Positions 1-64,000 of a stretch of 64,000 nucleotides of DNA are shown here, piece by piece. Origin of the DNA: Lingula anatina (Eukaryota; Animalia; Brachiopoda); contig CM120647.1 of the NCBI GenBank assembly GCA_051362555.1, positions 7,378,001 to 7,442,000 on the forward strand. Direction: 5' to 3'. Under the pieces are notes generated by a model that was given only the letters and a program-made list of their open reading frames with translations, was not told the DNA's origin and ran no database searches. Numbering within the stretch: the first letter of the stretch is position 1; every line of letters starts with the position of its first letter. A program made the translations under genes and the position numbers.

Positions 1-119
1 TGATAGACAGATGGATTACTAAAATATAAGCGTTTTTAAGACATTTCATAGGTGCAATGAACGTATAGACTATTCTTGTGTAACGTGAAAGAGTTTCCCA
101 TGATTGAGAGTCCGCCTCA

Positions 120-380
120 CACATTCATTTGTTCAGGTAAGGCTCGACCTAGATTTTGACCAACCTACGTCAGGCTAACCCTAACCATTACAACTAAATA
201 CTATCAGGCCCGCTTCCTATTCATCTGTACAGGTAAGGCTCGCCCTAGATTTTGACCAACCTACGCCAGGCTAACCATAACCATTATAACTAAATAATAT
301 CAGGTCTGCTTCCTATTCATCTGTTCAGGTAAGGCTCGCCTAGATTTTGGCCCACCTATGTCAGGCTAACCCTAACCATT
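120..380. repeat. ~95-bp tandem repeat, about 3 copies, containing CTAACCCTAACC
   Basis: The unit ATTCATCTGTTCAGGTAAGGCTCG..CTAGATTTTGACCAACCTACG.CAGGCTAACCCTAACCATTA recurs at ~123, ~219 and ~315. It is possibly the internal array of a rolling-circle (Helitron/Helentron-like) non-autonomous element; that assignment is inference. Confidence 0.75.
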
Positions 381-2658
381 ATGATTTATTAATATAACTT
401 TACCGGGATCAGCGAGTCTATCATTAGTGTAGGCCTATTGGCAATTACAGTAAAGTGAGACATTGGCAATTACGGTATAAGTGTCTCGCTTATATTTTGA
501 GCGAGGTACGTCAGTCGGGTGCCTACGACGGGTCCGGTAACACATTGGGATATTTCGTGAATAAAATTGGAAGGAAATCCCGAACCAGACCTTGGTGGAA
601 AAGAATAGTCCCATTCACGTTTGGTTTGTTCACAGATGGACCTGTAAAAGACACGTGACTTATTAAGGGATTAAAAACTCTTCTTATGAGATCCATACTT
701 TACAATAAATGCATTGTAAACTACACATAGAAATATAATAAATTCCATTTTCCGTCAAAATGGAAGGATATGGAAATTATTCTGAAATCTGTGGTGGCGA
801 TTGGACTTTGTATCGTACAAACATGGTTACCCTCTCTCTACAGATTATTACATAAACAACTGGCTGACTTTCAACATCGGAATGGATTCATTAATCATTG
901 GTAACGAAAAGGAAAATTGTGGTTTACCCCATATGAATATTAATGTTTTATTTTCCGCTTTCTTATAGCCAGTCGTTGCTCTAGTAATTATCCAGATAAA
1001 GTAACCCGAATAAAAAAAATACAGGTATTCATAATTTTCAAGAAGTGGTTTCTCCTAGTTGCAGAGATTACTGGATATAATTATCTGCACTATCAGTTTT
1101 TCTCTGCAGTTTCCAATAATCCCTAAAATTCAGTGTTTGATGTGGATGCTAATGCATTATGTACGCTTGCTACTTACAGCTGAATGAAAAGAAATCATGA
1201 TTGCATGCCAATGTCATTTTATGTTAATTATTGAAAAGTAACTGTAATGTTAAAGTTATGAATAATTAAAACAATTTGAATCTGAATTAAAGTCGAAATG
1301 TAAATTTGTTTTGATATTTTTTTTATAATTTTATTTTTATAAAGAAAAATGAAATGAAAGGATGAAACAGTCCTAGTTTGTATAAAATTATATCAACTGC
1401 TTTGTTAATGATATCTTAAACCAAATTTTATATATTTTTAGATTATTTTCTTCTGTTGCAGGTTCATGATGGCAGATAAGGCTGGAATAGCTGAAGTTCA
1501 AACTCACCAATGGCAATGCTACCAAGGTCAAGGCTACCAAGGGAAACCTGGCAGTGGTAAAAAAAGGTAATGAAAAATAAACCTAAAAGTGTAGCAAATG
1601 ATTAAAAAAAATGGTCTCAATTCACCGAGGATTTTGAGTGGATCATCAACTGGGTCTCAGAGAAGCCAGAAATCTAAAGGTCAAGGTCAAGATAAAGGTC
1701 AGGGTTAGGTTAAAGGTCAGCAAAAATCTACAGACTCAAATGCTCATAAAAAGTCAAATGCACAGTTTAAGGCAGATAGGAGAGCACTAGATTCCCAAAC
1801 AATGTTGCTACCCACCATGCAATTTTAAAGTTGGGCTTACATTATGCAGAGGGTGTGTTGTCTGAGTCCAATGCAAGGTGTATTGCACTGCTTAATGCCT
1901 TCAAACAGGTGGGTTTAAATTGGGTCTCTCTTGAACAGTGGCTCACTCTAGTTTTTTTTTAATGTGAAGCCTATTATTATTAATATAAAAGAGATATATT
2001 CTAGCATACGAAAAAGAAATAAAGTAGATTGAATGTCTCTCTGGTGTATTGGTAAGCCCCAAGTCAGATTTTTGTAGAAAATAATGAAAATCAGAAGTAA
2101 AGGATTTTTTCTTTTTTGATTTTTTTTAATATCTCCAAAGCATGCAATGGTTCTCTTCATTTATTTTTTTCCATCCAAGGTATACCAAGTGAAAACTCAT
2201 AATACATCATTTTTTCGCATGTATGCACTTAAGAATAACCCAAAAAGATATATATATATATGCATGCATTATGTTTTACAAATTCCACACAGGTTATTCG
2301 TGACTATGCCAAACCTCCACGAAAAGAGCTAGCCAGAGATTTAGATAACAGAATAAAGCCATGCATAAGGTAGGACAAGACTGACATGTCCATTTGCTTT
2401 ATACTAGATGCATTCCCTTGTGTAAGACAATAACTACCTTGACTATTTTCTGTAATTGTTCGTCTCCGCAGGTTGAACTTTCGTTCTTTTATTTTCAGTA
2501 ATAATATTTTCAAAGTCCCACTTGGTTAACATCCTTAATATGATAAAAACTATAAGTTAATATTTAATACATTTCTAGCCAAGGTTGGCCTGTTTCAGTC
2601 TCTTTGGAGAATGCTCTCAAAGCTCCCAAGTGGACAGAAAAAAAAAATGTTCAGTTAA

Positions 2659-2995
2659 AGGGATAATAACTCTTCGTATGAGATCTATATTTCACAATAA
2701 AAACCTTGTGAATAACTCACAGAAATATAATATATTCTGTTTTTCCGCAAAAACAGCAGTTATAGCTATCACTCTGATATCTGAACTTGTCGTTAGACCA
2801 CGTGACCTCCATTGATGTCTATACTCTGTTAAAATCTCTTAAGAGATTTTAACAAAAAACCAAACTTTTTAGAAAAAAACCAGGGACTAACTTTGAATGT
2901 AAAAATGGATTCATTAAACATTGGTAAGTATGGGAAAATTGTTGTTTACTCCAGGAAAATTCATTTTTTGGCCGAAACGAAGAGTTATTATTGCT
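2659..2995. mobile_element. Kolobok-like MITE with TTAA target duplication
   Basis: TTAA-AGGGATAATAACTCTTCG...CGAAGAGTTATTATTGCT-TTAA. Near-identical inverted copy at 26262-26588. Empty site TTCAGTTAATCTTTT at ~36961. Diverged relatives at ~667-930, ~17480-17846, ~43030-43420 and ~59680-59990. Confidence 0.8.
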
Positions 2996-4146
2996 TTAAT
3001 CTTTTTGGTGTGCCAGTCTTATGCAGTGCCAGCCCATTAAAACAACATAGTAGTGGAAGGGCTTTAAATCTATCAAATGGAAAAATACAATAAATAGTGC
3101 GAATAGAATAGTGCAACATTAAAAAAAAATCTTATTCTTTTCTTTCAGTTTCTTGGCCCAGTGTCAGCCAGTTTCAGTCAGTATGGGGAATGCTATCAAA
3201 GCACTCAAGTGGCACATCAACCATACGCCAAGTGAGATGCTAGACTCGGAGGTGAGTTTTTTTTCCTTAACAGTTTTAGCTTAAGAAACCCCACATCCAG
3301 GGTATTGAGACCAACAAGCCATTTCATCCTATAATGTATTTCCAAACAACCCCAATTCATGTCTGATTGTGGTCATATAAAAGTTTATGTTTTGATGGCT
3401 TCCAGGTTAAAAGCTTCTAGCTTACTGGTCATTCAGAGTACCAGAAGTCATATAATCTGTTGGCCCGAATCTAGATTCACTGGTCCAGGTAAGGTTTTCA
3501 ATAAGAACTGATATTTATGCCTGTTACAATAAAACTTGATTTTGACAAATATGACTTTTAAATAAGTTGATGCCTCTTATAGGTCTATAAAACCGTTTGG
3601 CATATTTGTCTTTGAGTCTTTAAGCTTGATCAATTCATTCTTGCCAATAATAATTGCAATAATAATTTTTTGTATTTTCGTATTTATGTGATTTATATAG
3701 TGTTTGGTAGAAATCTTTAAACACTTTAATTTCTCATAAAAAATTAAACTTTAAGGTTATAAATATGGCAGACATGAGATTTTAGGAATGGAGATTGTGA
3801 GGAAAATTAAAGATTTGGAATTTTTCCCAGGCCAAAAGAAATTTGAAAGAAGTAATTGAAGATTTCCTGCAAGAGAAAATAGTTCTAGCTGGAGAAGCCA
3901 TCTCCTTAACTGCTCTGCAGAAAATCCAAGGTGGGGATGTCCTTCTAGTGTTTGGTTGTTGAGTGGTGAACACTTTTTTAGGTTGGATTATTTTTTAACT
4001 TTTTGAACAAACTTTTTCTAAGTTGGGATATTTATACTAATGGTGACAGTTTTAATTTTTTCCTAATATAAAAAATACCTGTTCCACTACTATTTTTCTA
4101 GGTTTTTAATATAATCAAATGGACCACTCAAATACTCTAAAAAAAA

Positions 4147-4186
<40 letters not shown>

Positions 4187-5038
4187 CTACAATTGTTTTT
4201 GCAACTAGTCCAGGGTTAAACCATTTTTTTAGACTAATAGTGAAACATATTTAGTTGAATGCTAAACGTTTGTTTCTCTTTTCAGCTCTTCTTTGATCCA
4301 GAAGATACTCTGCTATGCGCACTGCAAAGGAAGACAGTTTCGTGTTATCGTAGTTGATGGTCGTCCAAAGTTAGAAAGGCGAGAGATGCTCCGTCGCCTT
4401 GTTAGACATAGCATTAAGTGCTCCTATGTTGTCATCAATACAGCTGCTTACGTTATGCAAGAGGTCAGTGAGAGGGGTGTTTCCAGGATTTGAGGTACAG
4501 GAAGTCCAAAATGTGGATCATTCTGTAATTTGCTCAATGATTTGTAGGGAGTCCAACCCAGTTTTGCCTTACCAACCAACCCCTTTGTCCAGCCATCTTT
4601 GAAAAGATGACTGTTTTTGAGGCAGATTGCTGTCCAAATGCCAACTGGACATCTCTCTTGGAAGAACCTTGTCTCGAAAAAAAAAAAATTATATATAGCT
4701 TCAGCAATGTACATTGGGTCAACCAACACAATATCTCAACCAATACAATGCACAATTTCTCCTTTAACGCAGTGTTCTTTGAGAAAGCTCCTTTCACTCT
4801 TGGTAAAGGCAAGTGAACTTTGTCCTAGCCCGTGCTATGTACACTGGCTCATCAAACATTCTGCTCACAACATTTTGGACAGTAAAGAAATTATTTTGTC
4901 TGCTTCAGCAAGGTGTATTAGATATCTGTAGGAGAGATGATAATGGTTTGCCTTTATACAACTAAATGTCTCACCTAACACAATATACATTGTTTTTTTC
5001 TAAAAAAAAATAAATTAAAAAAAAAGTTAGAAGTATAA

Positions 5039-5083
<45 letters not shown>

Positions 5084-5089
<6 letters not shown>

Positions 5090-7500
5090 ACATTGGTCAA
5101 AAAGGTTGTCCCACCCCCATTTCCATGTACTTTTATTTACAAATGATCACCTCACAGCTGTAAATTGTTAGAAATAGTGCTTTTTATTAAAGATACCGTG
5201 TCTAACATGATTAATGGTTTAAAAAAATACAAAATAGTGGTGAAATATACACATTTTATACCATTTAGTAAAATTTATAAGAGGCACCCCCTCAAATCCA
5301 CTGTTTTACTGTGACTTCTACAGATGTAAAGAAATGTCTATAAAATTGAAAAGATGCCATCAAATGTCACCAAATTCACACACAATTAGCATTAGGGTGT
5401 GCTCGTTAAAGGTCACGTGCCTAACAGCGTGTGCGTCTACCGCGCACTGCAATTATCTCCTGTAGACGGCGCGACAAGCCTTCAACACGGGTAATTATTC
5501 TGTTATGTGGGATATTGTTCCATTCTTCTTCAACAAGTTGGGGGAGTTGGTCCACGTTTTTATGGTGTTGGTTCTCCTTTGCATTGCACACTCCAATTCA
5601 TGTCACAGTTGATTAGTAAGTTTAATATCAGGGCTCAAAGATGGTGGTTCCATCCTTAGAGCATTGTGTTTCTTCAACAAACACTTGCCAGGCGAGAGGT
5701 GTGAGCAAGTGTGCAGTCATGATAAAGCCTAGAGTTAACCCCAAAGTCAGTTCTTGAATATGGAATGAGATATCAGCTGAGAATGCTACGTTCAATGATT
5801 CCACAGGCACCTGAACCTGGCCATCCATCACTGGAAGGAAGTCGGTTTTGATGCAGAATCAAATTATTTCATGTATCCTATCGATGGTCAAAGAGGGTCC
5901 ATAGACATGTTAAAAAATGCCTCTTGGAAGGGTGTGTGTAGGATAACATCGCCTGAGGTGTTAGATCAGTCCGCATTTGGAGAACATTCCAAGCCCATGG
6001 TATTAGTACATTGTTCCTTTTGGAACAAAACGTAACAGGGGCATTTGAATGTAACATTCTTAACAGATATCTCATTCCATTTGCAAGAGATAACTTCAGG
6101 CCCCCGTTTCACAAAAAAAAACTTAAGTCGGCTTCCCTGACTTAGGGCTTGGTTACCAACGTAATTAAGTCGTTACGTCACTAAGTCCCGTTTCACAAAG
6201 AATCTAAAAGGTCGCTTACGTCGTTTTTTTCTTAGCTGCTAGTCGACGATGTCAAGCCTCCTCGGGAGGAGACTTAAGTCGGCAAGCTCAATTAAAACTC
6301 AGTAAATGAGAGCATAAACAACAAAAAATTTTGAAAGAACATACCTCCTTCAAGATATTGTGTTATAATATCCTTGAATAGCACTGACATTTATGGAATA
6401 TTGAAACAAAAAAATAAAATGCCACTTCACCCAGCTGATCGCTTGTTTGTTTATGTTTTTTGACCGCTAGACGTCCTTAGCGGTGTTCCACGACAAGCTA
6501 AAGTTTAACTGTTACTTTGAAGTTGTATCGAAGTTAAACTAATCAATAAAGTTAAAAAACAAACTTTGTTTGTGATTTGGCTGATTTTTATTGTTGATAA
6601 ACGAGCGTTCTCGGCCGAAAGAGGCCATGGAACGTCATGTCTTGTGAAACTTTTGAAATTTTACACCTCCTTTTCTTGAAGAGTTTCTCGTGCGCGTCGA
6701 CTACGGTAAGCACGCCAAGCTAAGACGTTAAATTCTTTGTGAAACACTCTGAGTCGACTTCAGCTAAGTCGACTTAGCTAGGCCACCCAGCTCGAGTAAG
6801 TCGTCTACGGATTTAAGATTCTTTGTGAAACGGGAGCCAGGGATGCTACTGGCTTCATTGTGACAACGCACTTGCTCACAGCTCTCGTCTGGCAAACGAT
6901 TTGTTGCAGAAACACAGGGCTCTGAGGATGGGACAACCGTCTTTGAGTCCTGATATTAATCCTATTAAGCACCTGTGGCATGAATTAGAATGTGCATTGT
7001 AAAGGGGAACCAATTCCTAAATAATCTTGACCAATTCCCCCACGCTCTTTAGGATGAATGGGACAATATCCCACATAACAGAATTGTTACCCAGGTTGAA
7101 GGCTTGTCGCGCCGTCTACAGGAGATAATTGCAGTGCGCGGTAGACGCACACGCTGTTAGGCACGTGACCTTTAACGAGCACACCCTAATGCTAATTGTG
7201 TGTGAATTTGGTGACATTTGATGGCGTCTTTTCAATTTTATAGACATTTCTTTACATCTGTAGAAGTCACAGTGAAACAGAGGATTTGAGGGGGTACCTC
7301 TTATAAATTTTACTAAATAGTATAAAATGTGTATATTTTCACCACTATTTTGTATTTTTTTACCATTAATCATGTTAGACACGGTATCTATAATAAAAAG
7401 CACTATTTCTAACAATTTACAGCTGTGAGGTGATCATTTGTAAATAAAAGTACATGGAAATGGGGGTGGGACAACCTTTTTGACCAATGTTGTGTGTGTG
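5084..7500. mobile_element. Fold-back Tc1-family derivative: two transposase 3' halves in inverted orientation
   Basis: 5084-~5490 is the near-perfect reverse complement of ~7095-7500. The + strand 5960-7160 (skipping the MITE) reads SVRIW..ILNRYLIPFARDNF..LHCDNALAH..PSLSPDINPIKHLWHEL..DEWDNIP..RRLQEIIAVRGRRTRC*, the Tc1 DDE C-terminus. The same region is read on the - strand from ~5830 to 5421. Flanked by TA-rich tracts. Confidence 0.85.
6100..6837. mobile_element. PIF/Harbinger-type MITE family 1, copy a
   Basis: TIR GCCCCCGTTTCACAAA...TTTGTGAAACGGGAGC and 3-bp TSD CAG (6097-6099 / 6838-6840). Interrupts the Tc1 transposase remnant. Confidence 0.88.
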
Positions 7501-7517
7501 CATATACATATATATAT

Positions 7518-8784
7518 TGTAACGAACCGGGGTCCAACACTGATGTTCATGAATTTTTCCGATTCCAATCCTGTTTTCGTCCTGCCGTAATCCATGATTC
7601 CATACAATAAATAGATACATAACATTGAATTTGTGCGGGAGAAAATCAACAACGTCTTCCAGCCGCGTCGTTGTGCAGCTGAAGGTCGCGACCTCGCGAC
7701 CTGCACCAGCTGACGTCACGGTCGCTATAAATAACGCGTCAGCAGGTCGTGAGGCGGCGTCTTTCAAGTTCTTTCGAGAAGGGGCGTCTTTCAACTCAAG
7801 CGGTGGGAGAAAAGTGAAAGATCTTTCAAGGGAGACAGTCAATAAAAAGTGAGTGAGACAGACCGCGGGTAGCCTGCGGGCTACCCGGCAGGGTGGGGAA
7901 ATTCTGGGGAAATTTTTTAACAAGTTTTAGACTTTTAACTTAGTTACTTTTAACTTAGCTACGGGTACTGTTTCTGGCGAGTTTCTCAGCGCAATCCCGT
8001 AACTGCATTCACTGTGACGCGTGCCGGAGGACAAGTGGTCGCTGACAGATCGTGGGATCTTTTGATTGCAGATGCTTAGTGTTCCTGGCCAAGGAAGCCG
8101 CTGCGGCATGGACGATCTTGGGTGGAAAGCCGGCCGGGTCCGAGACGTCATGTTGAGACGCCGTCGACAGCTCGTAGCTGAAGGAAAATGCCAGCCCGAG
8201 TGCGCAGAGTTCCCCCGTGAGTGTCGGGGCAGTGTTTCGTTGCTGTTTTATTTCAGTTCGGTCCGCCGGACGTGTTTCCTTTGTATGCAGTTACCGGAAA
8301 GCTCAGAGAAACAGTGATGACGAAAGACGTGTTCCCTTTGTATGCAGTTACCGGAAAGCTCAGAGAAACAGTGATCACAAAAAACGCGTTGCGTCCCAGG
8401 CGTAAGAAATTATCGCTACGCATCCACAGAAGACGCGTTGCGTTCCGTAGACGTCGCCGCGCCGTCCCCAGGCGCAAGAAGTTGTCGCCATCTATCCTAG
8501 GCGTCGTCATGGTTAGATATCGCCGTATGCTGCGCTACCTTCCGCTTTGAATCGACTTTATAACGAACTATACGGCTTAGGTCATTATGTATCTCCCGAG
8601 ATAGGGGTTTTATTGCATTCATTTTTTTTTTTTTTTTTTTTGGATTGGAAATAATAAATTTGAAATGTAACCACGTGTCTTTGTTATTCTTTCGAAGGAC
8701 CGGGATATACTTTCCCTGATTAAACATCGCATTCCCACGTCGCGTCCGGGGTCGTGCGCCGACGCGGCGACCCCGCGCGTTACA
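7518..8784 (+). mobile_element. Solo LTR (~1.27 kb), probably Ty3/Gypsy
   Basis: Termini TGTAACG...CGTTACA with ATAT(AT) on both flanks. GC/CpG-rich interior with a TATAAATA box at ~7726, a ~57-bp tandem duplication at 8269-8375, and AATAAA/ATTAAA near the 3' end. Strand inferred from the TATA and polyA motifs. Confidence 0.75.
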
Positions 8785-8930
8785 ATATATTGATGCATCT
8801 TTGAAGATTTACATTATAGTTGTAAAATACAATCCGAGCTTTCGGCCCCTGGGTCTCCATGTCCAGAGTTGGGACTTCCTAGATCTCGCTCCTGGCCAAG
8901 GTGTAGGCCTATTGTAATGTGCCGGTCCTG

Positions 8931-9664
8931 GCCCCCGTTTCACAAAAAAGCTTAAGTCGGTTTCCCTGACTTAGGGCTTGGTTAACAACGTAATTAAGTC
9001 GTTACGTCACTTAGTCCCGTTTCACATAGAATCTAAAAGGTCGCTTACGGCGTTTTTTCTTAGCTGTAAGTCGACGATGTAAAGCCTCCTCGGGAGGAGA
9101 CTTAAGTCGGCAAGCTCAACTAAAACTCGGTAAATGAGAGCATAAACAACAAAAATTTGGAAAGAACATACCTCCTTCAAGATATTGTGTTATAATATCC
9201 TTGAATAGCACTGACATTTATGGAATATTAAAATAAAAAAATAAAATTCCACTTTACCCAGCCGATTGCGTGTTTGTTTATGTTTTTTACCGCTAGACGT
9301 CCCTCAGTAGTGTTCCACGGCAAGCTAATGTTTAACTGTTACTTTGAAGTTGTATTGAAGTTAAACTAATTAATTAAGTTCAAAAACAAACTTTGTTTGT
9401 GTTTTGGCTGACTTTTATTGTTGATAAACGATCGTTCTCGGCCGAAAGAGGCCATGAAACGTCATGTCTTGTGAAACTTTTGCAATTTTACACCTCCTTT
9501 TTTTGAAGAGTTTCTCGTGCGCGTCGACTACGGTAAGCACGCCAAGCTAAGACGTTAGATTCTTTGTGAAACACTCCTAGTCGACTTCAGCTAAGTTGAC
9601 CTAGCTAGGCCACCCAGCTCGAGCTAGTCGACTACGGATTTAAGATTCTTTGTGAAACGGGGGC
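8931..9664. mobile_element. PIF/Harbinger-type MITE family 1, copy b, inserted in an EIF2B4 exon
   Basis: Highly similar to 6100-6837. TIR GCCCCCGTTTCACAAA/TTTGTGAAACGGGGGC with TSD CTG. Removing it restores CCG GTC CTG GTG TGT TGT GAA (PVLVCCE). Confidence 0.92.
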
Positions 9665-9879
9665 CTGGTGTGTTGTGAAACCTACACGTTCTGTGAGAGA
9701 GTACAAACGGATTATTTTGTTGCCAATGAATTGGTTGTTTTTTTTTCTTCTCACGTCTCTCTCTTTCTGGTTGCATTCACAACAGTGGACCAACAGATCT
9801 GTGGATCAAGTATGGCCGACCCACTTGAATGCTTTCCGCGGGGAATCTATTAATTGTCTATAAAGGGATTACACAACAG

Positions 9880-10839
9880 GGCCCGGTTTCATCAAGGCTA
9901 GATAGTGCTATCCTATGGATAAAAATGGCCGCTATCCTCTGGATAGAGCTATCCAGAAGACAGTGCGTTTCATCAACAGTGGATAGCGTTATCCAGGGGA
10001 TAAATCAGCTTATCCAGAGGATAAAGTTGTCCGCTCGAAATAGGAGGGATAAATCTGCTATCATGCTGTTAAATCATCAAAAATGGCTAACCTGCTTGGT
10101 TTGGCAGTAAATCCTGTGAGATTTCACAGGCGGAGTATAATTAGAAAGAGAATTTTAGAAGGTGTGTGTTTGCTTTTGATGCTTTGGGTGATACTGAATC
10201 AATAGATTACATAACAGACTTTATCAAAGTTGACATCGCGCCTGCTACGAACAGATCCCATGCAATCTCCGTGAGAGACCAATCACCTTTTATTTTACTA
10301 AAACATACCTTTTAAATTGACAAAAAAAAAAAAAAATCTATACTGCTATTGACATAATCTGCCAAACTTGCTAAGTCAGCCATTTTGTTAGAAAGTATGT
10401 CACGATCTTGCCCTTTAACTGCAAATTGTAAACATTGCATGAGGCACAACTAATGCAATGTGATGTGTTTTTGACACTGACATTAAAATATGCTGTAGAT
10501 ATTAGTCCCATTATTTTAATGAATGTACCATCTTGAAATATACTTAGAATATTGTTTATCATGGGTAGTTTACTTTTTCAAATATGGTATAGATCACTTT
10601 TTTGTTAGCAACTATCATGGCTTTTAAAATGTTTATAGCAACCAACTGCATTATGGGAATGTCTTTTTCTAAATATGGTATTGGATAAATTTTTATCCAC
10701 TGGATTACTATCATGCTGTTTATCCAGCCTTTGTGAAACACAAATTTATACAGAGGATAACTATACAGAGGATAAGAAATTTATACCTTGGATAGTGTTA
10801 TCCATAGGATAGCCTATCCAGCCTTGATGAAACCGGGTC
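9880..10839. mobile_element. PIF/Harbinger-type MITE family 2
   Basis: TIR GGCCCGGTTTCATCAAGGCT / AGCCTTGATGAAACCGGGTC, TSD CAG, and subterminal GGATA/TATCC repeats. Paralogous empty site at ~54840-54860. Confidence 0.88.
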
Positions 10840-11650
10840 CAGGCTTTTAAGTGGATCGGCCATATTTGTTCTGCAGATCAAATCGTTTTGAATTCGAACT
10901 CTCTCTCATCAACATTAGTTACTTACATAAGAAACAGGTTTAGAAATCAGCTTAAATTGGCCATAATTTTGAATTGCTGCCATCTTGAAAAAAACCACAC
11001 CATCTTGGATGTTTGCCTTCATACCACAAATACAGATGTCTTCATATTTTAAATAAGTTTACATTATTGTCGAAGATGATATATTTGAAATGTATGTCAT
11101 TTTCCTAGTCTCAGAAATGTCAATTTCGAACCCCTGTGTTAGTATGGCAATGGCTGGGTTAATAGAATAGAAAACAAGCAGAAAATGGGATCTTAGGATG
11201 TAAGCAACTACAGGGGTAGTATATAATAATATAGTAGTAAATAAGAGTCGCTAAAGGGCGGGGATGGGGGTTCAGGTTAATAAAATCAATCTAAGTAGCA
11301 ATCTTTTGGAATGTAATTTTCTATCAATTTCTTAGCAAGAGTGTATCATATCGATCATAAATATATAGTCCCCTATACTCATTGACAGCAATTTCTTTCA
11401 AATGCGACAGAATACATTAGTATTTAAACTCAAAAGTATTCTTTTCCATGTCAAATGTGAGTGGTTAGCATGTACATAAACTTTGTGTGATTTCTTAGGT
11501 CAAATGTGAGTGACTTGCATATATTATAGGGTATTATATGTCTTTTATCTAGACTTAAAATATTGTTGACCATTTGATTTTTCATTTTTTAATAATTTTA
11601 CATGACCACATATCTAGTAGTGATGATCACTATAAAACATAAGGGCCCAG

Positions 11651-12919
11651 GGGCCGGTTTCACGAAGCAGTAGTTAGTTAGAGATCGGTATTTAGCCTCT
11701 CGCTTGTTATGAGTGCCGTTTCACGAAGCTATCGCTAGTTCTCTCGCTCTTTATTGTGTTATTGTTACCATGGATATTTAGCGAGTTTCATCGCACGCAT
11801 GCGTAATAAATGAAATAGAAAGGTTGCTTAGTTACCGTTGTCTGTCGTTTGTCTTTGTATCCAATATGGCGACGACGTTTCTTGCTATCCGTACCGCCAG
11901 GCGGCAACGTAGACTACGACGTTTTCATGATAGGCAGAATATATTAGAATATACACGCGATGATGCAATTTACGAGAGGTTGCGCCTAGCTGTGACAAAA
12001 AGAGCGGCAAAAAGGTGGTGGAGATCCTTTACGACGACCTCAAAGCAGACGTTCTTATGCATTTCCAGCCGCCGGAAATTGCAGAGTTAGAGCTTTCGCG
12101 ACACTTTTACGCAAGAGTTCCACTTCCGGTAAACTGTTTCGAGACTACGGTGAGTAACGAAAGAGCTAACGACCGAACTTTACGACTGAACTTAGCCATG
12201 AGTTAACTACTGGGGCCGGTTTCACAAAGCAGTAATTAGTTAGCGATCGGTAGTTAGCCTCTCGCTAGTTATAGTGCCGTTTCACGAAGCAATCGCTAGT
12301 TCTCTCGCTCGTTATTGTCTCGTTGTTGCCTTGGATATTTAACGACTGGTCAGACCAGTCGCTAACTCTAGAGTTTCATCGTACGCATGCGTAATGAGTG
12401 AAATAAAAAGGTTGCTTAGTTACCGTTGTCTGTCGTTTGTCTTTGTATCCAATATGGCGGCTACTTTTCTTGCTAACCGTACCGCCAGACGGCAACGTAG
12501 ACTACGACGTTTTCATGAAAGGCAGAATCTATTAGAATATACACACGATGATGCAATTTACGAGAGGTTGCGCCTAGCTGTGACAAAAAGAGCGGCAAAA
12601 AGGTGGTGGAGATCCTTTACGACGACCTCAAAGCAGACGTTCTTATGCATTTCCAGCCACCAAAAATTGGAGAGTTAGTGCTTTCGTGACACTTTTACGC
12701 AAGAGTTCCACTTCCGGCAGACGGTTTCGAGACTACGGTGAGTAACGAGAGAACTAACGACCGAACTTTACGACTGAACTTAGCGATGAGTTAACGACTG
12801 CTTCGTGAAACACCCCTAAAAAATCGCTAAGTTTTCTCGTTAGCGAGGTAGTTCAGTAGTTAGTTGTTCTAACTAACTACTGCTTTGTGAAACCGGCCCC
12901 TGCTTCGTGAAACGGGCCC
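11651..12919 (+). mobile_element. Harbinger non-autonomous element family 4 (middle of the nest)
   Basis: TIR GGGCCGGTTTCACGAAGCAG / CTGCTTCGTGAAACGGGCCC, TSD CAG. Carries MATTFLAIRTARRQRRLRRFHDRQNILEYTRDDAIYERLRL, which resembles Harbinger transposase N-termini. Confidence 0.85.
12213..12899 (+). mobile_element. Harbinger non-autonomous element family 4 (innermost, self-nested copy)
   Basis: TIR GGGCCGGTTTCACAAAGCAG / CTGCTTTGTGAAACCGGCCC, TSD CTG (12210-12212 / 12900-12902). Same family as its host. Confidence 0.88.
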
Positions 12920-14897
12920 CAGTTTTATATAGGACGTTTAGCACTAACCAGTGTTTAACTCTAACCAGACCTAAACAGTCTGTTAGTTAACTGACCTTTA
13001 AATAATTATTTAATCCAGTTAAACACTGGCCAGTTAACTAATTGGCTGTTTTCCGTCAGAAGACTGTATATGAAACAGAATTTAATCATCTTTTGGTTAA
13101 TGGGTGCTAGGAGAGTATCCACTGGTCAGGCTTATCCACTGGTTACTGCTAAACGTCCTTTATAAAACTGGGCCAAGTACTCATCCAAACTTAAGATGAG
13201 ATTAGGAATATTGCTGTCATATTTTAGTCTACTGGTTAAAAAGATGTAAATTCACGGTCATTGGCGGCCATTTTGAATTTTGAAAACCATACTGTAATCC
13301 AAATTAAATCAAGTAATTGAAAAGGGTTCTGTTTTCATATTCAGTACACCAAAAGTAATGAAGAACTTGATTTGGTATGATAATTCTGTCATATTTCCAG
13401 ACAGGACAGCTACATTGTACATGTAAAAGTTTTGTGGCAGCCATGTTGGATTCTAGGATTTTTGCACCTTAAACAAATACTACAGGCAGAAAGTAGAGAT
13501 TTCATGCTACACTGGTGCATCAAAATATCTCAGATATTGCAATTATTTAATAATTAAATAAGAATTAAAAAATTGAAAATCATCAAAATTTCTTTAAAAA
13601 CAGCAAAAATTGGCCACCATCTTGGATTTGCCGCCATCTTGGAAAATTTTGTTCATCGTTAAATATAGTGCACATCTTAGACTACATGTCTGGGATGATT
13701 TTGAATTCTATTTAGTTTATGTATTTGAAATATTTTAGATTTTGTTGGTTGCAGTAATGTCAATTTTTAACCCGTGTGCTACCATGGCAACGGTTGTAGC
13801 ACCCCCACCCCCACCAGTTTAATGGCAAACAAGCAGAAAATAAAAGCTAAGGACCTAAGCTATCAGAAAAACATAGTGAACGAAAATCACTAAGTGTGTG
13901 TGTGTGGGGGGGGGGGGGGGGGGTCGGTATTTGGCCCACGGAGTATGGTGTTTAATGATGCTCAGCAGACTATAGAATAATCATCAACAGAAGAAGAAAA
14001 AAAAATAAAAACTGACGCAAGAACCTCAACCTTCTGCGTCTATGACGTCACACCTCCAGAGTTTGTTACCATGGTGATTATAGAAATTAGCACCTCCGTC
14101 CCAGTCGTCTTGAGGGTCATACAGAGGGAGACACCCTAATGAGCATGGACAGGAAGATGCAGTGCCACTATTTTTCTGCAACATTATGACTGGAATACTA
14201 AGTATTTTCCATGGGTGTGGAGTAGAGGCAATGGCTGCCACACTTCCATCCAACTACCCCCTACTTGGAAACTTTATCCAGCCTGGTATCTTTTTGATGG
14301 GATGATTGTTTATAAAGATATACTTTATGATTGATCATAAATTTGTACCACTTCTTAAGGTGTTTACTTGATTTGTTTCCAACAAATGCACTTTTGTGCA
14401 CTGTAACAACAACAATCATGGAAAGAAAACCTAAAGTGATTGAAGATGTTGTTGTCATTATCTAACTTGAATCCAAATTCAAGTCTAATATCAAAAGCAA
14501 CACTGATAAGATATTTAAATAATTGAGTGGGTAACCAGTGTGATATTGACTCAACGTTGTATTTTGGTCATTGACACAACCTTGCAGACATGGATTGTAA
14601 TTAATAATATTAATTATTGAAAACAGGATGGCCTACTTTGTTTGTCAATACTGTAACTAACTTTATTAAAATGATAAAAAAGTGTTTAAAGTAAAAGTGA
14701 CAGTTGTTTTGTGTCTTTAGTGAACTGGTGAATTTTCTTAACTTGTTATTCAGAAATACATTCCAACAAACTTCCTTGCAAGGTCAGCTAACACTAGGAT
14801 GAATAAGTTGCTGTAAATGTGATGGAGTGAAGTTAATAAAGTTGACAGTTCTCGGTACCCTGTTATAGATAGACAGGTTGAGGTGACTGTGACTTTG

Positions 14898-14939
<42 letters not shown>

Positions 14940-15872
14940 CGTATTATCAACGTTATGATTCAACGTTGTTTTAACGTTAAAACAACATAATTTGCCCGCT
15001 GGGATGACATTCAACTGCAGATTCACTGCTGAGCAGTTCTTTTTGATTGAGGGAAATCGTACACTGATGCTGTTCTTCAGAGTCACTGTTGACGCCCGAT
15101 TCACAGTGACTCTGACACTCAGGGCACACAAGGATAGATCGATCTAAAATATATGGGAATGGGGTCTAAGTGTCTGTGTATATTCTTGTTGGTTTGTCTG
15201 TCCGCCTTCGCTGTCCAAAATGTACTTTTTGCCCCATAACTGCCAAACCGAATTTTTATTTTACTTTGAATTTACTGATCGGTTTTGTTTGGTAAAGATG
15301 CTGATTTCTTTCCCAAATGGCATGACCGGTTTTCATTTACAGTAATTTCTTTTTTTTTTGCACAATTTTGTCCTGTGGACACTAAGTCCTGGGAATGCCT
15401 GTCCTAAGTCTGCCATTCCTAGGAAAGGGATCGTAAAAACGACGACAAATGTAGATTAGATTGAGGTCTTCATTTTATTTCCAATGACTAAAAATGATAT
15501 CAGATTTGCACCATTCACTGCGCCTTTAAAACATTGACCTCTTCCAGTTACATAAATACCTTTTTTTGTTAGACCGCGCACCAAATGCAACTGTATGTGT
15601 GGTATGCCCAGCCATAACATGGATTTTGTCTCGTGCTGCCTTAAGATTTTTCCACGATCTACGTAGGGTAAAAGGTTATGTTTGACAGGATTAAAATTGC
15701 GTGTTTTCAAAACAGGACATATAACGTTTCTTAAAACTGGCATCTTCATCATCATCCTTAATACAAATTCTTTAAGTACTTTCTATTATTTAATCTCAAA
15801 TGAAAAGAATTTTGGCCAAATTGATTAAATTATCATCAAAGATACAGGGGATATAGCATAAGTTAAAATATT

Positions 15873-15945
<73 letters not shown>

Positions 15946-16550
15946 CACAATGAAACCGGTCGAGGTAAAATAACTGCTGTTCTTTTTTTTTTCTTTTTAT
16001 CATGTGTGTGTATGTGTGTGTGTGTGTGTTGCCTAAATTATTACAATTATTACAATTATAGATTTGAAAAAGCTTTTGATTGGGCATTGTAACTTTTTCT
16101 TCACCAAAGTCTCAATTTCTTTAATTGCGCACCGTAGCCTACCAATTTATATTTTAAAACATGATCCTGTTACATCGAGTATAGTCAAGGATGTTACCTG
16201 TCATTGATATTAAGTCCGGGTTGAGGGTGTGGTCATGCATGCAGGTATACCCAATATAATAGGTACGACTACCACGTAAAAAATTGCTTGACGTTATTGG
16301 GGGATTTTTCTTTCTTTCCTCCTTCTCTTATGGTGCTTCCAAACTCGATAATACAAGTTTGGGATCCAGAGAAGTAACGTAAAAAACACAAAACTTCACA
16401 TCATTGTTTCAGAAAACGTCCGGGTTTTAATCTGCTTCTCCCCACAGGTTATCGTACTGTTTATTGTCCCAAGTCATTGGATAACCCGTGTCATTTTCTT
16501 TTTTAATAAAAAACACCAGTACTGATCTCTGCATCTCTTAGCGCGTATAG

Positions 16551-19500
16551 TTAGGGAAAGAGTTGCGGAAACAAACACGCCAATGCCACAAGCAAATTAA
16601 GTACCCAAGGCATTTGACGGGCGCATCCCCTGCTACAGACAAACGTGCCGTGTCCAAATGTAGAAGTAGCCGGCAATGCTGCGTCAGAGACGTTCCCGGA
16701 TGTGCGATTGGACACGACGCTTGCATCAAAAGGTATGTTGCCAATGGACAGCTGGCTGCCAATGTCTTGAATATAACCCGCGACTCGTTCTTCAAATCGT
16801 TCGAACCAACGCAGGCCATCAGGGATGTGGGGGACAGGTTTCACCAGTTTAACTGGTACACGAACAAGGGTGTATTCTCCATGGAACGACGGAGTGCCAC
16901 ATCCTGTTTGTGAGCCTAAGTCAAAACCATACTTCCCTTCGTGTAAGGGGTCGATATAGAGAGAGGACTGGGTCGTGAATAAACTGTCCGAAACGCATTC
17001 TTTGAACAAGACGGCCCAGTCTTGCCAGCTTTGTTTTGGGGTGAGTTTCAGGGTAAGAAGGAACAGCATGTTGACGAAGCCAGTCAGGGGTAACGAACAT
17101 CCCGGGTCATTCTCCTGGCATGAATGCTGTTGGCACGATTTCTAAAAACAAAAGTCAAAAATGTGGATTAACATAACGTATAAATCTAAAGACATACATG
17201 TAGGCCTCCATTGTGTTATAGACCTTTATGATGATAAAAAATCTACGCAGTTTAAGCTTTTTCTACTACATCACAATGGTATCCCCAATACAATGATAAA
17301 ATAGAATTTTCCAAACTGTTTGCAGTGTAAATTTCTGCACATATATCGTTATACGGAAACGATTGTCTGTTCCCACCTTCATTAATGACTGTAATTCTGT
17401 ATTGAATTTTCCATAAAAATTCAATATTTGCTGCGTAAAGGTATAGCGCTCAGATCTATTACCTTTAACAGAAAGTGTAAAGGGATAACAACTTTTTCTT
17501 TAAAATTCAATATTTCACAATAAAAACATTGTAGACAACACATAAATTCCTTTTAACCAATAAAACGGTTATCGCAATTATTCTGAAATCTGTGCTTGCC
17601 GTCGGACCACGTGGACCTGTATGCATGGTTACCTTTCTTAATACATTATTTCGATCTAAAAAATCACACTTTAAAGAAAAAAAAACAAACAAACAAACAA
17701 ACAAACAAACAATTGCAATCGACTAACTTTATATACCGAAAGTAATTCATTAAAATCGGAAAATATGGGAAAATGGTCGTTTACCCCAGAAAAATAGTTT
17801 TTTCAGCATTTTTCCTTTCTCCGCGAAATAAAGAGTTGTTATCCATTTAACCCTCAATCACCTTTCAGGGGCCTCGCAGGCCCGGACCCATGTATCTTTT
17901 GCTCTCTCTTCGTTTGCATGAGGTTTTGAGCCTGTTCCTTTCATGTAATCCTCAAGCAACTTATACCCCATCAGTGGATAAATAATTAGTTTTGAAATGA
18001 TTTACAACATATGTAGAAATTAACTTTTCCAAAAGTTAGTCCCATTTCCTGGAAACCGGGCCTCTTAGGCCCGGTCGCTTGATAATTTTACTTCCACATG
18101 GGATAAATAAGTCCATGTTACCTCAAATAGCTTTGCTATAAAATGTTTTACACAAGCAATATCATGTGTGCTATGACTATCAGTATGGTCAATGAAATCT
18201 GCCTGTGAAAGATTCAAGACCTGGAGAAATTATTATTTATGAGTAATCGGTCACCTGATATGCAGATATCAGTTTAAATCTATCATTATTACATACCTGA
18301 TAGACTGCGCTACCTTTGCGAAACTTTCCATTTTGAGAAAAAAAATGTTTTTCTGCATTTTCCATACACAGTGTATACTCATGCACCCAGGTGGAGGTAA
18401 AGGGAGCAAGGGACTGGTGTAACATGAAAATCTGACTCCCCCAGTCAGATTTTCATGATGAAAATCTGACTCCCCATGAAAATTTGACTCCCCCACCACA
18501 AATGTTCATAAATCTTATTTTATTTGAGTATATGACTGTGATATTGTAGTATGTAAAATGGAGGATACTTTGGCACTTTTTTTAAAGTTTGCAGGTGAAT
18601 ATTTTCATGAAAAAAAATATGAAAATTAAAAATGTGCACTTAACCGCCCATGAAAAAAATATGAAAATTAAAAATGTGCACTTAACCGCCCATTGTCTTC
18701 CCTTTGAAAAAGCTATTTATTTGATATTGGATGATCATTTCTACATCTTTCCTTTAAATTTACTTTATGAAGATTATATTGGAAATATTTGAAAGTTTGA
18801 TGGTAAACTATTGGGTGAAAAAACTAAAAAAAACATGAAAAATAGAAAATTTAAAATGTGCATTTTATCACCCAATAACTCCCCTATGAAAAAGCTATTT
18901 ATTTGATATTTGATGATCATTCTGACATCTTTTCTATTAGGATACTTTATGAAAAATATATTGGAAATATTTAAAAGTTTGATGATAAAATAGTGAGTGA
19001 AAGAATGAAAAATAAATCATGAAAATCTTCATTTTTATACCCATGAGATTTGGATTCCCATGAAGAAAAGGACCTATTTTATATTCAGTCACCATACCAT
19101 TGTTTTCTACATAGTTTGCACAGAGATGTACATTTTGTTATTATTTGAAAGTTTGGTGGTGAAAATTTTGGTGAATATTTTTAAAACAAGTATTCATCTT
19201 ACTACCTGTAGGTTTTGCACTTCCATGTCAAAATGCTACATTTTCAACTCAAGAAATTGGCCCCATCGCCTTTTTACTGAATTCTTCTTATATAGCATAC
19301 CCAGTATTTTACCATTCAAACTTTCAAATATTTCCAATATATTCTTCATTAAGTATCCTTAAAGAAAAGATGTCAGAATGATCAAATATCAAATAGATAG
19401 CCTTTTCATAGGGGAGTCATTGGGTGTTACAATACAAATCTTTAATTTTTCTTATTTTTCATGTGTTTTTTATTATTTTTTTCACCCAATTTTTTAACCA

Positions 19501-22500
19501 TCAAACTTTCAAGTACTTTCAATATATTCCTCATAAAGTATCCTCAAAGAAAAGATGTCAGAATGTTCATCAAATATCAAATAAATAGCTTTTTCATAGG
19601 GGGGTCATTGGGTGTTCGAATATAAATCTTTAATTTTTCTTATTTTTTAATGTGTTTATTATTATTATTATTATTATTATTATTTTTTCACCCAATTTTT
19701 TAACCATTAAACTTTCAAGTACTTTCAATATATTCCTCATAAAGTATCCTCAAAGAAAAGATGTTGAAATGGTAATCAAATGTCAAATAAATAGCTTTTT
19801 CACAGGGGAGTCCTTGGGTGGTAAAATACAAATCTTTAATTTTTTTTTTATTTTTTCATGAAAATCTTCACCTGCAAACTTACAAAAAGTGCCAACGTGT
19901 CCTCCATTATGCATACTACAGGATCATAGTCATTTACTCAAATTAAATTAGATTTTTGAATGTTTTTTGATGGGAGTCAGATTTTCATGGCACACCGGGC
20001 CTCTGAGGCCCGGTTTCAGGGTTAACGTAGGGTTCCATTTCCTTGTGGATGAGGGTTAAACAAGTAAGGCATATTAATACATTCATTCCAAACGCTCCAT
20101 ACTTACGTCGTGCTTATTTTCTTGACATTGCATTTCTTTCTGGAAGTCTATGACAGCGGAGAAACCAAGTGAATCGAATGTTTTGAGATCAGTTTTCTCT
20201 GAAAGAAGAACGTAATGTTAGCGATTGTAACATAAACGTGCTAACTCTGTAAGCCGCCATGCTGGAACACACGTGTATTATTCAAGTCGCTTACAACATT
20301 GTAAAATAAGAGGTGGTCGCTTAAGACAAATAAAATGTTACATCTCCCTCTTTATAATCAACTAAGATTAATAAAGTAAATAAAAGCATGTAAATTAAAA
20401 TAAATTCAGTTTTTGGTGTTCACAGTTCTTTGTGAGTGTTCACTTTAACTTAAAGTCTTTCATGCTCCACAGAGAATGTCTTTAACAGTCCATTTAAATG
20501 AAAGAAAATTAAAGAAAAGTCTTTGGCTGAGTCTTTGCATTATAACTTAAAACTGCTTTAAAGCAAGTTCACATGAAAATCCACATGTAGTATTAAATCA
20601 GGCCCTCTGCTGTGAGGATATGTCCCACATACTGAACTCTGGGCTGACGCACCTGACACTTGTCAAAATTGAGCTTTAGGTTGTATTCAGTAGCTCTCTG
20701 AATAACCTTCTTGAAAATCGAATCATGATGCTCACGATCTGTGCCTGCTATCAATATGTCATCCATTATAGCTGTGGCACCTTCTATGCCTTCAAGCATC
20801 TCATCCATGATTCTCTGAAAAATTTCTGGCGCTGATTTAATACCAAAGGGTAGGCGAAGCCATCTGTACCTGCCAATTGGAGTGTTGAAAGTAGTCAAAA
20901 AGGATGACTGCTCATCAAGCTGTATCTGCAAAAATCCCTGTGTGGCGTCTAACACAGAAAACACTGTGGCTTTTGGAATACTAGCTACAACTTCTTCAAT
21001 AGTTTTCAGTGGATGATGCTCTCTTTTGATTGCATTGTTCAAATCACATGGGTCTATACAGATTCTCACTTTATCATTTCTTAATGAAACAACCATTGAA
21101 CTGACCCATTCAGTTGGCTCATGGACTCGGGTAATGAAGCCATCTGATTCCATTTCCTGTAATTTCTCTACGATGCGTGGCTTCAGTGATGCTGGCTGTC
21201 GTCTGGCTGGATGTATAACTCCCTTTGCTGTTGGGTCTATCTTTATGGTATGCTTACCTGGTAGCGATTTTATTTTCTGGAGATTAAATCTTTGTGCACG
21301 TTTGTTTTTTCTGGGTCTTACATAATTTTCAAGCTTGCCGAATATTGCTTCTGGTTTATCCTCTTCATCTTCTTCCCAAGTGAATGTTTTGTAAATTTCT
21401 CTCCCTTGTTTTCCAATCCACATGCCTAACCATCCTGCCCTTATCTTATCATCTGTTTGTGATAGTGGACCCTTGAAAACGAGCTCAGCATGCTGTCGGA
21501 ATCGAGTAAATTCCAAGTACAAATTTTTAGACTCCCAATCGAAACTGGGTTGCTCGAATGCATACGCCATTTTAATTAGTGTCTCGCACAATTAAAAATG
21601 TTATGTGGCATGTGTAAGGACTCACTAATAGCTTGAAAAGTTCAACTTCTGACACCATGTAACATAAACGTGCTAACTCTGTAAGCCGCCATGCTGGAAC
21701 ACACGTGTATTATTCAAGTCGCTTACAACATTGTAAAATAAGAGGTGGTCGCTTAAGACAAATAAAATGTTACAGCGATCATTTCCAATGAAACTATCTG
21801 TCTACGGAGATCGATGCAACTTCGCAGGGACTCTCACTGAATGCAACCAGATTTAAAGATTTACGCTCCTCCTGTTGCTTCCGACGTACTAGTATAATCA
21901 CCATTTTTCTGTAAAATACTCAGGAAGAGGCGTGTGATCTTTTAAACTGATTGCATTCATCGAAAATCCCTGCGTAGTTGGATCCATCTATGTAGACCGA
22001 CAGTTTCAATATAAACATGTCCTTAGATACCCACAGAGAGTCAGATATACTTCTTCTACGGTTTTCCAAACAACGAAACAATGCATTATGTGAACTTAAG
22101 TTTTATGAATTTAATATAAGTAGGATAAATGTAGAAAGAACCTGGGCTAACATTAAGATGAACGTATTAAGACAACGTTCCGTACCTTTTTTTATTATAA
22201 TAAACACAGATAAAATATCAAGAACACGAATTTAGCCCCCTTTCTCTTTAATAAGTAGACTGAATATACACAGGTAAAACAAATGTTATTGGTTTGACGA
22301 TTAAATGGATCATTTCATGCAATTTTAGGAGCCCCCCCCCCCCCCCCCCAGTTTAAAATTAAGGCAAAACCCATATCGTTTACGACATACCGTGTTCATC
22401 ACACTCTTGAATTTCTACCCCTATCGCACTGGACACTTGACACAGCCAACAAAAAACGTTTCGTCCAAAGCCGTATCCGATATTAGAGTGGTAATAGGTT

Positions 22501-23630
22501 ATGGCCACAGGCTTCGTCTGGCAAAGTGTGACTAGGTCTTCGTCAGCAAAACGACTGCATCGGTCGTCTTCTAGGCCTCTCACGGGGTCATGACTCCCCC
22601 CAGGACCGATGCAAGGACGCCCTGGATAACGCTCCGGGGGTTCATATAGCATCATACAATCGGGCAACGACAAAACCTTTTCCAGAATTCCCGACGAAGT
22701 TGTTGCATTCACAAACGTTTCAAATTGGGTTTCTTCGCAGACTACTTTCGGCGTCCATGCTTGGAAATTCGCGACCCCATGACAGGCGGCACAATAGATG
22801 TTCTTAAAAGTGATATTGTGATCTTTTGACGAGACAGGTAGAATAACATCCATTCTGGTTGAGAGGCCGCTAAACTCACACTTCGCCCTAACTGCTGCGT
22901 CGGCCCATTGCTGCGGACACGACTTAACAACCCAGTAGTACTTGCTGTAAACGTCCAAAATTTCTCGAGTCCCCTGTAACCAACACTCCGTGTCATTCGG
23001 CTCAATTGAAATTACTGTTAGCTTTATGTCTCTGCAGTAACGATCGAGTGGCCAGCAACAATCATCAAAAATAGAACAAACGTCGTCACAGTAGCACGTC
23101 ACCCGTACAACATCATTGGAGACAATACTATTCGTTGTACTGCCCTCCCTAAGGACGCAAAATGGTCGATTAACGGGGTAAGTGAACTGCAGCAATTCAG
23201 ATAACGGGCTTACTGTTGTTGGTAAATCGACTGGATACAATAGCAATGAAATATCTGAACGATTTTCAACCCCTATCCCACTGAAACTTTCTGATGATGA
23301 TGATGATGTGTGGTTGTGCCAGGATAGGGTTCCAGCCAAAGTTAAGGTTTCATTTATTCCTCGAAATCTCTTCTTGCTTTCTGCGTTGTTCCTCCGAAAA
23401 CGTTTTTTCACGTTTGACTTCTCGCTTTTGCTTGAGATAAGTTTCTCTCCATCAGTTTCTGGCATATTTTTGTGAGAATCTGTATGAGGTAAAGGTTTCC
23501 TATCTTCACTCAAAATTGCCAATGAAATACCTTTTGCTCTTTCATTCATCAAATAAGGTTGTAAAACATACTGATTCCAGGTAATAAAGAAAACAACTAA
23601 AGTAACTATTGGAAAGTTCATGTTGAACAT
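16551..23630 (-). CDS. Cys-rich SMB-like/GPCR-ectodomain-like protein, putatively GPI-anchored, copy A (exons 23630-22391, 20198-20107, 17141-16551; ~640 aa)
   Basis: Exon 1 is 1240 nt and ends in phase 1 at GTATGT. Exon 2 is 92 nt (CAG..GTAAGT; EKTDLKTFDSLGFSAVIDFQKEMQCQENKHD). Exon 3 is 591 nt after TTTTTAG (KSCQQHSCQENDPGC...WVLNLLVALACLFPQLFP*). Phases join into one open frame, and the splice sites are conserved in all three copies. The ATG at 23621 (MNFP) is the one shared by all copies. Confidence 0.85.
17851..20055. mobile_element. piggyBac-like (TTAA, CCC..GGG) composite non-autonomous insertion in intron 2 of gene A
   Basis: TTAA-CCCTCAATCAC...GTGGATGAGGG-TTAA, with palindromic GGGCCTC..AGGCCC motifs at ~17868, ~18058 and ~19997. 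A second GGG-TTAA end lies at 20021. Absent from copies B and C (~43410, ~59980). Confidence 0.65.
18416..19996. mobile_element. Fold-back element with long inverted arms and ~170-bp internal repeats
   Basis: GGTGTAACATGAAAATCTGACTCCC ... GGGAGTCAGATTTTCATGGCACACC. 18500-19000 is mirrored by 19300-19960. Local 42-bp tandem duplication at 18607-18693. Confidence 0.75.
20226..21774 (-). mobile_element. Miniature Ty3/Gypsy (Mag-like) LTR retrotransposon, 1549 bp
   Basis: Two 117-bp LTRs, identical by eye (20226-20342 and 21658-21774; TG..CA), and a 5-bp TSD GCGAT. PBS TGGTGTCAGAAGT on the - strand matches the tRNA-Leu 3' end; PPT is AAGAGGGAGA. Empty sites in copies B and C. Confidence 0.95.
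20593..21591 (-). CDS. In-frame fusion of Gag N-terminus and Ty3/Gypsy reverse transcriptase core (no protease, RNase H or integrase)
   Basis: Open 332-codon frame, first ATG at 21570 (MAYAF). Gag-like part WLGMWIGKQGREIYKTF..KLENYVRP. RT motifs PTEWVSSMV, VRICIDP.DLN, FSVLDA.QGF.QI, TTFNTP.GRYRWLRLPFGI.SAPE.FQ, IMDDILI, LKLN.DKC, V.Y.GH. Confidence 0.88.
   Translation of the reverse strand: MCETLIKMAYAFEQPSFDWESKNLYLEFTRFRQHAELVFKGPLSQTDDKIRAGWLGMWIGKQGREIYKTFTWEEDEEDKPEAIFGKLENYVRPRKNKRAQRFNLQKIKSLPGKHTIKIDPTAKGVIHPARRQPASLKPRIVEKLQEMESDGFITRVHEPTEWVSSMVVSLRNDKVRICIDPCDLNNAIKREHHPLKTIEEVVASIPKATVFSVLDATQGFLQIQLDEQSSFLTTFNTPIGRYRWLRLPFGIKSAPEIFQRIMDEMLEGIEGATAIMDDILIAGTDREHHDSIFKKVIQRATEYNLKLNFDKCQVRQPRVQYVGHILTAEGLI
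21789..22008. repeat. Old palindromic MITE in intron 1, shared by all three gene copies (also ~43599-43818, ~60168-60415)
   Basis: TGAAACTATCTGTCTACGGAGATCGATGCAACTTCGCAGGGA.. is mirrored by ..TCCCTGCGTAGTTGGATCCATCTATGTAGACCGACAGTTTCA. Confidence 0.7.
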
Positions 23631-24604
23631 TTTGTCTGCCTTTCTGACAGATCCGAGAATGAGCTGCGTTTGGCTCTCTCTCTCTCACTCTCTACACATA
23701 TATATACCGCATGCAGTGGGCTCAAGTATATATCTCCGGTAACGCCTTGTAATTCTTTTTGCTCAGTGCGTCCCTGCTCCCTCTAATACGTTTAAAAAAG
23801 TAGGAGCTTCAGCCAATCAGGAGGTTTTTCCTTTTAACATTGGTTTTAGATTGATGTTTTTCCCCACAAAAAGACGGGGCTTCTAATAGTAAGTATACGA
23901 TGCACCTAAGATCATAGCATTAAATGCAACAGCATGCGTTGCTTCTTTACAAGACAATGGGAGCATTGTTTTTTAAATTCAATCCAAATATGCATGTTTT
24001 GGTTGGTCTGTTTATGGAATATCACTATTGCCTGCTCTCTGCCTTTTCAATTGTGAAGATGCATCAGTACTGACAAGTATAATTTTTAACTAGCCATTCA
24101 TACAGGGCAAAATACCTGATATCTTGAACAGCATGTGAGCCATTTCTATACATGTATCAAGGACACGAATTTTAAACAGATGAGGCTTTTCTGACTCGAA
24201 CCTCAGATTTGTGTGCACAAATGCTCAAATGAACAAATCCAGCCACGAGTTAAGTACCCGATGTAAAATTACTCGCCATTTGCTTAGCGTTTCATTACAC
24301 CAACCGCTTGTCCGCCTCTCTACCCCTTCGGTGAGTTCGAGGATTAGAGTGTGAATGTTAGCAAAAGAAAAGAGATCATTGTAGACAACAGAATGAATAA
24401 AATGAAATAAAACTTTCGGCGAAATTGTTATATAAGTCTGTAATTTCGAAAAAGAAAAAAAAAACTTTAAGAAGAAGAAGAAAAAAAAAAAAAAAAAAAA
24501 AACAGGTACTAACTACTAGTACTAAATGTAGGAATGGATTTATTAACCAATGGTAAAGATGTTCCCCCAGGAAAATCCATTTCAAGGCCAAAATAAATTA
24601 TTGG

Positions 24605-27600
24605 TGGTTGGGTATTGGATGGTCTCTAGTTTTTTTAGATAATCTCGAGATAATCTCGTTGTTTGTTTGGTTTGTAATAGAAAGTTCGCCTCTGTAAAAT
24701 CCATAATTAATAGATCGGACAAAACACACTCCTAAATGTGTCCAAAAGAATTTGAAAAACTCACTCGTAAAACCATGTGGACCAGGAGTTTTGTCATTTT
24801 TACCAGCCCGAAGAGCAGTGCTAGCTTCAGTGTGTGTTATCTCTCCTTCCAATTTTTGTGAAAAAGTTTTGTTGATTTTATTAACCTTCAAGTCTTTTAA
24901 AGTAACTTCAAGATCTACGTCTTCGAGGATGCCATCTTTAGATGCATTTAGCTGTTTATAGTAGTTTTGAATTTCAGTAAGAATCTCTGTCTGGTCTGTT
25001 ACTATTTTATCTTCGTTTTTCCGCACCTTTGTTACCATTTTATTAATATAGTTCCTTTTTTTCCAAGGCACAAAAGTATTTACTAGGTTTTTCGCCATAT
25101 TCGACCCACCTAACGCGAGAGCGTAATATATTTCCCTTTAGTTTTTCTTTTCTAAGTTCCTCTAAGTCTCTTTTATAGTGCGCTAATTCACCAATGTTTT
25201 CATTATTTTGGTTTTCCAGTTTACTTATTTTTTCTATTAAACCATCCTCATCCTTCTCCCTCTCTCTTTTCTTTGCCGATGCGTAGGATATAGAATGCCT
25301 ACTTATATTTAAAAGAAGTTGCTCAAAAAACCGCTGGTCATCAATAATAAACGATATTATCTCATCGTCAATATTTGGCACAGCTTCTCTTAAAAAGGGG
25401 TGGCCGCATATTGCATTTTCGTTTCATTAATTACTTTACATATTACATCTCTATACTCTTTATCTTTAAGAAGCAGATTATTATGTTTCCAAAAGCCTTT
25501 ACCGCGTTTAAACGAAGTGAATTTCACAGTCATTTCTACTATAGCATGGTCTGTTCTATATCCTGGCTTGATTGCAGTGTTTTTAATCATATTGAGTAAT
25601 TCAGAAGAAATTAAAAAGAAGTCGATTCTAGCTTTTAAACTGGATTGCTAGCCCTCCATGTTTACCTTTTCGCTTTACCATCTTTTCATCTCCATGGATC
25701 ATTTAAACTGTGTTTAGTTTATATCCCAAGTACCTTCTCTCTGGCTCTAGGATTATTCATAATTATAGCAATTTAATACTGGCTCCTGTACAAGGTTCCA
25801 ATCACCTGTAATCAACAGAAAATCATAGAATGAGTTACATATACACTGATCAATATACTCATAAAATTCTGGCGTTTCCTTGTTTGGACCATATATATTA
25901 ATTAGCAGTAAATTAAATTTTTCAAACAGTAAAATTGCTAAAATAAGAAAACTTCCAGTAGCATCACATTTACTTGTTAACACTTTATACTCAAAAGTAT
26001 TACTAAACAATATCGCCATGCCTCGAGCATTTGATCTGCCTGGGCTTAAATAAATCTCAAAACCCCAACAACTTCTTGTGTTTTTCTATCTTTCCGTGAA
26101 ATGCATATCTTGTAAACAAATTAGAGAATATTGTTCCCCTAAGTATTCAAACACATCTTTTCCTTTCTCCACACATCCTAGTCCCCTGCAATTCAGGGTG
26201 GCTATTCTTAGTTCTATCATTACTTGAAGAAAAAAATATACATATGTTTCTTTGATATTAAAGGGATAATAACTCTTCGTTTCGGCCAAAAAATGAATTT
26301 TCCTGGAGTAAACAACACATTTCCCATACTTACCAATGGTTAATGAATCCATTTTTACATTCAAAGTTAGTCCCTGTTTTTTTTTTCTAAAAAGTTTGGT
26401 TTTTTGTTAAAATCTCTTAAGAGATTTTAACAGGGTATAGCCATCAATGGAGGTCATGTGGTCTAAAGACAAGCTAAGATATCAGAATAATAGCTATAAC
26501 TTGTGGTAAAAAAATATTGTATTTCTATGAGTTATTCACAACGTTTTAATTGTGAAATATGGATCTCATATGAAGAGTTATTATCCCTTTAAATCAATTT
26601 ATTCTCGTTCACTAGTATTAACTCCATCAAAATGCGGAGACTCTTCCATTTGCTGTCGTCCCTCACGCGGTTGAAAAAGTCTTGTAACAAAACGCGTAAT
26701 GTCGCTATATGTTGGCGCGCTTTGATGGGCTTGCCAGTGATCCATGGCTTTCTGGATTGCAGGGCGTGGCCGTATTCCGGGGTATGCTGCGTGGATTTCC
26801 AATGCGTGGATCCTCCTGGGGGTGGTATTTTCCATTAAATAGATGTCCAACAACATACAGTTTATCTCTTATCATGGTTGTCCTGCGTCCTTGTACCTTC
26901 ATCTGTCTTTGAATCGGGTACAGTATGCAGCGCCTCTCCTCTGTCGCTGGAGGGAACTGATCGTTAATACTGAACGGTTTTCCCTTAAGGAGGCCAGCGT
27001 TATCTTTCACAAGCTTTAGGTCCTGCTGCTGTACAAAACGCGCTACAATCGGCCGCAGCCTATCGCCCCACCTCTTTCCGAATCTGTGTACGTTAGGCTT
27101 ACATGTAGCAAACACTATCGGTATTTTTAGCTGCGCGGCTACAAATTCGCGAAGAGCTTTTTCATTGTCCTGGCCTACTGTTTCGCCTGCGATACCTTTG
27201 AAGATCAAGTTATATTTCATCGATCTGCACTGTAGATCTTCCAATGTTCTTTCCATTCTGTCTCTTTCCATTGCTAGGCCCGTTATTGCTTCCTCCACAC
27301 TTTTCATTTTTATATTTAAGTCATCTGTTTTTCTGACCCAAATGTTACTGAGCGCTCAAATTCATTGCTTCGCTTTTCTGGGTTGGATACTTTACTGTTC
27401 ATTTTTGTCACTGCAGTATCCATCCTATCAATCTTTTTCTCCATTCTCTCAGGTTTGCTTAGCTTATTTATTATAACTTTATTGCTCTCTAGCTGAACGA
27501 TTTTTTTTTTAGTCTCAGACATACACGTACAGTTTTTTTATTATTAGTACAGCTCCCGAAGATTCTCCGCTTTTGGTGTTAGAATTTGGAATAAATACAG

Positions 27601-27976
27601 GGGAGCCCGCATGCAATACGCTGTTTGTCTCTTTTATAGTGTCACTTATCGACTGCATTGTTTCTGTGGGGCTTTTACTTTGGCATTCGCATTCTCTCTT
27701 TGCCTGATTGTTACATAATATATTGTGATTAGTACTCACTCTTTGGATCTGACCTTTCTTCTCACTGTATGTATCTGAGTCTTTTTGGCATCAACATTCA
27801 TTAAAAGTTGACAAGCTTTACCTTATATTTTCTTCCCCACCTGATCCTTGTTCATTTATACACATTATGCAGTGTTCAAATTCTTCAAAAAAGCTTCCTG
27901 AATACTCATTTTGAAGACTGTCACATAGCCCTGGGTGTATCCTGTTTGCGTACCCCGATGACCTCGACCTCCTATC
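24605..27976 (-). mobile_element. Degraded L1/Tx1-clade LINE: 5' region, ORF1 and the 5' part of ORF2; 3' end lost
   Basis: ORF1 remnants at 27739-26705 (coiled coil, DLQCRSMKYNLIFKGI, HRFG..RPIVARF, FSINDQFP). ORF2 remnants at ~26220-24650 (IATLNCRGLG, LICLQD.H, INIYGPN, TGDWN, SRIDFFL, TDHAIV, G.GFWK.N..LL, RSRVRW.E.GEKP.KYF, KTPGP.GF..EFFK.FW) with stops and frameshifts. Absent from units 2 and 3. Confidence 0.9.
26262..26588. mobile_element. Kolobok-like TTAA MITE inserted between LINE ORF1 and ORF2
   Basis: TTAA-AGGGATAATAACTCTTC...GAAGAGTTATTATCCCT-TTAA. Inverted copy of 2659-2995. Confidence 0.85.
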
Positions 27977-30106
27977 CAAATGTGCTCATCTTATTAATCA
28001 TGTACAAATGTGTTTTAGATTTATTTTTAAATAGAGCCCAACATTTTTTTTTTTGGTATTGCAGAGGGCGAACGGTAACCTTTAGTACAATTTAGAACTA
28101 TGATACAGCTAGTCAAAATTCGACTTTCAAGAGGGGACTACTGGTGTGTTTTTTTACAGAAGCCAAAGGAGTAATCATGACCCTGCAACTGTGGAAAATG
28201 AAAACAAATAGGAAAAGATATTAAAGACAAAAAAAAAAAAAAAAAAAAAAAAAAGACGTGATTTCAACAGGGTTGTCAGGCCAGCAGACAGCAGTTTCGA
28301 AAGGCTGGTTCATTTTCTGAAAAAAAATGGACCTTTTAACAATGAACCCTTTTTATCCTGTATCAAATTTTATCAAGAATGGACTTTTTCCCGGCAAAAG
28401 GGCGTTTCTTTCTAACCCCCCCCCCTCCCCGAACCTCCCTGGCAACGGGCCTGGTAATGGATTTCCGTTATTGTACATTATATTCTTATCTCAAACGTTT
28501 TGCGGTCGCCGGAAACATTAAACACCTAATATATAAAGGTGCAAATAGGACTACTCTGTGACAAAGTTGTGTCACCATATGTGTCATAGCGTTTGAGGTA
28601 TTTTAATTGTTGTGCACCTGAAAAGGGTTGTACCGTTCTATCGTTCTACGCGGCACTCTCCTTGTGTAATCATTACATTTAGTTGTGTGAAGTTGGGTAT
28701 TGGTGTTTTGGGATTTTCAGTGTGGGCAAATTGCATCATGTTGCTCGCTAGCAGTGAAAGGATGGAAACTGATGCCTTATCAAATAATTTGGAATGATAA
28801 AAGATTGTCGAATAACAACTCGATGGAGCTAAAGATTATTATAAAGTGGCCCAAGAGACACTGTAAAGAGCAGCATCGGGTTGCTGCATGCAGCGCCAGA
28901 CTTCATTATGTGCAAAGAAAAGATCCATCCACTGGTTATAATTCAACCACAGTCTTCTCAATGTGGTTCAGAATTGTCTGATTTCCAAAGCTAAGACACA
29001 ATAGAATACATCATAGGCATATCGCGTTTGCAACCGTAGACGCAGAGAGTCATCAATTATCACTTAAATATCACTGATCTAAACTCTGATAGAAAGAAAA
29101 GATAAAAATCGAGCTGTGGAACACATGAAATGTGCTAGTATTTTTATGTTCACTATCAACGGATGAATTGACAGATAAAATGATGTACTGAAATGCGATC
29201 AACGGGATTTCAGCATTTTTGGAATATCCCTGGTCTCCGCCAAAACATTTTCTGTGAATCCTTTGCAACTGTGTTCCTCATTTAAAAAAATGCCTGTCAT
29301 TCTAACTATCAAAGAAATGCGATATGGCGATTTTCAAAGGTTCATTTACTCACTAGTAGAAGTGCTTTAGCAGTCAAACCTGTATGGATATGTAAAGTGA
29401 TATTAAGGGGGTTAAATACATAAGGGATCAAGCGCCCTTTAAATTGTTGACGATATATTGGTGTCAGAAAATGTATAAATTTAGATGGGCTTTGCTCGTC
29501 TTGGCCATAAACTCCGCTCTTTTCCTCTTATCACGGCACAAAAGTTCTTACAAAATGTAGGTACTTACTCTCTAACAGAGCCTACCTTGGGGTTTTCAAC
29601 CTTCATACTCACATTATGGTGATTTGTTAAATTTATGCAGCGTTGGTGAAAACATTTTAGTAATATCCAGTTTCTACCCTTTGCTCAAGAGCTTCTATTG
29701 CGATTGCATGACTGTCAGTGCCCCCCCCCCCATATATATAATTTACAAAATTCATTAAAGGTGATATAAATCTAATAAAATGATAAATCTTATTCTTGAG
29801 AATTTCTCACCCTTTCGCACTAATAACAGTTAATATTTAGATGTCGTCAAAAACAGACTTCGGATAAATCACAAATCTGTCCATATCCTTTAAGGTCGAC
29901 AAACCAGGGTATACATTTGTAAAAATTAACAACTTCAATATGATATGTTTAGAAGGTACAGGTAAGCAGTGATATTATAATAATAATCAACAAACATACA
30001 CGTTTTTGATATATTAATCACATAAAGAAAAATGCATCTATTTTAAGGGGTTGACAGATAACTTCAGACTACAGATAGGTCCGGGTAGGACAATACATAA
30101 ATATTA

Positions 30107-32241
30107 CTCTGTCATTCTTTGCTAGTGGTTACAAAATGTTGAATTTGACCGAAAATTTCAAACTTTCTCTGGGAAGCTGTAATTTTGCGATGTGATAGCT
30201 ACACCATCACAGTTTATCATTTCATAAAAAGGGAAACAGCAGCTGCCCTTTTTAGGGCACACAGGAGAGTTGAACAGCTATACCCACCAAATCCAAGACG
30301 CGTTACCCTGGGCAATATATTTTGCACAAACTAATGAAAGTCTAATGGAATGTTTTCAGTTTTAGTTTAAATCATAAGGGGGTGTTGTCTCAATGCTTCA
30401 AAACTGGGTTTGAAGAATTTAATCCACATTTCATAATTAATAAAAATGGTGAATATGGGGTTCACGGTTACGTTATTGACGCGGGTACAAAAACTTTTTA
30501 TAATCATGTAAATAATAACAATATTTTTGCTATTATCCATACACACTTCAATCATGAGGGGCACACCACTTTCACATGCTTTTAAAATGGAATTGACAAA
30601 CACATAGGAATAATGCACATATTTTATTTACTGTAACTCTTTCACATGGGACACACACTGAACAAAGTTGATCTGAAGAATGTTCCAGATTGTAGTTTTT
30701 TATCTGAATTATTATTTTTTTATTATTATTTTAACACAATAACGTTCAGTTAAATACAAAATTTAACAAAATGAAGTTCAGTGTAACACAAAGTTCATAA
30801 TTATAACATTCTTCCTGACATATGTGGACCAATGGTGATATCTGTTCTGTGCTCACTAAGGCATCCACTCTTGGGATTCTGAAAAAAAATCACACACAGA
30901 ATCTGTTAACTCTGATAACGAACAATGGATAACCTAAGGTCACAAATAGTTTATTGCTTATTCAAACAAAGTACAGTGCATTATGAGTGGCAAACACGCA
31001 TATTACTGAGACACATTTTCTTCACCCATTTTCGGTGCTTCATTGCGTAACGTAAGTGTTGCTAGTAATCCATTATTGCTGTTTTTACAGACGGTTAAAT
31101 TTTAAACGCACGGAATACAGTGTAGCAGCTTAATTTAAGACAAAACTAAAAAAAAGTAATTCAATTTCGATGATTGAGTTTTCGAGAACAAGAGAACATG
31201 AATACGGTATCACCGCGTCACCATGTTCAATGTGACCTTTAGTCCCCCATGTGACACAGACGCAAAACGAATGTTCAGACGAAGTCAACCTACTTATAGA
31301 ATGGTAAAAATCAATCGGTACACAAATATGTTGAAACAATTGAAGAAAAATGAAACGAAACTCATTATTTCTCACCTTCATACAAAGAAGATCCCAATAA
31401 ACAATCCTGTGACGGTTAAATCGAGGGAATTACACCTGTGCCCTGCATCCTATCTCGACAGCGTCATTGCGTGACATGTTATCAGAATGGGCCACCCGCC
31501 AGTTTGAGCTGGTTTTTTTAGTGTGCAAAAGAAGCCATTCGTGTGTAAGACGTCATCAGTTAGTGAGTATGGAAGAAGATCGCTATCGATGTATAATTTT
31601 CACGCGGCATTTTAAAGTCGTCTGATAGGAATCGATCTCTGAAGTTTCAGCGTTGCAAACGTTATATTGGGACGCGGTGAAGAAAAATCGACCTTGCTGA
31701 GCAATAAATGTGAAATTCTTAAGAAAACTGATATTATCATGGATTTCGTGACACAAACTAACCGACATACTACTTTGGACGATTGAACAGTTTTAATACG
31801 GAAAGATAGGATTAGATGAAATTTTCATCGGGGTGGGACACCGCATGTATCGTAAGTTAAGCTAATTTTGTGATCATTTTTCAGTCACTTCAAATAAATT
31901 TTTATTTAAATAACCATTTGCACATTCTGTTTATTATATCTTCTTGCAGTAGGTGTATTCCCTGCTTCAATAATTCATTCAAACCCTAAACAAACTGTTC
32001 CTAAATAGAGGTAGGGTCGAAATTCCACAAAAAAAGACGCCATTTTGAGGGTAATTTCGATATATTTTCTGCTTTTTCTCTTCTTTTGCTTTTATAACAA
32101 TATCCTCCTTGCTCATGCAGCTTCTTTGATTTGTTATTGAAACATACACAACGATGTCATGAGAATTTGGTTGGCTATCTAAATTTAAATAACATTCTTG
32201 TTATGGCCCCCCTGCAGTGCACCACTAGCAAAGAATGACTG
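30107..32241. mobile_element. 2.1-kb non-autonomous TIR element with TA target duplication (Tc1/mariner/pogo-like ends)
   Basis: Left GTCATTCTTTGCTAGTGGT and right ACCACTAGCAAAGAATGAC, with TA flanks. Empty site AATATTACTAGATTATCAC at ~48600. Confidence 0.75.
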
Positions 32242-33151
32242 TACTAGATTATCACTAGATTACTGTCAGCTTAGCCGGCTCGCCTACTAAAAGCCGTCCG
32301 TCCCGCCTACTTAAAGCTATAAGAGGGTCATCAACTACCGTGCGCGCTCGGCTGACATCAGTTTAGCGTGAACCCCCAGGGAGTTAGGTCGATCTAGATC
32401 TATGGGCATGCAGTTATAGACACCATTCCCAGATATATGATCGATCAAACTAGATCGACCTAACTCCCTGGGGGGGGGGTCACGCTTAATAGCTGTCAGC
32501 CCAGCAGGCACGAAAGTTAATTACCCCTTTACAGCTTGTAGCTGGCAGGACGGACATTTAAGCCCACTAAATGGGAGGTTATCGCAATTATTCTGAAATC
32601 TGTGGTTGCCATACATGGTTACCCACTCTTAACAGATTATTACATTAAAAAAAATGGCTAAGTGTAAACATCGGAACAGATTCATGAATCATTGGTAAGT
32701 AAATGAAAACTGTGGTTTACCCCAGGGGATTTTTTTTTTTTTGGTCAAAATGAACATGTTTTATCCACAAAACGCTGCAAAGAAATCAAGGGTTAAAACT
32801 GCATGCACACCACAGACTAATTACATTTCAGTACTATTGCCAATATCTTAAAAAATGACATTCATATAAACACCAAATCATGATTCATTTTACTGGAAAT
32901 TTAAAGTATGGAAAGCGACGGACAGAATATTCTCATGATATATGTTAATTATTAAAAAGTAACTGTTATGTTAAAGTTATGATTAATAACAACAACTTGA
33001 ACCTGAATTAAAGTTGAAATGTAAATTTATTTTGAGATTTTTTTTTTATCATTATATATTATAAAGAATTAATGCAATGAAAGGCTGAAACAGTGCTTCA
33101 TGTAGTTTGTTTAAAATGATATAAACTGCTTTGTTAATGCTATCTTAAACC

Positions 33152-33155
<4 letters not shown>

Positions 33156-33231
<76 letters not shown>
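33156..33231. repeat. (TA)n microsatellite; others at ~5043-5083, 14899-14938, 15877-15939, 35981-36024, 36306-36352, 45459-45487, 57464-57523, 62062-62129
   Basis: Directly visible dinucleotide runs. Confidence 0.95.
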
Positions 33232-33240
<9 letters not shown>

Positions 33241-34592
33241 TTTCCTTCTTCTTTTGCAGGTTCATGATGGCAGATAAGGCTGGGATAACTGAAGGTCAAA
33301 CTCACCAAGGTCAAGACTACCAAGGGAAACCTGCGGTGGTAAAAAGGACAAGATAAATATACCCAAAAGTGTAGCAAATGATTAAATCATAAAACAAACT
33401 AACCTTGAGTGAATCATCAACTGGGTCTCAGGGATACCAGAAATCTAAAGGTCAAGGTCAGGGTAAAATTCAAGGTCAGGTTAAAGGTCAGCAAAAATCC
33501 ACAGACCCAAATGTTCCTTAAATGTCAAAAGCACAGTTAAGGGCAGACAAGAGAGCACTAAAATGGTAAATTGTGCCAGTTTACTATTATTATTTTTAGA
33601 CCTCTCTAGGTAAGTATTGGATGTAGAGAATTTTTCTTCAATTTACAAAAAAATCCATTTATATAGTTTTATCTATTTATATAGTGCGATGGCAGTCAAG
33701 CTTATCATATTTCTTTAATTTAAATTCATTGAAAAGTATGTAATTAAAAAAATGATTTCTTAAAGAAATGTGAAAAAAGTATAATGAAAATACTTATGTT
33801 GATGGTTAAATTCTGTTGAAGGCCAAAAAAAAAAAAAAAAAAAAAAAAACGGCAGTACAAAGGAAAAAATATTATCCGTGTCACTGACCATCTCAAGGTT
33901 GACGATGCAGCCACACAAAAGAAATGTGCCAAGAAATTAGAAGGACAACAGGGGCCCCAGAGGGCCGCCACTGAGAGGAAAGTTCAGGCACCTCCAGCAG
34001 TTTGAGAGAGACACCTCCCTGACTCAGGCTATTCAGTGAGTATAAGCATGGATACAGTGTAGAGACGTGATCAGAGAGGAACCAATTTAGGCTTGAATTC
34101 AGGCTAACTTGTGATGATTTATAATATTTATCAGTTTAAGGTGATAGTTTTATATAAATCACGATTTAAGAATCTTTTCTTTGCCATGAATCTAATTGTG
34201 CATGAAGACAACCGAAAGACTTTTTTTTCAAAAATAATAACAACTAGCTTGCTAATATAACTAGCTTGTAAATATAATTGATGAATTCTGTAAACAGCTT
34301 GAATTTTAGGAGTAATATTATTGTTTTTTCTAGATTCTCAAACAATGTTGCTATCCACCCCGCCATCTTAAAGCTGGGCTTACAGTATGTAGAGTGGGTG
34401 GTGTGTGGGTCCAACGTAAGGTGTAAGCAGGTGGGTATGGATTGGGTCTCTCTTGAACAGTGGCTCACTCTTGTTTTTTTTAAATATTAATATGAAATAG
34501 ATACATGACAGTACGAGAAATATAAATAAAGCAGAGTGAAATCCCAGATATACCAAGAATGAAAACTCAGATACGTCCTTTTTTCACTTTAA

Positions 34593-35626
34593 CCCTCAAG
34601 AGACCAAGCTATTTTACTGACTGAAATGACCAAGTGGGGTCATCTATGACCCCATTGTGCTCTGTACAGGGATCCTTATTATAAAAGGCTGTTGAGGCTT
34701 TATCACACCCATACTACTCACAGGATTTAAGACAAGTATTTTATAATGATCTAATGTAATAAGTATTTGGTAATAATACTTTTATTGCATGAAATAACCA
34801 AGCACAGATTTTAAGAACAACATTACACCGGCATTTAGACAGTCATTGTCAGTTTCCACTTGCAGAAATATTTCTCTTTTTATTTGCCACACTAAATGAA
34901 AAAAGTACATTACAAAATTACTTTGAGTAAAAATATTTTGATTCATGTTGAGATAGCATCCTGCTAACTTCAATAAGAATAATTAGCGGACTTGCTGCGT
35001 AGGGAATACCCTAATGCTGGTAAGGAAGTCATACTACTCAGAACACATTCAATCAACCTACATGTATGTTACTACCACAGCTGTGTATAAAACAAAATCC
35101 ACACAAACAATATGTTAATTTATGTATAATATGATATCAACAGAATTATTTAGATTTCAGAAAAACCTGAAAATTGTAACCCTTAAAATGACAGACCCAG
35201 TAATGAGAACAAGTTCCAACAAAGCTACTGAAATTAGATTCAGCGATGCACTATTAGTAAGACTTCAAGCACAATCTTCACAAACCACTTATTTGTGCCT
35301 ATGTTTTGGGCACACTGGCTGGTTGCATGAAGCACATGCATGTGACATTTTCCTGGCAGTGTTGCTTGGGCAAAACATTTGAATAAAATTTAAAAACTAA
35401 TATGTAAAAACCAATGCTTCTCTTTGGGGTCATAAATGACCCCACAAGAGTTTTTGATGTATAGGCCACACTAATTGGTTGATCCCTACAAAAAACTGTG
35501 AAAGTGTGTAGGATTAGTAGACTGACAAACTCATGCAAGGAAAGAAAATTCGAATAAAGAATAAAGAGATGGCACATTAAATCATATGGCTGGGGTCGTA
35601 AATGACCCCACTCGGTCACTTGAGGG
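34593..35626. mobile_element. piggyBac-like non-autonomous element
   Basis: TTAA-CCCTCAAGAGACC...GGTCACTTGAGGG-TTAA, with subterminal GGGGTCA..TGACCCC palindromes. Absent from the paralogous intron at ~2215 and ~51450. Confidence 0.85.
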
Positions 35627-35979
35627 TTAATGTGTTAAAAATTATCCAAAAAGATTTCTCTGCATGCATTTATGTTTTACAAATTCTTCACAGGTCATTC
35701 GTGACTATACCACACCTCCCCATAAGGAGCCAGCCAGAGATTTAGATAACAGAATAAAGCCATCCATAAGGTAGGACAAGACTGACAGGTCTACTTGCTA
35801 TATACTTGATGCGTTCCTTTGTGTAAGACAATAACTACCTTGACGAAGTCACTATTTTCTGTAATTGTTTGATTATTTTCCCCCAGGTTGAAAGTTCCGA
35901 AATAGACTGAGTCCGACACATATTTTGGCTCTTTGAATTTCAGTAACTATATTTTCAAAGTCCCACTTGGTTATCATCC

Positions 35980-36024
<45 letters not shown>

Positions 36025-36027
<3 letters not shown>

Positions 36028-36303
36028 CACGAAAACGAAGTAGATACTCCAGCGCAGTAGATACTGCAATCATGCTGCAAACATGCTTCAAATCTGCTTC
36101 AATTTGGGAGCTAATTAGCATATTTGAAACATGCTTCTATCATGCTGCTAATCTACTGCATTAATGCTCCTCTCTGTACAAACTTATGTACTTTTTGGAG
36201 TAGAATTGCAGTAGGCTAAGCTACATTTCTACTGCAAATATGCTCCACACCACTACTGCGTTAATGCTTCTTTGCTACTTCGATACTACTGCATTTTCGT
36301 GCG

Positions 36304-36305
<2 letters not shown>
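36025..36305. mobile_element. ~280-bp MITE (CCCGCACGAAAA TIR) in a (TA)n tract
   Basis: CCGCACGAAAA...TTTTCGTGCGGG flanked by TA repeats. Inverted sister copy at 36549-36831. Confidence 0.8.
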
Positions 36306-36358
<53 letters not shown>

Positions 36359-36548
36359 TAATATATTTCTATCCCAGGTTGGGCTGTTTCAGTCTCTTTG
36401 GGGAATGTTTTTTAAAAGCTCTCAAGTGGACAGCAAAAAATTTAAATTTTCAGTTAATCTTTTCACTATTTTCTGTAATTGTTTGATTATTTTCCCCAGG
36501 TTGAAATTTCCGAAATTGACTGAGTCAGACACATATTTTGACTCTCTA

Positions 36549-36831
36549 CCCGCACGAAAATGCAGTAGTATCGAAGTAGCAAAGAAGCATTAACGCAGTA
36601 ATGGTGTGGAGCATATTTGCAGTAGAAATGCAGTATAGCCTACTGCAATTCTACTCCAAAAAGTGCATAGGTTTGTACAGAGAGGAGCATTAGTGCAGTA
36701 GATTAGCAGCATGATAGACGCATGTTTCAAATATGCTTATTAGCTCCCAAATCGAAGCAGATTTGAGGCATGTTTGCAGTATGATTGCTGTAGTCTACTG
36801 TGCTGGAGCATCTACTGCGTTTTCGTGCAGG
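36549..36831. mobile_element. ~280-bp MITE, inverted sister of 36025-36305
   Basis: TA-CCCGCACGAAAA...TTTTCGTGCAGG-TA; the interior is the reverse complement of the first copy. Confidence 0.8.
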
Positions 36832-39800
36832 TAATCTCTTATATGATAAAAAAAATCTATAAGTTAATATTTAATATATTTCTAGCCCAGGTTGGCCAGT
36901 TTCAGTCTCTTTGGGAAATGCTCTCAAAGCTCCCAAGTGGACAGAAAAATAAAAAAAAAATTCAGTTAATCTTTTTAGTGTCTTATGCAGTGCCAGCCCA
37001 TTACAGCAACATAGTAGTGGAAGGGCTTTAGCTAAAGCTATCAAATGGAAAAATACAATGAATATAAATCTATGGAATAGTGCAACATTAAAAAAAAAAT
37101 CTTATTCTTTTCTTCAGTGTCTTGGCCCAGTGTCGGCCAATTTCAGTCAGTATCGGGAATGCTATCAAAGCACTCAAGTGGCACATCAACCATACACCAA
37201 GTGAGATGCCAGACTCGGAGTTTTTTTTCTTTTCTAAACAGTTTAAGCTGAAGCACATCCAGGGTCTTAAGACCACCAAGCCATTAATGCCTATAATGTA
37301 TTTCCAAACAAGCCAAATTCATGTCTGTTTGTGGTCATACAAAATTTTTATATGTCTGGATGGCTGCCAGGTTAAAAACTTCTAGGTTACTGGCCATTCA
37401 GAGTACCAGAAGTCATATAATCTGCTGGCCCAAATCTGGATTCACTGGTCCAGATATGAATTTCAATAAGACTGGATATTTATGCCTGTTACATTAAAAC
37501 TTGATTTTGACAAATATGACTTTTAAATAAGTTGATGCCTCTTATAGGTCTATAAAACCGTTTGGCATATTTGGCTTTGAGTCTTTAAGCTTGGGCAATT
37601 CATCTCTGCAAATAAGTTGTGTACTTCAATGTTTGTAATTTCATATTTATGTGATTTATATAATGTTTGGTAGAAATCTTTTACACAATTTCTCTTAAAA
37701 AATGAAACTTTAAGGTAATAAATATGGAAATTGTGAGGAAAATTAAAGATTTCGTTTTTTTCCCCAGGCCAAAAGAAATTTGGATGAAGTTATTGAAGAT
37801 TTGCTGCAAGAAAAGATAGTTTTAGCTGGAAAAGCCATATCTCTAACTGCTCTGCAGAAAATCCAAGATGGGGATGTCCTTCTAGTGTTTGGTTGGTGAC
37901 TGGTGAACACTTTTTTAGGTTTGATTATTTTTTTTCAACTTTTTGAACAAACTTTTTCTAAGTTGGGATAGTTATACTAATGGTGAGAGTTTTAATTTTT
38001 TTCCTAATAGTGAAACATATTCAGTTTAAACATGTATGCTAAACATTTGCTTCTCTTTTCAGCTCTTCTTTGATCCGGAAGATACTCTGCCATGCACACT
38101 GCAAAGGGAGACAGTGTTATCGTCGTTGATGGTTGTCCAAAGTTAGAACATACAGAGATGCTCCGTCGCCTTGTTAGACATGGCATTAACTGTTCTTATG
38201 TTCTCATCAATGCAGCTTCTTACGTTATAAAGGAGGCCAGTGAGAGGGGTGTTTCCAGGATTTGGGTACAGGTGAAGACTGGTGAAGACTCACAAAAAAT
38301 AAACCTACTTGGACAACTGAAAACAGTGCGAGAACCTTAGCCTCCTGAACCTGGTCTATGGCGTCATACCAGAGTTTGTTACCATGGTGTTTACGGAAAT
38401 TAGGGTCATTCTTTGCACCTCCGTACCAGTTGTCTTGAGGGTAAAGCAGACGGAGACACCTCAATAAGCATGGGTAGGCAGATACAGCGCCATCTTTTTT
38501 TCTGAAACACGGTGGATTCAGATTCAGTCTTTTTTGACAAAGGAAGAACCTATCTATCCCAATGGGGATTGAGGGAGGGGGTGGAGAGAGGACACAACGA
38601 AGCTCATGAATCATATTTTGTAAAAGTGGCATACTGGAATGCTAAGCATTTTCCTTGGGTGTGGGGTAGAAGCAGTGGCTGCCCCTCTCCACCCCCTGCT
38701 CTCCACTTGGTATCTTTTATCCAGCTTGGTATCTTTTTGATGGAATGACTATTTAAGAAGATATATATGATGATTGATAATACATTTGTGCCACTTCTTA
38801 AGATATTTAATTGGTTTGTATTCTAACAAATGCATTTATGTACAACAATCATGGAAAAGAAACCTAAAGTGATTGAAGATGTTGTTGTTATTTTCTAGCT
38901 TCAATCTAAATTTAAAAGTCTAATATCCTTGAACAGAAGCAATACTGATAAAGTATTTTATTCCTTGAGTAGGTAACCAGTGTCTGTTTAAAAAATGAAA
39001 GGCAGAAATAATGAAATTCAAAAGTGAATTAATGTAAAATGAGTCTCAAGCCAACCTGACAAGTACCCTCCACTCTGTTCTTGTTTCTAGGCCGATAACC
39101 GTTACCAGTGTGGCAGAATTAGAGACATTTTCCACATTAACACCCTGTAACTTTTGACCAGATGGAAGCAATTAAAATGCACACGTTCATATAGCATTGT
39201 ACCTGCTCTGTAGGGGACTACTACAGAAGATTCCTCAGTTAACCTCAAGCTGAAGTAACAAGCTATTCAGAAGGGGCTAATTTTATCCGTCGCAAAAGAG
39301 CAAGTGGTTAGACTTAGAGAAATTAACTGTCTTGATTCCTGTCAAGGGAACTTGGCTTTGCAAACAATTACCAGTAATCATGTAATCATGCATCCTTGAG
39401 ATTTCATCAAAGGATTACAGAGAACCAAATGATTGTCTATTTGTCTAAAGACATATCTGTGAATATCTTGTGAAAAATCAATCTGTGGCCCCAGTAGAGG
39501 GTACCAATTACCCATGTCTGAGTGTTCAGGTTGGTAGTTTTCATATTCAGACAATGTAAGTGTATGTGTATATTCTTGTCGGTTTGTCTGTGCGTCCTAG
39601 CTGTCCAACACGTGCTGTTCGCCACATAACTGCCAAACCGTATTTTTGTCTTACTTTGAATTTACTGATTGGCTTTGTTTGGTAAAGATGCAGGTTTCTT
39701 TCCCAAATGGCATGACGATTTGCATTACAGTAAAATTTTTTCTGTTTTTTTCTTTATCTTTTTTTTTACTGTGTCCTGTGGACACTAAGTCCTTGAAATG

Positions 39801-41256
39801 CCTAAGTCTGCCATTCCTAGGAAAGGGAACGAAAAAACGACTACAATTGTAGATTAGATTACGATCTTCATTTTAATATTCAATGACTAAAAATAATATC
39901 AGATTTGCACCATTCACTGCGCCTTTTATAATACTTGGCCTCTTCCCGTTACATAAATACCTTATTTTTTGGTTAGACCGCGCACCAAATGCAACTGTTT
40001 GGGAGCATTCCCATCGAGGAGAGCTGAGGTCTAACAAGGCCGCGACCTAAATATGGCGGACCTACATGAAAGGAAGACCGCTAATCTTTTAATGGTCTCT
40101 CACACGCCTCCCCACGCATTGTCCCTCGACCGGTTGAACTGAGGTGAGATTTAATTACAGTGGTAGTAACAATTATGTTTCCGTTGTAGACCGGTTTAAC
40201 AACGTTTGAAATGTTTTAATCCCTGTCCTGTGAATAGAAAGGGGCGGACAAACAATGGAGAGCAGTGTTAATCATTTCAAAATCCAAACGCACAAACACA
40301 ATAGCTTACGTGGAATAACGCAATACTTAAGACGAGTGAGCCCCATGACGCCGGTTTCTGTGGTCCAGAGCGAGAGCGACGATTAACTGTACCTAGGTGT
40401 AATAAACAGCAGGATACATCAGTCAGAAAATCCCTATTGTTTGTTGCGGCGGTAGGATTATAACTTTAAGAGGCTAGAACCCATGCTACCGCGTGCCACC
40501 GTAGCGAACTGTCTTTTTGTTCACTAGCTTGGCACACGCAGCTGATCATGTTTTAAGTGTTGCTAGCAAACTGCTAGTTTAATTTGGTATCAGTTATTTA
40601 ATTCAATGTGAATTTCCCGTAGTCAAAAATTGAACTAAGTATTGTTTGTTTGATTAATATGCATTAGCGTCAGCATCAACCACAAAAAATTCTTATTGTG
40701 TAGCCTCAATTACTAAAAATATTTATTTGATATGGACAATTGGCTTGAACCAGGTTCACAAGGTTTTGTTAACCTTGTGAATGACACATTCTCCATCGTC
40801 ACCGTTGAATTAACATCATTATTTTACAGCAATAATCTTATTTAACAATCTTATTGTTTAGGCCAGGTTTAAGTTTGTTTTAAGAAATAATCTCAAATGA
40901 AAACAATTTTAGCCAAATTGGTTAAATTATCAGTAAGGATATAAAGGATATATTAAAGGAAGTACCACTGAGTGTGAAAATATCCATCTTATATATATAT
41001 ATTTGCACCAGATTTTTGTCTACCACGTCGAAAATAGCTTGACGTTATTGGGGAACTTTTTCAAGTCTAGGGTCCAGAGAAGTAACGTTAAGGGCACAAA
41101 ACTTCACATCATTGTTTCAGAAAATGTCTGGGTTATAATCTGCTTCTCTCCACAGATTATCGTACTGTTTATTGTCCCAAGTCATTGGATAACCTGTGTC
41201 ATTTTCTTTGCAATAAAAACACCAGTACTGATCTCTGCTTTTCTTAGCGCGTATAG

Positions 41257-43049
41257 TTAGTGAAAGAGTTTAAGAAACAAACACGCCAATCCCACAAAAT
41301 TAAGTGCCCAAGGCACTTGACGGGCGCATCCCCTGCTACAAACAAACGTGCCGTTTCCAGAAGTAGAAGTAGGCGGCACTGCTGCGTCAGAGACGTTCCT
41401 GGATGTGCGATTAAACACGACGCTTGCATCAAAAGGTATGTTGCCAATGGAGAGCTGGTTGCCAATGTCTTGGATATAAGCTGCGACTCGATCTTCAAAT
41501 CGTTCGAACCAACGCAAGCCGTCAGGGATGCGGGGGACAGATTTCGCCAGTTTAACTGGTATACGAACAAGGGTGTATTCTCCATGGAACGACGGGGTGC
41601 CGCATCCTGTTTTTAAGGTATCACCATACATCCCTTCGTGTAAGGGGTCGATGTAGAGCGAGGACTGGGTCGTGAATAAACTGATCGAGATGCATGCTTC
41701 GAACAAGACAACCAAGTCTTGCCAGCTTTGTTTTGGGGTTAGTTTCAGGGTCAGAATGAACTGCATGTTGACGAAGCCGGTCAAGGGTAACAAACATCCC
41801 GGGTCCTTCTCTTGGCATGAATGCTGTTGGCACGATTTCTAAAAACAAAAGTCAAAAATTTTAATCAAAGAAATAAATTCAGCAGTTAAAAAACAAGCGA
41901 TAAAAATGCATATTTTTTTACCCGTTCTAAACTTTTAATTTTTTTTCTTAATTGCTGGCCATCAGAAAAGCGAAAACATATCAATTTTAGGGAGCCATTT
42001 ACGCTGTCAAAAGCATCGCAGGGAAAACCGTATGCAATTTCATCGTGCCGCGCCCGTGCCAAATGTAATTTATATTTGTGTCAGGAAGCGGTAAAATTAT
42101 TATTTTTCATTTGTTTTAATCATTCATGACATAAATCTATAAAAATATTTAAAACATTTATTGTCCAAAAATCGTTGATTAAATTCATTTGTTTGGCGAC
42201 TTAATAAACCCATGCTAAAATCATGCAGCAAGATGCCTGCGACTTTTACTCAGACCAGGCTCAGATAAACCCATCGTACTAGCTGGATCGATCCAAATCT
42301 GCGGCGGATTTTCACTAAAATGCATTCATTGTAATCAGCTTCATTATCTGACATGCATCCTCGAGTATAAGAACTTCCGAGCGCCTGGCGCCGATGCCGA
42401 TAGTTAATTTGCTCCTTCCTTGTCGAGCACCCGTGTCAGACAATTAAGCTGTTTACATTAACTGCACTGAAGTGATAATTCCCACAGAGTTGGATCGATC
42501 CAGGTAGTACGATGGGTTAATCTGCAGGCATTATACTGCCAGTGCGAAGGGTTTATCTGACCCCCCCCCCCCCTCTTTACGGACCGCCTGAATTTTGCAA
42601 GATTCGATTTTCTATTCACCGATCAAGAAGAAATAAGCACCAAGATTTCCTAACAGCTTTATTCCTACTGCCTATGTCCTCCCTTGTCCTAAAGGGGAGC
42701 AAGTGGGTCCCTCACAGTATGATGGTCCCGCCTGACCCACTGAAAACATGGGCCTCATCTGCATCCAAAGGACGTTTTTGATCCAACGGCATAGGCCTAC
42801 ATTGTGTGATAGACCTTTATGATGATTAACAATCTAGGTAGTTTAAGCTTTTTTACTTCACAATGGTATCCCTAATACAATGATAAAATGGATTTTTCCA
42901 AACAGTTTGCAGTGTAAATTTCTGCACATATATCGTTATTGGTAAACGAATGCCTGTTCCCCTCTCCATTAATGACTGTTATTCTGTATTGAATTTTCCA
43001 TGAAAATTCAATATTTGTTGCGTAAAGGTATAGCGCTCAGATCTATTAC

Positions 43050-43118
<69 letters not shown>

Positions 43119-45388
43119 ATTGTAGACAACACACAAAATTGTACCAAATTTCTTTCAACCACCAATACGGTTATCGCAGTTATTCTGAAATCTGTGCTTG
43201 CCGTCGGACCACTTGGACCTGTATGCATGGTTACCTGTCTTAACAGATTATTTTGTTTCTAAAAGATCACACTTTAAAGAAAAAAATGTAATTGACTAAC
43301 TTTCAATGCCGAAAGTAATTCATTAAAACCGGAAAGTATGGGAAAATGGTCGTTTACCCCAGAAAAATTGTCTTTTCGGCATTTTCCTTTCCCCATCAAA
43401 TAAAGAGTTGTTATCCTTTTCAACAACTTGAGTATATTAATACATTCATTCCAAACGTTCCATGCTTACGTCGTGCTTATTTTCTTGACATCTCATTTCT
43501 TTCTGGAAGTCTATGACAGCGGAGAAACCAAGTGAATCTAATATCTTGAGATCACTTGCCTCTGAAAGAAGAACATACTGTTAGTGCTCATTTCCAATGA
43601 AACTATCAGTCTACGGAAATCGATGCAACTTCGCAGGGACTCTCACTGAATGCAACGAAATTAAAAGATTTACACTCCTCCTGTTGCTTCTGACGTACTA
43701 GTATAATCACCAATTTTTCTGTATAATACTCAGGAGGAGGCTTGTCATCTTTTAAACTGATTGCATTCATCGAAAATCCCTGCGTAGTTGGATCGATCTA
43801 TGTAGACCGACAGTTTTATTATAAAGGAGTCCTTAGATACCCACAGAGAGTCAGATGTGCTTCTTCTACGGATTTCCCAACAATGAAACAATGCATTAGG
43901 TGAACTTAAGTTTTATGAATTTAGCATAAGTAGGATAAATGTAGAAAGAACCTGGCCTGACATTAAGATGAACGTATTAAGGCAACGTTTCATACCTTTT
44001 TATTACAAAAAACAAAGAAAAAATAACAAAAACGCGAATTTAGCCTTCCTTTCCCTTTAATAAGTAGATTGAATATACACAGGTAAAACAAATGGATCAT
44101 TTCATGCAATTTTAGGAGCCCCCCCAGTTTAAAATTAAGGCAAAACCTATATCTTTTTCGACATACCGTGTTCATCACATTCCTGAATTTCTACCCCTAT
44201 CGCACTGGGCAGTTGACACAGCCAACAAAAAACGTTTCGTCCATAGCCGTATCCGATAAGAGAGTGGTAATAGGTTATGGACACAGGCTTCGTCTGGCAA
44301 AGTGTGACTAGGTCCTTGTCGGCATAATAATTGCATCGGTCGTCTTGTAGGCCTCTTACGGGGTCATGACTCCCCCCAGGACCGATGCAAGGACGCCCTG
44401 GGTAACGCTCCGGGGATTCAAATAGCACCATACAATCGGGCAACGAGAATACCTTTTCCAGAATTCCCGAGGAAGTTGTTGCATTCACAAACGTTTCGAA
44501 TTGGGTTTTTTCGCAGACTATTTTGGGCGTCCACGCTTGGAAATTCACGACGCCATGACAGGCGGCACAATAGATATTTTTAAAAGTGACATTGTGCTCT
44601 TTTGACGAAACAGGTAGAAGAACATCCGTTTTGGTTGGGATGCCGCTAAACTCACACTTCGCCCTAACCGCTGCGTCGGTCCATTGCTGCGGACACGACT
44701 TAACGACCCAGTAGTACTTGCTGTAAACGCCCAAAATTTCTTGAGTGCCCTGTAACCAACACTCCGTGTGATTTGGCTCGATAAACATTTCTGTTTGCTT
44801 TATGTCTCTGCAGTAACGATCGAGTGGCCAGCAACAATCATCAAAAATAGAACAAACATCGTCACAGTAGCACGTCACCCGTACATTGTCTTTATAGTCA
44901 ACACTTTTCGTTGCACTGCCCTCAATAAGGACGCAAAACGGTCGATTAACGGGGTAAGTGAGCAGCAATTCATCCAGCGGGCTTACTGTTGTTGGTAAAT
45001 CGACTGCATACAATGGCGATGAAATACCTGAACGATTCTCAACCCCTATTCCACTGAAAGATTCTGATGATGATGTGCTGTTGTGCCAGGAAAGGGTTCC
45101 AGTCAAAGTGAAGGTTTCATTTATTCCTCGAAATCTCTTTTTGCTTTCTGCGTTGTTCCTCCGGAAACGTTTTTTCACGTTTGACTTCTCGCTTTTGCTT
45201 GAGATATGTTTCTTTCCATCAATTTCTGACATATTTTTGTGAGAATCTGTATCTGTTAGAGGTTTCCTATCTTCACCCAAAATTGCCAATGAAATACCTT
45301 TTGCTCTTTGATTCATCAAGTAAGGTTGTAAAACATACTGGTTCCAGGTAATAAAGAAAATGACTAAAGTAAATAATGGGAAGTTCAT
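41257..45388 (-). CDS. Cys-rich putatively GPI-anchored protein, copy B (exons 45388-44167, 43561-43470, 41838-41257; ~631 aa)
   Basis: Same splice sites and phases as copy A. Open throughout, ending ..CSRGCARQVPWALNFVGLACLFLKLFH*. The ORF-track start at 45397 is GTG; the first ATG is at 45388. Confidence 0.85.
41870..42790. mobile_element. Insertion in intron 2 shared by copies B and C (58400-59400) but absent from A; contains a ~265-bp inverted repeat
   Basis: CAGATAAACCCATCGTACTAGCTGGATCGATCCAA (42262) is mirrored by TTGGATCGATCCAGGTAGTACGATGGGTTAATCTG (~42490-42524). Copy A runs from ~17165 directly to TAGGCCT..ATTGTGT at ~17200. Confidence 0.6.
43034..43097 (+). repeat. Poly(A) tract of ~64 nt
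   Basis: Directly visible; the paralogous site at ~59681-59693 has only a short A run. Confidence 0.9.
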
Positions 45389-45455
45389 GTTGAACACTTT
45401 GCCTGTCTTTCTGACAATTCCTTGAATGAGCAGTGTTTGGCTCTCTTTCTCTTTC

Positions 45456-45489
<34 letters not shown>

Positions 45490-46297
45490 ATGCAACCAGC
45501 TCAGGGATATATCTCAGGTACCGCCTTGTAATCCTCAGTGCGTCCCTGGTTTCTCTAAAACGTGAAAAAAGTAGCAGCCTCAGCCAATCAGAAGGTTTTT
45601 CCTTTTAACTTTGATTTAAGATTGATGTGAAAAAGGCGAGGCTTCTAACAGTAAGTATACATTGCACCTTAGATCACAGCATTAAATACGTTGCATCTTT
45701 ACAAGACAATGACAGCATTGTTTTTTTAAAAAAATTCAGTCCAAATGTGCATGTTTTGATTGGTCTGTTTGTGGAATATCACCATTGCCTGATCTCTGCC
45801 TTTTCAATTGTGATGATGCTTCATTACTGACAAGTATAATTTTTAACAAGCCAATCATACAGGGCAAAATACCTGATATCTAGAACACCATTCCAGCCAT
45901 TCCTATACGTGTATCAAGGACAGGGCTTATGAACAGATTAGGCTTTTCCTAACTCGAACCTCAGATTTGTGTGCACAAATGCTCAAATGAACAAACCCAG
46001 CAACGAGTTAAATTCCCGACGTAAAGTCACTTGCCATTTGCACAGCGTTTCATTACACAAACCGATTGTCCGCCTATCTACCCCTTCGGTGAGTTCATTA
46101 ATTTGAGTGTGAATGTTAGCAAACGAAGAGAAGTTATTGTAGACTACAGAATAAACAAAATGAAATAAAAATTGCGGTGAAAGTGTTATATAAGTCTGTA
46201 ATTTCGATTTATTGGGTGTTCAACAAGTAGAGTGGTCTCATCTGAAGTGGTAAAAAACGAAACTACGAAAACGACAAGACTACGAATGCACTTTTAA

Positions 46298-46591
46298 AGG
46301 CATAACAACTCTTCGTATGAGATCTATATTTCACAATAAATTAAAAAAAAAAAAAACTTACAGAAATACAGAAAAAATCTACGGCGGTTACCACATATTC
46401 TGTAATCTGTTCTTGCTATCGGAGCACGTGACCTCCAAGGATGTAGTAGATGTAGTAATTGATTATATTAAAAAAAACTTTAAGAAAAAACAACAGGTTC
46501 TAACTTTAAATGTAGGGATGGATTTATTAACCAATCTGGTTTACCCCCAGGAAAGTCCATTTCAAGACCAAAATGAATTGTTGTTATCCCC
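46298..46591. mobile_element. Kolobok-like TTAA MITE (paralogous copy at 62944-63262)
   Basis: TTAA-AGGCATAACAACTCTTCGTATGAGATC...TTGTTGTTATCCCC-TTAA; same family as 2659-2995. Confidence 0.75.
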
Positions 46592-48970
46592 TTAAGAAAT
46601 TTTAGGACTTTTACTAGAAATCTGCTCATCTTGCTATTCGTGCACAAATATGTCTTAGATGTATTTATAAAAAGAGCCCATTTTTTCTTTTTGGTATTTC
46701 AGAGTGAGGATGGTAACCTTTGGTACAGTTTAGAACTATGATACAGCTAGTCAAAATTCTTGTTTCAAGAGGGGACCATTGGTGTGATTTTTTTCAGTAG
46801 TCAAAGAAGGAATCAGGACGCTACAACTGTGAAAAAAAAAAGAAAAAGATAGTAAAGACGAAAAATGACGTGATTTCAACAGGGTAATCGGGCCCGTAGC
46901 CAGCAGTTTCAAAAGGCTGGTTCTTTTTCTGAAAAAAGATACCTTTTAGAACGAACCCTTCCTGTACTTACATCAAATTTTATCAAGAATGGACTTTTTC
47001 CCGGCAATAAGGGCATTTCTTTGGTGAATTGGGATTTTCAGTGTGGGCAAATTGCATCATTGTGCTCGTTAGCAGTGAAAGGATGCCTTATCAAATAATT
47101 TTGAATGATCAAAGAATGTTGCATAACATCTCGATGAAGCTAAAGATTACGCAAGAGACACTGTAAAGAGCAGCATCGGGTTACTGCATGCAGCGCCAGA
47201 CTTCATTATGCGCAAAGAAAAGATCCATCCACTTGTTATAATTCAACCACAGTCTTCTCAATGTGGTTCAGGTTTGTCTGTTTTCCATATCTAAAACACA
47301 AGAGAATACATCATAGCCTTTCATAGGCATATCGCTTTTGCAACCGTAGACGCAGAGAGTAATTAATTAGCGCTTAAATATCACTGATCAAAAACTCTGA
47401 AAGAAGGAAACGATAAAAAGAAGCTGTGGCACACATGAAATATGCGAGTATTTCTATGTTCACTGTCAACGGATGAATCGACAGATAAAATAATGTACTG
47501 AAAGGCGACCCACGGGATTTCAGTATTTTTAGAATGTCCCATCTGGTGTCCGGCAAATAAATTTTCTGTTGAGCCTTTGCAACTGCGTTCCCCCATTTAA
47601 GAAAGAATGCCAGTCATTCTAACCAGCAGACAAGTGCAGCAAGGTGACAGTTCACAGAATTTGACCATTTTGGGCTGAAATACTGCAGATTTTCTGCAGC
47701 AAACATGCAAATCATTTATATGTTTATTTTCTCCTCATGTACAGTGTACTTATATATTTACAATATTCATATACGATGCATTTTGTTGATAAATATGACC
47801 CTTCATAAGACATTCAATCAAAAAATACAACCCGCCTTGTTTGCACTGTCCCCTTTTTTCACCCCACCTCCCAAAATCATGTTTGAACATGGTGAATTTC
47901 AAAGGTTCATATACCCACTAGCAGAAGCCCTATGGCTGTCAAAACTGTATGGGTCTGTTAAGGCACATTAGGAAGATAAAATATAAAAGAGATCCTGGTG
48001 ACCTTTTATTTTGTTCACGATGCATCGATGTTTTCAAATGTATAAATTTATATGGGTGTTGCTTCTTTCTTGGTCAGTCATACCTGCTCATTCCCTCTTA
48101 TCACGGCACAATATGTCGTACAAGAGTAGGTAATTACCCCCTTACAGATATTTTAACCATTAAACTGATGCACTGGTGATTTGTGATATTTGTACAGCGT
48201 TGATCAAGACATTTTAATGGTTGAGGATTAAAACGTTTTTTAAACCTGCTAGTTGACTCAAGTTTCTACCCTTTGCTCAAGAAAATAAAACACGTGTGTC
48301 ACCCTTTCTCACTGATAACAGTTAATATTTAGATGCCGTCAAAACAGACATCGGATAAATCACAGATCTGTCCATATCCGTGAAAGGTCGACAAACAAGG
48401 GTACAAATTTGAATATTTAACAACATCATTTTGATATGTTTAGAAATATTTACAGGTAAACAGTGATATAATAATTAATCAACAAACCATACACGTTTTT
48501 GATATATTTAATCATATAAAGAAAAATGTATTTATTTTAAGGGGTTGACAGAAAATTTCAGACTACAGATACAGGTAGGTCCGGGTAGGACAATACATAA
48601 ATATTACTAGATTATCACTAGATTACTGTCAGCTTAGCCGGCTTAATCGTCTGTCCCGCCTACTAAAAGTATGGAGGTGTAATCAACCACCGTGCGCGCT
48701 CTGCTGACATCAGTTTAGCGTGAGCCCCCAGGGAGTTAGGTCGATCTGTATCAATGAGAATGCAGTCATAGATATAGAATAAATTCCATTTTCCCACAAA
48801 ATGGGAGGTTTTCGCAATTATTCTGAAATCTGTGGTTGCCATTGGACTTCGTGTCCTACATACATGTACATGGTTACCCTCTCTTAACAGATTGAAAAAA
48901 CTAACTGTAAACATCGGAACGGATTCATTAATCATTGGTATATAAAGGTAAACTCTGGTTTACCCCAGGG

Positions 48971-49013
<43 letters not shown>

Positions 49014-50009
49014 TCAAAATGAACATTTGTTATCCCTTACACAGTGCAAAGAAATCAAGGGTTAAGACTGCATGCACACCTCAGTCTAATTACATTTCAG
49101 TACTATTGCAAATATCTTAAAGGATGACATTCATATAAACACCATTTCTTTCTTACATGATGCATTTTACTGGAAATTCGAGCTCATAATTTTCTGCAGG
49201 TTTGCTCCTGGTCATAAACTGATTTTAACTATGGAATAGCGACGGACAGAATATTCTCATGGTGTGTATCTTCACTGATGGTGCTTTAAGACTCATGCTT
49301 CTCAGGTCTAACACTGTGCTATGTAATTGATGACTGCCAAATTATATATTTTATTAATATTACACATTTTGCTTGCCTTTTGTAATTTGTTATGAACCGT
49401 CTTGCTACCTTACTTAAGGTCTGTGCTTGTGCAATTTGGCATATTTTCTTGCAAGAAATGATTTTTAGATTCTGAAAAGAAACTAAAACTTTGACGGATT
49501 TGAATCCATTACATTGACATATTATGAAGAAACACATGCGCATGTACCATACTGTTTTGCTTGTCATTTTATTTAACAAAACATGCATATAAATATTAAT
49601 GTTTTATTTTCTGCTTTCTTATAGCTAATTATTGTTGTAGTAATTATCCAGATAAAGTAAGCTGAAGAAATTAAAATACAGGTATTCATAATTTTCAAGG
49701 TGTGGTTTCTCCTAGTTGCAGAGATTACTGGATATAATTATCTGCACTATTAGCATTTGCCTGCATTTTCTAATAATCTCTAAAATTCAACGTTTGATGT
49801 GGATGCTACTGCATAATGTACACTTGCTACTTACAGCTGAATGAAAAGAAATCATGATTGCATGCCAATGTCGCTTATGTTAATTAGTAAACAGCAACTG
49901 TTATGTTAAATTTATGATTAATTACAACAATTTGAATCTGAATTAAGTTAAAATGTGCATTTATTTTGCGATTTTTTGATTATTTTATTTTTATAAAGAG
50001 AAATGAAAT

Positions 50010-53000
50010 GAAAGCACAGTTTAAGACAGCGCAGTTTAAGACAGATAGGAGAGCACTTCAGGTAAATTGTGCCAGTTTACTTTTATTGTTTTTAGACCAT
50101 TTTTCCCCCTCCTCCCCCCACCCTCCAACCCAGCATTTTTTTTTCTCCTGTAGCCCTGATCTTAATACTCATATTATGTTAGATATTGTTGTACCATCAC
50201 ACGTCACAGTAGGTAAAAGACTCCTAGCAACCGTTTGAATAAAGCAATGAGGTCAAGAGGCTCAGCGTGCTGCCAAAACTGCTTCCAAGGACGGAGGGAC
50301 ATGTAAGTATTGGTTGTAGAGACTTTTTTCTTCAATTTTAAAATAATTACTTAATATTTAATTTTATTTATTTACAAAGTGCAACAGCAAGTAAGCTCAT
50401 TTTTTATTTAAATTTCATTAAAAATAGCTCTTAGACTGCAGTGTAGTAGAAATTAATGTAATTAAAAAGATTATTTAAGAAATGCGGAAACAAAAGTATT
50501 ATGAAAATACCAATGTTGATGGTTCAATTCTGTTGAAGGCCAGAAAAAAAAGAAGGCAGCACAAAGGAAAAAAATTATCTGCGTCCCTGACCATCTCAAG
50601 GTTGACGATGCAGCCACACAGAAGAAAGTTGCCAAGAAGTTGGAAAGACAACAGGTGCCCCAAAGGGCCGCCACTGAGAGGACAGTGGGTCTGTTCAGGC
50701 ATTTCCAGCAGTTTGAGAGAGACACATCCCTAACTCAGGCTATACAGTGAGTATAAGCTTGGTTCCAGTGTAGGGACTTGATGAGAGAGGAACCAATTTA
50801 GGCTTGAAATCATGCTAACATGTGATGATTTACAATTATATTTATAAGTTTAAGGTGATAGTTTAAATAAGCCACGATTTAAGAATCTTTACTTTGCCAT
50901 GAAACTAATTCTATTTACAAGACTATTGAAAGACATTTTTTTCCAGAAATATTAACACATATCTTGCTTGGGCAAATATAATTGATGAATTCGGTTCACA
51001 GCTTGAATTTTAAGAGTAATATTATTGTTTTTCTAAATTCTGAAAGTATGTTGCTATCCACCCTGCAATCTTAAAGCAGCTGGGCTTACAGTATGCAGAG
51101 GGGGTAGTGTGTGGGTCCAATGCAAGGTGTATTGCACTGCTTAATGCCTTCAAACAGGTGGGTAAAAATTGGGTCTCTCTTGAACAGTGGTTCACTCTTC
51201 ACTTTTTATTCTTTTGCAATGTAAAACTTATTATTATTATCACTATAAAAGAGATATTTACTAGTATTAGAAAAAGAAATAAAGCAGATTGAAATATAAA
51301 ATGTCTCTCTGGTGTATTGGTAAGCTCCAAGTCAGGTTTTTCTTGATAATATTTTTTTTAATATCTCCAAAGCATGCAATGGTTCTCTTCATTTATTGTT
51401 TCCATCCCAGGTATACCAAAAGTGAAAACTCATAACACATCCCTTTTTCACATGTATGCGCTAAAGAATAATCCAAAAAGATTTCTATGCATGCATTTTG
51501 TTTTACAAATTCCACACAAGTTATTAAAAAATTATTATTCTTTTCTTTCAGTTTCTTTGCCCATTGTCGGCCATTTGCTATCAAAGCACTCAATGGCACA
51601 GTTTTAAAACAGCTTTAGCTTAAGCAACCCCACACCCAGGGTCATAAGACCACCAAGCCATTTCTACCAATAATGTATTTCCAAAAAACCCCAATTCATG
51701 TCTATTTGTGGACATAGTACCAGAAGTCAAATAATCTGGTGACCCAAATCAGGATTAACTGGTCCAAGTAAGAATTACATTAATACTGGATATTTACGCC
51801 TGTTAGATTAAAATTGATTTTGACAAATATGATTTTTAAATAGGTTGATCCTTCTAATAGGTCTATAAAACCGTTTGGCATATTTGTCTTTGACTCTTTA
51901 AGTTTGGGCATATTTATCTCTCCAAATAAGTCGTGTAATTCAATATTTTTAATGTTATTCGTACGTGATTTATATAATGTGTAGTAGAAATCTTTTACGC
52001 AAGTTAATTTCTCATTAAAAATGAAACTTTGAGGTAATAAATATGGCAGACATGTGATTTTAGGTATGGAATTTAAGAGAAAAAATTATAGATTTGAATT
52101 ATTTTCCTCAGGCCAAAAGAAATTTGATGGAGGTAATTGAAGAATTCTTGCAAGAAAAGATTCTAGCTGGAGAAGCCATCTCTCTAACTGTTCTGATGAT
52201 GGGGATGTCCTTCTTGTTTTTGGTTGGTGAGTGGTGAAAACTTTTTTAAAGCTTTGATTATTTTTTTATACTTTCAGAATAAAATGTTAAGTGGGGGTGT
52301 TTATACTAATGGTGATAGTTTTTAAGTGTTTTTGTAATAATGAAACAGATTGCTTCTCTTTTCAGCTCTTCTTTGATCCGGAAGATACTCTGCGACGCAC
52401 ACTCTAAAGGAAGACAGTTTTGTGTTTTCGTCGATGACGGTCATCCAAAGTTAGAAGGGCGAGAGATGATCTGTCGTCTCGTTAGACATGACATTAAGTG
52501 TCCTTACGTTCTCAATACAGCTCTTTATGTTATGCAAGAGGTCAGTGTGATTAATTTCAAATCTGGGGGTTCCCCAGGATTTGGGCTACAGGGAGTCCAA
52601 TATGTGAATCTATTATTTGCTCATTCATTTACACTGAGTCCAACCCAAGCATGCCCAACCAACCAACCACCAATTTTGTAAGTCATCCAGCGGTCTTTGA
52701 AAAGATGGGCTGTTTTTGAGGCAGATGGCTGTCCAAATGTTAACTGGACAGCTCTCTTGGAAAAAACTTGTTTCAAACAAAAAAATAAACTGTGTTTCAA
52801 TCAGTAATATGCACAACATGTTAGTTTCAGCAATGCACATTGGGTCAACCAACACAATAACTCATCCAATACAATGCACAATAAGACAACTAACACAATA
52901 TCTCAACCAATACAATGTACAATGTCTCCACTAACACAGTGTTCTGTGAGAAAGCTCCTTTTCACTCTATGTGCTCTGGCTCATCAAACACTGCGCACAA

Positions 53001-55910
53001 CATCTTGGACAATAAAGAAATTGTTTTATCTGCTTCAGCAAAGTGTATTATATCTTTGTAGAGGAGAAGATTATGGTTTGCCTTAATACAACTAAATGTC
53101 TCACCTAACACAATATACAATATTTTGTCTCAACCAACACGGTTGAAACTGTCTCCTCAAACAAAATGTTCATATATCATCTAGCACAACATGCTTTGTA
53201 TGGCATGACATACCACTTTCGTGCACATGTTTTATTTTATATAATAGACAAAGTAATACTGTGATTTATCATACTGATGCCAGCCTACGGAAGTCTTCTT
53301 AGGTGCTCTTGCTTTGTAATTCAAGGCAACTTTGTAAGTCGGCCATTTTTGCGGCCATGACCTTGGCTTCTTCCGTGTGACAAAATGTGCAAGCAATGTT
53401 TATGCAGGTGCAGCTAATGCATTCTGCCTTAATAGTCTATAATCACTTTTTAATAAATAACAAAATCATTGCAGAACCGCGTAATTACTAAATTAAAAGT
53501 TTATTACCATTTTAAAACTTTGGGAATGTGTTAATTACTTTGTTTTCTTTTTATTTGGTTATTAAAAAGTAGGCCCCTTTGAACTGCAAAGTAAATAAAG
53601 ACTAACGTGATGGAATTAAATGCTAATATGTTAATTAAATTTTATTTTCATCACCTTATCATATTCTATCTCATAGATGCAAATTGAACATTTGACTATT
53701 TTGAAAAAAAATGAAAATGTTGCTTAATTGATATGCTTTCATCATTATTATTGTTTTAATTATTGTCTCCCCCTCCCCATTCCCCTTTTCAAATTATTCT
53801 CTATATTCATTTCTTTTCTTTTTTTCAGGTAGATTTACAAATATTGTCTCCCAGTGGCCTGGAAGTGTCCACACTGCGCACATTTTTTCCACCTCAACAC
53901 CAGAAACCAGGGGATATATTTTAAAACTTTTCAAACAAACATTAATATTTCACATATATGTAGATATAAAAGTACTGATCCAGATTAAGATTATTTGTGT
54001 ACCGTTTCAAACTGTAATCATCTATTCGTTATGTGTTTTGTAATTGAAAAGCAATGTGTTCAATTATTGTGTTCAATGTGATACCCTTGTATAAATAACA
54101 TATTACATGTACATTTTCATCAGCACATAATGCACAAGTTGTGAAATAAATAATAAAATTGAAAATAGTAAGTAATGTAAAGTAATTTCTCTACATTTCT
54201 TTTAGAATATAATATTCACATGTAAAATTATTTATGAACAACAATTAACACTACAAGTTAAAAATGAATTTTCAACTACAATGCATTTGAAGTATACTGA
54301 CTTCTGTGGACTTGTAAGCCCAAGTTACTTTTGTTCATTTCAGTGTTTGATTGCAACAATTAAGTCTTGTATTTGAAACAAAGATGAACAGTCCATAAAA
54401 ATGAATAATATATCAAAAGTAATTATTCTATTGTCAATTTCTTGGATTTGTTTTATCAGTAAAGTTATTTAGCAACAGTGCCTGATGGGTAACCAAATAT
54501 GGACATAGACCCAGTTGTTCATAGCAACTATCTTCAAAGTGAGGTTGTTCTTAGCAATTATCCACTGTATAGTGATTTTATCCACCGTTTAGCTATCCGC
54601 CTGTTTATACGCTCTTTATACAATGCATATTTATCCACCGTTTAGCTATACACCGTATAGGGCATTTACACACTGTATAGAGTTATCCGGCGTATACTGC
54701 TATACGGCTTTCATACAACCCAGTCCTGGTGTGTTGTGAACCTACAAAGACCAACAGATCCCTGGATCAAGTATGGCCGACCTACTTGAATGCTTGTTGT
54801 GAAATCCCTGCAGGGAATCTATTAATTGTCTTAAAAGGGGTTGCACAGCAAGCTTTTAAGTGGGTTGGCCATATTTGTTCTGCAGGTCACCTAGTTGACA
54901 CTATGAACAGCATGTTAACCAGAGCAGTGCACAAAGGTCAACTAACACAATATCTCAACTTATACAATGCATAATGTCTCATCTAACACGATATTCTGTG
55001 AAAATATCCTTTGTTAACCTGTACTATGTACACTGGCTCATCAAACACGACATCTTGGGACAATACAGTAATTATTTTATCTGTTTCAGTAAAGTGTATT
55101 ATGTCTTTGTTGAGGGGATGGTCAAAGTTTGCCTTTGTACATTTAAATGTCTCACCTAGCACAATGTTTTGTCTCAACCAACACGGTTCACACTGTCTCC
55201 TCAAAGAAAATGACCATATCTCATCTAGCACAGTGTGTTTTGTCTGACTTGACAATTCACTTTCAAGTACATATTTTATTTTATGTAATAGACAAAATAA
55301 CACTATGATTCATTAAATTAATTCCAGGCTACAAAAGTCTTCTTAGGTGCTCACGCTTTGTTAGCTAATGGTTATGTCATGTCCAGAGTGGGAACTTCCA
55401 AGATCTCACTCCTGGTTAAGGCGTATGATGTGCCAGTCATGGTTTGTTGTGACACCTACAAGTTCTGTGAGAGAGTAAAGGCAGAATCTTTTGTTGCTAA
55501 TGAATTAGGTGAGTATTTTTTTTCTTGTCGCCTTCACAGCAGTGGACTTAAGGGATTGTTGCACAATCCCCGCGGTGAATCTATTCAGTGTCTATCAGTG
55601 GATTAGGTGGCACGCTTTTAAGTAGGTCGACCATATTTGATCCATGGATCTATTAGTCCACTATTAGTCAATTTGTTCTGAATGCGACCTGTCTCTCTCT
55701 CTCATCATGGTGTTTAACGATGCTCAGCAGACTGTAGCATAATCATCAACAGAAGACGAACAAAACAGCCACCAAAAATCAAACATAGTCTGTTTCTTTA
55801 AGATGGGCTAGAAATTTAACATACTTAAATCACAATCCAGGAGACCCTGGTGACTTGGTAAGACTCACAAAAATGAAACATACTTGGACAACTGGAAACT
55901 GTGCAAGAAC
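50010..55910 (+). pseudogene. EIF2B4: eIF2B-delta pseudogene, copy 3
   Basis: Exon remnants at 50010-50061, ~50257-50302 (EAQRAAK), 50539-50746, 51039-51157 ([21 protein letters not shown]), 51552-51600, 52112-52226, 52365-52540, 55328-55508 ([43 protein letters not shown]) and ~55841-55910 (DPGDL). The start exon and most of the last exon are deleted. There is a partial internal duplication at ~53280/54720-55320. Confidence 0.92.
53320..54720 (+). mobile_element. Harbinger transposon remnant within a duplicated EIF2B4 exon
   Basis: After an AG acceptor at ~53828 the sequence reads RFTNIVSQWPGSVHTAHIF, which matches the Harbinger/HARBI1 DDE_Tnp_4 motif F.N..A.WPGS.HD..IF. Subterminal TATCCACCG/TATACACCG repeats lead to ..TTCATACAACCCAGTC next to EIF2B4 CTGGTGTGTTGTGAA. 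Confidence 0.65.
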
Positions 55911-57460
55911 AGTGCTGAAACATGGTGGATTCAGATCCAGTCTTTTTGACAAAGGAAGCACCTATCTATCCCAATGGGGATTGAGGGAGGGGGTGGGGAG
56001 AGGACACAACGAAGCTCATGAATCATGTTTTGTAAAAGTGGCATACTGGAATGCTAAGTGGCTGCCCCTTTCCACCCCCTGCCCCCCACTTGGTATCTTT
56101 TATCCAGTTTGGTATTTTTTTGATGGAATGACTCTTTAAGAAGATATATATGATGATTGATAATACATGTATGCCACTTCTTAAGATATTTAATTGATTT
56201 GTATTCTAACACATGCATTCATGAGTAGTATAGAATCAACGCGACAGTTACCATCGGTGGGTGGATTGTTTTTTTTTGTTTGTTTATATATTTGTTTGTT
56301 TGTCTTTCTGTCTGTCTGTCTGTCTGTCTGTCTTTTTGCTTGTTTGTTTGTTTGTTTGTTTTTGAAGGAGGTGTAATTATGGCTACCAATGCTTTTTTAA
56401 ATTGGTTTTAAAGTCATTTATTTTTCTTTGTTTTTGAAAATCTTGTCTGTTTTGATTTTCAGTCTCGTCTCATCTTATAGGTAAAAGTGCGCTTGCACTG
56501 ATGTTTGTTTCAATAAGCGGGTATACAAACAATTACGCTAAGACGCGCAGTGGACATAGTCCGTATTTGATCGCTCAAGTGCTCTTGTACTCAAACAGGT
56601 GTATCAAATATTGCTATGTCTAAGACCGCATTCTCAACGAATTGAGCCAGGCTTTACAAATCCTGGGAGCTAAAAATGGCGGATGTACATGAAAGAAAAA
56701 ACGCCTAATCTTTTAATAGTCTCTCCGCCTCTCACACGCCTCCCCACACGTCGTCCCTGCGTGGTACAGTAATTAAATCTCGGCTCCGTTCGCCATGCGG
56801 AAGCTACCTGAGAAATATTAAGTGCGCATGCTCATTGGTCAGTTATTGGTCATCAGCTAGTTCCCCTTCTTCAGTTGAAAGTGTGGAACAAGGCAAACAT
56901 CAGCATAAGAACGAACTGCGCCCTTTGACGAGACTGCATACGCAAAAATTCTGCCCACCTCCAACTCCGTCTACTGGGGCTGGGTACCTCTGTGAATATC
57001 TCCGTGAATATCTCTGGTGATATTATCTCCGTAGATAGTCGATTCATTGCTGCTCTACGGGCCAATTCATTCCTTTTTCGACTCTGTTTTGAAAGATAAT
57101 AGAATAGAAGAGCTTTTTTCCTTCGATCGCCTTCAGCCGCCATGCTTTTTTCACCACGAGTTTGACCTGGATTTTGGCTCGTGCTGCCTTAAGATTTTTG
57201 TACGATCTACGTAAGGTGAAAGGTTATATGTTTGACAGGATTAAAATTGCGTGTTTTCAAAACAGGACAGATAACGTCTCTGAAAACTGGCATCTTCATC
57301 ATCACCCTTAATACAAATTCTTAAAGTACTTTTTATCATTTAATCTCAAATGAAAAGAATTTTAGCCCAATTGGTTAAATTATCAGTAAGGATACAAAGG
57401 ATATATTAAAAGAAGTACCACTGAGTGTGAAAATATCCATCTTATATATATATATATGGA

Positions 57461-57527
<67 letters not shown>

Positions 57528-57786
57528 CACCAGATTTTTGTCTACCATGTCAAAAATAGCTTGACGTTATTGGGGAACTTTTTCAAGTCTAGGATCCAGA
57601 GAAGTAACGTTAAGGGCACAAAACTTAACATCATTGTTTCAGAAAACGTCCGGGTTTTAATTTGCTTCTCTCCACAGGTTATCGTACTGTTTATTGTCCC
57701 AAGTCATTGGATAACCTGTGTAATTTTCTTTGCAATAAAAACACCAGTACTTATCTCATGATCTCTGCTTTTCTTAGCGCGTATAA

Positions 57787-60700
57787 TTAGTGAAAGAGTT
57801 TAAGAAACAAACACGCCAATCCCACAAAATTAAGTGCCCAAGGCACTTGACGGGCGCATCCCCTGCTACAAACAAACGTGCCGATTCCAGAAGTAGAAGT
57901 AGTCAGCAATGCTGCGTCAAAGACGTTCCTGGATGTGCGATTAAACATGACGCTTGCATCAAAAGGTATGTTGCCAATGGAGAGCTGGTTGCCAATGTCT
58001 TTGATATAAGCCCCGACTCGATCTTCAAATCGTTCGAACCAACGCAGGCCGTCAGGGATGCGGGGGACAGGTTTCGCCAGTTTAACTGGTATACGAACAA
58101 GGGTGTATTCTCCATGGAACGACGGGGTGCCGCATCCTGTATTTAAGGTATCACCATACAATCCTTCGTGTAAGGGGTCGATGTAGAGCGAGGACTGGGT
58201 AGTGAATAAACTGATCGAGATGCATGCTTCGAACAAGACAACCAAGTCTTGCCAGCTTTATTTTGGGATTAGTTTCAGGATCAGAATGAACTGCATGTTG
58301 ACGAAGCCGGTCAAGGGTAACAAACATCCCGGGTCATTCTCTTGGCATGAATGCTGTTGGCACGATTTCTAAAAACAAAAGTCAAAAATGTGAATCAAAG
58401 AAATAAAGTCAGCAATTAAAAAACAAACGATAAAAATGCATATTTTTTTACCCGTTCTAAACTTTTAATTTTTTTTCTTAATTGCTGGCCATCAGAAAAG
58501 CGAAAACAAATCAATTTTAGGGAGCTATTTACGCTATCAAAAGCATCGCAGGGAAAACCGTATGCCGTATGCCGCGCCCTTGCCAAATGTAATTTAGATT
58601 TGTGTCAGGAAGCGGTAAAATTATTATTTTTTATTTGTTTTAGTCATTCATGACATAAATCTATAAAAAATATTTAAAACATTTATTGTCCAAAAATCGT
58701 TGATTAAATTCATTTGTTTGGCGACTTAATAAACCCATGCTAAAATCATGCAGCATGATGCCTGCGACTTTTGCTGAGACCAGGCTCAGATAAACCCATC
58801 GTACTAGCTGGATCGATCCAAATCTGCGGCGGATTTTCACTAAATTGCATTCATTGTAATCAGCTTCATTATCTGACATGCATCCTCGAGTATAAGAACT
58901 TCTGAGCGCCTGGCGCCGATGTCGATAGTTAATTTGCCCCTGGTCGAGCACCCGTGTCAGACAATTAAGCTGATTACATTAACTGCACTGAAACGATAAT
59001 CCCCACAGTGTTGGAGCGATCCAGCTAGTACGATGGGTTAATCTGCAGGCATTATACTGCTAATGCAAAGGGTTTATCTGACCCCCCCCCCCTCTTTCCG
59101 GACCGACTGAATATTGCAAGATTCGATTTTCTATTCACCGATCAAGAAGAAATAAGCACCAAGATTTCCAAACAGCTTTATTCCTACTGCCTATGTCCTC
59201 CCTTAATCTACCCACCACCAATCCTATTTATACCCTTCTCTACATTAAAATATTGCCTATTAATAATAAACTTCAGGTCTTATCAACTCCCACGAGAAAT
59301 CCTAAAGGGGAGACAGTGGGTCCCTCACAGTATGATGGTCCCGCCTGACCTACTGAACACATGGGCCTCATCTGCGTCCAAAGGACGTTTGTGATCCAAC
59401 GGCATAAATCTAAAGGCATAGGCCTACATTGTGTGATAGACCTTTATGATTATTAATAATCTAGGTAGTTTAAGCTTTTTTACTTCATAATGGTATCCCT
59501 AATACAATGATAAAATGCATTTTTCCAAACAGTTTGCAGTGTAAATTTCTGCACATATATCGTTATTGGTAAACGAATGTCTGTTCCCCTCTCCATTAAT
59601 GACTGTTATTCTGTATTGAATTTTCCATGAAAATTCAATATTTGTTGCGTAAAGGTATAGCGCTCAGATCTATTACCTTTAATAAAAAAAAAACATTGTA
59701 GACAACACACAAAATTGTACCAAATTTCTTTCAACCACCAATACGGTTATCGCAGTTATTCCGAAATCTGTGCTTGCCGTCGGACCACTTGGACCTGTAT
59801 GCATGGTTACCTTTCTTAATAGATTATTTTGTTTCTAAAAAATCACACTTTAAAGAAAAAACGTAATTCACTAACTTTGAATGCCGAAAGTAATTCATTA
59901 AAACCGGAAAGTATGGGAAAATGGCCGTTTACCCCAGAAAAATTGTCTTTTCGGCATTTTCCTTTCAAATAAAGAGTTGTTATCCTTTTCAACAACTTGA
60001 GTATATTAATATATTCATTCCAAACTTTCCATGCTTACGTCGTGCTTATTTTCTTGACATCGCATTTCTTTCTGGAAGTCTATGACAGCGGAGAAACCAA
60101 GTGAATCTAATATCTTGAGATCACTTGCCTCTGAAAGAACAACATACTGTTAGTGCTCATTTCCAATGAAACTATCAGTCTACGGAAATCGATGCAACTT
60201 GGCAGGGACTCTCACTGAATGCAACGAAATTTAAAGATTTACACTCCTCCTGTTGCTTCCGAGTATAACTAGTATAACTAGTATAACTAGTATAACTAGT
60301 ATAACCACCAATTTTTCTGTATTATACTCAGGAGGAGGCTTGTAATCTTTTAAACTGATTGCATTCATCGAAAATCCCTGCGTTGTTGGATCAATCTATG
60401 TAGACCGACAGTTTAAATATAAACGAGTCCTTAGATACCCACAGAGAGTCAGATGTGCTTCTTCTACGGATTTCCCAACAATGAAACAATGCATTAGGTG
60501 AACTTAAGTTTTATGAATTTAGCATAAATAAGATAAATGAAGAAAGCACCTGGCCTGACATTAAGATGGACGTATTAAGGCAACGTTTCATACCTTTTTT
60601 ATTATAAAAAACCCAGAAAAAATAACAAAAACGCGAATTTAGCCTCCCTTTCTATTTAATAAGTAGATTGAATATACACAGGTAAAACAAATGGATCATT

Positions 60701-61989
60701 TCATGCAATTTTAGGAGCCCCCCCCCAGTTTAAAATTAAGGCAAAACCTATATCGTTTTCGACATACCGTGTTCATCACATTCCTGAATTTCTACCCCTA
60801 TCGCACTGGACAGTTGACACAGCCAACAAAAAACGTTTCGTCCATAGCCGTATCCGATATTAGAGTGGTAATAGGTTATGGACACAGGCTTCGTCTGGCA
60901 AAGTGTGACTAGGTCCTTGTCGGCATAATAATTGCATCGGTCGTCTTGTAGGCCTCTTACGGGGTCATGACTCCCCCCAGGTCCGATGCAAGGACGCCCT
61001 GGATAATGCTCCGGGGGTTCAAATAGCACCATACAATCGGGCAACGAGAATACCTTTTCCAGAATTCCAGAGGAAGTTGTTGCATTCACAAACGTTTCGA
61101 ATTGGGTTTCTTCGCAGACTATTTTGGGCGTCCACGCTTGGAAATTCACGACGCCATGACAGGCAGCACAATAGATGTTTTTAAAAGTGACATTGTGCTC
61201 TTTTGACGAAACAGGTAGAAGAACATCCGTTTTGGTTGGGAGGCCGCTAAACTCACACTTCGCCCTAACCGCTGCGTCGGTCCATTGCTGCGGACACGAC
61301 TTAACGACCCAGTAGTACTTGCTGTAAACGCCCAAAATTTCTCGAGTGCCCTGTAACCAACACTCCGTGTGATTTGGCTCAATAAAAATTTCTGTTTGCT
61401 TTATGTCTCTGCAGTAACGATCGAGTGGCCAGCAACAATCATCAAAAATAGAACAAACATCGTCACAGTAGCACGTCACCCGTACATTGTCTTGATAGTG
61501 AACACTTTTCGTTGCACTGCCCTCAATAAGGACGCAAAACGGTCGATTAACGGGGTAAGTGAGCAGCAATTCATCCAACGGGCTTACTGTTGTTGGTAAA
61601 TCGACTGCATACAATGGCGATGAAATACCTGAACGATTCTCAACCCCTATTCCACTGAAAGATTCTGATGATGATGTGCTGTTGTGCCAGGAAAGGGTTC
61701 CAGTCAAAGTGAAGGTTTCATTTATTCCTCGAAATCTCTTTTTGCTTTCTGCGTTGTTCCTCCGAAAACGTTTTTTCACGTTTGACTTCTCGCTTTTGCT
61801 TGAGATATGTTTCTTTCCATCAGTTTCTGACATATTTTTGTGAGAATCTGTATCTATTAAAGGTTTCCTATCTTCACCCAAAATTGCCAATGAAATACCT
61901 TTTGCTCTTTGATTCATCAAGTTAGGTTGTAAAACATATTGGTGCCAGGTAATAAAGAAAATAACTAAAGTAAATAATGGGAAGTTCAT
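57787..61989 (-). CDS. Cys-rich gene copy C (exons 61989-60768, 60130-60039, 58368-57787) with a premature stop at 58260-58258; ~474-aa truncated product or young pseudogene
   Basis: Splice sites are intact. Codon 37 of exon 3 is TAA where A and B have CAA (PKQSW). The downstream frame stays open to the ancestral stop at 57787. Confidence 0.8.
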
Positions 61990-62057
61990 GTTGAACACTT
62001 TGTCTGTCTTTCTGACAATTCCTTGAATGAGCAGTGTTTGTCTCTCTTTCTTTCTAC

Positions 62058-62131
<74 letters not shown>

Positions 62132-64000
62132 TGTAACCAGCTCGGGGATATATCTCAGGTACCGCCTTGTAATCCTTTTTCCTCAGTGCGTCCCTAGTCT
62201 CTCTAAAACGTGAAAAAAGTAGCAGCCTCAGCCAATCAGAAGGTTTTTCCTTTTAACTTTGATTTAAGATTGATGTGAAAAAGGCGAGGCTTCTAACAGT
62301 AAGTATACATTGCACCTTAGATCACAGCATTAAATGCGTTGCATCTTTACAAGACAATGACAGCATTGTTTTTTTTTTAAATTCAATCCAAATGTGTATG
62401 TTTGGATTGGTCTGTTTGTGGAATATCACCATTGCCTGATCTCTGCCTTTTCAATTGTGAAGATGCTTCAATACTGACAAGTATACTTTTTAACAAGCCA
62501 ATCATACAGGGCAAAATACTTGATATCTAGAACACCATTTCAGCCATTCCTATACGTGTATCAAGGACAGGGCTTATGAACAGATTAGGCTTTTCCAAAC
62601 TCGAACCTCAGATTTGTGTGCACAAATTCTCAAATGAACAAACCCAGCCACGAGTTAAATACCCGACGTAAAATCACTTGCCATTTGCACAGCGTTTCAT
62701 TACACAAACCGTTTGTCCGCCTATCTACCCCTTCGGTGAGTTCAATAATTTGAGTGTGAATGTTAGCAAACGAAGAGAGAATATTGTAGACTACAGAATA
62801 AACAAAATGAAATAAAACTTGCGGGGAAAGTGTTATATAAGTCTGTAATTTCGATTTATTGGGTGTTCACAAGTACAGTGGTCTCATCTGAAGTGGTAAA
62901 CAACGAAACTACGAAAACGACAAAACTACGAATGCACTTTTAAAGGGATAACACAATTCGTATGAGATCTATATTCCACAATAAAAAAACATTTCTTAAA
63001 AACTTACAGAAATACAGAAAAAAACCTACGGCGGTTACCACATATTCTGGAATCTGTTCTTGCCATCGGAGCACGTGACCTCCAAAGATGTAGTAGATGT
63101 AGTAATTGATTATATCAAAAAACCTAACTTTAAGAAAAAAAAACAACAGGTACTAACATAAAATGTAGGGATGGATTTATTAACCAATGGTAAAGATGGG
63201 GAAATTGTCGTTTACCCCCAGGAAAGTCCATTTCAAGACCAAAATGAGTTGTTGTTATGCCCTTAACAAATTTGAGGGCTTTTACTAGAAATGTGCTCAT
63301 CTTGTTATTCATGCACAGATATGTTTTAGATGTATTTATAAATAGTGCCTTTTTTGTATTTCAGAGGGAGAATGGTAACCTTTGGTACAGTTAAGAACCA
63401 TGATACAGCTAGTCAAAGTTCTGGTTTCAAAAGGGGACCATTGGTGTGATTTTTTTCAGAAGTCAAAGGAGGAATCAGTACGCTGCAACTGTGGAAAATA
63501 AAACAAATAGGAAAAGCTAGTAAAGACGAAAAATGACGTGATTTCAACAGGGTAATCGGGCCCGTAGCCAGCAGTTTGAAAAGGCTGGTTCTTTTTCTGA
63601 AAAAATAATATACATTTTACAATGAACCCTCCCTGTACTTACATCAAATTTTATCAAGAATGGACATTTATCCCGGCAAAAAGGGCTTTTTATTGGTGAA
63701 TTGGGGTTTTCAGCGTGGGCAAATTGCATCATGTTGCTTGTCAGCAGTGAAAGGATGGAAAGGGATGCTTTATCAAATAATCTCGAATGATCAAACAATT
63801 TCGAATGACAACGCGATGAAGCTAAAGATTATTATGAAGTTACGCAAAAGACACTGTAAAGAGCAGCATCGGGTTACTGCATGCAGCGCCAGACTTCATT
63901 ATGCGCAAAGAAAAGAATCATCCACTTGCTATAATTCAACCACAGTCTTCTCAATGTGGTTCAGGTTTGTCTGTTTTCCATATCTAAAACACAATAGAAT

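What the first reader, a model, noticed from the sequence alone, without database searches (positions are those of the whole stretch)
16551..61989. Tandem family of Cys-rich GPCR-ectodomain-like proteins that lack a 7TM and end in a GPI-like signal
Seen: a previously unjoined 92-nt middle exon links the 416-aa and 172/178-aa ORFs into one ~630-640 aa protein in all three units. It has a hydrophobic N-terminus, a basic/Ser-rich pro-region, CYCDDVCSIFDDCC, CPxxW..KCE..PVSS...TFKNIYCAACHG, GRNVFCWLC, FSAVIDF, then a Ser/Thr-rich stalk and a terminal hydrophobic stretch with no cytoplasmic tail. Knowledge: the somatomedin-B-like motif and NxYCAxC modules typify ectodomains of invertebrate adhesion/Methuselah-like family-B GPCRs, where a 7TM normally follows. 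Small residues plus a spacer plus a terminal hydrophobic segment is the GPI-signal pattern. Inference: an expanded family of GPI-tethered stand-alone ectodomains (decoy or co-receptors, recognition or matrix proteins). This is the best candidate for an undescribed system in the window.
Basis: partly seen in the sequence, partly recalled or inferred. Interest (0 to 1): 0.8.

Follow-up and report, generated by a model that had tools for sequence, protein, structure and literature searches.

The report
Anchored GPCR ectodomains without the receptor
Three neighbouring copies of a weakly expressed animal gene (likely a lamp shell's) encode the cysteine-rich outer part of an orphan G-protein-coupled receptor family but no seven-helix signalling part; two copies end in a predicted lipid (GPI) anchor and likely act as surface decoys or co-receptors, while the third carries an early stop.

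Summary
Mostly real, less new than claimed. Three tandem three-exon genes lie on the minus strand, with GT-AG introns and a 92-nt middle exon. RNA reads support intron 1 (3 reads, 1 of 8 runs); intron 2 was not seen. The Cys-rich core is homologous to the ectodomain of somatomedin-B/DUF8401 family-B GPCRs (639 hits; 79 of the best 150 carry a 7TM). No 7TM lies in the window. Most of exon 3 is predicted, at low confidence, to be a ferredoxin/SEA-like domain, not a Ser/Thr stalk. The tail fits a GPI signal by my own rule. Two RefSeq Lingula proteins already have the same layout, and mollusc-dominated Atlas clusters list no 7TM family. Ten literature searches found no description of the 7TM-less form. 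dN/dS is 0.37-0.46 in the core. Verdict: a new variant of a known receptor-ectodomain family. The anchor is predicted; ligand and decoy/co-receptor role are untested.

The parts
22391..23621 (-). U1 exon 1 (coding part): hydrophobic N-terminus, basic/Ser-rich pro-region with RFRR, SMB-like motif, two NxxCxxC modules
   Evidence: Pfam Somatomedin_B E 0.0057, under the curated cut-off
20107..20198 (-). U1 exon 2 (92 nt, FSAVIDF motif)
   Evidence: splice sites and frame
16551..17141 (-). U1 exon 3: predicted ferredoxin/SEA-like domain, short stalk, GPI-like signal (16634-16554), stop
   Evidence: fold inferred from U2
44167..45388 (-). U2 exon 1 (coding part)
   Evidence: query
45158..45169 (-). 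RFRR furin-type site in U2 (residues 74-77; same in U1 23402-23391 and U3 61770-61759)
   Evidence: consensus R-x-K/R-R recalled; absent from the three Lingula database paralogs
44201..44884 (-). U2 Cys-rich core (residues 169-396): SMB-like motif plus two NxxCxxC (DUF8401-type) modules
   Evidence: AlphaFold model of residues 131-407, pLDDT 78, pTM 0.77
44531..44686 (-). First CPxxW..C..PV..N.YCAAC module; weak Kazal/follistatin-like fold match
   Evidence: 10 of 13 rows are Kazal or follistatin domains, Z 2.0-2.9; a lead only
43470..43561 (-). U2 exon 2 (92 nt)
41257..41838 (-). U2 exon 3 (terminal)
   Evidence: no consensus donor-like site found inside it
41401..41781 (-). Predicted beta-alpha-beta-beta-alpha-beta (ferredoxin/SEA-like) domain, U2 residues 458-584
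   Evidence: low-confidence model, pLDDT 39.9; fold search dominated by ferredoxin-like domains; similar trend for the Lingula paralog
41260..41337 (-). GPI-like signal of U2: candidate omega S606 or G608, short spacer, 17-residue hydrophobic end, no cytoplasmic tail
   Evidence: own rule; no trained predictor was available
41168..41173 (-). AATAAA 84 nt after the U2 stop (also U1 16465-16460, U3 57695-57690)
60768..61989 (-). U3 exon 1 (coding part)
   Evidence: exon reads in runs X1 and X6
60039..60130 (-). U3 exon 2 (92 nt); junction with exon 1 seen in RNA
   Evidence: joint 60130/60768, 3 reads
57787..58368 (-). U3 exon 3, interrupted by a premature stop
58258..58260 (-). Premature TAA in U3 (codon 475)
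   Evidence: U3-branch replacements are denser after it (8 of 16 in the last 156 codons, one-sided p 0.026)

Best explanation
U1 and U2 encode the cysteine-rich ectodomain of somatomedin-B/DUF8401 family-B GPCRs with no seven-helix domain, and are predicted to be furin-trimmed, GPI-anchored surface proteins that likely bind the same kind of extracellular protein partner as their seven-helix relatives and so likely act as decoys or co-receptors. Shown: gene structure, intron 1 splicing, low sense-strand expression of this family, purifying selection on the core, homology of the core to 7TM-bearing receptors, no 7TM in the window. Inferred: entry into the secretory path by the N-terminal hydrophobic stretch (cleaved or not), removal of the first 77 residues at RFRR, transamidase cleavage at S606 or G608 with GPI addition, a ferredoxin/SEA-like membrane-proximal domain as spacer, and ligand or receptor binding by the disulfide-rich core. 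U3 is most likely a decaying copy; if made, it would be a secreted 474-aa form. The three copies arose by recent tandem segmental duplication.
For: Core homology: 639 proteins at E<=0.001; 27 of the first 60 have Pfam 7tm_2, 79 of 150 by my own 7TM profile. No 7TM in 2811 six-frame segments of the window (best E 0.23). Exon 3 ends in a stop with AATAAA 84-92 nt later in all three copies and has no consensus donor-like site. GPI rule: U1, U2, P0001 and P0004 pass; only 1 of the other 148 hits and 154 of 6000 random cut points pass. The best hit (P0001, 36% identity, 615 aa) and P0004 (586 aa) are RefSeq Lingula anatina models that are collinear to the end and also lack a 7TM; P0001 groups with U1-U3 (SH-aLRT 98 and 95). 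dN/dS 0.37-0.46 in the core. Exon reads lie only on the strand expected for a minus-strand RNA in 4 of 8 runs. Precedent for the mechanism: Drosophila Cirl 1TM isoforms bind and are needed by the 7TM form (bioRxiv 10.1101/2023.01.11.521585, abstract).
Against: No ligand, partner or tissue is known for any member. The GPI rule is my own, written after seeing the tails, and is no trained predictor. Two Cys flank the candidate omega site in U1-U3. The exon 2-exon 3 junction and the 3' end were not seen in RNA, and coverage is a handful of reads; 4 of 8 runs had none on exons 1 and 3. The 7 exon-3 reads of X6 match none of the three copies, so the expressed gene may be a fourth paralog or a divergent allele. 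No diversifying selection was seen. The region 590-end has dN/dS 1.2-1.5 on few sites. Trees do not tell whether the 7TM was lost or never there.
Confidence: 0.42

Rival explanations
1. Stand-alone anchored surface protein with a job of its own (adhesion, matrix binding, microbe recognition, or Kazal/follistatin-like binding of proteases or growth factors), unconnected with GPCR signalling; the module may even predate its fusion to a 7TM.
For: de Mendoza et al. (PMC4768249) read SMB ectodomains in this receptor clade as repeated acquisitions. Atlas clusters of 139 and 149 members, mostly molluscs, list SMB and DUF8401 but no 7tm_2. 10 of 13 fold matches of the core are Kazal/follistatin domains.
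Against: Kazal matches are Z 2.0-2.9 over about 40 residues, within noise; no Kazal family among the 25 listed of 34 Pfam families for 94 aligned members. Most full-length relatives are 7TM receptors. Very low expression in the sampled runs does not suggest a bulk matrix protein, though tissues are unknown.
Confidence: 0.3
2. The tail is not a GPI signal: the proteins are secreted or held by a short C-terminal helix, or by an uncleaved N-terminal anchor.
For: The hydrophobic end is moderate (19-residue KD mean 1.49 in U2, 1.77 in U1). No trained GPI predictor was run. The N-terminal stretch has no close cleavage site.
Against: Tail without cytoplasmic residues, small-residue triplet at the usual distance, and the same pattern in two distant Lingula paralogs with unrelated tail sequence. 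A proline lies inside the U1 tail.
Confidence: 0.13
3. All three copies are decaying by-products of a segmental duplication; the working gene lies elsewhere.
For: U3 has a stop; the duplicated unit also carries broken eIF2B-delta-like exons; the best-covered reads match none of the three copies; dN/dS near 0.5 may be inherited from before the duplication.
Against: U1 and U2 differ by about 9% in exon 1 yet both keep open frames, all splice sites and 29 Cys; indels between them keep the frame; X1 has 6 reads at 99% or more identity to the U3 stretch.
Confidence: 0.09
4. These exons are the 5' part of ordinary 7TM receptors whose membrane exons lie outside the window or are reached by other splicing.
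For: 79 of 150 relatives have a 7TM; the exon 2 donor could join another exon; RNA coverage is too low to exclude it.
Against: Each duplicated unit is complete within the window and holds no 7TM; exon 3 is terminal by sequence; the segment just before TM1 in the receptors read has no visible counterpart here; Lingula database models end the same way.
Confidence: 0.06

Closest known systems
Somatomedin-B-bearing adhesion-like / Methuselah-like family-B GPCRs (Nematostella NvX cluster, planarian PARF1, amphioxus SMB adhesion expansion; Pfam SMB + DUF8401 + 7tm_2)
   Same: Homologous Cys-rich ectodomain core: SMB-like CxCDxxC..DCC motif and two NxxCxxC modules. Lineage-specific expansions are reported for the receptors (PMC4768249, PMC2246102, PMC3261222, PMC6408891).
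   Different: No 7TM and no cytoplasmic tail; a GPI-like end instead. That NvX/PARF1 carry DUF8401 is my inference from the shared SMB + 7tm_2 layout; I did not compare their sequences.
Lingula anatina LOC106160040 (XP_013391996.1) and LOC106172569 (XP_013408800.1), uncharacterized RefSeq models
   Same: Same layout: hydrophobic N-terminus, SMB-like + DUF8401 core, a further domain, short stalk, hydrophobic end.
   Different: Only 36% identical in the core; clear signal-peptide cleavage sites; no RxK/RR site. No function assigned.
Drosophila Cirl 1TM isoforms (and GPR126 1TM isoforms)
   Same: Membrane-tethered GPCR ectodomain without 7TM; binds and modulates the 7TM form (abstract; review passage). 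A working model, not a family relation.
   Different: Splice isoforms of one gene with GAIN domain and a true TM helix; here separate genes, another ectodomain, predicted GPI anchor.
Secreted Frizzled-related proteins (recalled, not tested)
   Same: Separate genes encoding only the ligand-binding ectodomain of a 7TM receptor family, acting as decoys or modulators.
   Different: Unrelated domain (Frizzled CRD), secreted, ligand known.
Kazal / follistatin domains
   Same: Weak fold match of the first NxxCxxC module; PV...T.F.N..C spacing resembles the Kazal pattern (recalled).
   Different: Z under 3; the Cys that follows PV in Kazal domains (recalled) is Ser here; no Pfam match.

Membership tests
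SMB/DUF8401 family-B (Mth-like, NvX/PARF1-type) GPCR | 7tm_2 seven-helix domain | tested here: not met
   No Pfam 7tm_2 in exon 1 or 3 at E<=1; own 7TM profile finds nothing under E 0.23 in the window. Exons outside the window not testable.
SMB/DUF8401 family-B (Mth-like, NvX/PARF1-type) GPCR | Ectodomain homologous to that of the receptors | tested here: met
   639 hits at E<=0.001, 79 of the best 150 with 7TM; conserved Cys pattern over 94 rows.
SMB/DUF8401 family-B (Mth-like, NvX/PARF1-type) GPCR | Somatomedin B domain (PF01033) | tested here: inconclusive
   U1 17.4 bits, E 0.0057, under the 23.1 cut-off, second half of the model only; 72 of 94 aligned relatives match at E<=0.5.
SMB/DUF8401 family-B (Mth-like, NvX/PARF1-type) GPCR | DUF8401 (PF28443) domain | tested here: inconclusive
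   It never appeared in my Pfam scans, whose library seems to predate it; the best hit P0001 carries it as a precomputed label and its nearest Atlas clusters do. Indirect only.
Adhesion GPCR (class B2) | GAIN/GPS domain | tested here: not met
   No GPS/GAIN Pfam match in exons 1 or 3, none among the listed families for 94 relatives.
Arthropod Methuselah receptors | Methuselah_N ectodomain (PF06652, 10 Cys) | tested here: inconclusive
   No Pfam match and not listed in fold searches; an unlisted fold is not excluded.
GPI-anchored protein | C-terminal hydrophobic end without cytoplasmic tail, small omega/omega+2 residues, spacer | tested here: met
   Own rule: U1 and U2 pass (U3 only if read through); 1 of 148 other hits and 154 of 6000 random cuts pass. 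Rule written after seeing the tails.
GPI-anchored protein | N-terminal ER signal | tested here: inconclusive
   13-residue hydrophobic stretch, no close (-3,-1) site by the recalled rule; SignalP not available.
GPI-anchored protein | GPI attached (PI-PLC release) | not testable with these tools
   Needs expression.
Kazal-type inhibitor domain | Kazal fold with three disulfides and a reactive loop | tested here: inconclusive
   Z 2.0-2.9, 37-50 residues aligned; no Pfam match; module was not folded alone.
SEA domain | Ferredoxin-like fold next to the membrane | tested here: inconclusive
   Model pLDDT 39.9; ferredoxin-like matches, best Z 8.5 (MscS-type channel); TMPRSS6 and Gpr126 chains Z 5.7, tied with many unrelated domains.

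The most novel reading that the evidence does not exclude
Lophotrochozoans keep a dedicated, undescribed class of genes for GPI-anchored SMB-DUF8401 ectodomains that pair with, or compete with, the orphan Methuselah-like/NvX-type GPCRs: a gene-level counterpart of Cirl-1TM or sFRPs. The DUF8401 core is a tandem Kazal-derived module with no solved relative, and the U3 stop converts one copy into a secreted decoy.
Probability: 0.2. Interest if true: 0.7.

Novelty: new variant of a known kind. Interest (0 to 1): 0.4.

Why it matters
SMB/DUF8401 receptors are a large invertebrate GPCR group for which I found no ligand or ectodomain structure. Natural stand-alone ectodomains show that the module folds and is selected without the 7TM. 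They are ready-made soluble constructs for structure work and ligand fishing. If they regulate their 7TM relatives, they add a separate-gene decoy/co-receptor layer to class B GPCR biology. As it stands this is an architecture variant with no shown function.

Tried and rejected
Word-indexed protein searches gave nothing for exon 1 or for exon 3 among longer proteins, and 2 proteins for the 7-row alignment; these are weak negatives. No RNA holder was listed in the index; raw-read runs of the same species label were laid instead. High read depth inside the introns comes from short dispersed repeats with loose ends, not from this gene. Sequence search of PDB with exon 1 gave only vitronectin SMB at E 6 and a chance hit; the profile search hit 7TM domains only, through the homologs' columns. 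Foldseek found no match at E<=0.001 for the core and its second look none at Z>=2; this does not show a new fold. Aligning exon 3 to full-length relatives misaligned and was dropped. Profile-profile comparison of the exon-3 domain with the inserted domain of 11 hand-picked relatives (10 with a 7TM) was not significant (E 0.08-0.48; shuffled scores up to 12.3 against 15.1 and 9.9), so homology of that domain to the receptors is not shown; to the Lingula paralogs it is weak (E 0.007). The 69 other 7TM-less hits were not counted as stand-alone proteins: most end without a hydrophobic tail, and the 10 looked up come from unnamed Logan/ENA contigs, 8 of them under 2.6 kb. Both trees are quick, unfinished searches with open deep nodes (121 of 153 rows kept for coverage; 46 hand-picked rows). 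The Lingula genome paper has no somatomedin, Methuselah or GPCR mention in its text or one held supplement; PMC3655951 passages gave nothing on 7TM-less Mth genes. Earlier scan notes hold no like finding. No complex prediction was run: no partner from this genome was in hand.
Full report
Gene structure. The window is AT-rich animal DNA (37% GC). Three copies of one gene lie on the minus strand. Each has a long first coding exon (1222-1231 nt), a 92-nt exon and a last exon of 582-591 nt, with GT donors and AG acceptors whose phases keep the frame. U1 gives 637 aa and U2 631 aa. Exon identities are 97-99% between U2 and U3 and 89-92% to U1. All three share an AATAAA 84-92 nt after the stop, and exon 3 holds no consensus donor-like site.

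Origin of the array. Self-comparison shows three larger tandem units, about 700-30100, 32500-48770 and 48770 to the window's end. Each also carries pieces of an IF-2B-family gene on the plus strand (Pfam E 1.6e-10 and 4.2e-18; further copies; that it is the delta subunit is recalled). The array is thus a recent segmental triplication, not an old diversified cluster.

Selection. Nei-Gojobori dN/dS is 0.54, 0.60 and 0.53 for the three pairs (p 0.0003, 0.003, 0.049), and 0.46, 0.37, 0.45 in the Cys core; the last 45 codons give 1.2-1.5 on few sites. With U1 as outgroup, 8 of 16 replacements on the U3 branch fall in the 156 codons after the stop (one-sided p 0.026), against 2 of 12 on the U2 branch; the direct contrast is not significant (p 0.11). 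This mildly favours a real stop with relaxation behind it.

Expression. Eight RNA runs of the same species label were laid on the U3 stretch at 90% likeness; 6-30% of each run was read. Four runs (X1, X2, X3, X6) have a few reads on exons 1 or 3, all in the orientation expected for a minus-strand RNA in a stranded library; four (X4, X5, X7, X9) have none there. X6 has 3 reads from 3 starts across intron 1, exactly at the predicted sites. No joint for intron 2 reached the 3-read threshold, and no read covers the stop or 3' UTR bins. Up to seven X6 reads on exon 3 carry six alleles found in none of the three copies; of the eight listed differences from U3, four are silent. They come from a fourth paralog or a divergent allele. 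Expression of the family is shown; which copy is expressed is not.

Family. Pfam gives only a sub-threshold somatomedin B match. The exhaustive search with U2 exon 1 gave 639 proteins at E<=0.001. Of the first 60, 27 have 7tm_2; of 150, 79 match a 7TM profile built from 17 of them. Named 7TM-bearing hits come from gastropods, a chiton, a cockroach and a sea cucumber. The best hit carries the Pfam label PF28443/DUF8401, and Atlas clusters combine SMB, DUF8401 and, in some, 7tm_2. SMB-bearing adhesion-like or Methuselah-like receptors are in print for Nematostella, amphioxus, acorn worm and planarians (PMC4768249, parts 1-2 of 3 read; PMC2246102 and PMC3261222, passages); tandem expansion is reported for octopus Methuselah-like receptors (PMC6408891, passages).

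No 7TM, GPI-like end. The 7TM profile finds nothing in 2811 stop-free segments of the window. U1 and U2 end in a short polar stalk, a small-residue triplet (S-R-G or G-C-A), and 17 mostly hydrophobic residues with no tail. My rule for GPI signals passes U1, U2, and 3 of 150 hits: P0001, P0004 and one partial 7TM protein; 154 of 6000 random cut points pass. The rule was written after I saw the tails and is no substitute for a trained predictor. P0001 and P0004 are RefSeq models of Lingula anatina, collinear with U1/U2 to the end. P0001 forms a supported group with U1-U3; P0004 falls elsewhere with weak deep support. Earlier unchecked notes call this genome Lingula, so these are probably paralogs within one genus: the layout is old within that lineage (36% identity) but not shown across phyla. 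The two Atlas clusters nearest P0001 (139 and 149 members, mostly molluscs) list no 7tm_2, a hint that 7TM-less forms are wider spread, though such clusters may hold fragments.

N-terminus. A 13-residue hydrophobic stretch follows the first Met, without a close signal-peptidase site by the recalled (-3,-1) rule. All three copies have RFRR at 74-77, a furin-type site absent from the database paralogs. Cleavage there would free the mature protein whether or not the signal is removed. This is inference.

Structure. The core (U2 131-407, 94-row alignment) folds with pLDDT 78 and pTM 0.77. Foldseek finds nothing. The wide search gives 13 rows at Z 2.0-2.9, ten of them Kazal or follistatin domains matching the first NxxCxxC module (some of these family names are recalled). 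This is below the noise level the tool states and is a lead only. Exon 3 (4-row alignment) folds poorly (pLDDT 39.9) but in beta-alpha-beta-beta-alpha-beta order and matches ferredoxin-like domains, with TMPRSS6 and Gpr126 chains at Z 5.7 among many unrelated rows. The Atlas model of P0001's C-terminal part also meets such folds, at TM under 0.5. So exon 3 is likely a folded domain plus a 25-residue stalk, not a Ser/Thr stalk. Several 7TM relatives have an inserted domain at the same place, but homology could not be shown.

Mechanism. Most likely U1 and U2 are GPI-tethered ectodomains that bind a protein partner through the disulfide-rich core and modulate signalling of seven-helix relatives, as Cirl 1TM isoforms do for Cirl (bioRxiv 10.1101/2023.01.11.521585, abstract and outline; PMC13197933, passages). 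I put 0.42 on the whole chain; about 0.7 on the anchored stand-alone protein alone, whatever its partner. A GPCR-independent surface role is the main rival (0.3). No ligand, partner or tissue is known, and a 7TM paralog in this genome was not demonstrated.

Novelty. Ten full-text searches (listings only unless named above) found no paper on 7TM-less or GPI-anchored members, and none of the listed papers holds the term DUF8401; subscription journals are mostly not covered, and supplements other than that of PMC4595640 were not searched. The layout exists in RefSeq as 'uncharacterized'. These three genes have no close protein record (best hit 36%). Verdict: a new variant of a known kind, interest 0.4.

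Noticed in passing
window 3123-3266, 4275-4468, 9665-9745, 37092-37235, 37992-38241, 52319-52550, 55322-55510 (+): Fragments of an IF-2B-family gene (delta-like, recalled), repeated in each duplicated unit; no unit shows a full set and the 38 kb copy has a frameshift. Likely pseudogene pieces copied with the segment.
   Followed up: partly
window 20596-21591 (-): 332-codon reverse-transcriptase-bearing ORF (Pfam RVT_1 E 2.4e-28), an LTR-retrotransposon-like piece inside U1 intron 1; explains the longer intron.
   Followed up: partly
window 24601-27355 (-): Broken LINE-like element upstream of U1: ORF1-like, endonuclease-like and RT-start-like pieces (recognised from recalled motifs; no significant Pfam match for these families).
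   Followed up: no
window 5063-7517: Long inverted repeats (439 nt at 90% and 170 nt at 94%) around a 1.2-kb core: MITE or foldback-like element.
   Followed up: no
window 11650-12800: Tandem pair of a 588-nt unit whose frame resembles the start of a Harbinger-type transposase (recalled; no Pfam match).
   Followed up: no
window 18490-19975: Two arrays of 182-206-nt units in opposite orientation inside U1 intron 2.
   Followed up: no
window 58786-58829 and 58954-58989: Short intron segments hit by many RNA reads with loose ends and opposite-strand joints: ends of an abundant dispersed palindromic repeat.
   Followed up: no
window 58257-58262 (-): U3 has an AATAAA overlapping its premature stop, and two nearby Thr-to-Ile changes make the new C-terminus more hydrophobic (KD 1.81 against 1.43); the truncated end does not pass the GPI rule.
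   Followed up: partly
window 58002-58092, run X6: Reads with alleles matching none of the three copies: a fourth paralog or a divergent haplotype is the best-expressed form in that sample.
   Followed up: partly
about 200 nt upstream of each start codon (near 23820, 45590, 62250): A conserved CTGATTGGCTGA (CCAAT-box-like) motif and possible small upstream exon signals; the frame is open for about 20 codons above the Met, so an upstream coding exon cannot be excluded.
   Followed up: no
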